Shown piece by piece: positions 1 to 64,000 of a stretch of DNA of 64,000 nucleotides (position 1 is its first letter; every line of letters begins with the position of its first letter). The notes under the pieces were generated by a model, which had not been told where the DNA came from, did no database searches, and was given only the letters and a program-made list of their open reading frames with translations. The DNA comes from Bacteroidota bacterium (GTDB lineage Bacteria; Bacteroidota; Ignavibacteria; Kapaibacteriales; NICIL-2). Position numbers and translations under genes: made by a program. Location: contig JAIBAE010000017.1 of assembly GCA_019695345.1 (NCBI GenBank), positions 563-64,562 on the forward strand. The letters run 5' to 3'.

Positions 1-326
1 TAACAGGTGCGCTTGGCACTATTCTATGTTCGCGCTCTTCAAAAAATTTCAAAAACGACTGACGTATCTCGCGTGATGTCATAACGTACTAAAAGTAATA
101 TCGTAAATCATTGGACGGCAAAAATACGGTTTTGCCCGTTTAGAACAGCAATTGAGTTGTTTAGTGTAGATTTTGATTTTTGTGTAGCCCAAATTAAGCA
201 GCTATAAAACCATGTCGATTGATACTAAATGGGACTATTCGTTACAAATTTGTTCTAAGAAAAGTATTTTTTTACATGCCTTCATATAAACACATTAAAT
301 AGACAGCTTTGTTCTACATTTAAAAT

Positions 327-2390
327 CTAATGTAAAATCACAAATCTTACCATATAACAATTATCATTGGTTAAGAGTGATATTGAGTACACTCCATTAC
401 TCAGATCAGTAGTTTCAAGTTCAAATCTGTCACCAATATCTTTTTTTATGAAATTTTTTATAAGATTTCCATGTATATCCCAAACATAGATGTAGCAAGT
501 ATTATTGATAGGGTAATTTACCTTTATATTACAAATCTTATCTGACGGCAGAGGATAAACTTCAAGAACATCATTAGAAAAATCTAGCCCTGTTAATGCT
601 TCTGAATCATTCTTAAGACCTGTAATAGTTGATTTATCATTTACCACTACAAGGTTATAACAAGATGTAGCGGTTGTAGAGCCGACAACTTTTACAGTAT
701 CATTTGACTTACGAATTTTAGGAGTATAATAACTAATTTCTACGGTACCAGTATCAAGAGGTAAGATTTCAAAAATTCGAGCAAGATTAATCACAACACC
801 TGACTTTTGCATATACATATCCCTTGCTAAATTAAATACATTATTACTATTAATTTTACAAGTTTGATTGGTACTATTTTGTAATAGTACTTTGACGGTA
901 TGCTTTACAGTATCAACCGATATGAAAGAACTATCGTGAATCACTGAGAGTATTTTCCAAGGTTCGTTTTCTTTTTCAATGATAAATTCCTGAGATATTT
1001 TGCATCCGGTAGCTGTATCAAGCATCTCCAACAAATAAGAATTTCCGGGCCGGATTTTTATAGTGGATATTGTGTCTCCTGTTGACCATTTTAATAACCT
1101 GAAACCACTATATTCGCTTGGTTTAGAGAGGTTTACTATATTATTTATACACTGTCTGGGCAGATATTTTCTATCAAACATATACGAACAAGAACCAAAA
1201 ATCTCTACTGTATTTGTATAACCATATCCACTACCGGGTCCACTGGAATCGGAAGGAACAACTTTGCATCCTGCAATTACCACTGCTACGTTTCTGAATG
1301 TTTCAACTACAGGAATAGTTGTACATATTACTTTATGAAACGAATGTGAATCGTTCATATGTGCAACAGGTTTTAGGTTATGTGTTTGAATATTAAATAA
1401 TGCTGCATTAGATACAGACCAACATGTTCCCTTATAAACTGGGTCTTGAATCATTCCACCTGCAATCAATACTTGATTTGTATCCAACTGCGCAAGACCA
1501 TGATTTACAGGAGCAATATATGGTAAGCCATCAGAAACAAAATTTCCATTACGTTCTATTGAAAACATTTTGGTGTGTAGTAGTGGCATAGTAGAATGTG
1601 CACCTCCAGTAACTAAAATTCTTCCATCGTACAAAGTAATTGACTTGGCACCGGGAACACCTTTATACAAAGAATCTACAACACTCCAAGTATCCTTAAA
1701 CACATCGTACTCTAATACTTTTGTTAACGTATCTGAATCTCTGTTTAGAAAACGCCACGCCTTGGTAGTTATGCCACCATAAACTACCACCTTTCCACTT
1801 TGCATAACAAGAGCTTGCGCATTCATAAGTGGGTATGGGAGTGGTGCAACCAATTTACTCTCCCCTGTTGCTGTGTTGAAAATTTCAACAGACGGTATTG
1901 GAGTGTTATGCCTATCTCCGCCACCTACAATCAGTATTTGGTTATGAGAAATAAAACAGGCACAATGTCCACGTCGGGCAATTTGTAAAGTACCAACGTC
2001 CTTCCATATGTTTTGCTTTACATCATATTTTTCTACATAAGGTGTGTTAAGGTCATAGTTACTGTTTGCGGGTAAAGCATTCACACCACTAATAGCATAG
2101 ACATATCCATCGTTTGAGTATAACAACGGAAACTCTGCTCTGTTATTTTTCATTGAATTGGTAGTATAAATGTGCGGAGCAACAACATCAATAATTTCGC
2201 ACGTACTTAGTGTTCCAGTGTCAGAATCACACAAACCACCGGCAACTAAGATCTTACCGTTTTTCAAATCGACCGCACCAAACGATGCACGGGCATTTTT
2301 TAGTTTACCAAGTATTTTCCATGAATCCTGAGCATGACAGAGGGAAAAATATATAACAGAAGTAATAACAATAAATGTAATTTTAAGCAT
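327..2390 (-). CDS. Secreted Kelch-type beta-propeller repeat protein with T9SS C-terminal sorting domain
   Basis: N-terminal signal peptide (MLKITFIVITSVIYFSLCHAQ). Repeated GG-containing blade motifs (VAGG, IVGGG, VYGG, VTGG, IAGG) typical of Kelch propellers. C-terminal roughly 80 aa resembles a Por_Secre_tail (NGVYSISLLTNDNCYMVRFVILH). Confidence 0.55.
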   Translation of the reverse strand: MLKITFIVITSVIYFSLCHAQDSWKILGKLKNARASFGAVDLKNGKILVAGGLCDSDTGTLSTCEIIDVVAPHIYTTNSMKNNRAEFPLLYSNDGYVYAISGVNALPANSNYDLNTPYVEKYDVKQNIWKDVGTLQIARRGHCACFISHNQILIVGGGDRHNTPIPSVEIFNTATGESKLVAPLPYPLMNAQALVMQSGKVVVYGGITTKAWRFLNRDSDTLTKVLEYDVFKDTWSVVDSLYKGVPGAKSITLYDGRILVTGGAHSTMPLLHTKMFSIERNGNFVSDGLPYIAPVNHGLAQLDTNQVLIAGGMIQDPVYKGTCWSVSNAALFNIQTHNLKPVAHMNDSHSFHKVICTTIPVVETFRNVAVVIAGCKVVPSDSSGPGSGYGYTNTVEIFGSCSYMFDRKYLPRQCINNIVNLSKPSEYSGFRLLKWSTGDTISTIKIRPGNSYLLEMLDTATGCKISQEFIIEKENEPWKILSVIHDSSFISVDTVKHTVKVLLQNSTNQTCKINSNNVFNLARDMYMQKSGVVINLARIFEILPLDTGTVEISYYTPKIRKSNDTVKVVGSTTATSCYNLVVVNDKSTITGLKNDSEALTGLDFSNDVLEVYPLPSDKICNIKVNYPINNTCYIYVWDIHGNLIKNFIKKDIGDRFELETTDLSNGVYSISLLTNDNCYMVRFVILH

Positions 2391-2574
2391 AATGTAAATG
2401 TTATTTATAAGGCAATTTCTTTACAATAAAATATATTCCAGATTACGACTATTTTTGATTGATTACTTTAGTACTTTCGTGGGTATAATCTAAACTTTTT
2501 ATCATTGATAAAAAACAGTATTACTTACTGTGCAAATATTGCATTGTAAAATAAATAAAAATATATACTTATCA

Positions 2575-2652
2575 ACACCCTCTCGCGATGTTGTAACACT
2601 TTTTCCCGACCGGGTTGCGGCGCAGTATGGCTCGCTTCGGCAGAGGTGGGAA
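2575..2652 (+). repeat. Family-1 intergenic repeat, copy A (3' half only)
   Basis: cccgaccgggttgcggcgcagtatggctcgcttcggcagaggtggg matches the 3' halves of copies B to E. Confidence 0.7.
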
Positions 2653-2666
2653 ACATGATTTGTATT

Positions 2667-3899
2667 TTACCCAAGTAGAGTTTTTTGTTTACGTAATGTT
2701 ATAACGGTAATCTCCGGCGGAATACCCACACGCACCGGAATTCCAACGGTTCCAAGCCCACGGTTAACATATAAATGTTGGTGCGCATCGGAATACAAAC
2801 CCGCCCATTGCTTGTACACAAACTGCGCCGGACTGACCTGTTTGCCAAAGAAATCCATTGCAAACTGCCCGCCGTGCGTGTGTCCGCTTAACATCAAATC
2901 TATTTGTGTTTTACCACGAATTTCCTTATCCCAAAATGTTGGGTCATGCGCCATAAGTATTGTTGGGTAATCTGGGATTGTTCCAATAAGCGCTGTAGGT
3001 AAATCGGCAAAGTTTTGTCCAAGCCCTGTGTTGTCGGTACCTATTAATTGCAGTACTTCGTTATCTATGGTAAACTGATGATTTTCATTTACCAAAAGTT
3101 TGATGCCACTATTTGTTACTATAGATTTGATTCTATCGTGGTCGGACTTTGAGGTGTAATGGTCGTGGTTGCCAAGCGAAGCCCACACACCCAAATCTGC
3201 TTTTAGTTTCTCCAGCTCTGGGCGAATAATTGCAAGTTCGTTCGATTGAAAGTTTACAAAGTCACCTGTTATCAACAGTAAGTCCGGTTTATGCGTTTCG
3301 ATTATTCTTCGTGCTTCCTGAAACGGGCGGTAATCGCGGAATGAACCTGAGTGAATATCAGATATTTGAATAATCTTAAAGCCATCGAATGCACTAGTGA
3401 GTTTTGGAAGTTCAAGATCATGGTAATACACTTCGATATTATCAACATTGGTCATTCCCCTTCCAATAATAAAGAACGGAACGGTGGCAATACTCCATGC
3501 TGTTGACTGAATTATTTTTCTGCGGGATTGGTTTGTTGTTTCAGGTTCATGTTGTGTTTTCTTTTTCACCAGTTTACGAACACCCAAATACAAAGCGTAT
3601 ACAATATCTTTACACACTAGGAATATAGCAATAGGAAGTTTTGGGATATACCACAATATGGTAACTATAAACAACGCATAAAGCCAATCATCCAAACGGG
3701 CTGTATTGCTGCGTTGGAATGAAACATATGGCGAGAGAAATAATAAGGTAATACTAATAATCCACGGCACACGCGAAACCCATTTGTTCCAACGCATGTT
3801 CTTAACAAACCTCTGCCACGATAACAAACAATAAACATCTATCAGAAACAGAATTACGGAAGAAGTTATAACAAACTTTAATAATTGATGAGAATCCAA
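2667..3899 (-). CDS. Membrane-anchored calcineurin-like metallophosphoesterase
   Basis: Several N-terminal transmembrane helices, then phosphoesterase motifs GDFVN, GNHDHY and GHTHGGQ. Confidence 0.65.
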   Translation of the reverse strand: MDSHQLLKFVITSSVILFLIDVYCLLSWQRFVKNMRWNKWVSRVPWIISITLLFLSPYVSFQRSNTARLDDWLYALFIVTILWYIPKLPIAIFLVCKDIVYALYLGVRKLVKKKTQHEPETTNQSRRKIIQSTAWSIATVPFFIIGRGMTNVDNIEVYYHDLELPKLTSAFDGFKIIQISDIHSGSFRDYRPFQEARRIIETHKPDLLLITGDFVNFQSNELAIIRPELEKLKADLGVWASLGNHDHYTSKSDHDRIKSIVTNSGIKLLVNENHQFTIDNEVLQLIGTDNTGLGQNFADLPTALIGTIPDYPTILMAHDPTFWDKEIRGKTQIDLMLSGHTHGGQFAMDFFGKQVSPAQFVYKQWAGLYSDAHQHLYVNRGLGTVGIPVRVGIPPEITVITLRKQKTLLG

Positions 3900-3969
3900 T
3901 GTATTTCCTATGTATCAACAATTCAAAACCTAAGCCGCCCCCACAGACGAATTACCTACCATTCATGTT

Positions 3970-4842
3970 TTACGTGCGAAGTGTAATAAACAACGCATCG
4001 GCTTCTGCTAAAATAACATCGGGTTGGCTTGCATACGCTATTTGTCCGTGAATGTAATTTTTCCTACCTTCAATTTTTTGCAATTTGGCAGATAAATACA
4101 GCAGCTCACCAATATTGATTGGTTTCCTGTACTTAACATTCAGCTGTGCTGTTGGTGCTTTTATTTGTAATCCGCTAAGCACTTTACCCAACGTTTCATC
4201 AAGCAATAATGCAGTGTAGCCGCCATGCATAATGTTCAGCGAGCCCATTAATCGGTTATCGGGTGTAAACCACGATTCAACACTATGTTCTTCTTTATCA
4301 AACAAAAACGAGAGCATTAATCCGTTTGGATTATCACGTCCGCAACCGGCACAACTGTTTCCAACTCGCGGGCGCATGAGTTGCATGTTTTCCGGAATAT
4401 GTAACGGTGGAATTACCTCCCAAAGCGTTGTGCCTTCTACGTTGTATGTGTACCAGTTTCCCCAGTGTTCTATGTTACGCGAGAGTTCGATAGCGGCATT
4501 TGGTACAATCCTGCCAAACTCACCCAGCGGTGCTTTGTGGTATAACACACCGTTTTCGCCAAAGCGTAAATCTTGCGGATGAAACTCCACCGAGTACGAT
4601 GGTGAATACCACAGTTTACCGTCTTCGTAATACGTAAACACAATTGGAGTATCGGCAACGGCAACGTAATTCCGTTCTCTTCCACAGGGCGAATAATACA
4701 TATAATCTGTACATTCCCCTGTATCATTCACACGGATATTTCTAAAGAAGACATCTAAAAATGTTTCATCTTCTAATATCGCACCTTCGTGAATCAAATT
4801 GCCTTTAGTATCAAGCGTTAAAAAGTAATTGCGTTCATTCAT
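3970..4842 (-). CDS. Hotdog-fold (PaaI-type) thioesterase domain protein with an N-terminal domain of unknown function
   Basis: C-terminal NIMHGGYTALLLDETLGKVL matches the PaaI/hotdog thioesterase signature. SD-like aaggag lies upstream of the ATG at 4842. Confidence 0.5.
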   Translation of the reverse strand: MNERNYFLTLDTKGNLIHEGAILEDETFLDVFFRNIRVNDTGECTDYMYYSPCGRERNYVAVADTPIVFTYYEDGKLWYSPSYSVEFHPQDLRFGENGVLYHKAPLGEFGRIVPNAAIELSRNIEHWGNWYTYNVEGTTLWEVIPPLHIPENMQLMRPRVGNSCAGCGRDNPNGLMLSFLFDKEEHSVESWFTPDNRLMGSLNIMHGGYTALLLDETLGKVLSGLQIKAPTAQLNVKYRKPINIGELLYLSAKLQKIEGRKNYIHGQIAYASQPDVILAEADALFITLRT

Positions 4843-4894
4843 ACAGTTCTCCTTTCTTCAATCACAAAATACATTGAAACCGTAATCTGGTAAT

Positions 4895-4985
4895 GCGTTA
4901 TTTTTGATTGAGATGATTTGTAGCTATCGCATGACGGCACCAAATGTTTTGTAACAAGAAAGCGTTGCCAATGCCGATAAGTACC
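4895..4985 (-). repeat. Family-2 bipartite element (box A + box B), 70 nt upstream of the 3970..4842 gene
   Basis: Minus strand reads cttatcggcattgg ...(spacer)... tttggtgccgtcatgcgatagctacaaatcat. A diverged forward-strand partner copy lies at about 5030-5092 upstream of glmS. Confidence 0.6.
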
Positions 4986-5156
4986 TTACTAATTACATCA
5001 CGGTTATCGTGTTTTTGTAACAGAATGTTCTTTCCCGCAGTACAAGGTTTTGCTTTTAATTAACACTGGGTACGGCTTGGAACAAAAAATCTTCTCAACT
5101 TTTGCCCGTCTGTGGCGAAATACTACTTTGAATTTTACTTAAACTAAGAGGTTACC

Positions 5157-6989
5157 ATGTGCGGAATAGTTGGATACATAGGCAATAAACAAGCAGCCGA
5201 TATTGTTGTTAAGGGCTTGAAACTGTTGGAATACCGTGGGTATGATTCGGCAGGTGTTGCTGTAATTGATGACTCCACTGTTTCCATTAACAAACGTAAA
5301 GGCAAAGTTGAAGACTTGCTGAAAATGGTTGATGTTTCTAAAATTCCGGGCACACTTGCAATGGGTCATACCCGTTGGGCTACACACGGCGCACCCAATG
5401 ATGTAAATGCTCACCCACATACCGATAGCACCGGGAACATTGCCTTAATACATAACGGTATAATTGAGAACTATACAGTAATAAAAACCGAGTTATTGAA
5501 TAAAGGATATACATTTAAATCGGAAACCGACTCGGAAGTATTAGCAGTTTTTATTGGGATGATTTACGAGAAAGTCCACGATGTAGAAATGGCTGTCCGT
5601 TTAGCATTGAACGAAGTTGAAGGTACATTCGGGTTGGTGGTTATCTCCACACATGAACCTGATAAGATTATTGTGGCACGTCGTGGCTCGCCAATTGTTC
5701 TTGGTATTGGCGATGGCGAATACATAGTTGCTTCCGATGCTTCGGCAATAGTTGAATACATGAAACGCGTGATTTACCTGAACGACGATGAAATGGCAAT
5801 TCTAACGCGCGAAGGCTACTCAACTAAAACAATAAAGAACGAAACGGTAAATGCAGAAATTCACGAGCTTGAGTTAAACATTGAGCAAATTCGTAAAGGT
5901 AATTTCGACCATTACATGCTTAAAGAAATCTTTGAGCAACCAAGCACCTTTAAAGATTCTATCCGCGGCAGATTATTAGTTGAAGATGGGAACGTAAAAC
6001 TTGGCGGTGTTGGCGCAGTTGCCGAGAAATTAAAGAATGCACGACGCATTATTATTACTGCATGCGGTACATCATGGCACTCTGCGTTAGTTGGCGAATA
6101 CATGATTGAACACCTTGCACAAATTCCCGTTGAGGTTGAATATGCATCGGAGTTCAGATATCGTAATCCGGTAATCTACCACGATGACGTCGTTATTGGC
6201 ATTTCCCAATCGGGCGAAACAGCTGATACTCTTGCCGCCTTACGCGAGGCAAAACTGAAAGGCGCGACAATACTTGGTTTGGTAAATGTAGTTGGTTCTA
6301 CCATTGCACGCGAAACCGACGCAGGTGTGTACCTTCACGCCGGACCTGAAATAGGCGTGGCATCAACCAAGGCATTTACATCGCAGTTGGCGGTATTATC
6401 GCTGTTGGCCATGTATTTAGGTAGACAGCGAGTTCTATCAATGGCAGATGGCAAAACCCTTGCAACAGAACTTGCCGCATTGCCCGATAAAATCCAATAC
6501 ATCTTAGACCGCGCCGACCAAATAAAACAAATCTCGTTAGCATATACCAATGCAACAAACTTCTTATATCTTGGTCGTGGCTATAACTTCCCTGTTGCCT
6601 TAGAAGGCGCATTAAAGCTGAAAGAAATCTCGTACATCCACGCAGAGGGTTATCCCGCAGCCGAAATGAAACACGGTCCAATTGCACTTATAGATGAAAA
6701 CATGCCCGTTGTTTTTGTTGCCACCAAAGATGAGATTTACGATAAAGTAGTTTCCAACTTAGAGGAAGTTCGTGCACGTGGCGGGCGCGTAATTGCCATT
6801 GCAAGCGAGGGCGATACAAACATTGCACGTCTGGCTGAGCATGTTATTTATATACCAAACACGTTGCCGCAGTTTACGCCTGTGTTAGCGGCAATACCAA
6901 TGCAACTCATGGCGTATTACATTGCTGTTCAACGTGGCTGCGATGTAGATAAACCACGTAATCTTGCTAAGAGTGTTACAGTAGAATAA
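5157..6989 (+). CDS. glmS: Glutamine--fructose-6-phosphate aminotransferase
   Basis: Starts MCGIVGYIG (N-terminal Cys nucleophile, class II amidotransferase). Two SIS domains, 610 aa. SD aagagg upstream. Confidence 0.95.
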   Translation: MCGIVGYIGNKQAADIVVKGLKLLEYRGYDSAGVAVIDDSTVSINKRKGKVEDLLKMVDVSKIPGTLAMGHTRWATHGAPNDVNAHPHTDSTGNIALIHNGIIENYTVIKTELLNKGYTFKSETDSEVLAVFIGMIYEKVHDVEMAVRLALNEVEGTFGLVVISTHEPDKIIVARRGSPIVLGIGDGEYIVASDASAIVEYMKRVIYLNDDEMAILTREGYSTKTIKNETVNAEIHELELNIEQIRKGNFDHYMLKEIFEQPSTFKDSIRGRLLVEDGNVKLGGVGAVAEKLKNARRIIITACGTSWHSALVGEYMIEHLAQIPVEVEYASEFRYRNPVIYHDDVVIGISQSGETADTLAALREAKLKGATILGLVNVVGSTIARETDAGVYLHAGPEIGVASTKAFTSQLAVLSLLAMYLGRQRVLSMADGKTLATELAALPDKIQYILDRADQIKQISLAYTNATNFLYLGRGYNFPVALEGALKLKEISYIHAEGYPAAEMKHGPIALIDENMPVVFVATKDEIYDKVVSNLEEVRARGGRVIAIASEGDTNIARLAEHVIYIPNTLPQFTPVLAAIPMQLMAYYIAVQRGCDVDKPRNLAKSVTVE

Positions 6990-7007
6990 ATAACTTTGGG
7001 TTACCGT

Positions 7008-7168
7008 TCAACAACTTCACAGCGTTCAGCGCGCAAACCCTGTGCGAGCCAAGCGTTGAAATTCAGAACCACTTCTACAATTACATTAAATAAAAAAACA
7101 GCGCCATTGAACCGTTCGTTACCGACCGGGTTGCGGCGCTTGAGAGTTGCTTCGGCAGAAGTGGGAAT
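7008..7168 (+). repeat. Family-1 intergenic repeat, copy B
   Basis: cagcgcgcaaaccctgtgcgagcc ... aaccgttcgttaccgaccgggttgcggcgc ... gcttcggcagaagtggg. Confidence 0.75.
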
Positions 7169-7174
7169 CAACTT

Positions 7175-7666
7175 TTATCTTCCAAACATTTCTGCCTTTT
7201 TATTGCGCATCATGATGAGCTTTTGCAGTACTTCGGGGAATTTGATTTCGAACATCATCAGTTTAGCATATTGCTCTGCATTTAGCAGTGGTTTAAGCAT
7301 GGTAATACGCTCGCGAGCGGCTGATAACCAAACATCATAATATTTGAGAACTATTTCGGTTTTGTTGGTAATATCAGATTGACTGCCTTTGTTCTTAACG
7401 GTTTGATTTAAGTCTTTGATTGCATCATCGAGTGCCTTTTTAGCAGCGTCAATTTTCTTTTGACCGGCGTTGTACTGAACCAAGAATTTATCAGCGACAT
7501 CAGAACTGAGGTCGAGCATATCAAGCAACTTCGCTTTTTTGAGTTGCATTACACGTTCTTTAATTTGCTCGCCACGTGTTTCATCTTGCATCATGTCCTG
7601 TGCAAATGATGAAGTAATCAACATACAGCTAACAAATAGCGTTAATAGTGTATTAACCGGCGTCAT
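7175..7666 (-). CDS. Secreted periplasmic protein, possibly Spy/CpxP-like; third gene of the ECF sigma operon
   Basis: Signal peptide, helical and Lys/Gln-rich, LxxxQ-type motifs. Overlaps the upstream anti-sigma gene by 14 nt. Confidence 0.4.
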   Translation of the reverse strand: MTPVNTLLTLFVSCMLITSSFAQDMMQDETRGEQIKERVMQLKKAKLLDMLDLSSDVADKFLVQYNAGQKKIDAAKKALDDAIKDLNQTVKNKGSQSDITNKTEIVLKYYDVWLSAARERITMLKPLLNAEQYAKLMMFEIKFPEVLQKLIMMRNKKAEMFGR

Positions 7667-8336
7667 CGCTTACCTCCTGAATCATTTTTTCAATGTCATC
7701 TATATCGGCTTTGTTCTGCAATTGAATTCGCTCTGTTTCTATAAAGTCAGGATCAGGTTGGTCGGATGTGCTGCTTATAATACTCTCAGCAAGTAGCTCA
7801 TCGAGATTATCACTCAAATGTGCTGTATATGATAGCACCGAAGTTGCCTCGGCTGTAGGCGCACCAAGCGATGGTTCTGCTATACCATTCTGAACTGTTT
7901 GCATTACACTTGCATCATGCATCAATGCTTGCGAAATATCTTCATCGATACTTGCAACATGATTTGTAGATGCTGTTGTAAAACGAATAACAAGAATGAC
8001 GGCTGTAACACTTAATGCAATTGGAACAACTCTGCCAAATAGAATAGATGAAAAACTGCGCTTTGGTTGTGTAGCAATTTTTTGGTTTACATGAACGGAA
8101 AGATTCCGCGCCTGATAATCAATTGTTGAAGTGATTTTCTGTTTGTCAATCTTTGTAAACACAGCGGAAATACTTTCGACTTCTTGCAGTAATTCGGGAA
8201 ACTGCTGTAATGATTGACGCACAACTTCTGCCTGCTCAGTGGGTAAATTCCCAAGGGCATAATCTGCAAGCAGTTCCTCAAGTTGTTCTCGGTTATAAAG
8301 ATTATTCGTTTGCATAACCAAACTCACGTAAATCAA
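7653..8336 (-). CDS. Anti-sigma factor (single-pass membrane)
   Basis: Immediately downstream of, and overlapping, the ECF sigma gene. Cytoplasmic N-terminal helix, one TM segment (VVPIALSVTAVILVIRF), periplasmic C-terminus. Confidence 0.5.
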   Translation of the reverse strand: MIYVSLVMQTNNLYNREQLEELLADYALGNLPTEQAEVVRQSLQQFPELLQEVESISAVFTKIDKQKITSTIDYQARNLSVHVNQKIATQPKRSFSSILFGRVVPIALSVTAVILVIRFTTASTNHVASIDEDISQALMHDASVMQTVQNGIAEPSLGAPTAEATSVLSYTAHLSDNLDELLAESIISSTSDQPDPDFIETERIQLQNKADIDDIEKMIQEVSDDAG

Positions 8337-8913
8337 ACATATTTGAATTTTTTAGAATCTTAGCCAGTTTTTGGATTGCCTGGAAGTAGTTGGCTTTTAA
8401 CCCACCAATACTTGTTCCAAGTATTTCGGAAATTTCTTCGTACGATAGCTCATCAAAATACCGAAGGCAAAATGTCTCGCGTTGTTTATCGGGTAATGTT
8501 TCAAGGATTTGGTAAAATTTATCCGAAAAATCCTTGTCCATCATCTGGCGTTCCGGGGTTGCAATATCCGATTCAACTTCCATTTCTTCGCCATCTTCGT
8601 TCTTAAACCATGCTAAGAACTTTTTCTTCCTACGCATAGTGGAGCACACGTTTACCGTTATTCTATATAACCATGTTGTTATGGAGCTTTCTCCTTTAAA
8701 ACTTGGTAATGCTTTTAAGGCACGGATAAACACTTCCTGTGCGGCATCATCAGCATCATCGTGGGCATTATTCAGTTGGCGCAGTGCCAACGAATACACA
8801 AAACGCTGATGTTTACGTACAAACTGAGTAGCGGCGATTTCTCTGTTGCCGTTAATATATTCTTCTATCAGAACGGTATCGTCGTACGGTAATGCCAATG
8901 AAAATGTTCCCAT
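8302..8913 (-). CDS. ECF (sigma-70 family) RNA polymerase sigma factor
   Basis: Region 2 (AQEVFIRALKALPSF) and region 4 helix-turn-helix (EEISEILGTSIGGLKANYFQAIQKL). Confidence 0.85.
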   Translation of the reverse strand: MGTFSLALPYDDTVLIEEYINGNREIAATQFVRKHQRFVYSLALRQLNNAHDDADDAAQEVFIRALKALPSFKGESSITTWLYRITVNVCSTMRRKKKFLAWFKNEDGEEMEVESDIATPERQMMDKDFSDKFYQILETLPDKQRETFCLRYFDELSYEEISEILGTSIGGLKANYFQAIQKLAKILKNSNMFDLREFGYANE

Positions 8914-9003
8914 ATATGCCTCACTCTAATTTTTGTTGGTGAGACGGTGACTTATACCCTTGGGTTTAAAGGCAATCTTAATTATTTCCAATAATTACAC
9001 CCC

Positions 9004-9036
9004 AAAATAAAAAAGTCAGGCAAATGCCTGACTTTT
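9004..9036 (-). terminator. Rho-independent terminator after ybjN
   Basis: Perfect hairpin aaaagtcaggc-aaat-gcctgactttt followed by a T-run on the minus strand. Confidence 0.6.
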
Positions 9037-9057
9037 AATCTTTCCATTAGCTCATTC

Positions 9058-9519
9058 TTATTCAATATCAACAATATCGCTAGCACGTTTACCACCAGCC
9101 ATGGCAACGATTTCATCGTCATAATGGTCGGCAATTACTGCGGTAGCGGCAACAGCTGTAATCAGTTCGCTACGGTCCATGGTAGCACCCGTAATAGATT
9201 GTGTAAATACAATTGTGTTATCGAATAGTAATCCAAATCCGCCAAAGTGTAATTCCGCATTTTTTCTTAGCAAAAAGCTCATTAACTCTGGTGTAATTGT
9301 AGCACCTACAACAACATGCGCTGTGCATTCAACAACACAATCAAGTTCCGTAAAACTGCGAACAACAATCATAACACGTGTAGAACCACGGCTAACGGCA
9401 AAAGCACCATTCTCAAATGCAACATAATCCGGAAATGAATCCATCAACAGCTTTTCTACTCTGCCGCGTGTTTCTGTAAGTAAATTTTCGCCGGTAGTAC
9501 CAAATTTCAAATCTTCCAT
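9058..9519 (-). CDS. YbjN-domain protein (putative sensory transduction regulator fold)
   Basis: About 150 aa cytoplasmic protein with a YbjN-like sequence pattern. Directly downstream of pspA. Confidence 0.45.
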   Translation of the reverse strand: MEDLKFGTTGENLLTETRGRVEKLLMDSFPDYVAFENGAFAVSRGSTRVMIVVRSFTELDCVVECTAHVVVGATITPELMSFLLRKNAELHFGGFGLLFDNTIVFTQSITGATMDRSELITAVAATAVIADHYDDEIVAMAGGKRASDIVDIE

Positions 9520-9528
9520 AAAACCTCC

Positions 9529-10206
9529 TTATTCATTAGATGGGGGTAATTGTAAATTAGCTTTCAGTTTCTCTAACGCTGCATCTACACTTGCGCTTGA
9601 ACCAAGTTGTTTAAACTCTTGTTCAAGAGAAGTGTTTTCGCCTGCTAATTGTTCAAATGCAGATGCTTCAGCTTCAACTTTTTCGATTTTACCCTCGAAC
9701 TTATCAAATTTACTGAATGCATCAGAGCCAACTCCACTAAACGACTGCGCTATTTCTTTTTGCGCTTTTGCCGCCTGCGAGCGAGCTATCAATGTGCTTT
9801 GGCGCGAGCGAGCTTCTTCCAGCTTATTCTTAATTTGGTCTAACTGACCGCGAAGTTTATCCGAAGTTGCTTTAGCTTGAGCATAAATTGGTTCTAAATC
9901 GGCAGCATTCCTGTCCGAAACAATTTTCTTTTCTAAAGCGGCTTTGGCCAAATCTTCTCTTCCTGCCTGAAGAGCTTGTGTTGCCTTTGCCTGCCAATCG
10001 GCACTCTGATCTTTTGCCTTAGCAAGTTTGCGCTCAAGCGACTTTTCATTTGCTATAGCATTAGCTACTGCAAGAGTGTTGCGGTTAACCGCTTCTTCCA
10101 TTTCCAAGACCATCTGTTTCAACATTTTTTCAGGGTCTTCGGCTTGGTCTAACGCATCGTTAACGTTAGCCTTAAAGATGTCGGATATTCTAGAGAATAT
10201 TCCCAT
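9529..10206 (-). CDS. pspA: PspA/IM30 family (phage-shock protein A)
   Basis: N-terminus MGIFSRISDIFKANVNDALDQAEDPEKMLKQ is the canonical PspA/Vipp1 start. Long coiled-coil. Confidence 0.85.
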   Translation of the reverse strand: MGIFSRISDIFKANVNDALDQAEDPEKMLKQMVLEMEEAVNRNTLAVANAIANEKSLERKLAKAKDQSADWQAKATQALQAGREDLAKAALEKKIVSDRNAADLEPIYAQAKATSDKLRGQLDQIKNKLEEARSRQSTLIARSQAAKAQKEIAQSFSGVGSDAFSKFDKFEGKIEKVEAEASAFEQLAGENTSLEQEFKQLGSSASVDAALEKLKANLQLPPSNE

Positions 10207-10397
10207 CGTTGTACCTCATATATAATTGTGAGTGAAATACGCGGATGATAACGCCGCTTGAGAATCTTTGTTGCAAAAATCGTAAAAAATATTTCCCTGA
10301 AGTAGAAAAGTATTCTTCCTGTTTACCTGCTCCGGGCTACGTTTTCCAAACAACGTCCGGTTTGCATAGACAGAACCTCACCGATTTACAACCATTT

Positions 10398-11228
10398 TCA
10401 ACGGACGCAGAATCCAAATCCCCAGTATTTATCTGTAGTGTCGTAAAACAACCCATGAATGCTGTAGCCGTTGTAGTAGTTTGTATACATACATAACTCA
10501 TATTTTCCTTTCATTGGGAAATTAACTCCAGCCTGAATTGCATGAACAAGTCCACTAACTCCGCCAACCGATTCCAACTTTACATCGTAAGCGGCTGTAA
10601 TGGATGCACCATTCCCTTCCGGGCAAAGTTGGTAGGTGTATTCAGCTCCTAATGTTGGAATAACTAAGGATAAATCTTTCGCTAATTTTTTGTTCGAGAA
10701 AATAAAATTACAACCTGCATACAAACGCAATTGTTCCCAATTTCTGGAATACACTGCATCAACAAACTCGCGGCTATACACAAACGGTTTAGGATGCAAT
10801 TGCGCACTATCGTTAATTGCTAAACCATCAGCCAAATGTGCAGAAATGTGAGCAATACGAACGCGCCAACTATCTATATATCCTGAGTACTTAGTTGTTC
10901 CACAAAAGTTGATTCCAAACAAATAGTCAACCGTTTCTACAGGAAACTTCAATTTACCTTCCGAACGTAATCGGGTTAAAGTGATGAAGTCTGTTCCGTT
11001 GGTTATAAGCGTGTTTTCTGATTTATACACATCCATTAAATCAACACTGGCACCAATATCTAACCTAAGTCGGTTATCCGATTCTTGATACATTGTTCCA
11101 ATTCTTGGCTCGAATGGATTTGCATATAATGGCGTGAAATTTAGATGCGAGGTATTTTGTGCTTGTACTACATGTGGTAACCAAGAAACAACTATTGCTA
11201 TAAAGAATGATACTCTTTTACTGTTCAT
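10398..11228 (-). CDS. Hypothetical secreted/outer-membrane protein
   Basis: Signal peptide. Beta-rich, aromatic-rich, ends in aromatic residues. No recognisable catalytic motif. Confidence 0.45.
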   Translation of the reverse strand: MNSKRVSFFIAIVVSWLPHVVQAQNTSHLNFTPLYANPFEPRIGTMYQESDNRLRLDIGASVDLMDVYKSENTLITNGTDFITLTRLRSEGKLKFPVETVDYLFGINFCGTTKYSGYIDSWRVRIAHISAHLADGLAINDSAQLHPKPFVYSREFVDAVYSRNWEQLRLYAGCNFIFSNKKLAKDLSLVIPTLGAEYTYQLCPEGNGASITAAYDVKLESVGGVSGLVHAIQAGVNFPMKGKYELCMYTNYYNGYSIHGLFYDTTDKYWGFGFCVR

Positions 11229-11257
11229 ATCAGGTTGATGTTAGTATAAGAATGAGG

Positions 11258-11332
11258 ATTTGTCCCGCAGACTGAGGTTAACTTTTGAATGCTACGTTAA
11301 GGTGCGGTCAGGCGATAGCAAACAAAACTATT
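11258..11332 (+). repeat. Family-2 bipartite element
   Basis: tgtcccgcagac ... ggtgcggtcaggcgatagcaaacaaaactatta. The tail ends on the lpxA TAA stop (complement). Confidence 0.7.
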
Positions 11333-12107
11333 ACCGATATACGCCACGTTTTGATATTTTGATAAACTCAACAATCTCGTTGATTATATCATTGGGAGTT
11401 TGGTTTGCTGTTGCGTAAGCGTTAATTCCATCGGTCATGTTATACCCGCTAAAGAAAACTGTGTTATAGAACGAATCAATCGTATCAACTTGCTCGCGAG
11501 TGAAACCACGGCGCAGTATTCCGATTTTATTAATGCCTTCTACTTTAACTGGCGTTCGACCTAATAACGCATACGGAGAAACATCTTTGGTAAGCATTGC
11601 ATCTGCCGCAACCATTGCGTGTTTTCCTACTCGGCAGAATTGATGAACCTTTGTAACACCGCCCAACACAACCCAATCACCAATTTCTACGTGACCGCCA
11701 AGCTGGGTTGCGTTTGCAATTACAACGTGGTTGCCAATGGTGCAATCGTGCGCAATATGTGAATACGCCATAATAAGGCAGTCATCGCCAACGGTAGTTT
11801 GTTTGGTGTGTGAACCACGGTTTACAGTAGCACATTCGCGTATGGTGGTTCTATCGCCAACAACCGCGTAAGTTGTTTGTCCGTGAAAACGTAAATCTTG
11901 TGGCTCTGCACCAATCACAGCTCCGGGGAATACTATGGACTCTTTGCCAACTCTTGAACCGTTCAATAACACGGTGTGATACATTAGTTGAGTGCCCGCA
12001 CCAACATGAACATCATCTTCCACAATTGCATAGGCACCAATGCTAACATTATCGTCGATGTGAGCTTTAGGAGAAACAATGGCAGTTGGGTGAATTTGTG
12101 TTGCCAT
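11331..12107 (-). CDS. lpxA: Acyl-ACP--UDP-N-acetylglucosamine O-acyltransferase
   Basis: Left-handed beta-helix hexapeptide repeats. Start MATQIHPTAIVSPKAHIDDNVSIGAYAIV is typical of LpxA. 258 aa. Confidence 0.9.
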   Translation of the reverse strand: MATQIHPTAIVSPKAHIDDNVSIGAYAIVEDDVHVGAGTQLMYHTVLLNGSRVGKESIVFPGAVIGAEPQDLRFHGQTTYAVVGDRTTIRECATVNRGSHTKQTTVGDDCLIMAYSHIAHDCTIGNHVVIANATQLGGHVEIGDWVVLGGVTKVHQFCRVGKHAMVAADAMLTKDVSPYALLGRTPVKVEGINKIGILRRGFTREQVDTIDSFYNTVFFSGYNMTDGINAYATANQTPNDIINEIVEFIKISKRGVYR

Positions 12108-13513
12108 TACGCCTCCTTATCAACTACTGCGGCTTGTAAATCTGCTTCGGCTACTAATTTGCCATCTACATACGCTTTAGCTTGCAGCGAAATAGTATTA
12201 AAGCGCTTACCGGTCATTTTAATATCCATTACCAGTTGATCGCCGGGGATTACCGGTTTACGAAACTTGGCGTTGTTGATGCCCATAAAGAACACCAACT
12301 TGTTATCGGTGAAGTTGCCATCAACATTCAATAACAACATGCAACCGCATTGTGCCATTGCTTCAAGTATCAAAACTCCCGGCATTACCGGACGCTCAGG
12401 AAAGTGTCCCGGGAAAAACGGTTCGTTAATAGTAACGTTTTTATATCCTATGATTCTGTTTTGTTCGGTATCAAACTCGGTAATTCTATCAACCAATAAA
12501 AATGGATAACGGTGCGGCATAACTTTTAGGATAGCATTTATATCCATAACAGCACCGTCAATCTTCTTGGGTTGAATTTTTCTCATTACCTTTTTCTGCT
12601 CGTACATCTTTCGGATTTTACGGGCAAACTCGATATTACTTGCATGACCCGGACGTGCAGCCAAAATCTGTGCTTTCATTGGTGCGCCAACTAATGCTAA
12701 GTCGCCAAGCATATCCAATAGTTTGTGGCGTGCCGGCTCGTTTTTATATCGTAAAGAATTATTATTCAATATTCCGTTCGAGCCAAGTACGGCGTTTCCT
12801 TGTATTCCAAGTTTGTGTAACAACGCGTGTAACTCATCATCGCTCATTTCTCTATCTACAATTACAATGGCGTTATCTAAGTTTCCACCGCGAATCAACC
12901 CTTGGTCCCACAACATTTCAACTTCGTTCAGGAAGCAGAATGTTCTGGAAGAAGCAAACTCGCTGATAAATTCTTTTTCTAAGTCAAACATACCGGTATG
13001 TTGCGAGCCCAATGCAGGATTGTTGTAATCAACCATCACTGTAATTCTAAAATCATCCATTGGCAATGCAACGATATCTACACCTTTTGCTTCGTTGGTG
13101 TAACGCACAGGTTGGTCGAACACAAGATAATCGCGTGGTGCTTTCTGATTAACTATTTCAGTTTGTTTAAGCACTTGTACAAATGGCATTGCAGAGCCAT
13201 CACCTACAGGCGGTTCGTTTGCTGTGAGTTCCATTCTGCAATTGTCTATCTGCAAACCTACTAAGGCAGCAAGAACATGCTCAACGGTGTGAACTTGTGT
13301 TCCATCAACTGCTAATGTTGTGCCGCGGGATATATCAACCACATTATCTACAAGAGCAGGAATCTCCGGCGAGTTCGGTACATCAGTACGAACAAACTTA
13401 AAGCCATAATTTTCTTCTGCCGGATGAAATGTGATAGTGGAAATGTTTCCTGTATGTAATCCAACCCCCGAAAAACTAACGGGTTCTTTGATTGTACGTT
13501 GTTGTTCTATCAT
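12107..13513 (-). CDS. lpxC-fabZ: Bifunctional UDP-3-O-acyl-GlcNAc deacetylase / 3-hydroxyacyl-ACP dehydratase
   Basis: N-terminal LpxC (HTGN, HTVEH motifs) fused to a C-terminal FabZ hotdog domain (LPHRYPFLLVDRI). This fusion is characteristic of Bacteroidota, Chlorobiota and Ignavibacteriota. Confidence 0.9.
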   Translation of the reverse strand: MIEQQRTIKEPVSFSGVGLHTGNISTITFHPAEENYGFKFVRTDVPNSPEIPALVDNVVDISRGTTLAVDGTQVHTVEHVLAALVGLQIDNCRMELTANEPPVGDGSAMPFVQVLKQTEIVNQKAPRDYLVFDQPVRYTNEAKGVDIVALPMDDFRITVMVDYNNPALGSQHTGMFDLEKEFISEFASSRTFCFLNEVEMLWDQGLIRGGNLDNAIVIVDREMSDDELHALLHKLGIQGNAVLGSNGILNNNSLRYKNEPARHKLLDMLGDLALVGAPMKAQILAARPGHASNIEFARKIRKMYEQKKVMRKIQPKKIDGAVMDINAILKVMPHRYPFLLVDRITEFDTEQNRIIGYKNVTINEPFFPGHFPERPVMPGVLILEAMAQCGCMLLLNVDGNFTDNKLVFFMGINNAKFRKPVIPGDQLVMDIKMTGKRFNTISLQAKAYVDGKLVAEADLQAAVVDKEA

Positions 13514-13758
13514 GAGCTGTGGTATGTGTCAAAATAAATCGGGTGCAAAAATACGTTTCATTGGGCAGTTAATCGTTACAACCTGCGTTTTTTTTCATTT
13601 TTTAGGTCTAACGCACCAATCCTCTGGCATTATAGTACGTTTTCTTGCGGGAAAGTCCCGCAATTCACGAACACCGTTTACCGTGACAGGAGGTTCTTTC
13701 CGGCATATTGTGGTTTTTTGAAGCTGAGATTTTTGGTGCCGCCACGCGAAGCAAAAGA

Positions 13759-14388
13759 TTACTCACAAACTACTTCAGTATATCGTTTGTGAGCACTTAC
13801 CGACTTAGAGTGTATATCAAAAAATCGTAATGGCAGTTCAGCGGACTTGGTAATTCCTATTCTTGTTGAGACTCCGATTGATACGGGCTTATCTTTATGT
13901 TGAAGCCAGAGTTCTGTATTACAACAACTTATACCATTTTCATTGCGTGTAAAACCTAAACCTTTTGCAACATTCCCCGGACCAGAAAGCAACTTTACGG
14001 CAGGACAATCCCCGCGTTGCTCTTGTATGAAGTCAATGCCGTGTAGTGGTTCAGCAGCTCGAATCAACACAGCACACCCAACAGAATCATCTTCCGTAAC
14101 AACGTTAATACAATGGTGGATACCATAAATAGAATACACATACAAAATACCGCCGTGTTCAAACATTTTATCGTTACGGGGAGTTCGTTTTGTAGCAGCA
14201 TGACAGGCCGCATCATTAGCGCCGAGATATGCCTCTGTTTCAACAATCTTACAAACAATGCTCTTTTCTTTAACGGTACGTATTATATAACTTCCAATTA
14301 AAAGTTTAGCTACATTAATAGTACCATTTCTCAGTTCTTGTTCTGTTATATGCTTGGAGAAATCGGGTTTAAAATCAACTATTTGCAT
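13759..14388 (-). CDS. mpg: DNA-3-methyladenine glycosylase (Mpg/AAG family)
   Basis: Motifs ETEAYLG, HA..G.T.RN..MF, GILYVYSIYGIHHCINVV. Confidence 0.8.
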   Translation of the reverse strand: MQIVDFKPDFSKHITEQELRNGTINVAKLLIGSYIIRTVKEKSIVCKIVETEAYLGANDAACHAATKRTPRNDKMFEHGGILYVYSIYGIHHCINVVTEDDSVGCAVLIRAAEPLHGIDFIQEQRGDCPAVKLLSGPGNVAKGLGFTRNENGISCCNTELWLQHKDKPVSIGVSTRIGITKSAELPLRFFDIHSKSVSAHKRYTEVVCE

Positions 14389-14451
14389 TCGGAATTTGTT
14401 CAGGGTTAATGTGAGTACTAATTTGCCTTTGGTTCTACCAACAATTATTCC

Positions 14452-15720
14452 ATGTCACGGTTCAATACGCCTTTAGTTCGCTTTATTACTAACACTTCTG
14501 CACTAATCCTTGCCGACGGCTTGGCCTTAGTGTCTTCTGCTGTGTTTGTAATTTTGTTAGGAAGAACCTATGGCGCGGCACAACTGGGTTTGTTATCGTA
14601 TGCAATGGCGTTTGCAGCAATTGCCCAAACCATAGTAGATTCCGGTTACGATATTACTTTACCGCGTAAAATCGGGAATAATCCACAGACAGCTGTTGAA
14701 TCCGTTTTAAATTCCATGTCAACCAAAGCAATGATGAGCATTATTATACTCCCAGTTGCTTTTATCAGTACACTGTTTATCCGAACAGATGCCCACGTTT
14801 TAACTACTGTAATGTTAATTGACATTATACCCACAGTTATGGGATATACCTACTTGACCGCATTACGTGGATTATTAGTTACCAAAGAAAGTTCAGTTAT
14901 ACAAGGATTGTATACTTCAAGTATCTTTATTGTTTGTGGGTTATTAGTTCTACTACAGGTACCTCTTGTTGTCTTTACAATTGTTATGGTGCTTGGTGAT
15001 ACGCTGAAGTATTTTCACCTGAAAAAACTGATACAAGCCAAAGTGGGTACATCTGTTTCCATATCTAAAGTTTATAAACAACACCATAGCGTAACCTTGT
15101 GGAACACCACTCTATTATACACTGCATATAGAGAACAAAAATCATTATTGATTACAAACATACTTAGCAGTGCATTAGTTAGAGTTCCAACTGTTTTTTT
15201 AGGATGGTACTCTACCAACGTAGTTGTAGGAGAATACGCAGCGGCAGCTCGGTTTTATTCTTCATTACGGATTATCCCGGGTGCATTCTTTAATGCCATA
15301 TTGCCGGAATACTCCAATACCGAAACTCGTTCACCAAAAATTAAACGTGTGTTATTCCTTTCTATGTTCTGTGCAATATGTATATCGGCAATATTATATG
15401 TTGTTGCTCCATTACTAATTAAGTATACATTTACGTACACCGCTTCCGTAAATATATTACAAATACTATCTGTTGGCTTTTGTGGTTTATTCCTTAAAAC
15501 CATAGCGGAAGCATTTCTCTTAGCAAAACATCTGGAACACCTTGTTAACTACACGTTGTTAGGTGTTAGTATTTTTGCCATAAGTGCAATGTTGTATTTT
15601 TCAGGAACATCATCGGTTACTGTTGCATGGTGCGTTACACTCTCGGAATGGGCGCTGTGTATTATCATGACAATTATTTTACTCCTTACCCGTAGTGTGA
15701 GGCATCCAAGAAGGAATTGA
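14452..15720 (+). CDS. Polytopic membrane protein, putative oligosaccharide flippase (Wzx/MOP-like)
   Basis: About 12 predicted TM helices with a MOP-flippase-like N-terminus. Confidence 0.5.
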   Translation: MSRFNTPLVRFITNTSALILADGLALVSSAVFVILLGRTYGAAQLGLLSYAMAFAAIAQTIVDSGYDITLPRKIGNNPQTAVESVLNSMSTKAMMSIIILPVAFISTLFIRTDAHVLTTVMLIDIIPTVMGYTYLTALRGLLVTKESSVIQGLYTSSIFIVCGLLVLLQVPLVVFTIVMVLGDTLKYFHLKKLIQAKVGTSVSISKVYKQHHSVTLWNTTLLYTAYREQKSLLITNILSSALVRVPTVFLGWYSTNVVVGEYAAAARFYSSLRIIPGAFFNAILPEYSNTETRSPKIKRVLFLSMFCAICISAILYVVAPLLIKYTFTYTASVNILQILSVGFCGLFLKTIAEAFLLAKHLEHLVNYTLLGVSIFAISAMLYFSGTSSVTVAWCVTLSEWALCIIMTIILLLTRSVRHPRRN

Positions 15721-17444
15721 ACTCAGTGCATGTAATGAATTACTATCATCTATACAACTATACGCAACGTAATCAACTATTAATCCCATGCTTTGCATTG
15801 TGTTTAGTGTTGTTACATTCATGTGCAAATGTTCAGCCACCAAGTGGCGGACCTGCCGATAAAGAAGGTCCGTTTGTAGATACATCAACTATCCAATCAG
15901 GCATTACGAATTTTAAACAAAAGAGCATTGACCTACATTTTAGCGAATACGTTGATAAATCCAAAGTACTTGAAAGTATTATCATTTCTCCCGAAGCCAA
16001 GTTAGAGTTTGATTTCAGCTGGAAAACACTCACAATTACTTTTGCAGAACCATTGGATTCCAACGCAACCTATGCACTAACACTCGGAACCGAATACACT
16101 GATGTTCACGGCAACAAACCACAACAAGCACATACGCTTATTTTCTCAACCGGAACCATGTTGGACTCAGGTGTGATTCGCGGGAAGTTGTACGATAACA
16201 ATCCTGCCGGTACATACATCTTTTTGTATCCGTTAAAAAATATGAACCCCGATACCCTGAACTACTCAACAACCAAACCAAAATACAGAACACAGGTTGG
16301 AACAAACGGTATGTTCGAATTCAGGGCATTATCGGAAGGAATTTTCAGAATTGTTGCTGTTCGAGATGAAGATAAAAATGGGGTGTACAATGAAACCACC
16401 GATGCATTTGGAACAACTAACTTTGATGTTGCCTCAAGTAAAGGGGCTATTCAAGAGATTCCGTTACGCATTAATCCATTGAAAGATAAAATAGCTCCCT
16501 TTATGACTGAAGTACGGAGTAAATCAAACACAAAAACAGAAGTGTTATTTAACGAGCCAATTGATACCACGTCTATTACAACTGCCTCATGGTTGTTCAC
16601 CGATTCTGCCGGAGTAATGAACGCAACTATTCTTGCAACGTATGTAGCACCCGGTAATGCAAAGAACGTCCTGCTCATTACTTCTCCGTTCGATTCAACC
16701 GTCCGCACGTGGAAAATTACCTGCAAGAACAACGGCCAGTCGGTAAAGGATACTTCCGGAAATGCGGTTCCTGATTCTGTAAACTCAATGTTATTTTCTG
16801 CTTCGCAAGAGCGCGACACAACCACAGTTATACTTCAAACCATTTCCCTGCGCGACAGTACTCGCAACGTATCTCTAAAGCCAACATCACAAATAATATT
16901 TAATGGTGCTATCAAGCATGATGGTATTGAGCAACGTTTGGGGCTGTTCAAAGGCAATACACGTATTGAATCAAACATCACATGGCATGGCGATAATATT
17001 GTAAGTATAACACCAAAGGATTCACTCACTGGCAATACCTGGTACGAGCTTCGTTTCAGAACATCTGGTATCACCAGCGTACTTGGAAAACCTGTTAACG
17101 ATACGTTGTATCGTAATGCATTTAAAACACTTGATACTCGCACTTTTGGTATTGTAAAAGGAATAATTAAAGACTCTCTTGCCACTTCCAAAAGTTATGT
17201 GATAGAACTAAAAGGTAAAACCACGTTAATCCGTACCATTTCTAAAGCCGGCAGTTTTGTATTTAACGATGTCCCCGAAGGCGACTACACTGTTACAATC
17301 TTTGGCGATGATAACGGAGATGGAAAATACACTGCAGGTAACGCCAAACCATATCAACATGCGGAACGGTTTGTCTCTTTAGAAAAACCAATTACCGTTA
17401 AAGCACGCTGGACAATAGATGATATCAAATTGGAGTTAAAATGA
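15717..17444 (+). CDS. Lipoprotein with Ig-like (SbsA-type) domains
   Basis: Lipobox LLHSC after a hydrophobic segment. Beta-rich repeats. The real start may lie at an internal Met. Confidence 0.45.
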   Translation: MNSVHVMNYYHLYNYTQRNQLLIPCFALCLVLLHSCANVQPPSGGPADKEGPFVDTSTIQSGITNFKQKSIDLHFSEYVDKSKVLESIIISPEAKLEFDFSWKTLTITFAEPLDSNATYALTLGTEYTDVHGNKPQQAHTLIFSTGTMLDSGVIRGKLYDNNPAGTYIFLYPLKNMNPDTLNYSTTKPKYRTQVGTNGMFEFRALSEGIFRIVAVRDEDKNGVYNETTDAFGTTNFDVASSKGAIQEIPLRINPLKDKIAPFMTEVRSKSNTKTEVLFNEPIDTTSITTASWLFTDSAGVMNATILATYVAPGNAKNVLLITSPFDSTVRTWKITCKNNGQSVKDTSGNAVPDSVNSMLFSASQERDTTTVILQTISLRDSTRNVSLKPTSQIIFNGAIKHDGIEQRLGLFKGNTRIESNITWHGDNIVSITPKDSLTGNTWYELRFRTSGITSVLGKPVNDTLYRNAFKTLDTRTFGIVKGIIKDSLATSKSYVIELKGKTTLIRTISKAGSFVFNDVPEGDYTVTIFGDDNGDGKYTAGNAKPYQHAERFVSLEKPITVKARWTIDDIKLELK

Positions 17445-18523
17445 TAATCATTGATTCCAATATTCCCCTATTACCGGATGTACTCACACAACACGATGAA
17501 GTACTCGTTGTTCAACATTCCGAAATCACCAACAAATTATTAACAGAAACCGGTTGTACTGAATTGTTTGTACGCTCAACAACTAAAGTAAATGCAACAC
17601 TGCTACAACACACAAACGTTCGGTTTGTTGGTACAGCAACATCAGGTACAGACCACATAGATACAACCCATTGCACAGAACACAACATTACAACAACTTC
17701 TGCTGCTGGCTCTAATGCAAACTCTGTTGCTGAGTATGTAGTATTTGGTATTCTCCAATACTGTGAGAATATCAATGTTACCCCGGACGAACTAACCATT
17801 GGCATAATCGGCTTTGGAAATGTAGGAAAGCTTGTTGGGTATTATTCTCACATGATTGGATTAGATGTACTGATAAATGACCCGCCTTTACGCCAACATG
17901 GGTTAGAACTCCCCGAATGGATTGACGAGTACTGCGATCTGGAATCATTGTTAACAAACGCTGATATTGTTACAAACCACGTTCCGTTAACTACTACAGG
18001 AGAGTATCCAACACAAAACCTTCTCAATTGGACAACGCTTGATGAAATTCAAGAATCTTCACTTGTTATTTCTACTTCTCGTGGAAGTGTAGTGCAAGAA
18101 TCGGCGTTGATATTTCATGCTGAAGAAAAAGGACTTTCGTTGATAACCGACGTATGGGAAAACGAACCTTCGTTCAATTCTAAACTTGCAGAAAAATCTT
18201 TCTTAGCAACCCCGCATGTTGCAGGACATAGCTACGATGGTAAACTCCGTGGTTCGCTCATGATGGCACAAGCTTATGCTGAATATAAAAACGTTGAAGT
18301 TGATACATCCATCATCCAACAAGCCTTGCAAGGTATGTCGGTTTCTATTTCAACATTCAACAACTACACTAAACTTAAAAACAATATAGATACATCTCGG
18401 AACATTACCGATGACTCTGCTAAATTCAAATCACTACTTCAATTAAGCGTTGAGGACAAACAACGTGCGTTTGCAGAGTTTAGAAGAAACTACCCAATCC
18501 GAAGAGAATCAATTAAACCTTAA
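17441..18523 (+). CDS. D-isomer-specific 2-hydroxyacid dehydrogenase, PdxB (erythronate-4-phosphate dehydrogenase)-like
   Basis: NAD-binding GIIGFGNVGKLVG. N-terminus MIIIDSNIPLLPDV resembles PdxB. Confidence 0.6.
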   Translation: MIIIDSNIPLLPDVLTQHDEVLVVQHSEITNKLLTETGCTELFVRSTTKVNATLLQHTNVRFVGTATSGTDHIDTTHCTEHNITTTSAAGSNANSVAEYVVFGILQYCENINVTPDELTIGIIGFGNVGKLVGYYSHMIGLDVLINDPPLRQHGLELPEWIDEYCDLESLLTNADIVTNHVPLTTTGEYPTQNLLNWTTLDEIQESSLVISTSRGSVVQESALIFHAEEKGLSLITDVWENEPSFNSKLAEKSFLATPHVAGHSYDGKLRGSLMMAQAYAEYKNVEVDTSIIQQALQGMSVSISTFNNYTKLKNNIDTSRNITDDSAKFKSLLQLSVEDKQRAFAEFRRNYPIRRESIKP

Positions 18524-18528
18524 CACCT

Positions 18529-19101
18529 ATGGCATTTACAATTATCGAAGAATTACTCAACGGCTTAGTCCTTATCAAACCCGATGTATTTGGCGATGAC
18601 CGTGGTTTTTTTATGGAAGCGTATAATGAAAACAGTTTCAAACAACTTGGCATTAACGCTCATTTTTTTCAGGATAACCATTCTCGTTCATCGCAAGGTG
18701 TGTTGCGTGGATTACATTTCCAATGGGAAAAGCCAATGGGCAAGCTTATACGTGTTGTTCGTGGTAGCATTCAGTTGGTAGAAGTAGATATACGCCCCAA
18801 CTCTCCAACGTGTGGTGAACACATCATGCGTGAGTTATCAGAGGGCAACAAACTTATGATGTGGATTCCTCCCGGATTTGCTAATGGCTTTTTAGTAACA
18901 AGTGATGTAGCTGATGTTCAATACAAATGTAGCGCTATCTACAACCCGCCGTGCGAAAGTGGAATCCGCTGGAACGACTCGGCTCTTGGGATTAACTGGG
19001 GTATTGAACTGCCCACGCTTTCACCTAAAGATGCAAATGCCCAAACATTACAAGAATGGCTCTCCAAACCAGAGGCACAAGTGTTTACGTATTATAAGTA
19101 A
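18529..19101 (+). CDS. rfbC: dTDP-4-dehydrorhamnose 3,5-epimerase
   Basis: RmlC cupin motifs (GDDRGFFME, RGLHFQ). Confidence 0.9.
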   Translation: MAFTIIEELLNGLVLIKPDVFGDDRGFFMEAYNENSFKQLGINAHFFQDNHSRSSQGVLRGLHFQWEKPMGKLIRVVRGSIQLVEVDIRPNSPTCGEHIMRELSEGNKLMMWIPPGFANGFLVTSDVADVQYKCSAIYNPPCESGIRWNDSALGINWGIELPTLSPKDANAQTLQEWLSKPEAQVFTYYK

Positions 19102-19291
19102 TACTATTATGCTAACGCAATCCGCGCCACAACATATTTAAGTACAAACCATTCTCTTGCGGGAAAAAAACCTCCGCAACTACAAATCCAACATCATGAA
19201 ACGATATGTTGTTAGGCTAACGTTCTCTCCTGCAACGCATTGTTATGTTGTTTTTCAACAGTACGGAGCAGTCATGCGATAGCAACAAAAA

Positions 19292-21649
19292 CTACCGTAA
19301 CTCCACTTGTGTTACACCTGCATCGCCTTCTCCAATACTACCCAAACGATATGACGCAACTTGCGGATGCTCGCGAAGAAACTCGTGGATTGCCTGACGC
19401 AACGCACCTGTTCCCTTACCGTGTATGATAGTTAGAAAAGGAACGTTACCGGCAATTGCATTATTGAGAAACACGTCAATGTTAGCCATTGCCTCGCCGG
19501 CGCGTTGTCCACGCACATCAATAGAGGTTGCTGCCGATAAATTCAGATTCTGTCCACTTGCAGCACGGGTGCGTTGAACATTTTTAATATCGGAATGTCG
19601 TAACTCCTGAACGTTCACTTTGAACTTAATTCCATTGAAATCAATGAGTGCTTGTTTGCCATCCAATTCAACAATCACACCAACCTGATTAGAATCCCGA
19701 ATAACAACCGAATCACCCAACACGAACTCTTCGCTCTGATTATTGGAGCTTTTTGGCGCAAACTGCTCAACGTTACTTATGATTTCCTTGCGGAGTTTCT
19801 CAATATCTTGTTTTACCTCGCCAACCGGACGAGACTGTTCACGAATTTCTTTAATGGCTTGCTCAACTTGCGATTGCGCTTTACGTACAACTTCTGCTGC
19901 CTCACTGTTCGCAGTCTCCATGAGTTTACGGTATTTTACTTTAAAGTCATTAAAACGTTGCTCATATTCTTTACGCTTTTTCTCCGCTTCCGATAGTTCT
20001 TTAAATGTATCCATACGAAGTTTCTCTGCTTCCATACGATACTTTTGCATCACAGCTATACTCTGTTCAAGTTCGCTGTGTTTATCGCCCAGGTATTCCT
20101 TAGCGCGGTTCATCACAACTTCCGGCAACCCAACAGATTTTGCTAACTCAAATGCGTAAGAATTTCCAGGAACACCTTGCAAAAACTTATACGTCGGAAC
20201 AAGCTTCTCAGGATTAAACTCAAGCGACGCATTTGCTATTTTCTCTCGGCTTAATGCATAACTTTTTAGTGAGCTTTGGTGCGTTGTAACCACAAAGAAT
20301 GCTCCGCGTTCTATAAAAGAATCTAACACTCCGCTTGCTAAAGCACTACCTTCTGTGGGGTCGGTACCGGAGCAAATTTCATCAACTAACACCAATGCAT
20401 CCGGCGCACAAAACGAGAGGATATCTCGTAGGCGTAGAATCTGTGATGAAAAGGTTGATAAATCAGATTCAATACTTTGGTGGTCTCCAATTGCCGCAAG
20501 CAAACGCCGTGGATTTGTAGTACACTCCCCTAACGGAAAAATACCCGATAACGCCATAGCAATGTTTAACCCAATGCTTTTCATGGCAACCGATTTCCCT
20601 CCGGCGTTCGGACCGGAAATAAGATGTCCGCACGTTTTAATATCAAAGGTCACTGTAAGTGGAATAACATTCTTTGCACCTTTGGATTGCAGTAACAACG
20701 GATGAAAGATATTCCGCAGTTCTACTAACGGTTCATCAACAATACGAGGTTTAATACCACCATTTTGAATTGCATACTGTGCCTTTGCATGAATTGTATC
20801 CAACAACGTTAACGTGGATAAACTTCGTTCAATATCATACGCTACTCCGCCAATCTCACCTGTTAATGTAGAAAGAATACGAACAATCTCTCGTTGCTCT
20901 TCGCTATGTAGCAGAGAGAGTTCGTTGTTCATTTCAAATGTTTCCATTGGCTCTAAAAATACAGTAGAACCCGATGACGAAACACCATGAATCAAACCCG
21001 GAATAGCACGTTTACTTTCTACCTTTAACGGAAGTACAAATCTGCCTTCACGTTGTGTAACGTATTCTTCTTGCAACAAATCATCCTCGCCAAGTTTGGC
21101 AAGTATCTTTTGTAAACGGTTACGAAGCTTTGCACTGGTTTCAAAAATGTCGGCACGAATACGTTGTAGTTCTTTTGTAGCGTTATCACGGATATTTCCG
21201 GTTTCATCAATTGCATCGGTAATATGCTTTTCCAATAATCTGTTTTCGTACAGATTATTACTCATTTCGGTAAGACCGGGCATAGCATCACGCTGGCGAA
21301 CAAAGAAGGCAATTAACCTACGCGAGGATTGCAGTACTTCCAGCACATCTAAAATCTCACCCGATTGCAAAAAGGCACCGGCAATCAACGACTTCTGTAT
21401 CTGTGCAGAAATATCTTCCGTGCGTTCCATTGGGAACGTTTCACCACTTAGCAGTAACGTGTACATTTCATACACACGTTCATGTTCGGCTTGTAACCAC
21501 GGCACATCATTCAACGGAACAATGTCCAACAGGTGTTCTTTTCCAAGCACCGTCATGCAATGCCGTGCAACAATCTCCCGCACTTTCGGGAATTCAACTT
21601 CTTCTAACGATACACGTAGTAATTCTTCTTCCTGTTTAACGCTGTCCAT
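19292..21649 (-). CDS. mutS2: Endonuclease MutS2
   Basis: MutS domain III/ATPase (GPNAGGKS Walker A), long coiled-coil, C-terminal Smr domain. 785 aa. Confidence 0.9.
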   Translation of the reverse strand: MDSVKQEEELLRVSLEEVEFPKVREIVARHCMTVLGKEHLLDIVPLNDVPWLQAEHERVYEMYTLLLSGETFPMERTEDISAQIQKSLIAGAFLQSGEILDVLEVLQSSRRLIAFFVRQRDAMPGLTEMSNNLYENRLLEKHITDAIDETGNIRDNATKELQRIRADIFETSAKLRNRLQKILAKLGEDDLLQEEYVTQREGRFVLPLKVESKRAIPGLIHGVSSSGSTVFLEPMETFEMNNELSLLHSEEQREIVRILSTLTGEIGGVAYDIERSLSTLTLLDTIHAKAQYAIQNGGIKPRIVDEPLVELRNIFHPLLLQSKGAKNVIPLTVTFDIKTCGHLISGPNAGGKSVAMKSIGLNIAMALSGIFPLGECTTNPRRLLAAIGDHQSIESDLSTFSSQILRLRDILSFCAPDALVLVDEICSGTDPTEGSALASGVLDSFIERGAFFVVTTHQSSLKSYALSREKIANASLEFNPEKLVPTYKFLQGVPGNSYAFELAKSVGLPEVVMNRAKEYLGDKHSELEQSIAVMQKYRMEAEKLRMDTFKELSEAEKKRKEYEQRFNDFKVKYRKLMETANSEAAEVVRKAQSQVEQAIKEIREQSRPVGEVKQDIEKLRKEIISNVEQFAPKSSNNQSEEFVLGDSVVIRDSNQVGVIVELDGKQALIDFNGIKFKVNVQELRHSDIKNVQRTRAASGQNLNLSAATSIDVRGQRAGEAMANIDVFLNNAIAGNVPFLTIIHGKGTGALRQAIHEFLREHPQVASYRLGSIGEGDAGVTQVELR

Positions 21650-21734
21650 AAATTCTTTTAAATATTAATTGGGTACCGTATGTGCAAACTCACGCCCGCG
21701 TACTGCGGCAACCCTGTCCGCACCAACCCTTGGT

Positions 21735-22182
21735 TTATGCTAAAATCTTTTTAACTAATGTTTGAATAATTGTTCCGTCGGCTTTACCTTTTAAATTTTT
21801 CATAGCAACACCCATCACTTTACCAAAGTCACCGGCACCTGTTGCACCAACCTCTGCTACAATTGCACGAAGTTCTGCTTCTACTTCTTCTTCACTTAAT
21901 TGTTTAGGCATAAATTCCATTAAAATTGCAAGCTCTTGTTTTTCTTTATCTGCAAGTTCAGTTCTACCATATTGTTCGTATTGAGCAATAGAGTCTTTAC
22001 GCTTTTTAACACCTGCATTTACAATGCGTAAGAATTCTTCTTCACCTAAAGCTTTATCTGTTCCACTCTTTTCAAACTCAATAATCCCAGCCCTAACCGA
22101 GCGGAGTGTTTCCAAACGGATAGAATCTTTAGAAATCATTGCTTGCTTAATTCCATCGTTTATTACAGCTACAAAATCCATA
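21735..22182 (-). CDS. GatB/YqeY-domain protein
   Basis: Likely start is the ATG at 22182 (MDFVAVINDGIKQA...), preceded by AGGAG. The ORF-track 5' extension is not conserved-looking. Confidence 0.8.
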
Positions 22183-22362
22183 TTACTCCTTGTTATATGT
22201 AGATATATCAAAAATTTTCTGTCGGCAAAAATACAATGCAAACTATAGACGCAGATGCACAGTTCGCAGTGCAATTGTAGAATGTTTCCCTTTGAAATGA
22301 TGCTGACCTTTGTATATTCGCACACAATCGAACGGATTTTGTAGAACCGAACCTTTGGTGAA

Positions 22363-22860
22363 ATGAGTGTAACAACAACCGAACAACTCGACGAATTAAA
22401 ATCACAATTTGCCGAGTTTCTCAAACAGAAAATGTATCGCAATACACAGGAACGCTACCGTGTTTTAGAGCGCATTGCAGAGGTTGACCAACATTTCAGT
22501 GCCGATGAGTTGTACTTAATAATGCATAACCAAGGCGACAGGGTTTCGCGTGCTACAATTTATTCTACACTCGATTTACTAACACGTTGTAATATCTTGG
22601 TAAAGCACCGCTTTCAGGGCGAAAGTGCTACGTATGAATTACGCTCTCGGATGCCGCATCACGACCACTTACTGTGTACAGAATGCGGACATATTGTTGA
22701 GTTTAATGCACACGAATTGGAAGAAATTTCAAAAAAAATAGCACAGAAGTTCGGCTTCAAAGCTGTTGAACATTCGTATCAGATTTTTGCAATGTGTCCG
22801 GATTCATCAACGTGTACAAACAATCCTGCTAATACTCCGAAACCATTATTGGCATCGTAA
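22363..22860 (+). CDS. fur: Fur-family metal-responsive transcriptional regulator
   Basis: HHDHLLCTECGHIVEF metal-binding motif and a winged-helix N-terminus. Confidence 0.8.
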   Translation: MSVTTTEQLDELKSQFAEFLKQKMYRNTQERYRVLERIAEVDQHFSADELYLIMHNQGDRVSRATIYSTLDLLTRCNILVKHRFQGESATYELRSRMPHHDHLLCTECGHIVEFNAHELEEISKKIAQKFGFKAVEHSYQIFAMCPDSSTCTNNPANTPKPLLAS

Positions 22861-22994
22861 AGTATCAGGTTGAGTCATGGTAAATGTTGTTTAGATTGCG
22901 GCGGTTCTCTCCATGCAGATTACGTTGTTAAATTGGTAGCGGCACGGAGCAGAAAACAAAAAAGAAAATATTTTAAGAGTAATACAGTACGATA

Positions 22995-25379
22995 ATGGCG
23001 ATTAAAAATCTGGTAATAGTTGAGTCCCCTGCAAAGGCAAAAACCATTGAGAAATATCTTGGTGGTGATTTTATAGTACGTAGTTGCCAAGGTCACATCA
23101 GAGATTTGGTAAAGGGCGATGCAGCTATAGATATTAAAAACGGATTTACCCCGCTCTATGAAGTTTCGGATGAAAAGAAACATTTGGTTTCGGAATTAAA
23201 AAAGTTAGCCAATCAAGCTGAAACAGTATGGCTGGCAAGCGACGAAGACCGCGAGGGAGAAGCTATCAGTTGGCATTTGTTTGAAGCATTAAAACTGAAA
23301 AAAGATTCCACGCGTAGAATTGTGTTTAATGAAATTACAAAGACCGCCATTTTGAAAGCGATTGCAAATCCACGTGGTATAGATGAGAACTTAGTTAATG
23401 CACAGCAAGCCAGAAGAATATTAGATAGACTTGTGGGTTTTGAGGTTTCGCCTGTGTTATGGAGAAAAATACAACGTGGGTTATCGGCCGGCAGAGTGCA
23501 ATCGGTTGCTGTTCGTTTGATTGTAGAACGCGAAAAAGAAATACGTGCGTTTGAATCTTCATCAACATTTAGAATAACCGCTGAATTTGATGCCGGAAAT
23601 GGTAAAGTTCTTACAGCAGAGTTACCAAAGAAATTTGAAACAGAACAAGACGCACGTGCTTTCTTAGAGCGTTGCATAAACGCCAATTTTACCATTGGAA
23701 ACCTAGAAACTAAACCAGCTAAAAAATCGCCTTCACCACCGTTTACTACATCAACCCTACAACAGGAAGCATCGCGTAAGTTAGGGTTTTCGATTGCCCA
23801 AACTATGCAGATTGCACAGAAATTGTACGAAGGCGGATTGATTACCTACATGCGTACAGACTCAGTTAACTTGAGCGAGGATGCGCTATCGGCAGCTAAA
23901 TCGGCTATAACAAACATGTACGGTGGTGAGTATTCAAACACACGCCAGTACACAACAAAATCGTTTAATGCGCAAGAAGCACACGAGGCGATTCGTCCAA
24001 CAGACTTTACGGTTCAGGCAGTTGATGGCGATTATGGTGCACAGCGTTTGTATGATTTAATTTGGAAACGTTCTGTTGCATCGCAAATGGCTGATGCTCA
24101 ATTAGAAAAAACTGTAGCAACAATCAATACATCTACAACACCAGAGAATTTAGTTGCCACTGGAGAGGTTTTGAAATTCGATGGATTCTTAAAAGCATAC
24201 ATGGAATCAAGTGATGATGAAACAGATTCAGAAGATTCAAAGAAGATGCTTCCGCCGTTAAATGTTGGTCAGAACTTGCCGCTACAACAAATGAACGCAA
24301 CGGAGAAATTCTCCAGACCTTCTGCACGATATACAGAAGCGACACTTGTTAAGCGTTTAGAGGAACTTGGCATTGGCCGCCCATCTACGTATGCGCCAAC
24401 AATCTCAACAATTCAAAAACGTGGGTATGTTGTAAAAGAAGACCGTGAAGGAAGAGTACGTGAATACAAGTTATTTACCCTTGTACAAAACTCAATCTCG
24501 TTAGAAAAGAAAACAGAAAACTATGGCGCGGAAAAATCCAAGCTCTTCCCTACCGATATTGGCATATTGGTAACTGATTTTCTTATTAATCACTTCACTA
24601 CTATTCTTGACTACAGTTTTACAGCTAATGTAGAAGAGAAGTTTGATGAAATTGCAACTGGTAAAATTGAATGGCATTCTATGCTTGGTGAGTTCTACGC
24701 TCCATTCCACGATACTGTAGTAAATACACTTGGCACAGCAGAGCGCGCAACTGGTGAACGTATGATAGGTGTTGACCCATCAACCGGCAAAAATATGTAT
24801 GCCAGGATGGGACGCTATGGAGCTTATGTACAGATTGGCGAAAATGATGATGAAACCAAAAAGTATGCAAATATTAAGGGCTCACTTTCTATTGAAACGA
24901 TAACAGTTGATGAGGCTCTAACGCTATTCCGCTTACCACGTATTGTTGGTGAATATGAAGACAAGGAACTTAAAGTAGCTGTAGGAAGATTTGGACCATA
25001 TGTGCAACACGGTTCTTTGTTTGCTTCGCTTACAAAGGAAGATGACCCTTATACAATTGACCAAGCCCGCGCCATTGAACTTGTTGAGAAAAAACGTCAG
25101 GCAGAGATTGAACGGAATATCAAATTATTCCCAGAGAATCCCGATGTCAAGATTTTAAAAGGTAGATGGGGTCCGTTTTTAGCAATTGGCAAGAATAATT
25201 ATAAACTTCCAAAAGGCACCGACCCTAAAGTATTGTCTTTAGAGGATTGTTTACAAATTGCTGCGCAAGATAAACAGTCACAACCTCTGCCAACAGCTGC
25301 AGCAAAAGCACCGGCTAAAAAAGCAGCAGCAAAGAAAACTCTTGCAAAGAAGGCAGCCAAAAAAGCAACAACAAAGTAA
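22995..25379 (+). CDS. topA: DNA topoisomerase I
   Basis: TOPRIM N-terminus (MAIKNLVIVESPAKAKTIEKYLG), active-site region, Zn-ribbon-like C-terminal repeats, Lys/Ala-rich tail. Confidence 0.95.
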   Translation: MAIKNLVIVESPAKAKTIEKYLGGDFIVRSCQGHIRDLVKGDAAIDIKNGFTPLYEVSDEKKHLVSELKKLANQAETVWLASDEDREGEAISWHLFEALKLKKDSTRRIVFNEITKTAILKAIANPRGIDENLVNAQQARRILDRLVGFEVSPVLWRKIQRGLSAGRVQSVAVRLIVEREKEIRAFESSSTFRITAEFDAGNGKVLTAELPKKFETEQDARAFLERCINANFTIGNLETKPAKKSPSPPFTTSTLQQEASRKLGFSIAQTMQIAQKLYEGGLITYMRTDSVNLSEDALSAAKSAITNMYGGEYSNTRQYTTKSFNAQEAHEAIRPTDFTVQAVDGDYGAQRLYDLIWKRSVASQMADAQLEKTVATINTSTTPENLVATGEVLKFDGFLKAYMESSDDETDSEDSKKMLPPLNVGQNLPLQQMNATEKFSRPSARYTEATLVKRLEELGIGRPSTYAPTISTIQKRGYVVKEDREGRVREYKLFTLVQNSISLEKKTENYGAEKSKLFPTDIGILVTDFLINHFTTILDYSFTANVEEKFDEIATGKIEWHSMLGEFYAPFHDTVVNTLGTAERATGERMIGVDPSTGKNMYARMGRYGAYVQIGENDDETKKYANIKGSLSIETITVDEALTLFRLPRIVGEYEDKELKVAVGRFGPYVQHGSLFASLTKEDDPYTIDQARAIELVEKKRQAEIERNIKLFPENPDVKILKGRWGPFLAIGKNNYKLPKGTDPKVLSLEDCLQIAAQDKQSQPLPTAAAKAPAKKAAAKKTLAKKAAKKATTK

Positions 25380-25395
25380 CATTTTTACAGCATAC

Positions 25396-25433
25396 AAAAA
25401 GTCAGGTATCACTTGGTATCTGACTTTTTTTGT
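25396..25433 (+). terminator. Rho-independent terminator after topA
   Basis: Hairpin aaaaagtcag...ctgacttttt followed by TTTTTTG. Confidence 0.6.
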
Positions 25434-25521
25434 TTTCAGCAAGAGCAATCATCAAAGCAACAATCCACACTGTGCATGGACAGAACCTCTCTCGCGATGT
25501 TTGGCAGTTATCGCAGATGGG

Positions 25522-25592
25522 ATTTTCTTCGGCAAGAAGCGATTGTTACTAAAGAGTGGTTAGGTGCCGTCTGCGGTAGCAGAAAATAAAAA
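25522..25592 (+). repeat. Family-2 bipartite element (variant)
   Basis: ttcttcggcaagaagc ... ggtgccgtctgcggtagcagaaaataaaaa. Confidence 0.55.
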
Positions 25593-25622
25593 AGGAGTAC
25601 CCGTGTTTTGGATACTCCTTTT
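25590..25622 (-). terminator. Rho-independent terminator after the 25642..27732 gene
   Basis: Hairpin aaaaggagta-cccgtgttttgga-tactcctttt with a T-run on the minus strand. Confidence 0.55.
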
Positions 25623-25641
25623 AACGTATGCAACGTTTTTA

Positions 25642-27732
25642 TTAACGAACTACATTGATTGTTTTAGATGCCATGTTAGCACCAACCTTAACAACAACAT
25701 AATAAGCACCATTTGCTAATTCGTTAGTTTCTAAAGGAAGGTTATATGTTCCGGGGTTAATTACACCGTTATATAACGATGCAACTTTGGAACCAAGAGC
25801 ATTAAACACTTCTACGGAAGCAATACCACTACGCTCTGATCCAAATTGAATGGTAGCACCGTTGTTACCTGCAGGATTTGGGAAAGAAGCAATTGTTAAT
25901 CCATCTTCGCGAACAACGCCGGTTTCATCATCAACAGCATTAATACCAGATAAAGGCACTGTTGCAAACCAAACATCGGCAACACGACTTGGCTGAATAA
26001 TTTGTGGATTACCAACCCAACATCCCGGAGCAGCATCCGATTGCCACATCATGTACAGGAACCCATCAACTGTGTTTTCATATACTGTAGCATCACGATT
26101 ATCACGTCCTGTTTGACTTAATAACTGAGGAGTTGACCAAGATCCATCGGATTTACGAACTGTTACATAGGTATTCATAAATAGAGCATCGCCCCAAACT
26201 GTATCTGCTACGAAATCATTTTCAACAATTGGATCCGTGTCTGCATCTTTATCCCATGGTAATGATTTCATATCACCATTAACAAAAGAAGAATAAACAC
26301 ATAACAAGTTACCTGATGCTTCATCGTACGATAATATAGGGCGGCTTGACATTCCTTCGCCATTGCGAGCAGAAATCACTGTACCTTTACCATCCCACAT
26401 ACCTCCACACGGTGGTGCCATAGCAACAGCATTTTGTTCTCCCTCTTTCCAATAAGCCATTCCTAATGATGTATATGCAGGATTCTCTTTAACCGCAATT
26501 ACATCCACGGTATCACCACCAGAATTTGCAATTGAATCTTGACCATTACTACCTTTAACCAATTCGCCAACTCCAAACAATGAACACATATACTGACCAA
26601 ATATTACATGTGCTTTTTCATCTTTATCTAAAATCACGTTTATGCTTGTACCAGGTGTAGGTACGGTATCTGTGTGATAACTTACTTTTCCACCACCAAT
26701 ACTGGTTGAATAAATTTTCCCTGATGTTCTGCTTGGTCCGGTGAACATAACTCCTTCGGCACCATCAATACCGGTAAAGTTCGCACCATTATCGGTTGAC
26801 TTATAGATACGTAACCAAGTACTAGCATTACCAGAATAAGCAATAACTACGGTGTTGCCTCTGGCAGCAATAGCATAATCATCACCACCTGAACAACGTA
26901 CATTCAAGTTTTCCAGATTGTTTATTGCTAATTCATCTGACCAATTTTTACCACCATTAGTAGAACGAATGTAACCAAGCGTACCAGATTTACTATCTGT
27001 GGTTTGGTATGAATAAATTACGTGAATATATCCTTTACCATCTACTGCTGCACGTGCCCATAATCCGTTTGCAGTTGAAGAACCGCAAGATTGTGATGAA
27101 AATGATGCTACTCCAAATTCACTATTTGTTGTAAATAACAACCCATTAGATCCTGCTGGGTGCGCAACAATACCTGCTTTACCATTTGTTCCTAATTGAA
27201 TTAAATTACAGAATCCAGCCCTTTCATTTTCTGCACGTTTCCATTTTGCATTTCCGGCAGGTTCTAGTAATGTAGGTTTAGTCATGTCAGTTAGATCCAT
27301 AACTGCATAATAGCTACCTCTATCAGGATAAATAGTTGGAGAAGCCCAGTGTGTTGAATAATTGGTATCACCCGAAGCAATCCAAACGGCTTGAGCATAG
27401 TGTGTTCCACCGTCCACAAATGATCCTATTCGTCGATAGATTGAACCATTTGTTTGTAAATCGTAGGCAGTTGTACCCAATTTAACTGTGTTCATTGGGG
27501 TTGCAAATAACTTGTTTGCTTTTTTATTAGACTGAGCTACAGCATTTTTTGCCGCTGCCTCAATTTGTTGGATTGTAGGAAGTGAAGCACTAGGTTTAAC
27601 AGCTTTGGTTGTAGTAATAACCTTTTCAGAGCTATTATCTTTGCTCATTGGCGAAATCCCTTTTGCCTGAACAGCGCCAGTTGCAGTTATACCTATGCAA
27701 ATTAGTACTAAAGCACTAGTAACTTTAAGCAT
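25642..27732 (-). CDS. Secreted BNR/Asp-box repeat protein with T9SS C-terminal sorting domain
   Basis: Signal peptide. Asp-box-like motifs (STDNGANF, STNGGKNWSD). C-terminal Por_Secre_tail (NGAYYVVVKVG...INVVR). Confidence 0.55.
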   Translation of the reverse strand: MLKVTSALVLICIGITATGAVQAKGISPMSKDNSSEKVITTTKAVKPSASLPTIQQIEAAAKNAVAQSNKKANKLFATPMNTVKLGTTAYDLQTNGSIYRRIGSFVDGGTHYAQAVWIASGDTNYSTHWASPTIYPDRGSYYAVMDLTDMTKPTLLEPAGNAKWKRAENERAGFCNLIQLGTNGKAGIVAHPAGSNGLLFTTNSEFGVASFSSQSCGSSTANGLWARAAVDGKGYIHVIYSYQTTDSKSGTLGYIRSTNGGKNWSDELAINNLENLNVRCSGGDDYAIAARGNTVVIAYSGNASTWLRIYKSTDNGANFTGIDGAEGVMFTGPSRTSGKIYSTSIGGGKVSYHTDTVPTPGTSINVILDKDEKAHVIFGQYMCSLFGVGELVKGSNGQDSIANSGGDTVDVIAVKENPAYTSLGMAYWKEGEQNAVAMAPPCGGMWDGKGTVISARNGEGMSSRPILSYDEASGNLLCVYSSFVNGDMKSLPWDKDADTDPIVENDFVADTVWGDALFMNTYVTVRKSDGSWSTPQLLSQTGRDNRDATVYENTVDGFLYMMWQSDAAPGCWVGNPQIIQPSRVADVWFATVPLSGINAVDDETGVVREDGLTIASFPNPAGNNGATIQFGSERSGIASVEVFNALGSKVASLYNGVINPGTYNLPLETNELANGAYYVVVKVGANMASKTINVVR

Positions 27733-27929
27733 ATAAAATCCTTGATTTGTAAAAAATGGAGTTAATTTTTGTTAACGTAAAGACAAAGATACTAACTGTC
27801 AATACCTTTTGTCAAAATTGTTTTTTTATGATTGGAAATTGAAACCGTCTCAAAAACTTGGCAATACCTAATTAACTACTATAACACTTTAACATTAAGA
27901 TAATTTCCAGGAAACATTAAATAGTAACA

Positions 27930-29501
27930 TTAAAATCTGAATCTGGCGGTTGCTACACCAATGGAGAGGGTTGGATCTTTTGCAGAAATATAGGTTAGTA
28001 AGTCTCGAGTTGAGAGTCCCAACTCCCAAAATCCGTCAAAAATTGAAAACATTACTCCGGCTGGCATATTAAATCCCATTGAGCCACCAAACGTAAAACC
28101 ACCGTTAACATGCAACCAAGAGCGTATCTGGTAGGCCGCCCCCAAAGAGAACATTACTTCCGATAAATTTCCGGGCTGTAAACTTGTTGCAGGTATTATG
28201 ATATCCATGCCGATGTCCCGCATCACACCAATATTTCTTGACACACCCAACCGTATTCTTGTTGGTAAGGTTGATTCTATAGAACTCAATCCAGCCCATT
28301 TAAATCCTCCTTCGCCTTGTATTTTTTGTGCTTCGGTAAAAATGTTATAGCTATTAAACCCTGTTGAAGACATACCATTTAGCAAGTAATCCTCTGCCTT
28401 AAACACGTTACCATCCCAATACATTCTTCCCAAATCCAATACAGAAATTCCAATCCGCCATTTATTGGAAATCAAGATAGTAGTCCCAATATCAACTCCA
28501 AACCCTCTACCCACCGGAATCATCCCTGTGCCATCAATTTTTGATGGCGAGACAGCTTTCCCATAATTAATATTAAACAATGGCGTAACAGCCGAATACG
28601 CATTAAGCTGACCATTTTCATCTACATAAGAATTCAAATTAGCGTATCCAACAATATACTTTAAACCGATACCCAAATACCACTTGTTCTTAATACCTCC
28701 AAAAATCTTCCTGCCATAACTAACGTTATATTCACGAGTCCACATCATAGAAATTCTGGTTGAATCAAACAACTCAGAATACAATTTTGGGGAACGTGAA
28801 TACCCGATAATGGTACCATCCCATTCCCGGGTATACGATGAATCAAAATACGAATAATACCTACCTAAAAATGCAAGTTGTGCTGCGGATGCATTAAATG
28901 TAAACTCAGCTGATACTCTTTCACGCACACTAAACGCAACGCCTCCGTATCGTTCAGATTGATACGCACCACCCAATAAAATGGCATCTGCATTCAACAA
29001 CACACCTTTGCCAGTAAAGTTATCTGCAGCCTTTTGTTTGTCGGCTAAAGTAAACTGTTCGCTGTTAAAAGAAAAAACGGCATCAAGTAAATTAGAACGG
29101 TTCATTGCATTTGAGTGCACTGCAACACCAAGTTCACCAAGAGTCACCGACCAATTTCTTTTCCTCCTGGAAATTTGAAGTTGTAATGGTGATGGTTCTT
29201 CATAAATAATTTCTTCGGGAATAAAACCAAGATTAGCAGGGTTAACACCAATCGCTTGATAATCACTAACTAACGTAGTTCCTATGGCATTCTGACCTAA
29301 ACGGGAGTAATCATTCAATTCCGATTGCGAATACATAGGATTGGTAGCTAACACTGTTACTGCTGCGCAAACCGCGCCAAACCACAACCTCCAATATTGC
29401 ACCCCATGTGCGGGATAGAACAGACACGAAACAACAAACCCATAATCGTTTAGTTTGGTTGTTGATGAAGTAAGATTATTTGTGCTTTGTATTACGTTCA
29501 C
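27930..29501 (-). CDS. Outer-membrane beta-barrel protein (FadL/PorV-like?)
   Basis: Signal-like hydrophobic segment, QAIGVNPANL motif, alternating amphipathic strands, ends in F. The true start may be internal. Confidence 0.4.
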   Translation of the reverse strand: MNVIQSTNNLTSSTTKLNDYGFVVSCLFYPAHGVQYWRLWFGAVCAAVTVLATNPMYSQSELNDYSRLGQNAIGTTLVSDYQAIGVNPANLGFIPEEIIYEEPSPLQLQISRRKRNWSVTLGELGVAVHSNAMNRSNLLDAVFSFNSEQFTLADKQKAADNFTGKGVLLNADAILLGGAYQSERYGGVAFSVRERVSAEFTFNASAAQLAFLGRYYSYFDSSYTREWDGTIIGYSRSPKLYSELFDSTRISMMWTREYNVSYGRKIFGGIKNKWYLGIGLKYIVGYANLNSYVDENGQLNAYSAVTPLFNINYGKAVSPSKIDGTGMIPVGRGFGVDIGTTILISNKWRIGISVLDLGRMYWDGNVFKAEDYLLNGMSSTGFNSYNIFTEAQKIQGEGGFKWAGLSSIESTLPTRIRLGVSRNIGVMRDIGMDIIIPATSLQPGNLSEVMFSLGAAYQIRSWLHVNGGFTFGGSMGFNMPAGVMFSIFDGFWELGLSTRDLLTYISAKDPTLSIGVATARFRF

Positions 29502-30490
29502 AAATCTGTTGTTTGAGATTCAATTATCCTTGTAATTTCTTCCGCTATCCTCAATGCTTCAGCGGCATCTGTTGCGGTAACACTAACAGGTGCATTGTCT
29601 AATACCGATGCGATAAATGACTTTTGCTCTTCTGCAATAGCATTACTTTGAACAACCGTAGGTTGTTCGTACACAATGTTCTTTTGTTTTGTTCCTTGCT
29701 CAATTTGTCCTAACATCATAGCCGGAACGCCTGATGATTTTTCGTCGTTATCTGCCAACCTGTATACCTCAATACTTGGCTTTGCAAAGTCCAGCGAGAG
29801 ATATGCATTCTTTTGGAATATCCGCATCTTTCTCATTGGTGCTGCCGATATTCTGGATGCAGTGAAGTTAGCAACACATCCATTTTCAAACTCTACTCGT
29901 GCATTTGCTAAGTCTGGTGTTTCTGTAAGTACTGCCACACCATTTGCCGAAATACTCTTAGCCGAAGACTGCGCCAACCACAACACAATATCAATATCAT
30001 GTATCATCAAGTCATGTATTACCGAAACATCCGTAGCTCTTGGGCGGAACTGTGATAACCTATGTGTTTCAATAAACAACGGACGCAAGTTATATTCATT
30101 TGCAGCCACCAACGCCGGGTTAAACCGTTCCACATGACCCACTTGGATAATAAGATTCCGCTTCTTGGCTTCCTCTATTAAAGTGAGTGCTTGCTGATAC
30201 GTGTGTGTGATTGGTTTTTCAATGAGCACGTGTTTGTTTTGCTGTAAACATTGCATTGCAACATCAAAATGTTCCGATGTTGGTACCGCTATGGTTATTG
30301 CATCAGACTCAGCTATTGCGTAATCAATGGAATCAAACAATGGTACATTCAATTCTTGTGCCTTAATTGCTGCACTCTCTGTATTTACATCGTACACACC
30401 AACTAATTCAGCACGTTCGTGCTGTTTCCAGAGCTTTGCATGGATACTTCCTAAATGCCCAACTCCTATAACTGATACTTTTAATTTCAT
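29498..30490 (-). CDS. Gfo/Idh/MocA family NAD(P)-dependent oxidoreductase
   Basis: N-terminal Rossmann fold MKLKVSVIGVGHLGSIH and the EKP motif. Confidence 0.8.
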   Translation of the reverse strand: MKLKVSVIGVGHLGSIHAKLWKQHERAELVGVYDVNTESAAIKAQELNVPLFDSIDYAIAESDAITIAVPTSEHFDVAMQCLQQNKHVLIEKPITHTYQQALTLIEEAKKRNLIIQVGHVERFNPALVAANEYNLRPLFIETHRLSQFRPRATDVSVIHDLMIHDIDIVLWLAQSSAKSISANGVAVLTETPDLANARVEFENGCVANFTASRISAAPMRKMRIFQKNAYLSLDFAKPSIEVYRLADNDEKSSGVPAMMLGQIEQGTKQKNIVYEQPTVVQSNAIAEEQKSFIASVLDNAPVSVTATDAAEALRIAEEITRIIESQTTDL

Positions 30491-30564
30491 AGCATTGTTT
30501 CAATAGTAATGAGTAATTCGTAATGATATTGTTACACTGTATTGGTTAATGTGTTTATTATTTC

Positions 30565-30645
30565 AAGGTTCTGTCCCGCAACTGTAAGGGTGTAATTAGG
30601 GAGTATGGTTGGTGCGGTTTGCGATAGCATAAACAATTACTGTGA
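30565..30645 (+). repeat. Family-2 bipartite element
   Basis: ctgtcccgcaactg ... ggtgcggtttgcgatagcataaacaattac. The tail ends on the xerC/D stop (complement). Confidence 0.7.
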
Positions 30646-31548
30646 TTCCATGTTTGCTTTGGGATGCGCCTTTTTATACGCTTGCTTTAGCCTCTCGATA
30701 CTTACATGAGTATAAATCTGCGTGGTTGATATTGAGGCATGTCCAAGAAGCTCGCTTACCGACTGTATATCCGCGCCGTTATCAAGCATGTGTGTAGCAA
30801 AACTATGCCGCAAAACGTGTGGCGATTTTTGCTTAGACTCTGTAACTCCTTTCATTGCAGAGTTAATAATTCTCCAAGCCTGCGAACTGCTTAGCCGAGT
30901 TCCCGAATTTGAAACAAACAACGCCTTCTCGTTAAAGTCCGGTTTAAAGTGGTTGCGTTTTTCAAGATACGTATCAATTGCATTCAAGGATGGAATGCCA
31001 AGCGGAACTATCCTTGGTTTTCTACCCTTCCCGATAACTTTAACTGTTGTGTTAGTACGATTAATGGAATCTATATCCAACTGCAACGCCTCGCTTATTC
31101 GCATTCCCGAGCTATACAATAACTCAGCAAGTGCAGCACCACGCGAACCTACTGCTGTGTTCCGGTCGAACTTCTCCATTAAATGTTCAACTTCCCTTTG
31201 CTGAATATACGATGGCAAACGTTTATCAACTTTAGGAGCTGTAATACCAACTGTTGGGTTTCGTTCGCAGTAACCACGTTTAGTACAAAACTTAAAAAAT
31301 GATTTCAATGCCGAGAGCTTCATTCGTAGAGTTTTTTTGTCCATGCCTTTATCATGTAACCATCCTAAAAACGGACGTACATCTTTGTTGGTAATGGCAT
31401 CTACATTTGGTTGCTGCTCATATGATTCCATTACGCACTCATAAAACTGAGCAAGTGCTAAACGATACCGTTCGGTAGTGTGCGCCGAGTAAGCACGCTC
31501 TACCTGGCAATACTGTAAAAATGCGCTGATGGCTTCTTGTAGGTTCAT
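30637..31548 (-). CDS. Tyrosine site-specific recombinase XerC/XerD
   Basis: R..HxxR..Y catalytic residues (HVLRHSFATHML, ...TQIYTHV) and an N-terminal core-binding domain. Probable start is MNLQEA at 31548. Confidence 0.85.
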   Translation of the reverse strand: MNLQEAISAFLQYCQVERAYSAHTTERYRLALAQFYECVMESYEQQPNVDAITNKDVRPFLGWLHDKGMDKKTLRMKLSALKSFFKFCTKRGYCERNPTVGITAPKVDKRLPSYIQQREVEHLMEKFDRNTAVGSRGAALAELLYSSGMRISEALQLDIDSINRTNTTVKVIGKGRKPRIVPLGIPSLNAIDTYLEKRNHFKPDFNEKALFVSNSGTRLSSSQAWRIINSAMKGVTESKQKSPHVLRHSFATHMLDNGADIQSVSELLGHASISTTQIYTHVSIERLKQAYKKAHPKANMESQ

Positions 31549-31759
31549 TGTGGAAAAGTATATTCGATACTGCACTCCAAATTTACAACAACCGCGCCAG
31601 AATAAGCTAAAAATGGCGTATCTTGCGTATCATTTTCGGTTTATTTTTATTGGGTTGGGTACCGCAACGCAAATCCCGAAACTTAAGCGCGGCAACCCTG
31701 TCCGAACCGACCCGCCTGCAAAGGCTAATTTTCATGCAGCATACTATAGCTTTGGCACA

Positions 31760-33202
31760 ATGGATTATATAAAAAACTACATCAACGGAACGTATGTTGA
31801 ATCGCATAGTTCCATGTGGATTGATAACTACGAACCAGCAACGGGCAAGGTGTATTCGCACGTTGCAGATAGTGACGGAATAGATGTTCAGAAGGCAGTT
31901 GATGCGGCAAAGAGTGCCTTCCCTATTTGGAGTTCGATGACCGCAGAACAACGCTCAAACATTATGCTTGCCATTGCAAATAGTATTGAAGAACGATTAG
32001 AAGAATTTGCCCAGGCAGAATCAAAAGACCAAGGGAAACCTGTTTGGCTTGCGCGTGTCATGGATATACCACGAGCAATTTCCAACTTCCGTTTTTTTGC
32101 TACCGAGATTTTACATACAACAACATACGCACATCAAACTGATTCGTTAGCACTAAACTATACACTGCGTAAACCACTTGGTGTTGTTGGCTGTATATCG
32201 CCTTGGAATTTACCTTTATACCTGTTTACGTGGAAGATAGCTCCTGCATTAGCCGCAGGTAATACTGTTGTAGCAAAACAATCGGAGATGACTCCATTAA
32301 CGGCAGCTATGTTAGGTGAGATTTGCACAATTGCAGGTATGCCTGCAGGTGTGCTAAACATTATTCATGGATATGGGCATAAAGTTGGAGCGGCAATCGT
32401 AGAACATCCTGAAATAAAAGCTATCTCTTTTACCGGTAGCACTCGCACCGGAGAATACATTGCTAAAACCGCCGGACCAATGTTTAAGAAACTTTCGCTT
32501 GAATTGGGAGGTAAGAACCCAAATCTTGTCTTTGCAGATTGTAATCTGGAAAAAGCAGTCCGTGAATCTGTACGCGCAGCATTTTTAAACCAAGGTGAAA
32601 TTTGCTTATGTGGCTCACGCATCTTTGTTGAGAAAACAATCTACAACAGCTTTGTAGAACAGTTTGTAGCACAAGTAAAAGAGCTGGGTATTGGCGACCC
32701 ACTGATTGATACTTCTCGTGTTGGTGCTTTGGTTTCGGAAGATCATATGAACAAGGTTCTAAATTATATTGAACTTGCCAAACAAGAAGGCGGTACAATT
32801 GAAACCGGCGGGAAGAAAGCAACAGTTACAGGACGTTGTGCTGATGGTTGGTTTATTGAGCCAACAGTATTTACAGGTCTAACACACACGTGTAGAACAA
32901 ATCAGGAAGAGATATTTGGTCCGGTGGTTACTATTACGCCGTTTGATACCGAAGAAGAAGCAGTTATGATGGCGAATTCAACCGGATATGGTTTAGCTGC
33001 TGTTGTATGGACTGAGAATCTAAACCGGGCGCACCGTGTTTCTGCGTTATTGGAAAGTGGTATTGTTTGGGTGAATTGTTGGTTGCTGAGAGATTTGAGA
33101 ACTCCGTTTGGAGGTGTTAAGCACAGCGGTGTTGGCAGAGAAGGTGGAATTGAAGCTTTACGATTCTTTACAGATATGAAAAATGTTTGTATTGGATTTT
33201 GA
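31760..33202 (+). CDS. NAD-dependent aldehyde dehydrogenase
   Basis: ALDH motifs (ELGGKNP, catalytic Cys in GEICLCGSR). Probable start is MDYIKNYINGTYV at 31760. The ORF-track 5' extension overlaps xerC. Confidence 0.85.
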   Translation: MDYIKNYINGTYVESHSSMWIDNYEPATGKVYSHVADSDGIDVQKAVDAAKSAFPIWSSMTAEQRSNIMLAIANSIEERLEEFAQAESKDQGKPVWLARVMDIPRAISNFRFFATEILHTTTYAHQTDSLALNYTLRKPLGVVGCISPWNLPLYLFTWKIAPALAAGNTVVAKQSEMTPLTAAMLGEICTIAGMPAGVLNIIHGYGHKVGAAIVEHPEIKAISFTGSTRTGEYIAKTAGPMFKKLSLELGGKNPNLVFADCNLEKAVRESVRAAFLNQGEICLCGSRIFVEKTIYNSFVEQFVAQVKELGIGDPLIDTSRVGALVSEDHMNKVLNYIELAKQEGGTIETGGKKATVTGRCADGWFIEPTVFTGLTHTCRTNQEEIFGPVVTITPFDTEEEAVMMANSTGYGLAAVVWTENLNRAHRVSALLESGIVWVNCWLLRDLRTPFGGVKHSGVGREGGIEALRFFTDMKNVCIGF

Positions 33203-33247
33203 AACATTTTCAGAAATATGTGTCATTTGAGATATTGACACAGACAA

Positions 33248-33325
33248 GGTTTTATCCCGCACAACAAGGTTCTTAATTGAAAATTGGTTTGGTGCGGTCT
33301 GGCGATAGCAAAGAAAATTATTTAC
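33248..33325 (+). repeat. Family-2 bipartite element, 20-45 nt upstream of the 33346 start codon
   Basis: ttatcccgcacaac ... ggtgcggtctggcgatagcaaagaaaattattt. Confidence 0.7.
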
Positions 33326-33345
33326 AATTATATATCAGGTGTTGT

Positions 33346-35475
33346 ATGAACTATGTTCTGTTTAGTGTAGCATTGCTCTTGATGTTTTCGATAAACGGAA
33401 ATGCGCAATGGGAAAAAATTGCTCAGAAGCCCGGTGGCGCTACTGAGAATTTATGTGCATCGAAATTTGGTACGTTGTACTGTACCGCCGGTGACCGAAT
33501 TTATCGTTCGGTTGATGGTGGGATTCAGTGGAGACTACGTAACAAACCAACTGATAGACTTGCAAGAATTTTTATTGCTACTGCAACTGATACCAACAAC
33601 CGAGAAGCCTTATTTGAACTATTAGATAAAAATGGGACCAGTAGAGACACCATGTTCCGCTCTACAGATGAGGGTGAAACATGGACTGCGATGACGTGGT
33701 TAAAAGAAGCATTCCCCAATGAGAATGTATATCAGATTTTCACAACACGTTTTGGGAATTTGTTGTTGGCCACTTACCAAAACGGGAAATCTAATGTATA
33801 TCAATCGGTTGATAATGGGAATTCGTTTACTAAAGTTGTAGAGAACCTTCCAGCCAATCCATTATCGATTCATCAAACAATTGATTCAACATTTTATGTT
33901 GTCGGATACGGAGAAACACATAGAATTACCACTAAAGGTATTGATACCAAATTAGCTGGTTTAACTTCCTTAACTTCGTATCAGGAATTTTCCGGTGGAC
34001 CAGTATTATTGTTTGGAATGAAAGCCGATGGAACACCTATAAAATCTGCAAACAAAGGAGATACTTGGACCAATGTTGTCAATGGATTCCCCACAGGAGT
34101 AACAAGTGCAATATTACGTTCGGGCAAAGAAGGTGAAATATTTGCATTTATCAGAACAGGCGCGGATTCAACCAGAATAATGCGTTTGTATGCAGGAGCT
34201 ACAACATGGAATGAAGTTCGTTATCTCACTCATTCTGTTAATCAGGTTGTTGTTCAACAAAATGGTACAACTATAATCACAACGGGCGATGGCATATTTG
34301 GTGCAGATGATGCAAGCAGTACGTGGACAGACTACTCGCAAGGTATTGAAGCGTTTCCATTAATTATTGGTGGAATTTTAGATAATAATTCCATTGTAGC
34401 CGGTAGTTTTAACGGAGCATTGTTTTCATCGACATTACAAGGTCAAGTTTGGGGAAATGCCAATCTACCTTTATCAATTAAAGGTGACCTTCCATTCTCC
34501 GATGTTATGTTTACAAAAAAAGGAAACATTATTGTTTCATCACGTAAAGGTTTCTTGAAATCGAATGACCAAGGGTTTAATTACGACGCCACAACAATTG
34601 ATGGTATTGTTTATAACAACCAAGTAAATGGTGCAGTCCAAGTATCGGATAATGTTATTGTTGGTATCACTGAAGAGAGAATTGTTTTATCTACTGATGA
34701 CGGTGCGACTTGGAAGTCTGTTGATTCTACTACGCTTCGTTATAACAATATTGATATTACTCCAGATGGCTCCATTATAGTAGGTACACAATCCGGTGCT
34801 TACAAATTAGATAAAACATCGTATAGCCCATCGTTATTTGCGCAGAAAGATAAACGTTGTATTGTAGGGGCCTCAAAAAGTGGAGTTAATTACGTACTAA
34901 TTGCAGAGAAAGCCGGTAACAGTGTTGATTTAGTGCTTTATCGTTACAATGGTGCTCAAGAAACAAAATGTGGTACAGTAAACAACGTAACAGACTATCC
35001 TGTACGATTGGCTGTTGCAAACAATGGCTCTGCACACATTAATTCTCCTTTTGGTTTACACAGGGTTACAAAAGATAACACCACATTAGAATTAGTAAAT
35101 CAATTTAACGGTGAAGCTATAACCTTTGTTAAAAGAGACTACCGTGGATTTTTAATTGCATCCGGAGCATATGGCGGAATATATTGGGATACAACTGCAG
35201 CCGGAAACACAGGTGTTAGTGTTGATGATAACGAACCCAAGATTACATTTACTTTAAAACCAAATCCAACACAAGAATTTGTTTCGATTGAAAGTCCTGA
35301 GTGTTTAATGCTTGACTTAAATATTTATGATATTAATTCCAGAAAAGTACATTCATCGGTAATTAATGATTACCGAACTGTTGTTAATGTTAACACGTTA
35401 CCCAATGGGGTATATCGTGTTATTACAAATACAAAAGCAGGCATTATTCAAAGACAATTCACGGTGTTTAAGTAA
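33346..35475 (+). CDS. Secreted BNR/Asp-box beta-propeller protein with T9SS C-terminal sorting domain
   Basis: Start at MNYVLFSVALLL, which is a signal peptide. Asp-boxes SVDGGIQW, STDEGETW, SVDNGNSF, SANKGDTW, TDDGATW. Por_Secre_tail (LPNGVYRVITN...). Confidence 0.6.
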   Translation: MNYVLFSVALLLMFSINGNAQWEKIAQKPGGATENLCASKFGTLYCTAGDRIYRSVDGGIQWRLRNKPTDRLARIFIATATDTNNREALFELLDKNGTSRDTMFRSTDEGETWTAMTWLKEAFPNENVYQIFTTRFGNLLLATYQNGKSNVYQSVDNGNSFTKVVENLPANPLSIHQTIDSTFYVVGYGETHRITTKGIDTKLAGLTSLTSYQEFSGGPVLLFGMKADGTPIKSANKGDTWTNVVNGFPTGVTSAILRSGKEGEIFAFIRTGADSTRIMRLYAGATTWNEVRYLTHSVNQVVVQQNGTTIITTGDGIFGADDASSTWTDYSQGIEAFPLIIGGILDNNSIVAGSFNGALFSSTLQGQVWGNANLPLSIKGDLPFSDVMFTKKGNIIVSSRKGFLKSNDQGFNYDATTIDGIVYNNQVNGAVQVSDNVIVGITEERIVLSTDDGATWKSVDSTTLRYNNIDITPDGSIIVGTQSGAYKLDKTSYSPSLFAQKDKRCIVGASKSGVNYVLIAEKAGNSVDLVLYRYNGAQETKCGTVNNVTDYPVRLAVANNGSAHINSPFGLHRVTKDNTTLELVNQFNGEAITFVKRDYRGFLIASGAYGGIYWDTTAAGNTGVSVDDNEPKITFTLKPNPTQEFVSIESPECLMLDLNIYDINSRKVHSSVINDYRTVVNVNTLPNGVYRVITNTKAGIIQRQFTVFK

Positions 35476-35900
35476 TGAAAAATTATCCAATAAACTCAGA
35501 TAGAGCTCCTGAGGCTGTGGGTGCTTACCCTCATGCAAGAAGGGTTGGAAACTTTTTATTTGTATCGGGGGTTGGACCAAGAGAACGAGGTCAGAAGACA
35601 ATACCTGGAGTAACATTAGATGAAAGCAACAATATCATTGATTATGATATTGAATTACAAACTTTATCAGTGTTTAATAATATACGTTATGTATTAGAAG
35701 ACGCAGGTGCACAATGGGAAGATATTGTTGATGTACAAGTCTATCTTACCAATATGAAAAGAGATTTCCCAGTGTTTAATAAGATTTATGCAGAACACTT
35801 TAGCCATGTACAAGCATGTAGAACAACAATTGAGGTTGGCTCTTTACCCACACCTATTGCTGTTGAGTTAAAGGTTGTTGCAGTACTCAAGGAAGAATAA
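35475..35900 (+). CDS. ridA: RidA/YjgF/TdcF family protein (reactive intermediate deaminase)
   Basis: About 140 aa with a YjgF-like pattern. Start ATGA overlaps the upstream stop. Confidence 0.8.
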   Translation: MKNYPINSDRAPEAVGAYPHARRVGNFLFVSGVGPRERGQKTIPGVTLDESNNIIDYDIELQTLSVFNNIRYVLEDAGAQWEDIVDVQVYLTNMKRDFPVFNKIYAEHFSHVQACRTTIEVGSLPTPIAVELKVVAVLKEE

Positions 35901-35920
35901 TAAAATAGGATATTTGGAAT

Positions 35921-38900
35921 ATGGTTAAACATGTGTTATTTGTTTTGATGTTAATGTGTAGCTTAACATCAAATTTGTTATCACAATCTCCGGAAATCAA
36001 CTACTTGTTACCTGATATTGGTGCACCGGGTATGGCTATTTATGTAGAGGTTTATGGACCAAGCAATGGAACTGCAATTTTTTCTGCATTAGATTCTATA
36101 CAACCATTAAATAGCCCCAATATTAAGTTGGAGTGTGTTAACAATGCCGACACCAATAAAATCAGATTTGGTCCATTGTTAGTGAGTTGGAATGGTAAAT
36201 TATTAAGCACAGTTATTTTTATAAATCCATCTCTAGCACCAAATAGTTCAAGTTGGTCATTATTAACACCTGAATTCAGAATTCCCATTCGTTTTGTAAA
36301 CGTTAATGGCACCTCAAATGTTGATACATTCTACATTGTTAAGAAAACCGAGTTAGGCAATATCACTTCAAATGCAGAATCTGTTTTAGGGCAAGGTACA
36401 TTGGGAGTACGTTCCAAACGTGGATGTATAATTGTTGATTCTTTGATATTAGGCAATAAAACATATAGCGTAAGCACGAATGATCCGGATGGTAATAGTT
36501 CAAACGGAAACCAAGGATATTTACCTTTTACATTGTTATCGCAAGGAGTAATTCGCGGCACTGGAGCAAATACAAAGATATCGTTAAATGCTTCAGGTAG
36601 AGACGGTGGGCCTGGTGGCGGAGGTGGTGCAGGTGACTTTTGTGACTTCGTTGTTAGCGATGCAGGGAACAATGGAGGAAATGGATACACAGGCGGTGGT
36701 CCAGGTGGTAAAAATTCACCTGATTTAGACAAAGGCGTTGGTGCTGGAACAAGTACTAACGGTACATCGTTAACAAAAGTACTTCCCGGAAATAACGGTA
36801 GTGCCCATGAGTCATCTGGCGGTGGAACAGGTCATCCATTTGGAAAAAGTGGTGATGGTTGTTCTACTGGAACTAATTGTTCTCCATCAGGCTATTATGG
36901 AGGTGGTTCGGGTGTTTCTAACTCTAAAGATGGTGCCGGGGCAGGATTTGGAACAGTTGGTGTGAGTACAAGCACAAGTTTAAATAACGGTGGACAAGTG
37001 AACGGAAATGCTGAACTTATTCCTATCTCCGGTGGATCTGGTGGTGCTAGTGGGAATCCCCAAAATAACAGCTTTCCGTTTAATGGCTGTGGGGGTAGCG
37101 GTGGTGGTGGTGGTGGTGGTGGTGTGCTATCTGCAGTTTCGATTAATAACATTTCAATAAGTGCAAATGGAGCTGATGGAAGTGTAGGTTCAAGCGGTGG
37201 TAAAAATCAACGTGGTGGTGGTGGTTCTGGAGGAGGTATTTTGTTATCATCTGTTTTACCTTTCTCAGACCTTACTTTAAATGCAATCGGAGGAAATCAG
37301 TCAACTACCGGCAAAGGTGGAGACGGTAGAATAAGAGTAGATGGTATATTCTCAAACAATGTAATAGCTACTCCTGGTATTGGACATAATGGTGTCACCA
37401 TTGATACTATTACTTATACAGACAAAACCAATATACCAATATCCGGAACAGGTGCAACAAGTGCTTCAATACAGTTATATTATTCACCATCAAACGGTGT
37501 TTGGCAAGCACTACCTCCCGTCTCAGTTGGTACTAATAATAGGTGGTCAACTACAATCAACTATACAGGTAATGCAAACTACTTGTATGTTGTAGCAATG
37601 CAACGTACAACAAATCTCACAAAAGGTGTGTATGAGTACGTTCCAGCCTATACATTATCGCAACAGAGTGCACGCACAGTCAGGATTGCTCACATTGCAC
37701 AAATTTCTTTTCCAACAGAGAGAGATTTAGGTGTTGTTAATTGTACCAATGGCGGCACTAAGTCTGATACATTCCTTATTAAAAACACAGGAAGCGCCCC
37801 TGTTACTATTTCAAAGCCAAGATTCAGTGGAGGAACTGAAGGGTTTGCAATCATAGAACCTATAATTCCACCAAACAAAACCATTAACGGCAATGATTCT
37901 TTACGAGTAATAGTAAGATTTACACAACAACCGGGTAAATTTGGACTAAGAACCGATAATTTGATGTTTGATACAGACGATGCTGCTAATCCATTTACCA
38001 GTACAACATACAAAGTAAAAGTAGATAGTGTTGGTTTGGAGTTTATAGATACAACAGCAACTCTTAAGATAATCAGTGCAATAGATTATGATGAAGTTTG
38101 TAGTTATTCCAACAAAACCAGATTGATAGCCCTAAAAAATATTGGTAAAGAATCTGTAACTATAATACGGCAGCGTCCAAAGAATACAAGCAGTTATTTG
38201 GTATCGACACCAACAAAAACTCTTTTACAACCGAGTGATTCAATTCAATTACATATTACTTTAACAACACAAGGTAGTGGAGATTATACAGATACCTTAT
38301 TAGTTGAAATTAACCGTTGTAATTTGGTTTATCAAATACCATTGCGTGCAGTTGGCATTTCGACTGATATTGTAGGTTATGGTGCTAACGGTAGCGGAGA
38401 TGTTGATTTTGGCGACATTCGTGTAGGGCAAAGCAGTAAAAAAAGATTGGTAGTAAAAAATGAGGGCAACTTTGAAGCAGACATTAGAAATATGCCATCG
38501 GTAAATACTCCATATGTTCTCAAAGCAATTGCACCTGATACAATTCCTCAAGTTTTACAAAAGGGAGATAGTATTGTATTTGAACTGGACTTTTCTCCTG
38601 TAACTACAGGTACATTTACAGATTCTGTAAAAGTGTTATCTGTTACCTTTAACAAGTCATGTAACGATACTGTCTTTTATAGAATTAGAGGTAGAGGAAC
38701 AAAATCAGCTATTGTTGCTTCCAAAAATCAAATGAATTTTGATACTGTATACTCTTGTTCTCATAAACGAGATACTGTTTGGCTAAAGAATACCGGAAAC
38801 TTAGATGCTACTGTAAAAACAGGAGCCACAATTATTGGCAATGACCCAACGTATTTTAGAATTGTAAGTGCACCAACACGGGATACTGTTTTACGCCCTG

Positions 38901-40762
38901 AGCGCGACAGCATAGCAATCATTGTTGAATTTGTACCGGATACATCCAAACCCAAAGGTGCTAAATCTGCTATTTTGGAAATACCTACATTCGACGATTC
39001 AGCGCGAACTATACAAGTAGGACTGAATGGTTATCAAAAGATTATTAAAATCAGTGTTACACCAAATCCTTTGGTTTTAACCGACATTCCTGTTAATATC
39101 TCAACTCAATCCAAAGTACCAATCGTAATTACTAATGTTGGCGATGTTAAGGTATGTCTTTCTAATGTTAAGGCAATTGATGCTTCTGTTTTAACACCTA
39201 TCCCCCCCTACGCATTAGATTTTGACCAAACTGTTACACGCGGTATTTATCTTAACATTAAACCAAAAGATTTAAATATTATCAACGACACTATTACATT
39301 ATATTTTACCTGCCCTTGTATTGATTCTATCAAGTTACCGTTCAAAGGTACCCCAACAAACAATGCTTTAACCTTCAGTCCAGATTCTGTTTACTTTGGT
39401 GCAATACAGCCATGTACTCCCACGGTTAAGGCAAACCCCGCATTAACAATTAAAAACTACGATCCTATCAGTAAAGCAAGCATTCTGGATGTCAGAATAG
39501 TTGGGAAAGATAGTGCCTTATTTTCAATTCAAAAGTTTTGGCCGTCATTCCCTTGGGATTTATCGGCTGGTAATGCTGTTACAACAGACATGTTCTTCAA
39601 CCCACAGGGCACACGTGCAGGTTTCAAAAAAGCTTATCTCGTTTTTAAGTACATTATAAACAATCAAACAATATTGGATTCCGTTGTTCTGACAGGACAC
39701 AGGTTAGTTCCTATTACAACCGATTCCATTACCATGAGTTTTGGTTCTATTAAACAAGGTCAAACCAAAACGATACCACTCACAATCACTAACGATAGCT
39801 CACGTTCACTATCTATTGCATATTCATTTGTTGGTACAACGCCGGGTGTGTTCAAACCGTCACCACAAACATTAAGTATTGCGGGAAAGCAAAGCGATAA
39901 GTTTAACATTGAGTTTTCGAGTACTGTTGTTGGTAATTATGTTGATACTATGTTTGTAAAGTTTTATAATACCAATCAAGGTTGCTGGGATAGTATCCCT
40001 GTGTATATGAATGGGGATATTATTCCGGGACTAAACTTCCGGGTTTGGTTAGATTCTGCCCATACTTTTTCGCCAAACGATAAAAAAGTTAAAATTGGTT
40101 TATGGGGTAAACTTGATACAACTGTGGTTACTCTACCGCAAGCTCAGTTTCAAGCATCTATCGATTTCCCTGCCGATTTGTTTATGCCAAACGATCTCAA
40201 CCCAAAGGCCGGCGGTGTAATACAAAACTTTAGCCCGGTTGCAAACGGAAGGCGCTCTATCACTATAAACATCGATACTACATTAAACCCAATTGGGCCG
40301 CAGGCGGCACTCTTAACCGAAATAATAGGCGATGCAATGCTTGGAGATACCGAATGTGATTCGGCATTTATCAGCGATATTGTTTGGAAAAATAATGGTA
40401 TTCGCCCTACTACATGGATAAATAAAGATAGTACAGGTGGTAAAATCTGTATGACGATTTGTAAAGATGGTGGTAATCGTTTAATCAGTCAAAGTGGTTT
40501 AGGATTCTATCTTATCGTTTCTCCTAACCCAACACAAGGCGATATCACAATTCAATTTGCTACATCCGAAAAAAGCATCCACGAAATAGTAATTTCAACT
40601 GCCGAAGGCAAAGAGGTCGAGAAAATCGTAATGGAATCGGTTGCACTCAATCAACCGCAAACCTTAATCAAACACACCGATTCGCTGGCCAACGGATTGT
40701 ACTTTATCACATTACGTTCAGCTACTCAAAGCAAAATATTACCGTTAATGGTTACTCATTAA
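35921..40762 (+). CDS. Giant (1613 aa) Gly-rich, multi-Ig-like-domain cell-surface protein with T9SS C-terminal sorting domain
   Basis: Signal peptide. Gly/Ser/Asn-rich low-complexity segment of about 280 aa including a (GGT)7 run at 37105-37125. Then many roughly 100 aa beta-sandwich repeats. Ends LANGLYFITLRSATQSKILPLMVTH, a Por_Secre_tail. Confidence 0.7.
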   Translation: MVKHVLFVLMLMCSLTSNLLSQSPEINYLLPDIGAPGMAIYVEVYGPSNGTAIFSALDSIQPLNSPNIKLECVNNADTNKIRFGPLLVSWNGKLLSTVIFINPSLAPNSSSWSLLTPEFRIPIRFVNVNGTSNVDTFYIVKKTELGNITSNAESVLGQGTLGVRSKRGCIIVDSLILGNKTYSVSTNDPDGNSSNGNQGYLPFTLLSQGVIRGTGANTKISLNASGRDGGPGGGGGAGDFCDFVVSDAGNNGGNGYTGGGPGGKNSPDLDKGVGAGTSTNGTSLTKVLPGNNGSAHESSGGGTGHPFGKSGDGCSTGTNCSPSGYYGGGSGVSNSKDGAGAGFGTVGVSTSTSLNNGGQVNGNAELIPISGGSGGASGNPQNNSFPFNGCGGSGGGGGGGGVLSAVSINNISISANGADGSVGSSGGKNQRGGGGSGGGILLSSVLPFSDLTLNAIGGNQSTTGKGGDGRIRVDGIFSNNVIATPGIGHNGVTIDTITYTDKTNIPISGTGATSASIQLYYSPSNGVWQALPPVSVGTNNRWSTTINYTGNANYLYVVAMQRTTNLTKGVYEYVPAYTLSQQSARTVRIAHIAQISFPTERDLGVVNCTNGGTKSDTFLIKNTGSAPVTISKPRFSGGTEGFAIIEPIIPPNKTINGNDSLRVIVRFTQQPGKFGLRTDNLMFDTDDAANPFTSTTYKVKVDSVGLEFIDTTATLKIISAIDYDEVCSYSNKTRLIALKNIGKESVTIIRQRPKNTSSYLVSTPTKTLLQPSDSIQLHITLTTQGSGDYTDTLLVEINRCNLVYQIPLRAVGISTDIVGYGANGSGDVDFGDIRVGQSSKKRLVVKNEGNFEADIRNMPSVNTPYVLKAIAPDTIPQVLQKGDSIVFELDFSPVTTGTFTDSVKVLSVTFNKSCNDTVFYRIRGRGTKSAIVASKNQMNFDTVYSCSHKRDTVWLKNTGNLDATVKTGATIIGNDPTYFRIVSAPTRDTVLRPERDSIAIIVEFVPDTSKPKGAKSAILEIPTFDDSARTIQVGLNGYQKIIKISVTPNPLVLTDIPVNISTQSKVPIVITNVGDVKVCLSNVKAIDASVLTPIPPYALDFDQTVTRGIYLNIKPKDLNIINDTITLYFTCPCIDSIKLPFKGTPTNNALTFSPDSVYFGAIQPCTPTVKANPALTIKNYDPISKASILDVRIVGKDSALFSIQKFWPSFPWDLSAGNAVTTDMFFNPQGTRAGFKKAYLVFKYIINNQTILDSVVLTGHRLVPITTDSITMSFGSIKQGQTKTIPLTITNDSSRSLSIAYSFVGTTPGVFKPSPQTLSIAGKQSDKFNIEFSSTVVGNYVDTMFVKFYNTNQGCWDSIPVYMNGDIIPGLNFRVWLDSAHTFSPNDKKVKIGLWGKLDTTVVTLPQAQFQASIDFPADLFMPNDLNPKAGGVIQNFSPVANGRRSITINIDTTLNPIGPQAALLTEIIGDAMLGDTECDSAFISDIVWKNNGIRPTTWINKDSTGGKICMTICKDGGNRLISQSGLGFYLIVSPNPTQGDITIQFATSEKSIHEIVISTAEGKEVEKIVMESVALNQPQTLIKHTDSLANGLYFITLRSATQSKILPLMVTH

Positions 40763-40827
40763 GGTAGTTCTAACCATTGTAAGGGATGTACCACATTGTG
40801 TGTATATCCCTTTTTTTACTATGGCTT

Positions 40828-41010
40828 CCCTCCTCTGCCGAAGCACTCATTACAGCGCGCAGACCCAGCGCGAGCCCACCCTTCTGCTTCGCGGATTACA
40901 TTTTCAATACGTTTCCCAAAAATTAAGATTAACAGACTTCAATGCGATGCTACAAGGTTCTATCCCGACCGGGTTACGGCGCAGAACGGTTGCTACGGCT
41001 GTGGTGGGAA
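40828..41010 (+). repeat. Family-1 intergenic repeat, copy C (full length)
   Basis: 5' end ctctgccgaagc ... cagcgcgcagacccagcgcgagcc ... cccgaccgggttacggcgc ... 3' end gctacggctgtggtggg. The ends are inverted repeats. Confidence 0.8.
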
Positions 41011-41090
41011 CCAATAAGAAAAAAGTTGTTGCAACCTTGCGACGTACCTACTTTTGAGGTGTCTTTGAGCCTGAAACCAAAACTACACTG

Positions 41091-41654
41091 TTGATGAAAG
41101 ACCTGGGAACATACACAGACGCTGCTCTATTTGCCCTATTAATGGCAAAGTCGAACGAACGCGAAAAAGCGTTTGCAGAGTTGTATTCGCGGTATTCGCA
41201 GAAGGTGTATTTGTATTGTTCTAAGGTTATGGGCAACCGCCAAGACGCAAACGACTTGTTTCAGGAAACCTGGATGAAGTTTCATAATGCAGCTGTTAAA
41301 GCAGAAGTTGTTGTTGAGAATGTTGGTGGTTATTTATTCAGAATTGCCCGGAACCTGTGCCTAAACAAGAAACGAAGTCAACAAAATGTTCACGTTACAT
41401 TCGAAGAGTTTTACGGTAGCACACACGACACCACATACGAGCAAAAAGAGTTTAACGAATTACTGAACAGAGCACTGGATTTACTTGACGTTGATTACCG
41501 CGAAGCTTTTGTGTTACATGAAATTGAAGGACTTCCCTACGATGAAATTTCGGTTATTACGGGCGATACAGTAGCGGCATTAAAAAACCGGGTGTGGCGT
41601 GCCCGTAAACAAATACGCCAGTTTCTTTCACCGTTTCTAATTGATGTACAATAA
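41091..41654 (+). CDS. ECF sigma factor
   Basis: Region 2 (DANDLFQETWMKFH) and region 4 HTH (EISVITGDTVAALKNRVWRARKQI). Confidence 0.85.
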   Translation: MMKDLGTYTDAALFALLMAKSNEREKAFAELYSRYSQKVYLYCSKVMGNRQDANDLFQETWMKFHNAAVKAEVVVENVGGYLFRIARNLCLNKKRSQQNVHVTFEEFYGSTHDTTYEQKEFNELLNRALDLLDVDYREAFVLHEIEGLPYDEISVITGDTVAALKNRVWRARKQIRQFLSPFLIDVQ

Positions 41655-41675
41655 GCAACAGTATGTTGCAAACGT

Positions 41676-42908
41676 ATGAATTATGATGATTTATTAAATG
41701 AATACTTGGATGGAACAATAAGCGAAAGCGCTGAGCAATCGTTATTTTCTGCCATGGCTCAGAACGATATGCTTCGGAAAGAATTTAACGAGGCATTGCT
41801 TCTGCGAACTGCCGTTCGGAACGATGCCGCAGGTGTTATTCCGCCGGCAGAGTTAACAGCAGCTGTATTTGCATCTGCAGGATACACCACAGCAAATGCT
41901 ATTACTTTGTGGTTAGCAAAGTATTGGGGTGTATTTACAACGGTATTCTTAACAGGCCTAGTTGTTTGGTTGTTGCTACATCGTAGTGGAGAGAACACAA
42001 ATTTTGCACAGATGCAAACAACCTCTATTATCCATGATACAGTGTATAATAACGAACCGCTTCCAACTGAACCAGCCCAACAAATACTCTCTGTCGAACA
42101 ATACAACATACTGTTACAAGACAATCAAAATTTGCATACATTAACCAATACCTTATGCGGTGAGATAAAAAATCTTCGTGAAGAACTGCAATTTGCAACA
42201 GTTAACAACCAACTTGCTACAATCAATACAACAAATAACAATGTATTATTACCCAAGAACAATTCCTCTGCGCCAGAAACCACATTAGGTCAATCAGAAG
42301 AGTCTATCAGAACAGCAACTCCAAGTTCTGTGTATTACGTACCCTTAGAACAACCAACCACTTTACGCAAAGTTGTTACCAATGCTCCAGACTTGTTTGG
42401 TGTATATCAGGAACACAACTCATTATGGGATATTTCTCTTCGTTCAACTTTAATGAAACAACAAAATGCCAATGAAGTTCCTACAAACGATAATATAGGT
42501 GTTACAAATGTTGTGGCAACCGGATTCTATAAATGGAGAGACTACGCACATGTTGGAATTGAAGTAGGCAGAGAACAATTTGCACAGGAATATACAACTA
42601 CCTTAAACAATGGAAATAAGGCAAATGTTTTACAAAACCCAACCTTGTTATGGGGTGGAATAAGCAGTAGATTTTTGTGGAGCAACTTTTTGAATCAAGA
42701 TGTTGCCACACCTTATTTACAACTAACTGGAGCATTAACATCAGTTGGTGAAATTGGAAGGGCTATGATAGGAGTTCATCTTAACTCGGGCTCGCAATTA
42801 CATATGATGCTTGGTGTAGAATCAGCTCAACTTTGGTACTCTGTGCAAGGCAGTAGTTATACCAGCTCTAAAGTTGGTTTGTTTTACGGTATATCATACG
42901 GATTATAA
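41676..42908 (+). CDS. Putative anti-sigma factor with a large periplasmic domain
   Basis: Follows the ECF sigma gene. N-terminal anti-sigma-like helix, TM segment (VFTTVFLTGLVVWLLL), periplasmic domain of about 300 aa. Confidence 0.5.
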   Translation: MNYDDLLNEYLDGTISESAEQSLFSAMAQNDMLRKEFNEALLLRTAVRNDAAGVIPPAELTAAVFASAGYTTANAITLWLAKYWGVFTTVFLTGLVVWLLLHRSGENTNFAQMQTTSIIHDTVYNNEPLPTEPAQQILSVEQYNILLQDNQNLHTLTNTLCGEIKNLREELQFATVNNQLATINTTNNNVLLPKNNSSAPETTLGQSEESIRTATPSSVYYVPLEQPTTLRKVVTNAPDLFGVYQEHNSLWDISLRSTLMKQQNANEVPTNDNIGVTNVVATGFYKWRDYAHVGIEVGREQFAQEYTTTLNNGNKANVLQNPTLLWGGISSRFLWSNFLNQDVATPYLQLTGALTSVGEIGRAMIGVHLNSGSQLHMMLGVESAQLWYSVQGSSYTSSKVGLFYGISYGL

Positions 42909-42910
42909 CA

Positions 42911-43651
42911 ATGAAATATGTTCAACAGACCATTTTCATCTCAGTACTTACAACAGTTTGTTTACTAATACAAAGCTGTACGTCAAGCGAGGATTTATTA
43001 ACTCCCAGAGTTATTACAGAATTAACCAACGGTATTGATACTATGAGCGTAGTATCCATTCAAGTATCAACAACACTAAATGATATAAGGCAAGATGTTG
43101 GAACAAAAGCAAGCAACTATACGGCTGTAGTGGTAAAGAAAGATTCGTTACTCTTTGTAAACCTAACAGCGGATTTTCAATCAACAGAACAACGTACATT
43201 ACCAATCTCGCTACTACAATCTAAACTAAAAACAGGACTTCGCTTGGCTTCAGGTAAAAGTTATTCAAACAATGGGAATAGTAACGATACTACATATACT
43301 ACATTTAATTTTCATGTTACATATTTTACATACGATACAACCACGCGGGACAGTCTGTTTGTAAAAGGACTAAAAAGAGATTCTACACAACAAAAAATAG
43401 ATACTCTTTGGGATAGTGTTAAAGTAACTAAAGTTGTAAGTGTACTAAACAGCGATTCAGTAAATGTTAGGCCATCCACCGTTAGTTCCGGAGTAGATAA
43501 CGCACTAATGACGATGGCACACTATACCACAGAAAAACGTATTCTTTGCACATTAACCTACACAACACAAGGCGATAAGAACCTATATACTCGTTTGTAT
43601 AATAACAACGCAACTCTGACGATATCCTTCGAGATATTTTATAAAGAGTAG
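42911..43651 (+). CDS. Lipoprotein, third gene of the ECF sigma module
   Basis: Lipobox LLIQSC. Ser/Thr-rich. Confidence 0.45.
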   Translation: MKYVQQTIFISVLTTVCLLIQSCTSSEDLLTPRVITELTNGIDTMSVVSIQVSTTLNDIRQDVGTKASNYTAVVVKKDSLLFVNLTADFQSTEQRTLPISLLQSKLKTGLRLASGKSYSNNGNSNDTTYTTFNFHVTYFTYDTTTRDSLFVKGLKRDSTQQKIDTLWDSVKVTKVVSVLNSDSVNVRPSTVSSGVDNALMTMAHYTTEKRILCTLTYTTQGDKNLYTRLYNNNATLTISFEIFYKE

Positions 43652-43659
43652 GTGTGTTC

Positions 43660-43815
43660 CCCTTCTGTGCCGAAGCTACTGGCCAGCGCGCAGACCCGGC
43701 GCGAACCGCTCCACTTTCTATCGCAATTATACCTGATGTTTAAAACAACTGCGCCGCTGTACCGTTCGTTTCCGACCGGGTTGCGGCGCATGAGATTTGC
43801 TTCGGCTTGTGCCGG
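43660..43815 (+). repeat. Family-1 intergenic repeat, copy D (full length)
   Basis: ctgtgccgaagc ... cagcgcgcagacccggcgcgaacc ... ctgcgccgc ... tccgaccgggttgcggcgca ... gcttcggcttgtgccgg. Confidence 0.8.
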
Positions 43816-43844
43816 AAATCTACATTATTTAACTACCTCTATAT

Positions 43845-44846
43845 TTAGACAGCAGCTAAACGTCTGTCAAATACTGCTTGTATATGCTTCAACAATTCGG
43901 TGAGCTGAGGTTTAGTAAGTTGAACCTCTGCACCAACTGCCTGCCCTTTGTGAATAACATCTTCATTTACTAACGAAGAAAACAATGCCACCGGAATACT
44001 ACCTAACATTGGATGTGTCTTAATTCTGCGCGTTAAAGAATAGCCATCCATTTGCGGCATTTCGATATCGGTAATGATAATATCGGGTAGTTTTAATTCA
44101 GGGTTCTGCGCTTTTTCGCTGATAAATTTCTCACACCGTTGCCAGGCAGATGCACCATCGGAAAATGCTTCGATTGCAAACCCTGCATTACGTAATTGTG
44201 AAACTATCATTTGGCGAATGGTTGGAGAATCATCTGCAATCCACGCCGTTTTGCCTGCCATAGTTCCAACTAAGTGCTGCTCTACATTCTGAATGCCAAG
44301 CTCTGGTTGTAAGTCAACAATAATTTTTTCCACGTCAAGTAGAAGTATATTTTTTTCGGGAAGTTTTACAATACCAACAATAGTTGCGTTATTACCTGCA
44401 AACTGGTTTACAACTCCCGGTTCTTCAACTTGCTGCCAGGAAAAACGATAAATGCGTGTAACCATATCCACAATAAAACCAAATCGCAAGTTGTTAAACT
44501 CCGCAATAATCATTGTGCGGTTGTTTGACTGATTGTAGGATTTGTACAAGTACTTGCGTACGTCAATTGCTGTAATAATATTATTACGCATGTTAAAGAC
44601 ACCAACAATAGATTCTGGCATATTGGGCAGTACTGTAATATCCGGCATACGGATAATTTCTCTGACCTTTGCAACGTTTATACCGTATGATTGCTCAACA
44701 GTTTCGCCTGCTTGGTTGGTAAACGACACCATGAATTCAATGATTTCAAGCTCGTTAGTGCCTGTTTCAAGTAAAATGTTGGTTTTCATCATAGTACACC
44801 CAAGTGGATTTGTGGTTTTTCTTGTTGTATCGTCAGTTTTCTTCAA
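43845..44846 (-). CDS. cheV: Chemotaxis protein CheV (CheW-like domain plus receiver domain)
   Basis: N-terminal CheW-like domain and a C-terminal REC domain (DDSPTIRQ...phospho-Asp in ITDIEMP...K). Confidence 0.8.
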   Translation of the reverse strand: MKKTDDTTRKTTNPLGCTMMKTNILLETGTNELEIIEFMVSFTNQAGETVEQSYGINVAKVREIIRMPDITVLPNMPESIVGVFNMRNNIITAIDVRKYLYKSYNQSNNRTMIIAEFNNLRFGFIVDMVTRIYRFSWQQVEEPGVVNQFAGNNATIVGIVKLPEKNILLLDVEKIIVDLQPELGIQNVEQHLVGTMAGKTAWIADDSPTIRQMIVSQLRNAGFAIEAFSDGASAWQRCEKFISEKAQNPELKLPDIIITDIEMPQMDGYSLTRRIKTHPMLGSIPVALFSSLVNEDVIHKGQAVGAEVQLTKPQLTELLKHIQAVFDRRLAAV

Positions 44847-45277
44847 ACATTTAACAGAGACTGACTATTTTTGTGAAGTATGATTAACCAGCGGCAGCCA
44901 TATTCGCTTAAAAAGCAAACTCATCAAGCACTTCGGGCTATATTGCTCTGTGCTTTTATAGGAATGCTTGCCGGGCAGATTTTACATAGGCACGATATTG
45001 CTCATCATTCAACCCCGGAGTTACACTCTATTGCTCATTTAGGTTATAATACAGCACTTGATGAATCTTCCTGCCAGTTTTGTCATCATACTGTTCTTCC
45101 ATGCGATATAATTTATACGTTTCAGCTTTTAACATTGTTTGAAACTGTAGCATGTTCATTTGATACATACTTATCCTTAAACCATAGCCATTTAAAGTAT
45201 AACCTCCCATCTCGTGCACCACCCTTAACATAATATTCTCAACGTTTATATTTTGTAAAACATAAAGAAAGAGCAAC

Positions 45278-47632
45278 ATGATACTCCGACTTGTCATGTC
45301 TGCTTGTTTTTTTGTATCAGTTCACGTTCAGTGTGCACCGTTTCAAGGGATTAACTTTACCGGAGTTGTATCCGATAGCATAACACAGTTGCCAATTCAA
45401 GGTGCAACAGTCATGTTAATAGAACTGCACAAACGCGACATCACCCACGCAGATGGTAGTTTTCACTTTCAAGACTTCCCAAAAGGAAGTTATTCAGTTG
45501 GCATCAGATATCCGGGATATAAAGATAAAGTGTTAAAGATTACTGTTGTTCACGATACCATGGTAAAGGTGTTACTAACACCGTGGGTAATAGAAAAACA
45601 AGCGGTTATAGTTGAATCAAAATCCCTGAAATCTACTCTTGCCAATACTCAAACTCCGGTGGTGTTAACACCTGCGGAAGTTGATGTTCACCGCGGACAA
45701 ACTCTTGGGGAATCGTTACAGGATATACCCGGTGTGACTTTACTGCAAACTGGCGCTTCTGTTTCCAAACCTGTTATTCATGGGCTTCATAGCCAGCGAA
45801 TTGCTATTGTAAATAGTGGTGTAATACAAGAAGGTCAACAATGGGGTGCAGAGCATGCTCCTGAAATAGATGCGTTCGCAAGTAATAACATAGAAGTCTT
45901 AAAGGGTCCTGCCAGTGTAGAGTATGGTGCCGGAGCATTAGGTGGTGTGATACGCGTTGAGTCAAAGGAATTTCGTTATAATGGTTCTCTTGGAGCAACC
46001 CTTTTCCTAAATGGCTTTTCAAACTCAAGGCAAGGTGCAGCATCATTTCAAGCAGATGGCGGAAACCTTCCATGGTTCGACAATACAGGTTGGCGTACTC
46101 AATTTACTTACAGGCGTGCAGGCGATTCACAATCACCTCTGTACACTCTCTCAAACACAGGATTTCAGGAGATTAACGGTAACATTGGGCTGGGAGTATT
46201 AGGTGTAAAAAGTGGCTATCAACTTTCCTACTCGTTGTTTACTTCTTTAGCAGGAATATTAAGTGCATCGCACATAGGTAATGTGAACGACTTGCAGCGA
46301 GCTCTTGAAAGTGGGTCTCCAACTATTGTAAAAGATTTTACCTATACCATCAATCCGCCAAAACAACAGATTGAACACCATACTGTTAATCTGAATACAT
46401 TCTTTATGTTACCCGTTGGAAAACTGGAGATGCAATATGGATGGCAACGCAATGACCGTTATGAGTTTGATGCACATAACTCACGGATTACAGATACTAC
46501 CTATCTGCAACAGTATCTTAATACACCGGCCATGAACCTATCACTATCAACATATTCCCTATCAGCTAAACTACATCATCACGAAATTGGAAGTATTAGT
46601 GGTGTAGTTGGCTTAAACGCGGCACGGCAACGGAATGTACGAGACGGAAGAGTTATTCTTATTCCAGATTATACCTCTTATTCTGTAGGCGGTTTTATCT
46701 TAGAAAACTACACAACTCAGGACTGGGCATTTACAGTTGGAAGCAGATATGATTGGCAAATATTAACTGTTAATCCTTTAAGCAAAACCGGTGCTTCCCT
46801 GCCCGATTCTACTTTTACCTTTACATCTTTTTCCGGCGCATTAGGTGTATTACGGCAACTCTCACAAGATTTTACCATTGCACTTAATCTATCATCCGGC
46901 TGGCGACCTCCGCAGGTTAGTGAGTTATATAGTAACGATGTACATCACGGGACAGCTCAATTCGAAATAGGCACTACATCTTTGTTACCTGAACGTTCGT
47001 ACGCTGCTGATGTTTCTTTGCATTATAACACCGACCGAACACGCACAGAACTCAGTGCCTATGGTAACTATATAAACAACTACATTTTTCTATTACCCGA
47101 TAAAGACCACCCAACGGTTACAATTCGAGGTGTGTTCCCTACTTTTTATTACACACAAGCGAACTCTGTGATTTCAGGTATAGATGCAACTGCAGAGTAT
47201 CAATTTACCCCTTGGATACGAGGGGGTTTACTTGGTGCTATTGTTCGTGGCAACAACGTTGATAGCAAAGAGCCATTACTTAACATGCCTGCCGATAGAA
47301 TTACGGTAACATTGCATCTTCACACCGACGATGTTTGGGGATTTCACGAACCATTTATTGAGGTGCGAAGTAATTTGGTAGCACAACAAACCCGTTACCC
47401 TGTAAATGTTGACCTTGCAAATCCACCACGTGGCTATACATTGTTTTCGCTTCAAACCGGTGGAACAGTTCCTCTGCTGGGTACACACATTAAAGCAACA
47501 TTGGAAGCAACAAATGTTTTTAATACAGAGTATCGTGATTATCTTAGCAGGTATCGTTACTTTGCATTAAATGCCGGACGCAATATTATTCTGCGAATTA
47601 CAATACCAATGGGTGTGTATGCTTCGGAATAA
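45278..47632 (+). CDS. TonB-dependent receptor (CarbopepD_reg + plug + barrel)
   Basis: Carboxypeptidase-regulatory-like N-domain, plug motif (VLKGPASVEYGAGALGGVI), and a barrel of about 550 aa. Confidence 0.8.
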   Translation: MILRLVMSACFFVSVHVQCAPFQGINFTGVVSDSITQLPIQGATVMLIELHKRDITHADGSFHFQDFPKGSYSVGIRYPGYKDKVLKITVVHDTMVKVLLTPWVIEKQAVIVESKSLKSTLANTQTPVVLTPAEVDVHRGQTLGESLQDIPGVTLLQTGASVSKPVIHGLHSQRIAIVNSGVIQEGQQWGAEHAPEIDAFASNNIEVLKGPASVEYGAGALGGVIRVESKEFRYNGSLGATLFLNGFSNSRQGAASFQADGGNLPWFDNTGWRTQFTYRRAGDSQSPLYTLSNTGFQEINGNIGLGVLGVKSGYQLSYSLFTSLAGILSASHIGNVNDLQRALESGSPTIVKDFTYTINPPKQQIEHHTVNLNTFFMLPVGKLEMQYGWQRNDRYEFDAHNSRITDTTYLQQYLNTPAMNLSLSTYSLSAKLHHHEIGSISGVVGLNAARQRNVRDGRVILIPDYTSYSVGGFILENYTTQDWAFTVGSRYDWQILTVNPLSKTGASLPDSTFTFTSFSGALGVLRQLSQDFTIALNLSSGWRPPQVSELYSNDVHHGTAQFEIGTTSLLPERSYAADVSLHYNTDRTRTELSAYGNYINNYIFLLPDKDHPTVTIRGVFPTFYYTQANSVISGIDATAEYQFTPWIRGGLLGAIVRGNNVDSKEPLLNMPADRITVTLHLHTDDVWGFHEPFIEVRSNLVAQQTRYPVNVDLANPPRGYTLFSLQTGGTVPLLGTHIKATLEATNVFNTEYRDYLSRYRYFALNAGRNIILRITIPMGVYASE

Positions 47633-47694
47633 GCTATCGCAAGCGGTTCCAAACAACTAATTTCAAAACAGCAATCATTACACCGGACAGTATC

Positions 47695-48186
47695 TTGGCT
47701 ACAACAAAACATGTATCGTTTATTATAGCTTTTCTGTTTACATTTTATACAGAAATTTTTGCAGGAAGTACATTAAATGAATTACTTCCCGGAACATGGT
47801 ATGTACAAAAGATGGAATTGATGAGTACGCGGTTACTAACACGCCAACAGCAACGGAAGTTTACCGCTACAAAACGAAAGTTAGAAAAAACGAACAACCA
47901 AATAACAAGCGGCACTATAATTATCAGGGTTGATTTCAAAACAGATAGCTCTTATAATTACAAGATGACGGAAAACCACAGAGTGTTTTATTTTGAACGC
48001 GGGAATTGGCGCTATCAAGATAGTGTGATGCAGGCGTTTAATCTAACTCACGAAACTGACCGTTCATCGTTCAATAACGAAAAGACAGTTACTCTTACAC
48101 CCGATACATGGATTGTAGAATTCACTGTATTAGGAAACAACAGCGGTATAAAACAACGAATTATTTACAAGAAAAAGTCTAACTAA
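47695..48186 (+). CDS. Hypothetical secreted protein (lipocalin-like?)
   Basis: Signal peptide, 163 aa. Confidence 0.35.
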   Translation: MATTKHVSFIIAFLFTFYTEIFAGSTLNELLPGTWYVQKMELMSTRLLTRQQQRKFTATKRKLEKTNNQITSGTIIIRVDFKTDSSYNYKMTENHRVFYFERGNWRYQDSVMQAFNLTHETDRSSFNNEKTVTLTPDTWIVEFTVLGNNSGIKQRIIYKKKSN

Positions 48187-48197
48187 ACAATACAAAT

Positions 48198-48740
48198 ATG
48201 CGATACACATTTTTAACACTTCTTACACTCGGACTGATTTTTTCGTCGTGCGAAAAATCATCAACACCATCCAATACCGAACATTCCGAACCAACTAAAT
48301 TGGTTATTACATTAACAGACATTACAGATGCCTCAAAAACATCCACGTTTAGTTGGAGTGATGCAGATGGTAGCGGTGGTGCTGCGCCTATTATTGATAC
48401 TATGAAAGTAAATGCCGGTAAAACATACCGCGGTACTATCAAGGTTTATGATAACAAGAATACCGATATTACTTCCTCAATACAAAACGAAAAAGACGCA
48501 CATCAGTTTTTCTATCAACCTAAAGATGGCGTTGCTATTCGGATGAGCGTTGGAGTTAACGACAAAGACAGTAAAAATCTTCCGGTTGGATTAGATATTA
48601 CTGTAAGTGTTCTTACTGGTGGCAGTGCTTCCGGATTACTTAATGTAGTGTTAAGTCATTTCGATGGTATAGTGAAAGATGGGACAACAAAAAGTCCAGA
48701 GAGCGATATAGATATTGATTTTCCTGTAAGGATTCAATAA
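48198..48740 (+). CDS. Hypothetical lipoprotein
   Basis: Lipobox IFSSC. Confidence 0.4.
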   Translation: MRYTFLTLLTLGLIFSSCEKSSTPSNTEHSEPTKLVITLTDITDASKTSTFSWSDADGSGGAAPIIDTMKVNAGKTYRGTIKVYDNKNTDITSSIQNEKDAHQFFYQPKDGVAIRMSVGVNDKDSKNLPVGLDITVSVLTGGSASGLLNVVLSHFDGIVKDGTTKSPESDIDIDFPVRIQ

Positions 48741-48759
48741 TTTTTACACAATGATTGCC

Positions 48760-48848
48760 AGTGCGGGACAGTGAGATACTGTCCCGCGATAAGCTTGTGT
48801 TTTGTTATTGTGTTATGGCGCGGTCTGCGATAGCAAAATATTATTCCA
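48760..48848 (+). repeat. Family-2 bipartite element with an extra perfect hairpin at box A
   Basis: gcgggacagtgagatactgtcccgcgat ... ggcgcggtctgcgatagcaaaatattatt. The tail ends on the czcB stop (complement). Confidence 0.7.
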
Positions 48849-49992
48849 AATCTCCCCTCTTCATAGAACTCAGTAACATAAACGCTCCTTTACCAACAAC
48901 TTTAGAAGACTGTAATGTTACAGCAGAACGTATAGCCACCATATTCGCTACGCGTTGCAGTTGTTGAACCTGTACCATTGTATAAGTACGATTACTGGTT
49001 TCAACAAACACATATTGCTTACCGGCATCCTGAACTATTGAAGTTTCGGGCACCGTTAGTTCTGTTGTAGATGGTGTGTTGATTGCAGCTTGTAAAAACA
49101 TACCAGGCAAAACATGAGGCGCTCGGTTATCGAAGTGACAATGAACAATTGCATTGCGGTTCTCGTTGATGTTTTGCGATATAAGTATTATACGGGCTGA
49201 GTGGGTATCGTTGGGAATGTTTGGTAACGTAATACGCACTGTTTGACCAATTGCAATTGTTGGTAAATCTTTTTCGAACACGTTTAGCGAAGCATGAATA
49301 TCGGAGGGATTCACAATCTCGGCTATGGTCTCGCCTGACTGAATGTACTTTCCAATGTTCGACGTTACTTTACTAACAAAACCATTAATGGAGGAACGTA
49401 TTGTAATGCTGCGCGAAATAGTTTCCTCGGTTAATGTTTTAGGATTAATACCAATCAGCAGGAGTTTTTCCGAAAGAGTTTTTTCCGTAACTAGAATTGT
49501 TTTATATTCAGCCTCTGTTTGTTCAACATTTCTACCGGAAGTAGCTTCAGTTTTATACAACTCAGTTTGACGTTGGCGTTCTTTATCAAGCAATGTGTGT
49601 TTAATTTTTGTAGCTAAGTACTCCTGTTGTAGTTGCAGAAAAACGGGGTCTTCTAATCTTGCTATAACCTCACCTTGCTTAACATGACTTCCGGGTAAGA
49701 CAGTAATATCTTTAAGTATTCCGCCATAGTTTGAGCTAACCGAAATCATTGATTGCGGCGGAACATCAACAGTACCATTAACCAGTATTGTTGTTGCTAC
49801 CTGTTGTTGAAGTGGAAGTTGGGTTTCGATACCAGCATTTTGAAATTGTTTTTCTGTAAGTGTTACTGACTGTTGTTGTGTACCGGATACTGTAGTTTTT
49901 TCAGGTGGCGTATTTTGTTTTTGGCTACACGCCAACAAAAACAGCACAACAATCTGTGTAACAATAAATATTTTTTTTCTGTAATGATTCAT
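48841..49992 (-). CDS. RND efflux periplasmic adaptor subunit (HlyD/CzcB family)
   Basis: Biotinyl-lipoyl-like, beta-barrel and MP domains. Probable start is MNHYRKK at 49992, 8 nt after the czcA stop. Confidence 0.8.
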   Translation of the reverse strand: MNHYRKKIFIVTQIVVLFLLACSQKQNTPPEKTTVSGTQQQSVTLTEKQFQNAGIETQLPLQQQVATTILVNGTVDVPPQSMISVSSNYGGILKDITVLPGSHVKQGEVIARLEDPVFLQLQQEYLATKIKHTLLDKERQRQTELYKTEATSGRNVEQTEAEYKTILVTEKTLSEKLLLIGINPKTLTEETISRSITIRSSINGFVSKVTSNIGKYIQSGETIAEIVNPSDIHASLNVFEKDLPTIAIGQTVRITLPNIPNDTHSARIILISQNINENRNAIVHCHFDNRAPHVLPGMFLQAAINTPSTTELTVPETSIVQDAGKQYVFVETSNRTYTMVQVQQLQRVANMVAIRSAVTLQSSKVVGKGAFMLLSSMKRGDLE

Positions 49993-49999
49993 AAATGTT

Positions 50000-52900
50000 T
50001 TAATGTGCGTTATAATAATCCAGTTCAATTGCGGCATTGTTATACTCTTCAACTGCATCGTAAAAAGCATTTTCTACAGAGTTAGTATTTGTAAACATTG
50101 TACTCCATTCTATGTAGGAGACATCGCCAGTTTGTAATTGTTTCGTAATAGAATTCCGAATTGATTGATTTTGTTGAAGTATTGTTTGGTTATAAGTATC
50201 AATCATACTTTTTGCGTTACGATACCGCAACAAAGCAAGTTGTTTGTGAGTAGTAAATTTAAGAAGAGCTTGTTTGTACTCCATCTCGGCTATGGTTTTT
50301 TGAATTCCGGCTGCCTCAATTTTTGATTGTTGAGCAACGAAGAAAAGCGGCAACGATATTCCAATTCTATAAGAAGTAAAGAATGTTGATGATGAGTTAT
50401 AATAAGGCATGTTGTCATCACTCGTCATCCAACCTCTGAACGATTGTTTAGAAACACCCAGGGTTAATTGTGGAAGTAACTTTGACTTTTCAACTCCAAG
50501 TACAGCATCATTTCTGTTGATATCAGCTGTAAATACTTTGAGTAAGGGATGTTCAGTTGAATCAGTACTATTAGGTTCATATTCAAAAGTTTGATGAACA
50601 ACACTATCTTGTATATTATCGTTCACCATTTGCCTTAATCTTAGTAGCAACAATTGCTTTGATGTTTGCAGCCGTTGCACCATAAGTTCAGATTGTTTTT
50701 TAAGTACAGAACTCTGAATTTTCATAGTTGTAGGAGTTTCTCCTAACTCAGCGCGTTGTGTTTCTTTTTCAAGCACCTTTTCATAGACTGAATCTATCTT
50801 CATCTGAAGCTCAAGCCTTCGATGTAACACAAGTACTGAGTAAAATGCCTTGCGAATTTCCATTGCCAAATCAAGTTCTGCTTGTGCCTGTTGCAATTTC
50901 TGAATCTCCTTAGAATACAACAATGCATCTTTTGCATACGTAAAGAATGTAGGAAATGGTAATGTTTGCGTAAACGACATACGAATATCATTATAGGCAG
51001 AATTTACATTTCCGTATTCTACATCAATAAGTGAGTGTGGAACTTCCCATGCAGTACCAAACAGCACGGTACTGTGTTCAACATTCTTCCTTGCAATTTG
51101 TAATTGTATATTCTTGTTTTTTGCTACTTGAATTAGTGAATCCAAAGTTGTGTTGGGTGTGGCTGAAGCTGTATTAGTTATAAAAAAGAAGAATACCAGT
51201 ATAATTACATTAATAGCTGTTTGTTTTCTTCGTTGTCGTTTAAGATAAAACTGTTCCGCTAACCTATACAATATTGGCAACACAATTAAAGTTAGGAAAG
51301 TTGAGGATAATAGTCCGCCAATCACAACGGTTGCCAATGGACGTTGTACTTCGGCACCAGCCCCCTGCGATAGTGCCATAGGCATAAAACCTAACGAAGC
51401 AACTGCAGCTGTCATCAACACCGGACGTAGCCTTTGCGAAGCTCCCTTAATTACTAACGATATAAGTCGTTCATTCCGGAGTTTTCTTCTGTCGTACTCA
51501 GCAATCAATACAATTCCGTTTAGAACCGCAACACCAAAAAGAGCAATGAAACCAACTCCTGCCGAAATACTAAACGGCATACCTCTTATAACTAATGCAA
51601 ATATGCCACCAACAGCAGAGAGTGGTATAGCAGTAAATATCAACATTGCTAAACGAACTGATTTAAATGTAAAATACAATAGAACTATAATAAGTAACAA
51701 TGCTACAGGAACTGCAACAGCCAATCTGTTCTTAGCTTTGGTTAGGTTTTCGAACTGCCCCCCATACGTAATGGAATAACCTGGTGGTAAATGGATGTTA
51801 TCTTCTACTCTCTTTTGTACATCTTTCACCACACTTTCAACATCACGTCCACGGACATTGAATCCAACTATAATTCTTCGCCGAGCGGATTCTCGTTGAA
51901 TTTGATTTGGGCCGTTTACTAATCGCACATCAGCAAGTACTTGTAAAGGTATTTGCTGACCGTTGTAACTTGGAACTTGTAGAGTTCTAACCGCTTCTAT
52001 ACTTTGTTCAATATTTTTATTCGTTCGTATAACTAAGTCATATCTCTTTTCACCTTCGTATACTATTCCTGCCCCTATACCTGCATATAATGCACTTACT
52101 GTTCTGTTTGCTTCTTCAACTGAAATTCCATATTGTGAAATAGCATTTCGGTTATAAGAAACTACTATCTGAGGCAAACCCGTTACTTGTTCAACATATA
52201 ACTCACAAGCACCCGGTATTGAAGCGGCAATACCACCAATTTGTTGTGAGTACTTTGCAAGTGTGTCTAAATCTTCACCAAATACTTTACATACAATATC
52301 TTGTCTGGCACCGGTCATTAACTCGTTAAACCTCATTTGAACCGGGAATTGAAATCCAAACGAAATGCCTGGTATTTCCTCAATTGTTGCACTCATTTTT
52401 GCTGATAGTTCTTCAAATGATGATGCTGAAGTCCATTCGTGTTTATCTTTCAGGATTATCATCATATCTGCTGCCTCTATGGGCATTGGGTCTGTTGGAA
52501 TTTCTCCGGAACCAATTTTTGTAACAACTTTTATCACTTCCGGGAATTTATTCTTCAAAGTTTGGGCTGCCTTTTGTGTTACTTCAATTGTTTGACTCAG
52601 CGAGCCACCTGTCATAATTCTGGTGTCGACAGCAAAGTCACCTTCTTCTAATTCAGGTATAAATTCACCACCTAAACTAAATAGAACTACCAAACTGACT
52701 ATAAACGCTGCTCCAATGCTACCAAGTACAAACACAGGTCTGCGAATAGCCCATTGTAACGATGGTATGTACTTCTTTTCAATGAACAACATCATGATAT
52801 CAGCAAATGTTTTTTTGTGATGCAACCGCTTATCAAGAACCAGCGATGTTATCATTGGTACATATGTAAGAGATAATAAAAAAGCACCCAAAACAGCAAA

Positions 52901-54382
52901 ACATACCGTTTGTGCCATAGGTTTGAACATCTTCCCTTCTATTCCAACAAGTGTTAAAATTGGTAGATATACAATCAGTATTATCACTTGCCCAAATACA
53001 GCAGAGTTCATCATAGTTGTGGCAGCTGTCCTAACTTGTTTATTCATTTCAGCTGTGTCTATGAGTAATGTATCAACTGGAAGTGCGGGTTGAAATTCAA
53101 TTGAATGGCGTTTTGTAAATGAATGTAAAACGTGCATTACCGATTCAACTATTATCACAGCACCATCTATTATCAAACCAAAATCTAATGCACCTAGCGA
53201 CATCAAATTTCCAGACACACCAAACAGGTTCATCATGATAACAGCAAACAACATAGAAAGTGGTATCACTGATGCTACTACCAAACCTGCACGTAAGTTG
53301 CCCAGAAAAAGAACAAGAATAAAAACAACAATCAAAGCGCCTTCCAGTAGATTTGTTTCTACTGTAGAAATAGCATTGTTTACCATCTTAGTTCTATCAA
53401 GAAATGGCTCAATTTCTACTCCTTCCGGAAGTGACTTCTGGATTTCTGCGATTCGTTGTTTTACATTCTTAATAGTTTGCGAAGAGTTGCCTCCCTTAAT
53501 CATCATTACTATTGCGCCTGCAACTTCACCATAATCTGTCTGATGCATCGCTCCATACCTCACTGCTGTCCCTAAACGGATGTCGGCAATATCCTTTACC
53601 AACAATGGTATGCCGTCAACAGTTTTTACAAGTGTATTTTCTATTTCTTCTTTTGAATGTAACAATCCTTCCGTGCGGATAAACAGTGCCATAGAATTGC
53701 GTTCTATGTATGCACCACCGGCATTTTGATTATTAGTATTCAATACCGAATACAACTCGGATAAAGTAATATTATGGCTTTTTAGTTTATCTGGATTAAC
53801 GGCAACTTCATATTGTTTAACGCCACCGCCAAAGCTACTTACATCTGCTACTCCTTCGGTACCGAGTAATTGTTTACGTATAGTCCAATCCTGAATATCC
53901 CGCAATTCGGTTGGCGTATATTTCCCTTCATATCCTTTTTTGGCTTTTACAGAATATTGATATATCTCGCCTAAACCGGTTGATACAGGACCTAATTCAG
54001 GAGTGCCTAAATACGCCGGAATCTGTTGCTGTAGTTGAATCAAACGTTCACTTACCTGTTGTCGTGCCCAATACACATCTGTTTCATCGTTGAATACTAT
54101 GGTAACCAACGATAACCCAAACCGTGAAAAAGAGCGCAGCTCTGTTTTTCCGGGAATGTTTACTATCGCTTGTTCAATGGGAAACGTTATTAACCGTTCT
54201 ACCTCCGGTGCCGCCAACGAAGGCGACACCGTGATAATCAACACCTGATTATTAGTAATATCAGGTACTGCATCTATAGGTAGTTGGGTTAACGAATAAC
54301 TTCCAAATGCAACAAGGGCCAGCACCAATAAACCAATAACTAACTTATTCTCAACGGAAAATCTAATTATACCGGCAAACAT
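50000..54382 (-). CDS. czcA: Heavy-metal-efflux RND pump (CzcA/CusA family) fused to a C-terminal TolC/CzcC-like outer-membrane factor
   Basis: Residues 1 to about 1040 form a 12-TM HME-RND permease. A hydrophobic signal-like segment (INVIILVFFFFITNTASA) follows. Then about 420 aa with outer-membrane-factor coiled-coil repeats in one continuous frame. Confidence 0.8.
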   Translation of the reverse strand: MFAGIIRFSVENKLVIGLLVLALVAFGSYSLTQLPIDAVPDITNNQVLIITVSPSLAAPEVERLITFPIEQAIVNIPGKTELRSFSRFGLSLVTIVFNDETDVYWARQQVSERLIQLQQQIPAYLGTPELGPVSTGLGEIYQYSVKAKKGYEGKYTPTELRDIQDWTIRKQLLGTEGVADVSSFGGGVKQYEVAVNPDKLKSHNITLSELYSVLNTNNQNAGGAYIERNSMALFIRTEGLLHSKEEIENTLVKTVDGIPLLVKDIADIRLGTAVRYGAMHQTDYGEVAGAIVMMIKGGNSSQTIKNVKQRIAEIQKSLPEGVEIEPFLDRTKMVNNAISTVETNLLEGALIVVFILVLFLGNLRAGLVVASVIPLSMLFAVIMMNLFGVSGNLMSLGALDFGLIIDGAVIIVESVMHVLHSFTKRHSIEFQPALPVDTLLIDTAEMNKQVRTAATTMMNSAVFGQVIILIVYLPILTLVGIEGKMFKPMAQTVCFAVLGAFLLSLTYVPMITSLVLDKRLHHKKTFADIMMLFIEKKYIPSLQWAIRRPVFVLGSIGAAFIVSLVVLFSLGGEFIPELEEGDFAVDTRIMTGGSLSQTIEVTQKAAQTLKNKFPEVIKVVTKIGSGEIPTDPMPIEAADMMIILKDKHEWTSASSFEELSAKMSATIEEIPGISFGFQFPVQMRFNELMTGARQDIVCKVFGEDLDTLAKYSQQIGGIAASIPGACELYVEQVTGLPQIVVSYNRNAISQYGISVEEANRTVSALYAGIGAGIVYEGEKRYDLVIRTNKNIEQSIEAVRTLQVPSYNGQQIPLQVLADVRLVNGPNQIQRESARRRIIVGFNVRGRDVESVVKDVQKRVEDNIHLPPGYSITYGGQFENLTKAKNRLAVAVPVALLLIIVLLYFTFKSVRLAMLIFTAIPLSAVGGIFALVIRGMPFSISAGVGFIALFGVAVLNGIVLIAEYDRRKLRNERLISLVIKGASQRLRPVLMTAAVASLGFMPMALSQGAGAEVQRPLATVVIGGLLSSTFLTLIVLPILYRLAEQFYLKRQRRKQTAINVIILVFFFFITNTASATPNTTLDSLIQVAKNKNIQLQIARKNVEHSTVLFGTAWEVPHSLIDVEYGNVNSAYNDIRMSFTQTLPFPTFFTYAKDALLYSKEIQKLQQAQAELDLAMEIRKAFYSVLVLHRRLELQMKIDSVYEKVLEKETQRAELGETPTTMKIQSSVLKKQSELMVQRLQTSKQLLLLRLRQMVNDNIQDSVVHQTFEYEPNSTDSTEHPLLKVFTADINRNDAVLGVEKSKLLPQLTLGVSKQSFRGWMTSDDNMPYYNSSSTFFTSYRIGISLPLFFVAQQSKIEAAGIQKTIAEMEYKQALLKFTTHKQLALLRYRNAKSMIDTYNQTILQQNQSIRNSITKQLQTGDVSYIEWSTMFTNTNSVENAFYDAVEEYNNAAIELDYYNAH

Positions 54383-54394
54383 GTTTTCCCCTTT

Positions 54395-54940
54395 TTATTT
54401 ATTATCATCGTCATCATCATCTTTACCATTTTCTTTTCCATTTTCTTGTTGTGGCGCAGTACCATTTTCCCCTTGCTGTATGCCTGGGGCTTGGTTTACT
54501 CCCGTTCTAATTTCAGTATGGCGTATCTGTCCACCAAGGTAACCGGTTCTTGCCATTGCAACACAAGTTACAACAGAAAGTACTGCAACACCATAAAGCA
54601 ATTTCTGCGCAACCGCTTCTTTATTCTTTGCAATTACTAAAGCACCTACAGCAGTTACAGCTGTTAACTCCATAAGAATCAATGCAAACTTTGCAGCATC
54701 TTCGTGTTCTTCTATAATCTGTTCAGAAACACCGGGTAAATTTTCAACTGATTCTTCGGCCGGTTCACCGGTTAAGAAAACAGGTATTGCAATCAACGCC
54801 ATGAGTATAATGATAACCGATGCTGTTTTTTGTAACGAAACATTTTTTCGTACAACAGCCCAAATCAACAACATAGTTGCAACAAGCAATCCTATAATTG
54901 GAAAATGGTTCAACAAAAGATGAATATGTGTGGCATTCAT
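54395..54940 (-). CDS. Small integral membrane protein with poly-Asp C-terminal tail
   Basis: Four TM helices. C-terminus ENGKENGKDDDDDDNK. SD-like ggaggat upstream. Confidence 0.45.
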   Translation of the reverse strand: MNATHIHLLLNHFPIIGLLVATMLLIWAVVRKNVSLQKTASVIIILMALIAIPVFLTGEPAEESVENLPGVSEQIIEEHEDAAKFALILMELTAVTAVGALVIAKNKEAVAQKLLYGVAVLSVVTCVAMARTGYLGGQIRHTEIRTGVNQAPGIQQGENGTAPQQENGKENGKDDDDDDNK

Positions 54941-54984
54941 AAATCCTCCAAAAAAAAATTATTATTCAATGATTTTACATGTGT

Positions 54985-55182
54985 TCCCGCATCTGCCGTA
55001 GCCATCCTTCAGCGCCGTCACACGGGCGGAGGATACCGTTACAGCATCGCGGACTTTAACGTAGAGTGTTTAATCTTGAGAAGTTAGTACAGGGTACTAC
55101 ATGCCTGAATAGTGCGACGCTGAACCGTTTGGTTCGCACCGGGTTGGCGCGCTGAAGCGTTGCTTCGGCATGTGAGCGTACA
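54985..55182 (+). repeat. Family-1 intergenic repeat, copy E (diverged)
   Basis: tctgccgtagcc ... cagcgccgtcacacgggcgg ... gaaccgtttggttcgcaccgggttggcgcgc ... gcttcggcatgtgagcg. Confidence 0.65.
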
Positions 55183-55192
55183 ACAATTGAAT

Positions 55193-55561
55193 TTAGATTT
55201 TAGGAGGCTGCCATATATCGCTATATGGTATTTCGGGTACTTGTGGTGTGTTTGGTATGTACGTAGGAATTGTGCTATAAGGGATAATGGATGTGTGCTG
55301 AACTTTTTCGGGGGTGTATAATGAACTTATATTACCTTCAAAACATTCGTCATGCTGATATGGCAAACTGTTGTCGTGTTCATCGTGATGATGAACCTTT
55401 GTATAGTGCTCTGAAATGTAATCAAGAAACGACAAATTTGGTTGAAGTATCAGGTGTTCTTGAAAGTGATGTAATAACACCGAAATTTTAAATACCTGAT
55501 ACCCTTCGGTTGCTGTTACCGAGATAATAGTAAACAAGAGTATGGCAATTCCTTTTCTCAT
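55193..55561 (-). CDS. Small secreted His-rich protein (possible metal-binding)
   Basis: Signal peptide. His-rich segment HHFQEH...HHHDEHDNSLPYQHDE. Confidence 0.4.
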   Translation of the reverse strand: MRKGIAILLFTIISVTATEGYQVFKISVLLHHFQEHLILQPNLSFLDYISEHYTKVHHHDEHDNSLPYQHDECFEGNISSLYTPEKVQHTSIIPYSTIPTYIPNTPQVPEIPYSDIWQPPKI

Positions 55562-55614
55562 GATGCAAATATACGTTTACATACTTAATGTATTGTGCAA
55601 TACTCTTGGAACTT

Positions 55615-55653
55615 TGTACAAAAAAAGCAGCTACATTTCCATGTAACTGCTTT
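55615..55653 (-). terminator. Bidirectional rho-independent terminator after the tlpA-like gene
   Basis: Hairpin gcagctacat-ttcc-atgtaactgc flanked by an A-run and a T-run. Confidence 0.5.
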
Positions 55654-55678
55654 TTATTAAAGTTAATACCTGTGTGAT

Positions 55679-56332
55679 TTACAATGCCTTTTTGATTGCC
55701 TCTGTAAACCCTGCTTTTGTGTTCATACCTATAATAGTACTTTTAAGGTTACCGTTTTTATCGAAGATAAACGTTGTTGGGATGGCCTCAATAGGTTGTA
55801 TTGCCGCATATGCTGAAGCTATACTTTGTGCACTTGTTTTACCGTTACCAACAATGTTTGTGTAGGTCATGCCCTGTGAGTCCATGAATTTACCAACGCG
55901 AACTTTGGTTTCCGGGTTTTCGCCATTTTCTAAGGCAACACCAATAAACACAACGTCTTTAAATTCTTTTGAGCATTCAATGATATCGGAGATTTCGCGT
56001 TTGCAAGGTCCACACCATGTTGCCCAAAAGTTAAGGAACACGGGTTTACCTTTGGCAAAATCTTTTAACTGAACAGTTTCACCTTTAGTGTTTTTCCAGG
56101 AGAAGTTTGTGTATTTAATCGTCTGTCCATTTTCCACTGCAACAAACTCACCAATGTAATCAGATGGTGATGCAGGAGTTGGTAACATTACTTGAGCGGA
56201 TGTCGATTTCTGCCCTATGGCAGTTGAAGCATCCTCCATTTTTGTTTTTGAGTCCTCGTTACTCTTTGAGCAACCTGAATACGTAAGTCCGGCTACTATA
56301 AGCAGACATACTGCAATTCTCATTTTAAACAC
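55679..56332 (-). CDS. TlpA-like thiol-disulfide oxidoreductase lipoprotein (thioredoxin fold)
   Basis: Lipobox YSGC. WATWCGPCK thioredoxin active site. Confidence 0.8.
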   Translation of the reverse strand: MFKMRIAVCLLIVAGLTYSGCSKSNEDSKTKMEDASTAIGQKSTSAQVMLPTPASPSDYIGEFVAVENGQTIKYTNFSWKNTKGETVQLKDFAKGKPVFLNFWATWCGPCKREISDIIECSKEFKDVVFIGVALENGENPETKVRVGKFMDSQGMTYTNIVGNGKTSAQSIASAYAAIQPIEAIPTTFIFDKNGNLKSTIIGMNTKAGFTEAIKKAL

Positions 56333-57173
56333 CTTTTATAAATAAAGAAAACAATTGTTCTTTGGGTATATCCGAAACAACAGAACAATATATTGTTTTT
56401 TCTCGCCAGAAAATCCAAGAATGTTTATCATCGCTTTCGGTTAACCATTTACCAGATTCGGCATACGAGACAGCACGTTCGGGAATTTGTAATACATGTT
56501 TAGTAAACATTTCCTCCGGTGCTTCGTACACATAAATGTATTTTCCTTGGTATGTGTACACAACATGTGCAAGTTTTTTCCCATTCATTACCGAAACAAC
56601 GCCACCTGCCAATGTAGCCGAAATATTGGGATGCAATATAGTATAATCAACACCCTGTTCACTGAAAAACTTATCTAATTCTTCGTAGTTGGATGTGGCC
56701 TTCTGAAGTTTTAATGTGCCAGCCAGGATTGCGTCAAAATTCTGAAATGATTCATCGTGAAAATTGCCGGCAACTGAATTTGCAGGAGATTGTTGGAGAA
56801 TAAAATAACCACCCGCAATAACAAGAAGAAAAGCAGGAACAACAAAAACAGGCTTTAATACTAACTCCTGTATAGTTTGTATTACCTTATCAATAACACT
56901 AATATGAGGTGTTGGTACAGACACCGATGTAAAAGCGACTTTTGAATATTCTTGTTGTAAAGCAGATTGTACAGATAGCCGAAGTGACTCAGGCATTGTT
57001 TGTAACGTTCTTAAGGTACCGGTTTTAGACTTTACAGAACGTAATACTGCCTTTTGAATCTGTATATCAGAATTATCCCTATGAACAGCAGATTCAACTG
57101 TTTGTTTTTCTGTATCGGTCAATCCTTGATTATCAAGATACCCCGATAATATGTCGTTTTCCCAAGTTTTCAT
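56325..57173 (-). CDS. Putative anti-sigma factor (membrane)
   Basis: Downstream of the ECF sigma gene and overlapping tlpA by 8 nt. Central TM segment (VFVVPAFLLVIAGGYFIL). Confidence 0.45.
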   Translation of the reverse strand: MKTWENDILSGYLDNQGLTDTEKQTVESAVHRDNSDIQIQKAVLRSVKSKTGTLRTLQTMPESLRLSVQSALQQEYSKVAFTSVSVPTPHISVIDKVIQTIQELVLKPVFVVPAFLLVIAGGYFILQQSPANSVAGNFHDESFQNFDAILAGTLKLQKATSNYEELDKFFSEQGVDYTILHPNISATLAGGVVSVMNGKKLAHVVYTYQGKYIYVYEAPEEMFTKHVLQIPERAVSYAESGKWLTESDDKHSWIFWREKTIYCSVVSDIPKEQLFSLFIKGV

Positions 57174-57187
57174 AAACCAACCACAAT

Positions 57188-57748
57188 TTAGTTATTAGTA
57201 TAACCTCGTTTTTGTGCATACAAATACAGTTTTGCTGCCAGAATATTTCTGGCGCGATGAATACGCGAACGAACAGTACCAATGGGGATCTGCAGAATAT
57301 CAGCAATATCTTCATAGCTGAATTCCTCAATATCACACAACTGAATTACGCTTCTAAACTCATCCGATAATGAATTTAGTGCAGCATCCACTTCATCTTC
57401 TAACATTGCAGAAAACAATGTGTGTTCCAAGTTGGAAGTATCTGTGTACGTGGACTTTATCTGTTCATAGAATTCTTCAACATCAGAATAATCCACAACG
57501 TCAGGTTCACGTTTATCACTTCTGTACTTATTGATAAAACTGTTTTTCAAAATCCTGAACAACCAAGCTTTACAATTAGTTCCACGTTCAAATTTATCAA
57601 AGAATCGAAAGGCCTTTAAATAGGTATCCTGAACCAAATCCTCGGCATCATCGCTATTTCTGCATAGTCTCATAGCATATTGATACAGACTATTCATATG
57701 CGGTAACGTTTCGCGTTCAAATTCTACTTTTATGTTCTCACTAATCAT
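57188..57748 (-). CDS. ECF sigma factor
   Basis: Region 2 (AEDLVQDTYLKAFRFF) and region 4 (EDIADILQIPIGTVRSRIHRARNIL). Confidence 0.85.
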   Translation of the reverse strand: MISENIKVEFERETLPHMNSLYQYAMRLCRNSDDAEDLVQDTYLKAFRFFDKFERGTNCKAWLFRILKNSFINKYRSDKREPDVVDYSDVEEFYEQIKSTYTDTSNLEHTLFSAMLEDEVDAALNSLSDEFRSVIQLCDIEEFSYEDIADILQIPIGTVRSRIHRARNILAAKLYLYAQKRGYTNN

Positions 57749-57788
57749 GAAATCCGAGAAAAATTTAGTTTCTGATTTACTTTTTCAA

Positions 57789-60700
57789 CTATTCTTCACT
57801 ACCCTTCATTTCGTCCTCAACATCCCCGCAATCATATTCACGGCGAGGTCTTTTTCCGCCACCGGTTGCCTTTTCATCCCCTCCTGAAATAGCTTTTAAG
57901 GCACGTTGTTCTAATTGGGCACGTACAAGTCTATCCCGTTCGCGCAGCTTGGCATCAGCCTCAACGTCAAAGTACTTTTTGCCATCAACGTAGGTTTGTA
58001 ATACACGAGAAAAGTTTGATAATGGGTTTCCTGACCAAAGCACAATATCTGCTTGTTTGCCAACTTCAATGCTTCCAACCAAATCATCAACTCCAAGTTG
58101 AATAGCAGGATTAATAGTACACATTTTAAGTGCTTCCTCTTGGTTAACACCGCCATACTTTACACTTTTCGCGGATTCTTGGTTCAAGCGACGAGCCATT
58201 TCAGCATCATCACTATTTACCGATGTTACTACTCCCTGCTCATGCAGTATTGCCGGGTTTTGTGGAATCGCATCAGCAACTTCCATTTTATAAGCCCACC
58301 AATCGGCAAAACTCGAAGCCGTTGTACCATGTTCTTTCATCTCACGTGCAACTTTATATCCTTCCAGAATATGAGTGAATGTTTTAACCTGAAAGTTAAA
58401 CTCATCTGCTAATTTCATCAACATCAGGATTTCACTTTGCACATAACTATGGCAGTGGATAAATCGTTTGCCGCGGATTATTTCTGAAAGTGTTTCTAGT
58501 TGATAATCTTTGCGTAGTGGCAATGCATCTTTTCCTGCGTTTTGTTTTTGTTTTTCATATTCCAATGCAGCACGGAATCCATCGCGCATAATTTCTTCAA
58601 CTCCCATACGGGTTTGTGGATAACGGACTGAGAACCTATCACCCCAATTAGATTGTTTTACGTTTTCACCTAAGGCGAATTTGATAGTACCTGCTGCTTC
58701 ACGGAATTTAAGTCCATCGGCATCATCGCCCCAACGGAGTTTAATTAGTTGCAACTGACCACCAATTGGATTAGCCGAACCGTGCAACAAATGTGAACTT
58801 GTAACTCCACCACTTAACTGACGGTATATGTTTATGTCATCGGGAAACAGAACGTCGCCAATACGTACTTCAGCGGTGATTGCGTGAGTTCCTTCGTTAA
58901 CTCCGCTTTCTATTGCAATGTGTGAGTGTTCGTCTATGATACCCGGTGTAACATGTTTACCGGTACCATCAACTGTTACTTCCGCACCCGATAAGTTTTT
59001 CCCAACTTCAGCAATCTTACCGTTTTTTAAAAGTACATCTGTTTCTTTTAATATGCCTTGTTTACCACATGTCCATACAGTTGCATTTTTAATCAACACT
59101 GTTTTTGTAACAGGTATACTATCTAAACCAAACGCAGTATTGGGATACGTAGTAGGCAATGATTTTGTAGCAATTTCTTTTTTGTCTTTAGTTTGTGGTT
59201 TTTCTACAAACAATGAGTCGCGTGTTGCAGAGAACAAGATTTCTTTTCCATTGTTCAACGTAAGGGTTCCAATCAGATTCAGCTGATCACCTTTTGCTGC
59301 AACACTACCAATTAACCTAACAAACCCTGCATGACCTAAAGTATCAGTTTGAATTTTAAGTGTAACTCTGGAACCACTAACTCCAATTGATGAAGTTAAC
59401 GTTGTGCTATCTTTCTTAACTGTTACGCCGGGTGATTCAGGTTTACCATCAATGTTCATACTCATCATGGGCAAACCTTGACCTGACTCAGGCATTAGCG
59501 TCCATTTTCCGCGTACATCATATTCAGCAGGTTTAGACATAACATATTCATCGCCTGCAACATATACCGATCGAATTACGGTTTCATCCTCAAACAAATT
59601 TCCAGTTGTAAGAATGAAGTTTGCTTGAAATCCTGTTCTCACCATACCTAGTACTTGTTGTGCACCAACCACCGAGGCCGGTATTGTTGTCATTGCTGCT
59701 AAAGCAACGTCTTCTTTCAGCCCCCGCTTTACTGCTTTACGAATGTTCTTAAAGTAATCTTCTTTGCTTTTTAGACCATGTGTAGTGAAGCAAAATCGTA
59801 GTCCGGCGGAATCGCACAACATTGGATTTTCCGGTGCGGCATCCCAATGGCGTAGTTCATCAAAGGAAACATCTAACGCACGGTCGGGCGTGGAAACATC
59901 CGGAACAGCCGGAAAGTTAACGGGTAGTATTAACGTAGGTTTAAAAGGTACTAATGATTTAAGTCTCCGATACTCATATCCACTTCCTTCGTACACAACA
60001 TTTAATCCAAACTCTTGTGCAATCTTTTGCCACCGTAAAATGGAATGTTCGTTTTCGGTTTCGCAAATAAATGTTTTCTTTGCCTTTAACGATGTTGCAA
60101 GTGCTTCGTAGCCAACATTGAACTCGGGTTTTTTGAGTGTGGGATTAACTTTGTAAGCAGCGTGGGCTTTATCATACCAGTCAGCATCCGATAAGGTTTG
60201 CTTAATTAATGCAATACTTCCCATCATGGCACTAGGGTACGGCGTTTTAGATGTTCCTTTTCTGAACGAAACCCATTGTGTTGCGTCTTCAAATAAAGCA
60301 ATCTGATGTGCTGTACCACCTTTGGCTAATACAACTACCGATGACCCTCTGAATATTCCATCCATCGAATTTGTTTGGAGGGCACCGAAGCCAAGTTTAC
60401 GGTATTCTTCCGCAGTTTTATCGTCAAGTTGCAATGCTTCAATAGCACGGTCTTGCGGCTTTACGGCAAGGTTCCAGTGTTTAGCTTGGTTCACTACCGG
60501 TGTTTCCGGTGAGTCTTCACCGTCGTCAAAACCGATGGGTTGTTCCGGTTTTTTAGGTGGAGCAATTCCTACATTTGTGTAGGGTTCGATAAATGCAGCA
60601 TAGCACCAAAGTCCTTTGCCATCTTTTATGGTGGCTCCGGCAGGAATATTTACTACTCCGGTTGCAATGATTTTGTTATCCTGAATTAGGACAGTTGCAT

Positions 60701-60851
60701 TTTCAACCTTTTTGCCCGGCTCGGGGATTAAAGTAACGTTGGTAATGGCAATGAGTTTTGCAGGTTTATCCCGCAGACCGTCTATATGCTTTGTAGTTAC
60801 TTGTGCATACGATACAACCGTACAAACAAGTGCAATGAGTATATACTTCAT
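57789..60851 (-). CDS. Secreted tandem amidohydrolase-family protein (1020 aa)
   Basis: Signal peptide. Two amidohydrolase-like domains (metal-ligand HxH-type motifs, e.g. GIIDEHSHIA). Acidic/basic C-terminal tail. Confidence 0.7.
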   Translation of the reverse strand: MKYILIALVCTVVSYAQVTTKHIDGLRDKPAKLIAITNVTLIPEPGKKVENATVLIQDNKIIATGVVNIPAGATIKDGKGLWCYAAFIEPYTNVGIAPPKKPEQPIGFDDGEDSPETPVVNQAKHWNLAVKPQDRAIEALQLDDKTAEEYRKLGFGALQTNSMDGIFRGSSVVVLAKGGTAHQIALFEDATQWVSFRKGTSKTPYPSAMMGSIALIKQTLSDADWYDKAHAAYKVNPTLKKPEFNVGYEALATSLKAKKTFICETENEHSILRWQKIAQEFGLNVVYEGSGYEYRRLKSLVPFKPTLILPVNFPAVPDVSTPDRALDVSFDELRHWDAAPENPMLCDSAGLRFCFTTHGLKSKEDYFKNIRKAVKRGLKEDVALAAMTTIPASVVGAQQVLGMVRTGFQANFILTTGNLFEDETVIRSVYVAGDEYVMSKPAEYDVRGKWTLMPESGQGLPMMSMNIDGKPESPGVTVKKDSTTLTSSIGVSGSRVTLKIQTDTLGHAGFVRLIGSVAAKGDQLNLIGTLTLNNGKEILFSATRDSLFVEKPQTKDKKEIATKSLPTTYPNTAFGLDSIPVTKTVLIKNATVWTCGKQGILKETDVLLKNGKIAEVGKNLSGAEVTVDGTGKHVTPGIIDEHSHIAIESGVNEGTHAITAEVRIGDVLFPDDINIYRQLSGGVTSSHLLHGSANPIGGQLQLIKLRWGDDADGLKFREAAGTIKFALGENVKQSNWGDRFSVRYPQTRMGVEEIMRDGFRAALEYEKQKQNAGKDALPLRKDYQLETLSEIIRGKRFIHCHSYVQSEILMLMKLADEFNFQVKTFTHILEGYKVAREMKEHGTTASSFADWWAYKMEVADAIPQNPAILHEQGVVTSVNSDDAEMARRLNQESAKSVKYGGVNQEEALKMCTINPAIQLGVDDLVGSIEVGKQADIVLWSGNPLSNFSRVLQTYVDGKKYFDVEADAKLRERDRLVRAQLEQRALKAISGGDEKATGGGKRPRREYDCGDVEDEMKGSEE

Positions 60852-60927
60852 AATGAATACAAATGGTAAGCAATGAAACTATACTCAATTTACAAAATCA
60901 AACGAAGAAGGACAGTACATAATTGAG

Positions 60928-61000
60928 GTTTTGTCCGGCAAGTGGATAATATTTTATGTATGGTGGTTCGGTGCCGTTTGCGATAGCAGAATATTTAGCT
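60928..61000 (+). repeat. Family-2 bipartite element
   Basis: ttgtccggcaagtgg ... ggtgccgtttgcgatagcagaatattta. The tail ends on the histidine-kinase stop (complement). Confidence 0.7.
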
Positions 61001-62098
61001 AAAAAGCGGGAAACAGATTGTGAATGTTGAGCCTGTGCCAACAATACTTTCCACGTGAATGCTACAACCGTGCTGCTGTAGAATGCGTTGGATGATTGCC
61101 AGACCTAACCCTGTACCTTCGGCTTTGCGGGTAAAGAATGGGTCGAAGATTTTTGTGAGGTCTTCCTCCGATATTCCCATGCCGTTGTCCTTAATGCGCA
61201 TCATGATACACGGTTTGCCGTGCTCGCCAACTTCTATGTTGGTTTTAATGATGATTTCACCTTTTAGAGTGATGGCATCGCAAGCGTTAGTTAACAGGTT
61301 AATTAATACTTGCTGCATTTGGTTTACATCGGCACTGACTACCGGAAGCTCTTCATCAAGGTCAAGCTCTACTATTATTGCCTTACGAAGCAGAATATCC
61401 GAGATTAAATCTATGGAATCCACTACCACCGAGTTCAGATTTACAGGAGTAACTCTTGGCGGTAATGGCTTGGCAAAATTGAGTGTTGTGTTTACTATAT
61501 TCAGGATACGCTCAACTCCACGGAGTGCGGTGTTTACATATTGAATATGCGGCTCGGTTTCCGAAATTTTGCGGAGCAACATTTGCAAGTTCAGGTTCAC
61601 AGCCGCTAACGGATTACGTATCTCGTGAGCAACCGAAGCGGAAAGCTGACCTAACAACATCATTTTATCGGCTTGCAGCATTTTATCGGTTAAAGCACGC
61701 TGTTCGGTTACATCGCGGGCAATTGCAAGAATTAATCGTTGACCGTCGTAATCAATAAATCGCGCACTTACCTCAAGCTGAATTTTATTGCCATTACTAT
61801 TTTCAAACTCAACTTCCGAAAGCACTGTGGGCACAACCGACCGCGAAAGCAACGAGAACACATGCTTAAACTCGGGCAAACGTTTACCAAGTAAGTCGGC
61901 ATGGGCAACCCCCAAAATAGCCGAGGCACGTTCGTTGGAATCCAACACACACCATGTTTCCGATTGTATCATAAACACAGCATCGGCGGCATTGTCGAAA
62001 AACGACTTATACCACGCAACTTGTTTTTGCAGTTGTTTTGCCTGTTCCTGTGAAGTTCTGGATTTTACAGGTTTCGATATGTCAGTTTGGGTTTTCAT
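60995..62098 (-). CDS. Sensor histidine kinase (PAS, HisKA, HATPase_c)
   Basis: PAS-like N-terminal region, H-box (SASVAHEIRNPL), and N/G1/G2 boxes (DNGMGI, GTGLGL). Confidence 0.85.
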   Translation of the reverse strand: MKTQTDISKPVKSRTSQEQAKQLQKQVAWYKSFFDNAADAVFMIQSETWCVLDSNERASAILGVAHADLLGKRLPEFKHVFSLLSRSVVPTVLSEVEFENSNGNKIQLEVSARFIDYDGQRLILAIARDVTEQRALTDKMLQADKMMLLGQLSASVAHEIRNPLAAVNLNLQMLLRKISETEPHIQYVNTALRGVERILNIVNTTLNFAKPLPPRVTPVNLNSVVVDSIDLISDILLRKAIIVELDLDEELPVVSADVNQMQQVLINLLTNACDAITLKGEIIIKTNIEVGEHGKPCIMMRIKDNGMGISEEDLTKIFDPFFTRKAEGTGLGLAIIQRILQQHGCSIHVESIVGTGSTFTICFPLFS

Positions 62099-62164
62099 AA
62101 TGCTTTACTAATCAGTACAAGCATTGTGCCAAAGCAAAAAAGCCCCAAATAAAAGGTAAATTTA

Positions 62165-62248
62165 GAAGAATATCATTTGCTATCGCGGGACGGCACCAAA
62201 GGTTAGCAACAATACAACCTTATCTTGCCGGATAGAAGCGCTATTAAT
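62165..62248 (-). repeat. Family-2 bipartite element, about 75 nt upstream of the histidine-kinase start
   Basis: Minus strand reads tatccggcaagata ... tttggtgccgtcccgcgatagcaaatgatattc. Confidence 0.65.
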
Positions 62249-62334
62249 CTCAGCAGCATTATCTCTTAGGAGTAAAGTCAATAATGAAAGGGCGAATAAA
62301 CTGTATTGTGTTTATATCACTTGCCCAACAAAAT

Positions 62335-64000
62335 CTACCTCTGTACCACTACGTTTCTTGTTATCCATTCTCCATTTACCTTAGCGTGGATAAAGTATAA
62401 GCCGTTGGCTTCTATCTGTACCTTGTGTTCGACGCGAGTCATCGCGCCGCTATGAATGGATTTCTCCCCTCCTGATCCAGGAGGGGATTTAGGGGTGGTC
62501 TGTACCACTTGCCCAAGCGCATTGATTAGATACATTTCCTCAATCTCATAATCACTTGTTATTGTTACCTCACCATTACTTGGGTTGGGACTGAGTAATA
62601 ATTCTGTTCCAACTAATTTAAACTTCAAAATGTCGTTTGCACAGGCAGTGCCTGTAATAAACGTAGTCTCTTTGCTTGTTTGTATTGTACATTCGGGATT
62701 GAGATGTGTGTTAAGGTTTTGGATTGATACGGTGGCAACTCTTGTTTGGGTTGTGAGTGCCTTGCCAATAAACTCATATACTTGAGTTGGTGTTGGTGTG
62801 AGCGTTATTACTTGTTGTACATGCAACTGTTGCCACTGTCCTGAATGTACCGACGTTGGTATATCCATTACATCACTTTCCGTTTGTACATCGTACGCAA
62901 GTTGTTGTAGTTGAACGTCTCTATCTGCTTGCGCAAAGACTTGTACTCTTACAGTATCTCCTATTTGTATGGAATCTCTGATTGGTGCTACAAACAGATG
63001 TACACTTGTTTTGGGTTCTATGGTTACGGTTGCTTGTGTGCTTGCTTCACAGCCCGCATTGTTCCGTACGGTTACAGAATACCGTGTGGTTGTTTGCGGG
63101 GTAACGGTTAATGTTTGTGTTGTTGATTGTGTTGTTCCTGTTTCGTCTTTCCACGTGTAAGTGTTGTTATCATCAGGATTCAATACCTTCACGGTTGCCG
63201 TTTGCCCTTGGCAGATGGATGTGTCGCGCACAGAGACGCTGGGAAGTGCATGTACAACTACGCGCACTGCGCCAGCACCTTCACATCCACTTTGTACTCC
63301 TTTTACATTGTACGTTGTTGTTTGTGTTGGTTGAACGGTGATGGTTGCTGTGTTACCGATGACGTTGTTTTGTTCATCGCGCCATGTGTAGGTGATGGTT
63401 TGTTGTGCGTTGGTTACTCGTAGTGTTGCCGTTGCACCTATGCAGATGCTTGTATCTGCGCTTGCTGTTACCGTGATGGCATTGTTGACTTGTACTGTTA
63501 CCGTGTCCCATCCTTCACAACCGCCGCGTTTACCATGTGCAATGTATGTACTTGTTTGTGTTGGTGTGACGGTGATGGTTGTGCCTGTGCCGATGATGTT
63601 GCCGTTTGTTGTCCATTCGTAGGTTGCAGTGGCATCGGGTGTGTTGATGCTGAGTTGCACAGGTGTTCCCGTGCAGACCGTTGTTGCACCGAGTGCTTGA
63701 ACATTTATGATGTTACTAATGTGTACTTGTACGGAATCGTGTGCGGTGCAGTTGTTGTTGGTTGCTGCTGTTACATAATATCGTGTTTCTACGATTGGAT
63801 TTACCGTAATACTTGCACCTGTGCCTACACTTGTACCTGCGCTATCGCGCCATGTGTACGTTGTGTTTGGTTCTGCTTGCTCTACGCTTAGTTGTACAGG
63901 TTGTCCACTACACACTGTTGTCTCGCCTTGTGCTTTAACTGTTGGTAATGGATTAACACTAATACTCATAGTTGCTGAATCAATACATGTTCCGCTTGTG
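62335..64000 (-). CDS. Ig-like repeat surface protein with T9SS C-terminal sorting domain; N-terminus lies beyond the window end
   Basis: At least six tandem modules of about 80 aa each carrying a conserved C.G.pV.L motif. C-terminal Por_Secre_tail (NGLYFIHAKVNGEWITRNVVVQR). Confidence 0.6.
   Translation of the reverse strand, partial: TSGTCIDSATMSISVNPLPTVKAQGETTVCSGQPVQLSVEQAEPNTTYTWRDSAGTSVGTGASITVNPIVETRYYVTAATNNNCTAHDSVQVHISNIINVQALGATTVCTGTPVQLSINTPDATATYEWTTNGNIIGTGTTITVTPTQTSTYIAHGKRGGCEGWDTVTVQVNNAITVTASADTSICIGATATLRVTNAQQTITYTWRDEQNNVIGNTATITVQPTQTTTYNVKGVQSGCEGAGAVRVVVHALPSVSVRDTSICQGQTATVKVLNPDDNNTYTWKDETGTTQSTTQTLTVTPQTTTRYSVTVRNNAGCEASTQATVTIEPKTSVHLFVAPIRDSIQIGDTVRVQVFAQADRDVQLQQLAYDVQTESDVMDIPTSVHSGQWQQLHVQQVITLTPTPTQVYEFIGKALTTQTRVATVSIQNLNTHLNPECTIQTSKETTFITGTACANDILKFKLVGTELLLSPNPSNGEVTITSDYEIEEMYLINALGQVVQTTPKSPPGSGGEKSIHSGAMTRVEHKVQIEANGLYFIHAKVNGEWITRNVVVQR

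Follow-up and report, generated by a model that had tools for sequence, protein, structure and literature searches.

BOX elements of Streptococcus pneumoniae combine distinct sub-elements, namely three modules arranged in the fixed order A-B(n)-C and always oriented alike, of which the end modules are partly complementary. REP-type repeats have been examined extensively in Proteobacteria; tagged REP families are, to our knowledge, described from only few Bacteroidota species. REP families comprise singletons as well as inverted dimers, some being exclusive heterodimers whose partners have differing stems, and the dimers carry variable spacers of 20-100 bp and are located downstream of ORFs (Di Nocera et al. 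2013, PMC3733652). The repeats investigated here were found in a 64-kb stretch of DNA (the whole analyzed sequence, hereafter the window). We regard them as a sequence family that is new but of a well-known type, rather than as a classic miniature transposon. Our preferred reading, to which we assign a probability of roughly 0.55, is a lineage-specific, REP/BIME-like interspersed repeat family in Candidatus Kapaibacterium (Bacteroidota).

In the preliminary description, five copies (A to E) of an element with a full length of 160-190 nt had been reported, all in the same orientation. Presence of the repeat sequences at their positions was confirmed and the sequences align; the core 18-mer CCGACCGGGTTGCGGCGC has four plus-strand matches with at most one mismatch compared with 0.03 expected by chance, and GCTTCGGCAG has 11 at the same tolerance compared with 1.5. 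The actual repeat unit, however, is a non-coding module of ~80 nt. Copies B, C, D, and E each comprise two inverted modules and copy A a single one, resulting in nine modules in the window (five on the minus and four on the plus strand) in addition to two degenerate relics (Table 1). The uniform orientation fails at module level, with type a on the left and type c on the right in B, C, and D, and type b on the left and type a on the right in E. A strand-biased element is likewise not in line with modules pointing both ways within the same 64 kb. The gcttcggcag 3' ends attributed to all copies are exact in A and B, but read gctacggctg in C, gcttcggctt in D, and gcttcggcat in E, and D starts with gtgccgaagc instead of ctgccgaagc. 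The absence of a conserved ORF and the non-coding, interspersed, multi-copy, intergenic character with inverted-repeat architecture were upheld; a spurious ORF inside pair B matched only itself in a protein search.

From the outer to the inner end, the module reads wwTTTG-GTTCCC-N6-GCCGAAGC-linker-GCG-(hairpin)-...-CGC, i.e., an AT-rich edge (wwTTTG) is followed by GTTCCC, six hypervariable nucleotides, the near-invariant GCCGAAGC box, a linker, and the hairpin. In total, 31 distinct modules were recognized by nhmmer in the window and 14 metagenome contigs. The examined host sequence covers the window and 8 kb adjoining it, i.e., 72 kb of a 3.28-Mb genome, and the adjoining part hosts one further module. 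A composite-pattern scan of metagenomes yielded 71 loci with full-length family modules in only 14, the others representing the pattern alone (~17 bits). Scanning a genome collection with the bare 18-mer CCGACCGGGTTRCGGCGC was discarded, as it returned 100 chance matches in high-GC genomes (the irrelevant loci L005-L104). Short-read contigs of sister strains end inside modules, in line with their being a multi-copy repeat; in practical terms, assemblies of these MAGs from short reads become fragmented at the modules.

Table 1. Modules, spacers, and relics within the window. Modules were called by nhmmer; hairpins and boxes were placed by motif coordinates.
Feature	Type	Position	Strand	Score	Box	Hairpin	Context and remarks
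Module A3	c, solo	2581..2660	-	nhmmer 57-61 bits	GCCGAAGC, 2634-2641	CCGCAACCCGGTCGG, 2606-2620	Starts ~7 nt past stop codon of metallophosphoesterase gene 2667-3899(-)
Module B5	a, degenerate	6991..7072	+	nhmmer 35-41 bits	decayed to ACAACTTC	CGCAAACCCTGTGCG, 7032-7046	Starts 2 nt past glmS stop codon (6989)
Spacer of pair B		7073..7091	.				AT-rich, unrelated to other spacers; on the minus strand, source of the T-run after the B3 stem
Module B3	c	7092..7177	-		7149-7156	CCGCAACCCGGTCGG, 7122-7136	Long stem AGCGCC/GGCGCT, then GTTTTTTTA, terminator-like; overlaps stop codon of gene 7175-7666(-); conserved at orthologous site in L140
Relic module d1	d	21655..21745 (about)	+	E=0.02		CGGCAACCCTGTCCG, 21706-21720	Stem CGG/CCG
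Relic module d2	d	31650..31735 (about)	+			CGGCAACCCTGTCCG, 31690-31704	Between xerC/D-like gene and aldehyde dehydrogenase gene
Module C5	a	40817..40900	+		40837-40844	CGCAGACCCAGCGCG, 40858-40872	64 nt past stop of gene for 1613-aa T9SS protein; canonical terminator between them
Spacer of pair C		40901..40939	.				
Module C3	c	40940..41017	-		GCCGTAGC, 40992-40999	CCGTAACCCGGTCGG, 40965-40979	74 nt upstream of ECF sigma factor gene 41091-41654(+), pointing away from gene
Module D5	a	43650..43731	+		43669-43676	CGCAGACCCGGCGCG, 43689-43703	Overlaps stop codon of gene 42911-43651(+)
Spacer of pair D		43732..43741	.				10 nt
Module D3	c	43742..43826	-		43799-43806	CCGCAACCCGGTCGG, 43772-43786	8-bp stem TGCGCCGC/GCGGCGCA, then GTTGTTTTA; folding z = -4.7; 19 nt past cheV stop codon (43845)
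Module E5	b	54975..55057	+		GCCGTAGC, 54995-55002	CCGTCACACGGGCGG, 55015-55029	
Spacer of pair E		55058..55106	.				
Module E3	a	55107..55189	-		55162-55169	CGCCAACCCGGTGCG, 55135-55149	Starts 4 nt past stop codon of gene 55193-55561(-)

The small hairpin, composed of 3 bp, a bulge, 1 bp, and the conserved loop ACCCGG (C-S-S-bulge-N / N'-S-S-G), is the only structure with covariation support in the module family. Throughout the family it is 99.2% paired and three of its four pairs covary (GC17/CG13; CG16/GC13/UG1; AU21/CG5/GC2), which was reached by none of 500 shuffles, slid controls being at most 45% paired. Its stem exists in the versions a (CGC/GCG), b/c (CCG/CGG), and d (CGG/CCG; relics). 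Previously ascribed to B, C, and D only, the hairpin is also present in E and in every right arm with compensatory stem changes, e.g., as CCGTCACACGGGCGG in E5 and CCGCAACCCGGTCGG in A3, B3, and D3. The second stem of the preliminary description (gcgccgc/gcggcgc) proved real in B3, D3, and L140, the orthologous copy of B3, but is not a family-wide trait, and only one third of the sequences pair columns 45-46 with 86-87 at the outside of the long stem. In these type c copies (B3, D3, and L140), a GC stem of 6-9 bp followed by a T-run lies directly 3' of a gene; the T-run is absent from most modules, where A-rich sequence follows instead. A simple terminator scan is blind to stems with large interiors. 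We rejected a shared helix formed by the box and the inner end, it being 75% paired with a broken central pair in 27 out of 30 sequences. The RNAalifold consensus over the modules amounts to only -2.8 kcal/mol, and single modules showed no consistently better folding than shuffled sequence (z +0.7 to -4.7). On the outside-to-inside strand, G.U pairs exceed A.C pairs 4 to 1.

The modules occur either alone (~10 solos) or as tail-to-tail inverted pairs (11). Each of the 11 pairs combines an a arm with a b/c arm; were types as frequent as those observed to pair at random, this outcome would have a probability of ~4e-4. The spacers, -16 to 134 nt long, share no sequence relationship among the pairs. 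The outer 19-20 nt of the pairs are complementary (TTCCC..CTGCCGAAGC / GCTTCGGCAG..GGGAA), as in fact are the whole arms, and the flanks extend the inverted symmetry (TTTG / CAAA). Core identity is 0.55 between partner arms compared with 0.75 between random modules. A pair-level hairpin as the selected structure was rejected because complementarity of partner arms is no greater than that of random modules.

All modules are intergenic, with unrelated housekeeping genes (glmS, cheV, hutH, hrcA, a permease) among their neighbors. In 17 of the 31 modules, GTTCCC lies 0-78 nt (median ~13) past the stop of a same-strand ORF. Six solos clearly adjoin a stop with their outer end toward the stop codon, corresponding to an orientation preference of 6 versus 1 within small numbers. 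Other modules (C3, L113, L151, and relics) are located in promoter regions and oriented away from the gene. GC skew within the sequence tracks gene orientation and gives no replication direction. Modules coincide with two observed rearrangement breakpoints. Comparison of B3 with L140 revealed 75 of 88 identical positions overall and 47 of 49 (96%) in the core, whereas only 137 of 287 four-fold sites (48%) are identical in the flanking genes (P ~3e-13), which shows constraint on this orthologous copy. The ECF sigma genes adjoining C3 and L151 were considered as a second orthologous test; with 34% identity they are paralogues and therefore unsuitable. In strains that are 96-99.97% identical, no module had been gained or lost, a point against the REP-like reading that leaves current mobility putative.

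In Rfam, no match at gathering score was obtained across the whole window, and E-value scans over C, D, E, and the region of relic d2 and Family-2 gave nothing relevant. Three scans of viral contigs detected no family member, and BLAST against plasmids and phages no match. Scanning of 26 window ORFs and of the surroundings of all 16 family loci identified no transposase of any kind, and this includes the RAYT (Y1/HUH transposase) gene, searched among the same ORFs and at family loci.

The preliminary description had proposed a MITE as one reading. A classic MITE, meaning an internally deleted derivative of a DDE-type IS with the arms as long terminal inverted repeats, would agree with inverted arms whose outer ends are complementary in the pairs and with small, non-coding, multi-copy, intergenic copies. 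We nevertheless regard it as quite improbable: the suggested search for target-site duplications found no consistent direct repeat flanking the 11 pairs, no two pairs agree in the length and sequence of their interior, arms frequently occur alone, partner arms invariably differ in type and do not co-evolve, and nothing similar was found in the plasmid, phage, or viral collections. Less credible still is that the modules are small RNA genes with GCCGAAGC as seed and with a Bacteroidota-type -7 box (TAnnTTTG) at the outer edge driving inward transcription. Such transcription is suggested by TTTG being semi-conserved 1-3 nt before GTTCCC, including a perfect TAACTTTG in B5, by the excess of G.U over A.C pairs on the corresponding strand, and by the terminator-like stem and T-run ending type c modules; yet in most flanks the spacing is off the -7 consensus, most modules have no terminator, no stable fold is common to them, the members of a pair would transcribe into each other, and the extrapolated several hundred copies of a single seed are implausible.

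More weight is due to non-mobile cis elements maintained by the host, i.e., 3'-end binding sites or RNA structures selected locus by locus as terminator, exonuclease block, or target of a dedicated protein that binds RNA or DNA, even though we consider this explanation unlikely on the whole. It would account for B3/L140 being far more conserved than neutral sites, for the stability of all copies among strains, for the many modules starting at most ~15 nt past a stop codon in sense orientation, and for the GC stem plus T-run of type c copies; the deep conservation of B3 could reflect host function alone, without mobility. Against it, ~80 nt common to the 3' sides of unrelated housekeeping genes are hard to explain without copying, C3, L113, L151, and the relics occupy promoter regions with an orientation away from the gene, most modules have A-rich sequence next instead of a T-run, and the breaks of short-read contigs at modules resemble those at dispersed repeats. 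The combination of a conserved loop and box with a freely covarying stem and a hypervariable neighboring segment leads us to infer the signature of a protein-read site in single-stranded or extruded nucleic acid. It is doubtful, though conceivable, that the modules are host recognition sites rather than selfish DNA, with the ACCCGG loop and the GCCGAAGC box read by one protein or a paralogous pair that would act on mRNA 3' ends or extruded DNA and tell the hairpin "alleles" CGC/GCG and CCG/CGG apart on purpose. Recognition of this kind would explain the strict a + b/c pair rule as well as the constraint on the orthologous copy and, if true, would represent an undescribed genome-wide 3'-end marking or processing code in Kapabacteria. 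Under the preferred REP/BIME-like reading, the reader would most likely be an enzyme of the HUH/Y1 (RAYT/TIRYT) type, encoded once and acting in trans. This putative enzyme may spread, or may once have spread, the modules, and those retained would subsequently be of use to the host at the 3' ends of transcripts. B3, D3, and L140 (type c), having gained a GC stem of 8-9 bp and a T-run, are probably intrinsic terminators, and the remaining modules may be 3' stabilizing structures. Arguing against the preferred reading are the lack of a transposase among the ORFs and loci scanned, the untagged ~80-nt module with its 4-bp stem, the inconsistent folding of single modules, and the small numbers behind the solo orientation.

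Among known systems, intrinsic terminators resemble B3, D3, and L140 in the 6-9 bp GC stem and T-run directly after a gene, but here the stem encloses a 26-nt interior with the family hairpin, and most modules are without the T-run. Integron attC sites (RYYYAAC ... GTTRRRY, arrayed in the same orientation next to intI) differ from modules that end in GTTCCC...GGGAAC, i.e., in opposite polarity, and are dispersed among housekeeping genes. PATEs derived from IS200/IS605 carry end hairpins in direct orientation and show a replication strand bias, in contrast to the inverted pair hairpins and both directions found here. Correia/NEMIS elements of Neisseria and ERIC sequences are similarly small, non-coding, and intergenic with inverted ends, and form a long hairpin if transcribed; however, they have a defined length and a conserved interior, with a TA target duplication in Correia, unlike the variable interior, solo arms, unlike arm types, and lacking duplication of the modules. 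BOX elements share the modular construction, but in the present family a single module, existing in two or three versions, forms the inverted pairs. TIR families with TIRYT (RAYT-like) transposases resemble the modules in being longer repeats that are not simple palindromes and occur REP-like as singles, dimers, and clusters, some with self-complementary tracts (PMC3733652). The GGGGWSAS motif of several TIR families is absent from the modules, and no module-flanked Y1 transposase gene was seen at the family loci or among the window ORFs scanned.

The highest congruency was found toward REP/BIME/REPIN sequences of E. coli and Pseudomonas, which are high-copy intergenic repeats existing as singletons and inverted dimers, with some families restricted to heterodimers whose partners differ in stem bases, as a + b/c do here, often with variable dimer spacers, located predominantly 3' of ORFs where genes converge or follow in tandem, and with copies persisting at orthologous sites (PMC3733652). 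Differences concern the length, with modules of ~80 nt being 2-4 times longer than a REP of 20-40 nt, and the covarying stem, which has 4 bp with a conserved 6-nt loop instead of an imperfect palindrome of 8-15 bp. Furthermore, the modules contain long conserved unpaired boxes (GTTCCC, GCCGAAGC) and have wwTTTG-GTTCCC as outer end in place of the terminal GTAG/CGTC tag; GTAG occurs only inside the box of 3 out of 30 modules (GCCGTAGC) and CGTC only at three inner ends. No RAYT was found at the window ORFs scanned or the family loci, and the host belongs to an uncultured Bacteroidota lineage. With its two hairpin versions, conserved loop, and hypervariable neighbor, the family provides a test case for finding a repeat-reading protein and allows asking whether such repeats are replicators, host tools, or both. 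The same REP grammar, comprising solos, inverted heterodimers, variable spacers, a preference for the 3' ends of genes, and lasting retention at a locus, appears in an uncultured lineage on a different, longer module.

Copies A to E of the intergenic repeat Family 1, as named in the preliminary description, are mutually alignable stretches present in the window where it had placed them, and their sequence identity far exceeds chance. Allowing up to one mismatch, four plus-strand sites of the window match the 18-mer CCGACCGGGTTGCGGCGC where chance predicts 0.03, and GCTTCGGCAG is found 11 times with 1.5 expected. The terminal gcttcggcag ascribed to all five is exact in A and B and inexact in C, D, and E; copy D starts with gtgccgaagc instead of ctgccgaagc. 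An HMM trained on the four long copies matched both strands of each copy as well as related metagenome sequences and, with the copies split into arms, left arms and reverse complements of right arms all aligned with each other. Thus, the unit is a module of ~80 nt and not the 160-190-nt element originally proposed, B to E being tail-to-tail inverted pairs and A a single module. Iterated nhmmer searches retrieved nine modules in the window, four on the plus and five on the minus strand, so that the supposed common orientation of all copies is lost at module level, together with two decayed relics (d1 and d2). From outside inward, a module comprises an AT-rich edge ending in TTTG, GTTCCC, six hypervariable bases, the almost invariant box GCCGAAGC, the linker AAnCCTTCA, GCG, a hairpin, ~18 nt, and CGC. 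In the plus-strand ORF 31529-33202, the aldehyde dehydrogenase domain begins only at residue 89 and the N-terminal extension crosses relic d2; the true start is therefore probably near 31771.

Window coordinates of Family 1 modules (iterated nhmmer), their relics, and Family 2 copies
Feature	Position	Strand
Module	6991-7072	+
Module	40817-40900	+
Module	43650-43731	+
Module	54975-55057	+
Module	2581-2660	-
Module	7092-7177	-
Module	40940-41017	-
Module	43742-43826	-
Module	55107-55189	-
Decayed relic d1	~21655-21745	
Decayed relic d2	~31650-31735	
Family 2 copy	11256-11332	+
Family 2 copy	19220-19296	+
Family 2 copy	25518-25590	+
Family 2 copy	30566-30640	+
Family 2 copy	33246-33322	+
Family 2 copy	48772-48840	+
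Family 2 copy	60925-60995	+
Family 2 copy	4872-4945	-
Family 2 copy	62155-62236	-

The consensus fold of 30 distinct modules is weak (-2.8 kcal/mol, RNAalifold), and only its small hairpin is well supported. The hairpin columns (50-54/61-64 of the alignment) show 99.2% pairing, with covariation at three of the four pairs (GC17/CG13; CG16/GC13/UG1; AU21/CG5/GC2/UG1), a result matched by none of 500 shuffles, with slid controls at most 45% paired. Described as limited to B, C, and D, the hairpin in fact extends to E and to all right arms, where its stem carries compensatory changes. Its stem exists in the versions a (CGC-N-A...T-GCG), b (CCG-T-C...G-CGG), c (CCG-C-A...T-CGG), and, in both relics, d (CGG...CCG), while conservation at sequence level is found in the loop (A-C-C/A-C-G/A-G) and the GCCGAAGC box. 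Other candidate helices consisted of invariant or poorly formed pairs. Compared with shuffled sequence, single modules showed no consistent gain in folding (z +0.7 to -4.7). The combination of conserved unpaired bases, a short covarying stem, and a hypervariable neighboring stretch suggests a site recognized by a protein, rather than an autonomous RNA fold.

Among 31 modules we found 11 pairs, all tail-to-tail and each joining one arm of type a to one of type b or c (~4e-4 by random pairing at the observed type frequencies of 17:13). Spacers between paired arms range from -16 to 134 nt and are unrelated in sequence from pair to pair. Since partner arms resemble each other no more than random modules do, and in their core even less (0.55 vs 0.75), the potential long hairpin of a pair is not the conserved feature.

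All modules are intergenic, and in 17 of 31 the GTTCCC lies 0-78 nt (median ~13) 3' of the stop codon of a same-strand ORF; in several cases, e.g., glmS, cheV, hutH, hrcA, and a permease gene, the stop codon falls inside the AT-rich edge. Six solo modules, one of them from outside the window, clearly adjoin a stop codon and turn their outer end toward it. One relic shows the reverse arrangement and four promoter-region solos point away from the gene, so that this 3'-sense tendency is suggestive but short of proof. The type c modules B3 and D3 (right arms of B and D) and that of L140, a contig of a relative, carry a 6-9-bp GC stem round the hairpin followed by a T-run and are thus likely intrinsic terminators. 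Each of two ECF sigma factor paralogs (34% identity) is preceded, at a distance of 75-100 nt, by a module pointing away from the gene (window 40940-41017 and locus L151 2085-2172), which may be coincidence in a genome rich in ECF sigma genes.

The spurious ORF inside pair B is listed at NCBI as a protein of Candidatus Kapaibacterium sp., an assignment with which the window (T9SS sorting domains, CheV, 40% GC) is consistent. Within the regions recovered from sister strains (96-99.97% identical), the solo module A3 and copies B to E are present and no module gain or loss was seen. Short-read contigs of these strains repeatedly begin or end within modules (L002-L004, L186, L187, L189, L191, and L192), as expected of a dispersed repeat; Family 1 fragments the assemblies of its host. 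Extrapolated to a whole genome, the density of 10-12 modules per 72 kb would correspond to several hundred copies. Beyond this species, the metagenome scan detected Family 1 in only 14 contigs, of which a single sample contributed 10, and Rfam, viral contigs, and plasmid and phage collections gave no match.

L140 shares synteny with window 7092-10104, the two being 77% identical. Four-fold degenerate sites of the five common genes are near saturation (47.7% identical, 137/287), whereas orthologous B3 retains 75/88 identical positions overall and 47/49 in the core (P ~3e-13), from which we infer that individual copies are kept by purifying selection or by homogenization with other copies. The break in synteny coincides exactly with B3's inner end (L140 1-141 vs window 7092); to its left, in place of glmS or the left arm B5, L140 has an AT-rich stretch of 130 nt and the outer end of a further module. 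Likewise, a 4.97-kb indel between strains (L190 4889-9862 vs L191 6869-6885; window ~62237 and beyond 64000) has the inner end of a Family 1 module as one breakpoint and the start of a Family 2 copy as the other. The segment, which only some of the strains possess, carries a 1409-aa PKD/Ig_7 gene, and identities of 95.4% and 99.8% on the two sides of the junction suggest a recombination boundary. Beside the indel, outside the window (L190 4900-5230), a third short structured repeat, ACCCnACCCAAAnCCTCCCCACAAGGGAGG ... CCCTCTCCTTnGGAGAGGGT, occurs twice in tandem.

Family 2 is a second intergenic repeat of ~75 nt, unrelated to Family 1 and without match in Rfam, with nine copies in the window. 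It consists of GGnTTTGTCCCGCA, ~35 AT-rich nt, and GGTGCGGTCTGCGATAGCAAA; in six of nine copies a minus-strand gene has its stop codon directly at the GCGATAGCAAA end. The window further encodes a 1460-aa ORF (50000-54382, minus strand), also called in sister assemblies, in which an AcrB-type RND pump (residues 5-1042) is joined with an OEP/TolC-like outer-membrane-factor domain (residues 1278-1457). A 90-nt direct repeat (63278-63367 and 63512-63601, 71% identity) within a large PKD/Ig gene presumably represents a repeated protein domain.

Taken together, we consider Family 1 a REP/BIME-like repeat family (probability roughly 0.55), based on organizational traits matching those of REP families (PMC3733652). 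A trans-acting enzyme, inferred and most plausibly of HUH/Y1 type, would have read hairpin and box and copied the modules, and the copies that stay would serve at transcript 3' ends; any mobility at present is likewise presumed. By comparison, a cis element maintained purely by the host is rather unlikely. The classic MITE originally considered is more doubtful still, as the pairs are not flanked by direct repeats (the flanks extend the inverted symmetry instead), the interior is variable, arms also occur solo, and those of a pair are unlike. That the modules are sRNA genes is highly improbable.

Every organizational trait noted for the modules has its counterpart in REP families, which comprise singletons and inverted dimers, in some families exclusively heterodimers of partners with different stem bases, with variable spacers of 20-100 bp, a location downstream of ORFs, and long persistence (PMC3733652). 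Tagged REPs, however, bear a GTAG or CGTC tag, which Family 1 lacks, and differ from it in size (module of 80 nt) and stem (the only supported one has 4 bp); two defining features of MITEs are lacking as well. Family 1 behaves like a REP/BIME system, yet cannot be assigned to either named family. As a sequence family it is genuine and newly recognized, it belongs to an already known kind of bacterial repeat, and its host lineage is poorly studied. Two testable features set it apart, the rule that pairs strictly combine a with b/c arms and an orthologous copy under strong constraint.

Follow-up and report, generated by a model that had tools for sequence, protein, structure and literature searches.

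REP/BIME sequences of Enterobacteria and Pseudomonas, which are RAYT-associated, are high-copy extragenic repeats that occur in either orientation, form inverted dimers, are lineage-specific and vertically stable, and keep their structure through compensatory change. REP termini supply stop codons, REPs are found inside ORFs, and their dimers are of the HH, TT and HT types (Di Nocera et al., PMC3733652). REPINs (Bertels and Rainey) consist of two inverted units with a short spacer and persist over the long term within a lineage. IS200/IS605 ends and their PATE derivatives are asymmetric, lack terminal inverted repeats, and use short base-pairing to join a distal sequence to the bases immediately 5′ of a hairpin. 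Correia (Neisseria), ERIC, BOX, RUP and Rickettsia palindromic elements (RPE) are dispersed repeats of 100-150 nt, transcribed together with adjacent genes; BOX is modular and some RPEs lie inside ORFs. Short motifs found by covariation and confined to a single lineage are also described in Rfam for Bacteroidota/Chlorobi (Flavo-1, Chlorobi-1, Bacteroidales-1).

We analyzed a non-coding repeat in a 64-kb window (the whole stretch of DNA under study) of an uncultured Kapabacteria-type bacterium, where it is present in about one quarter of intergenic gaps. Its genomic behavior matches REP/BIME sequences in high copy number, extragenic location, variable orientation, inverted dimers, lineage restriction, vertical stability and compensatory change, as well as in termini that overlap stop codons or supply them and in a few copies inside ORFs; it fits the REP-type comparison drawn in an initial annotation of this DNA. 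Its structure differs: a REP is a compact 20-40-bp palindrome, whereas here a 5-bp stem closes a 31-nt loop, no GTAG or CGTC tag is present, a G(N)A mini-hairpin and an A-rich tail are added, only head-to-head dimers are seen, and no RAYT was found in ~160 kb. REP membership was rejected for want of a compact palindrome and of either tag, and the element also falls outside the definitions of MITEs and of IS200/IS605 derivatives. The inverted units, short spacer and lineage persistence of REPINs recur, but the two arms of a REPIN are near-identical and fold into a single long hairpin, while the arms here are no closer than random copies and usually carry differing stem variants, and singletons make up most copies. 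The unit shares the asymmetry and distal pairing of IS200/IS605 ends; unlike these it has a hairpin stem of 2 bp, pairs across 31 nt by a canonical Watson-Crick helix of 5 bp, lacks a TnpA/TnpB gene within ~160 kb and shows no sign of mobility between strains. By analogy with Correia, ERIC, BOX, RUP and RPE sequences it would be co-transcribed with neighboring genes, but it has no sequence similarity to them, lacks TIRs and TA duplication, and its single units are not large palindromes. No Rfam family matched at gathering or E-value thresholds (0/4227 Rfam 15 models even at E up to 5), so the element has no existing name, as first supposed, and its copy number is far above that of the Flavo-1 group of motifs.

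All 10 copies first listed in the window are present, at or within ~15 nt of where they had been placed, but that total was too low. Covariance models R1 and R2 identify 17 copies in the 64-kb window, about one per 3.8 kb (Table 1), the seven additions being 13683(+), 13578(−), 16774(−), 19085(−), 22894(+), 29336(−) and 47607(−). The copy at 19220, originally called partial, is a full copy. Allowing ≤1 mismatch, the window contains the box B core GCGATAGCARAA 8 times versus 0.63 expected, a count that none of 100 shuffles reached. Outside it, 59 copies are spread over 42 metagenome contigs that have no other sequence in common with the window or with each other, which supports wide dispersal; one 51-kb contig carries 11 copies in the 24.8 kb of it that was read. 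The observation is thus real, and stronger than first stated. A bona fide palindromic REP with a GTAG tag is also present on related metagenome contigs.

Table 1. Copies of the repeat in the 64-kb window, with parts of the exemplar copy; paired values are bit scores under covariance models R1 / R2.
Feature	Position	Strand	Context	Score or basis
G-C type, left arm of head-to-head pair	4897..4994	−	upstream of DUF4505/thioesterase gene	67.2 / 61.0 bits
Box 0 (ACGATAAC) of copy 4897..4994	5003..5010	−	~32 nt 5′ of box A, in head-to-head spacer	
Diverged copy, C-G type, one broken pair, degenerate hairpin; right arm, pair with 4897..4994	5017..5109	+	upstream of glmS	60.3 / 52.9 bits
C-G type	11247..11345	+	tail overlaps stop of lpxA (11331-12107, −), 11 nt past hairpin	73.9 / 59.2 bits
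Degenerate, box A intact, box B/hairpin decayed; left arm of head-to-head pair	13578..13668	−	upstream of lpxC-fabZ	19.6 / 23.4 bits
G-C type, GAA triloop; right arm, pair with 13578..13668	13683..13778	+	tail overlaps MPG glycosylase gene stop	49.5 / 58.4 bits
Shifted GCGC/GCGC stem, GAA triloop	16774..16871	−	antisense inside intact ORF 15717-17444	30 / 47.7 bits
C-G type, terminal A.C mismatch, GUUA loop; left arm of head-to-head pair	19085..19180	−	tail overlaps rmlC stop	43.1 / 57.7 bits
T-A central pair; right arm, pair with 19085..19180	19212..19309	+	tail overlaps mutS2 stop	73.1 / 62.8 bits
Weak degenerate copy	22894..22985	+	upstream of topA	16.6 / 17.4 bits, E ~0.07-0.16
G-C type, GGUA loop	25512..25606	+	between two canonical intrinsic terminators	61.8 / 55.6 bits
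Predicted terminators around copy 25512..25606	25396-25429, 25622-25590	+, −		
C-G type, terminal A.C mismatch, GCA triloop	29336..29431	−	in annotated 5′ end of DUF5723 ORF; alternative ATG 25 nt downstream	18.2 / 33.2 bits
C-G type	30558..30654	+	tail overlaps xerC/D-like recombinase gene stop	71.3 / 67.0 bits
Best-scoring copy (exemplar), C-G type	33239..33335	+	gap between aldehyde dehydrogenase gene and T9SS-tailed protein gene	86.8 / 81.3 bits
Exemplar box A, TCCCGCA	33255..33261	+	P1 5′ strand 33257-33261	position profile, pair counts
Exemplar loop, 31 nt, G/U-rich, C-poor	33262..33292	+		
Exemplar P1 3′ strand, TGCGG	33293..33297	+	inside box B GGTGCGGT	pair counts
Exemplar mini-hairpin, GC-GATA-GC	33302..33309	+	A-rich tail 33310-33325 next	
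CGGU/ACCG stem, one pair C-G to U-A	47607..47703	−	fills gap from TonB-receptor gene to next ORF	38.7 / 45.0 bits
C-G type, terminal pair G-C	48766..48860	+	tail overlaps HlyD-family gene stop	71.6 / 63.3 bits
G-C type	60918..61013	+	tail overlaps histidine-kinase gene stop	74.7 / 66.6 bits
G-C type	62153..62248	−	upstream of histidine-kinase gene	80.7 / 75.5 bits

The unit runs from box A (TTCTyTCCSGCA, in which the position profile adds TTCTyT on the 5′ side) through a 31±1-nt loop to box B (GGTGCSGT), a 3-4-nt linker, the mini-hairpin and the A-rich tail, and measures ~95-100 nt, or ~140 nt with an optional upstream box 0 (CACGATAAC). About 35 of 73 copies have box 0, which is unpaired and keeps a fixed distance of ~32±1 nt from box A on its 5′ side. 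The mini-hairpin has the form GC-G(N1-2)A-GC, with a 2-bp GC/CG stem that is invariant in 71-72 of 73 copies; together with the unpaired flanks TTCTyT and GG it is nearly invariant. Box B had been described as near-invariant over ~30 nt, which holds for ~20 nt (GGTGCSGT plus GCGATAGCA) and not for the tail, A-rich but variable. The loop between the stem strands measures 29-33 nt and not the 35-45 nt originally given for the box spacing; of 73 copies, 67 fall within 30-32 nt, and three copies reach 51 nt because a hairpin is inserted. It is C-poor and G/U-rich (C 11%, G 31%). Loop and linker lengths differ between copies by single nucleotides, as fits a non-coding element. A sister family (family 1) has a GTTCnnTCC module in common with the element and a C(UNCG)G tetraloop, which is typical of RNA.

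Boxes A and B pair over 5 bp at long range (helix P1, CCSGCA with TGCSGG). The three pairings read from the first copies (ccgca/tgcgg, ccgcg/cgcgg and cggca/tgccg) are correct and are upheld across 73 sequences, with 97.8% of cells paired. Of the central pairs, 44 are C-G, 26 G-C, 2 U-A and 1 of another kind; each of the five stem pairs has changed on both sides at least once, and none of 500 covariation shuffles reaches any of five measures. A retrieval pattern that leaves both central S positions free, and so is unbiased, returned complementary bases in 50 of 50 cases (C/C or G/G, n = 0). At a position beside moaE-like genes that is orthologous between two species, the copy of one species has C-G and that of the other G-C, and in strain L126 the terminal A-U pair of copy 19212-19309 is restored. 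The compensatory stem proposed in the initial annotation is borne out and supports its argument for selection on pairing in single-stranded nucleic acid; judged from the sequences, the unit folds in single-stranded RNA or DNA. Its global fold is not more stable than that of shuffled sequence (mean z −0.3 on the forward strand, −0.5 on the reverse). Signs of the functional strand conflict: the G..A loop and the G/U-rich loop favor the strand as written, whereas the few stem mismatches are mostly A.C as written, which is G.U on the other strand.

Copies lie either way relative to genes. Of 76 copies, about 36 have the stop codon of a convergent ORF 0-20 nt past the hairpin; in ~40% of copies a start codon on the same strand follows 16-150 nt downstream, and an intact ORF encloses at least one copy. 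The 16 close pairs are without exception head-to-head, with the box B ends outward and spacers of −22 to 129 nt; 13 of the 16 have differing central pairs (P ~0.013, a statistic from 16 pairs). Similarity of arms within pairs shows no excess over random copies (0.379 vs 0.379). Single units outnumber dimers ~3 to 1 and are equally well conserved. No copies were found in 67 kb from sister genera with 71-79% TopA identity, and copy content is identical, with no presence/absence differences, between strains at 97-99% nucleotide identity. Any two copies share an identity of ~0.38 in their variable columns, which are saturated, so there has been no recent amplification. The lack of TIRs in single units, the absence of strain polymorphism and this saturation leave the earlier reading as a mobile MITE without support.

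The explanation that we favor, at roughly even odds, is a structured extragenic repeat of high copy number, lineage-specific and host-maintained, which functions in the manner of REP/BIME sequences and stands outside any defined family. The fold would serve as a recognition module for a putative protein and would be kept by selection locus by locus, since almost all copies retain intact boxes and pairing although their variable parts are saturated. The C-G and G-C stem variants may act as orthogonal addresses; where the variants of head-to-head units differ, box A of one arm has no pairing partner in the reverse-complemented box A of its neighbor. The single-stranded form would be either a read-through or antisense transcript, which we judge slightly likelier, or lagging-strand template DNA. 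By analogy with E. coli REP sequences, candidate effects on adjacent genes include transcript end protection, insulation and effects on translation near stop codons.

In the IS608 left end, guide-to-cleavage-site pairing adjoins a subterminal hairpin. By analogy, the order of target-like box A, spacer, guide-like box B and hairpin reproduces this topology, and the copies could be single-stranded DNA substrates of an HUH enzyme (IS200/IS605 TnpA or RAYT-like). This would make them genuine REP/REPIN or PATE-type non-autonomous mobile elements, with the box A/box B helix as the guide-to-cleavage-site pairing. Gene-independent orientation, REPIN-like head-to-head dimers and confinement to one lineage agree with this, and the GTAG-tagged REP on related contigs means that a RAYT may exist in related genomes. 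However, the transposase partner first suggested for the hairpins was not found, nor was any other partner protein: no IS200/RAYT-like (Y1 transposase) gene occurs in the ~160 kb made up of the window and ~100 kb of metagenome contigs, and a phmmer search was also negative, weakly so given its approximate query. TnpA and RAYT hairpins are longer than a 2-bp stem, and the dissimilar arms, identical strain content and saturation also weigh against it, leaving it unlikely, and still the most probable of the alternatives. A full TIR-type MITE, with the head-to-head dimer as the complete element (~220-300 bp, a MITE-typical size), box B plus tail as its TIRs and singles as half-element relics, would account for the outward box B ends of all 16 pairs and for box B being the best conserved part. 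We consider it very unlikely, as singles predominate and are equally conserved, dimer arms are no closer than random copies, spacers vary widely, a covarying stem within one arm is unexplained, and both strain polymorphism and a transposase (~160 kb) are missing.

Ranked just after the HUH substrates, and likewise improbable, is an independently transcribed small RNA or leader, in which box 0 and GGTTCT form a two-block, ECF-like outward promoter, transcription starts near box A, P1 is the 5′-terminal helix and head-to-head pairs are divergent promoters. The fixed distance of box 0 from GGTTCT resembles such a promoter and would favor an RNA gene, as would the downstream start codons, the features of sister family 1, and copy 25512, which lies outside both neighboring mRNAs because it is between two terminators and is followed by a bidirectional one. 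Against this, about half of the copies run into a convergent gene at its 3′ end, so that antisense RNA is all they would yield, box 0 is missing from half of them, the box 0-GGTTCT module matches neither sigma-70 nor Bacteroidetes-type −33/−7 promoters, and a start at box A gives adjacent arms no reason for differing stem variants. To our knowledge, several hundred RNA genes of a single family per genome are also without precedent. A small-RNA or UTR motif, as initially suggested, may still be a candidate, but its orientation relative to genes is inconsistent. The tightly fixed box spacing, the invariant TTCTyT and GG flanks and the weak predicted single-strand folding energy would suit inverted half-sites ~38 bp apart in double-stranded DNA, bound by a dimeric or looping regulator or a nucleoid protein. 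One protein reading two half-sites, however, gives no reason for co-variation, and the central position is complementary in every unbiased case, with compensatory changes at the four others; of all the readings this has the slightest chance.

Individual copies show further features. The ORF that contains copy 16774-16871 is called in strains L075 and L126 and has a Big_5 domain. Box A of copy 48766-48860 is also complementary to an upstream GCGGGACAGU segment, and copy 62153-62248 contains an inner AAGGUU/AACCUU hairpin.

The box B core of the ~95-nt repeat unit (family 2) occurs eight times in the window against 0.63 expected, and all ten copies listed in the initial annotation proved real. 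A covariance model built from those ten recovered seven further copies, and a second model, built from 73 sequences, confirmed all 17 window copies (15 with E < 1e−5). The density is ~1 copy per 3.8 kb, with copies occupying ~14 of the ~55 intergenic gaps. A metagenome search using a 24-base bipartite pattern, with both variable stem positions left unconstrained, returned 44 contigs, 42 of which hold 59 covariance-model matches; the family is dispersed, as first proposed, and extends beyond the window. Except for one orthologous pair, the copy-bearing contigs have no other sequence in common with the window or with each other, so they provide no comparison with empty sites. The pattern GGTGCSGTN{2,4}GCGATAGCA was too loose for the 596-Gb genome collection, where it gave 74 chance single matches in unrelated phyla. 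One entry filed as viral (IMG/VR UViG_3300033075_001822, 51.6 kb, our L127 and L128) carries 11 copies in the 24.8 kb examined, and nearly all of its ORFs lack a Pfam or PHROG match. As this sole "viral" copy-bearing contig contains no phage hallmark genes, we rejected a phage origin; the contig is probably a chromosomal island or misclassified.

We defined the anatomy of the unit from ungapped position profiles together with the covariance-model alignment (see table). Box 0 (ACGATAAC), the optional box 5′ of box A, is similar to the 3′ hairpin (GCGATAGC) in direct orientation and is unpaired in the consensus; RNAalifold on 34 sequences found no pairing partner for it. The loop of the mini-hairpin is GAUA in most copies, with GUUA, GGUA, GAAA, GUAA, GAA and GCA also found. 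An extra tight TGCSGG..CCSGCA hairpin is present in only ~12 copies. The same 20-nt hairpin (GGGCAGAAAAUUUUCUGCCC) is inserted in the loop of three copies on other contigs (L103 1139-1254, L082 2012-2127, L121 883-997), which are 85-91% identical among themselves and are the only sign within the family of a recently shared sub-lineage.

Parts of the repeat unit and coordinates of individual features (window positions, except where an L handle names another contig)
Feature	Position	Strand	Sequence or size	Remarks
Box 0	fixed ~32 nt from box A		(C)ACGAT(A/G)A(C)	optional; ~35/73 copies
Box A block	3′ of box 0 when box 0 is present		(A/G)AGGTTCTyTCCSGCA	
Loop	between the stem strands		29-33 nt; 30-32 nt in 67/73 copies	C 11%, G 31%
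Box B			GGTGCSGT	followed by 3-4-nt linker
Mini-hairpin			GC-G(N1-2)A-GC	2-bp stem
3′ tail				A-rich, G-poor; fades within ~10 nt
Copy within an ORF	16774-16871	-		antisense within intact Big_5-domain ORF 15717-17444 (+), called in two other strains too
Canonical intrinsic terminator	25396-25429	+		topA
Canonical intrinsic terminator	25590-25622	-		convergent T9SS gene
Copies adjoining moaE-like genes	L088 251-346, L091 430-526			one C-G, one G-C central pair; same GGG-type linker
Family 1 copies	2585-2666, 7091-7181, 40934-41020, 43741-43830, 55104-55190	+		
Family 1 copies	about 40826-40858, 55012-55029	-		
GTAG-tagged REP sites	L086 1271-1396, L111 2102-2241, L087 999-1018, L124 406-425		GTAGAGACGCGATGCTTCGCGTCT	

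The initial annotation held that boxes A and B form a stem kept by compensatory change, and the 73 sequences bear this out with double changes at all five pairs. In the helix (CCSGCA with TGCSGG), paired cells make up 97.8%; as central pair, 44 sequences have C-G, 26 have G-C and 2 have U-A, and each of the other four pairs has at least one independent double change. Not one of 500 shuffles reached any of the observed stem values, and shifting the stem partner by 1-3 columns abolished the pairing signal. Because this alignment had been fitted to the model, we counted raw pattern matches separately, permitting either base at each central position: 50/50 are complementary (35 C/G, 15 G/C), with no C/C or G/G combination. 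Comparison of strains revealed a terminal A.A mismatch of one copy replaced by an A-U pair. In two species, moaE-like orthologues (74% DNA identity) each end in a stop codon overlapped by a copy; the loops of these two copies are no more similar than random, leaving their common descent likely, yet unproven. The pair (L088 and L091) suggests that genomes of intermediate relatedness, at 80-95% identity, exist. A strong global RNA fold was rejected. The forward strand has a 3.5 kcal/mol advantage over its complement and is the better folder of the two in 63/70 copies. Compared with dinucleotide shuffles, the two strands have z-scores of about −0.3 and −0.5; with both near zero, the forward-strand advantage is compositional, reflecting G/U richness.

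All 16 pairs of copies lying < 200 nt apart are head-to-head, that is, inverted neighbours with their box B ends facing outward (tail-to-tail, n = 0; tandem, n = 0). The arms of these pairs resemble each other only as much as random copies do (0.379 vs 0.379), which argues against a long hairpin between them. The central stem pair differs between the arms in 13/16 pairs, where about half are expected to differ (P about 0.013). This bias fits selection against pairing of box A with the reverse-complemented box A of the other arm, a pairing that would matter only if one single strand spans both arms. The choice between the two interchangeable stem variants appears to be one that stops neighbouring units from cross-pairing.

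The window (~40% G+C) carries housekeeping genes, including glmS, lpxA, lpxC-fabZ, rmlC, mutS2, topA, a xerC/D-like recombinase and an RND pump, and several of its proteins end in a type IX secretion C-terminal sorting domain, which marks its source as a member of the Bacteroidota. The TopA encoded here matches MFN8367913.1, from a 3.28-Mb contig (MAG: Candidatus Kapaibacterium sp.), at 100% identity. The copies take no consistent orientation relative to neighbouring genes. A same-strand start codon lies 16-150 nt past the tail in ~40% of copies, and about half face a convergent gene whose stop codon is 0-20 nt past the hairpin. With box 0 counted, the 5′ end is near coding sequence too, so that the units largely fill intergenic gaps. 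The copy at 25512-25606 is bracketed by the two terminators in the table, which places it outside both transcription units. According to Liang, Rudd and Deutscher (2015), about half of the REPs in E. coli reportedly sit no more than 15 nt away from a stop codon and can influence how the upstream gene is translated.

Relatives whose TopA is 79%, 74% and 71% identical contain no copies in 67 kb, though gene order around topA is conserved. No copy is missing in strains that are 99.96%, 99.1% and 97.1% identical at the nucleotide level, the copies showing no more than one 1-nt indel. Outside the boxes any two copies are ~38% identical, which is saturation. Absence from relatives, retention in strains and saturation together indicate an old, lineage-restricted family constrained copy by copy. 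We found no insertion presence/absence polymorphism in the 10-15 kb compared at 97-99% identity, the element ends being too ill-defined for target-site duplications to be scored. The window holds no transposase, reverse transcriptase or phage gene, and no RAYT/Y1 HUH transposase gene turned up in the window or in ~100 kb of contigs. A phmmer search of 470 ORFs gave no match to Y1/TnpA, a weak negative given that it covered ~5% of a genome with an approximate query. From the comparisons of relatives, strains and copies we infer that the family is currently without visible mobility, its boxes and stem being held under constraint at each copy.

The initial annotation treated the element as unnamed, and this agrees with Rfam 15: the window has no match at the gathering threshold, and with the cutoff relaxed to E = 5 none falls on a copy in the 33 kb searched. 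It also offered a REP- or MITE-like reading, of which the REP-like behaviour stands; the definition of a MITE does not apply, because single units run asymmetrically from box 0 and box A to box B, hairpin and tail and have no terminal inverted repeats, inverted ends being confined to head-to-head dimers. Elements derived from IS200/IS605 (PATEs) are known by similar same-strand subterminal hairpins at both ends and a genomic TnpA gene, and the family probably falls outside that definition too. Integron attC sites were rejected in view of the lack of RYYYAAC/GTTRRRY cores, the mixed orientations and the flanking housekeeping genes (topA, glmS, lpxA, mutS2). A small ORF or peptide would make the C/G stem variation synonymous in one frame; all distances from 38 to 42 occur between box A and box B, and the linker measures either 3 or 4 nt, so no frame is maintained. 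An intrinsic terminator is contradicted by the A-run that follows the hairpin on the forward strand and the U-run that precedes it on the reverse, and a terminator scan scored no copy. Promoters of the sigma-70, sigma-54 and Bacteroidetes type were rejected as well: sigma-70 matches are not enriched (33 vs 54 expected), sigma-54 spacing is absent, and TAnnTTTG, also not enriched (54 vs 61 expected), has no consistent position in the element. An ECF-like promoter made up of box 0 and GGTTCT is kept only as a rival.

REP/BIME elements are abundant and extragenic, occur in both orientations and form inverted dimers (PMC3733652); their ends overlap stop codons or provide them, copies are found within ORFs too, and transmission is vertical (PMC3733652; REPIN literature). 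The family studied here shares all of these traits, with 17 copies in 64 kb and every close pair inverted (16/16). It differs in having neither a compact palindrome nor a GTAG/CGTC tag. In place of an imperfect palindrome of ~20-40 bp there is a 5-bp stem over a length-fixed loop of 29-33 nt, accompanied by the G..A mini-hairpin; the position profiles contain no conserved GTAG or CGTC, the latter occurring only as a by-product in G-C-type copies. The family thus behaves as REP/BIME elements do, yet falls outside their definition. A genuine GTAG-tagged palindromic REP (GTAGAGACGCGATGCTTCGCGTCT) is present on copy-bearing metagenome contigs, often arrayed in tandem with a 53-60-nt period, and is absent from the window; its presence suggests that a RAYT may exist in the genomes of those contigs.

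A sister repeat, family 1, has the consensus GCGATGCTG..GTTCnnTCCGnCCGGGT..CGGCGC..GC(UUCG/UACG)GC..GGGAA and shares a GTTCnnTCC module with the family studied. It is also paired head-to-head, adjoins the stop codons of convergent genes (2667, 7175 and 55193), has no Rfam match, and carries a C(UNCG)G tetraloop, which is typical of RNA.

We consider it an even call that the family is a host-maintained structured extragenic repeat, putatively recognised in single-stranded form as RNA or DNA. The functional strand is possibly the strand as written, perhaps as RNA, to judge from the G..A loop of the mini-hairpin, the G/U-rich loop between the stem strands and the UNCG tetraloop of the sister family with its common module, set against a copy orientation that is independent of genes and the few A.C mismatches, which fall on the written strand. 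A bolder proposal, which we regard as improbable, is a new class of host-encoded RNA modules in several hundred copies, distinct from REP-like selfish DNA. A two-block promoter-like box of its own would drive each module, which would fold into a protein-recognised platform of the box A/box B helix and the GNNA hairpin; the single central pair would serve as an orthogonal address, allowing two back-to-back modules without cross-pairing, and the modules would mark coding-region edges genome-wide for insulation, antisense control or RNA processing.

The family is an unusually clean natural data set on why bacteria retain REP-like repeats: conservation across dozens of ancient copies is limited to the mini-hairpin, the 5-bp helix and a handful of unpaired bases. 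Should this behaviour hold genome-wide, it would be an argument that REP-like repeats are selected locus by locus for a protein-recognised single-strand fold and are not simply selfish DNA, and the motif could be used to find that protein. The family also shows that Kapabacteria (Bacteroidota), which to our knowledge are known only from metagenomes, have structured extragenic repeats, and the covariance model is usable for annotating those genomes. The family can help to correct gene calls as well, given that at least one copy sits within an annotated ORF or overlaps one. One such copy lies in the annotated 5′ end of a DUF5723 ORF, for which the likely true start codon is an ATG 25 nt past the element. 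Inside this copy is a SNP hot spot (29336-29416), whose 81 bases account for 10 of the 136 differences that separate the window from the close strain L075. The stretch of the copy within the Big_5-domain ORF differs from another close strain, L126, at ~9% of positions vs 2.9% overall. A further gene call of note is the 1460-aa ORF at 50000-54382 (-), which joins a full AcrB-type RND transporter to an outer-membrane-factor (OEP) domain; this is an unusual fusion unless a stop or frameshift was missed.
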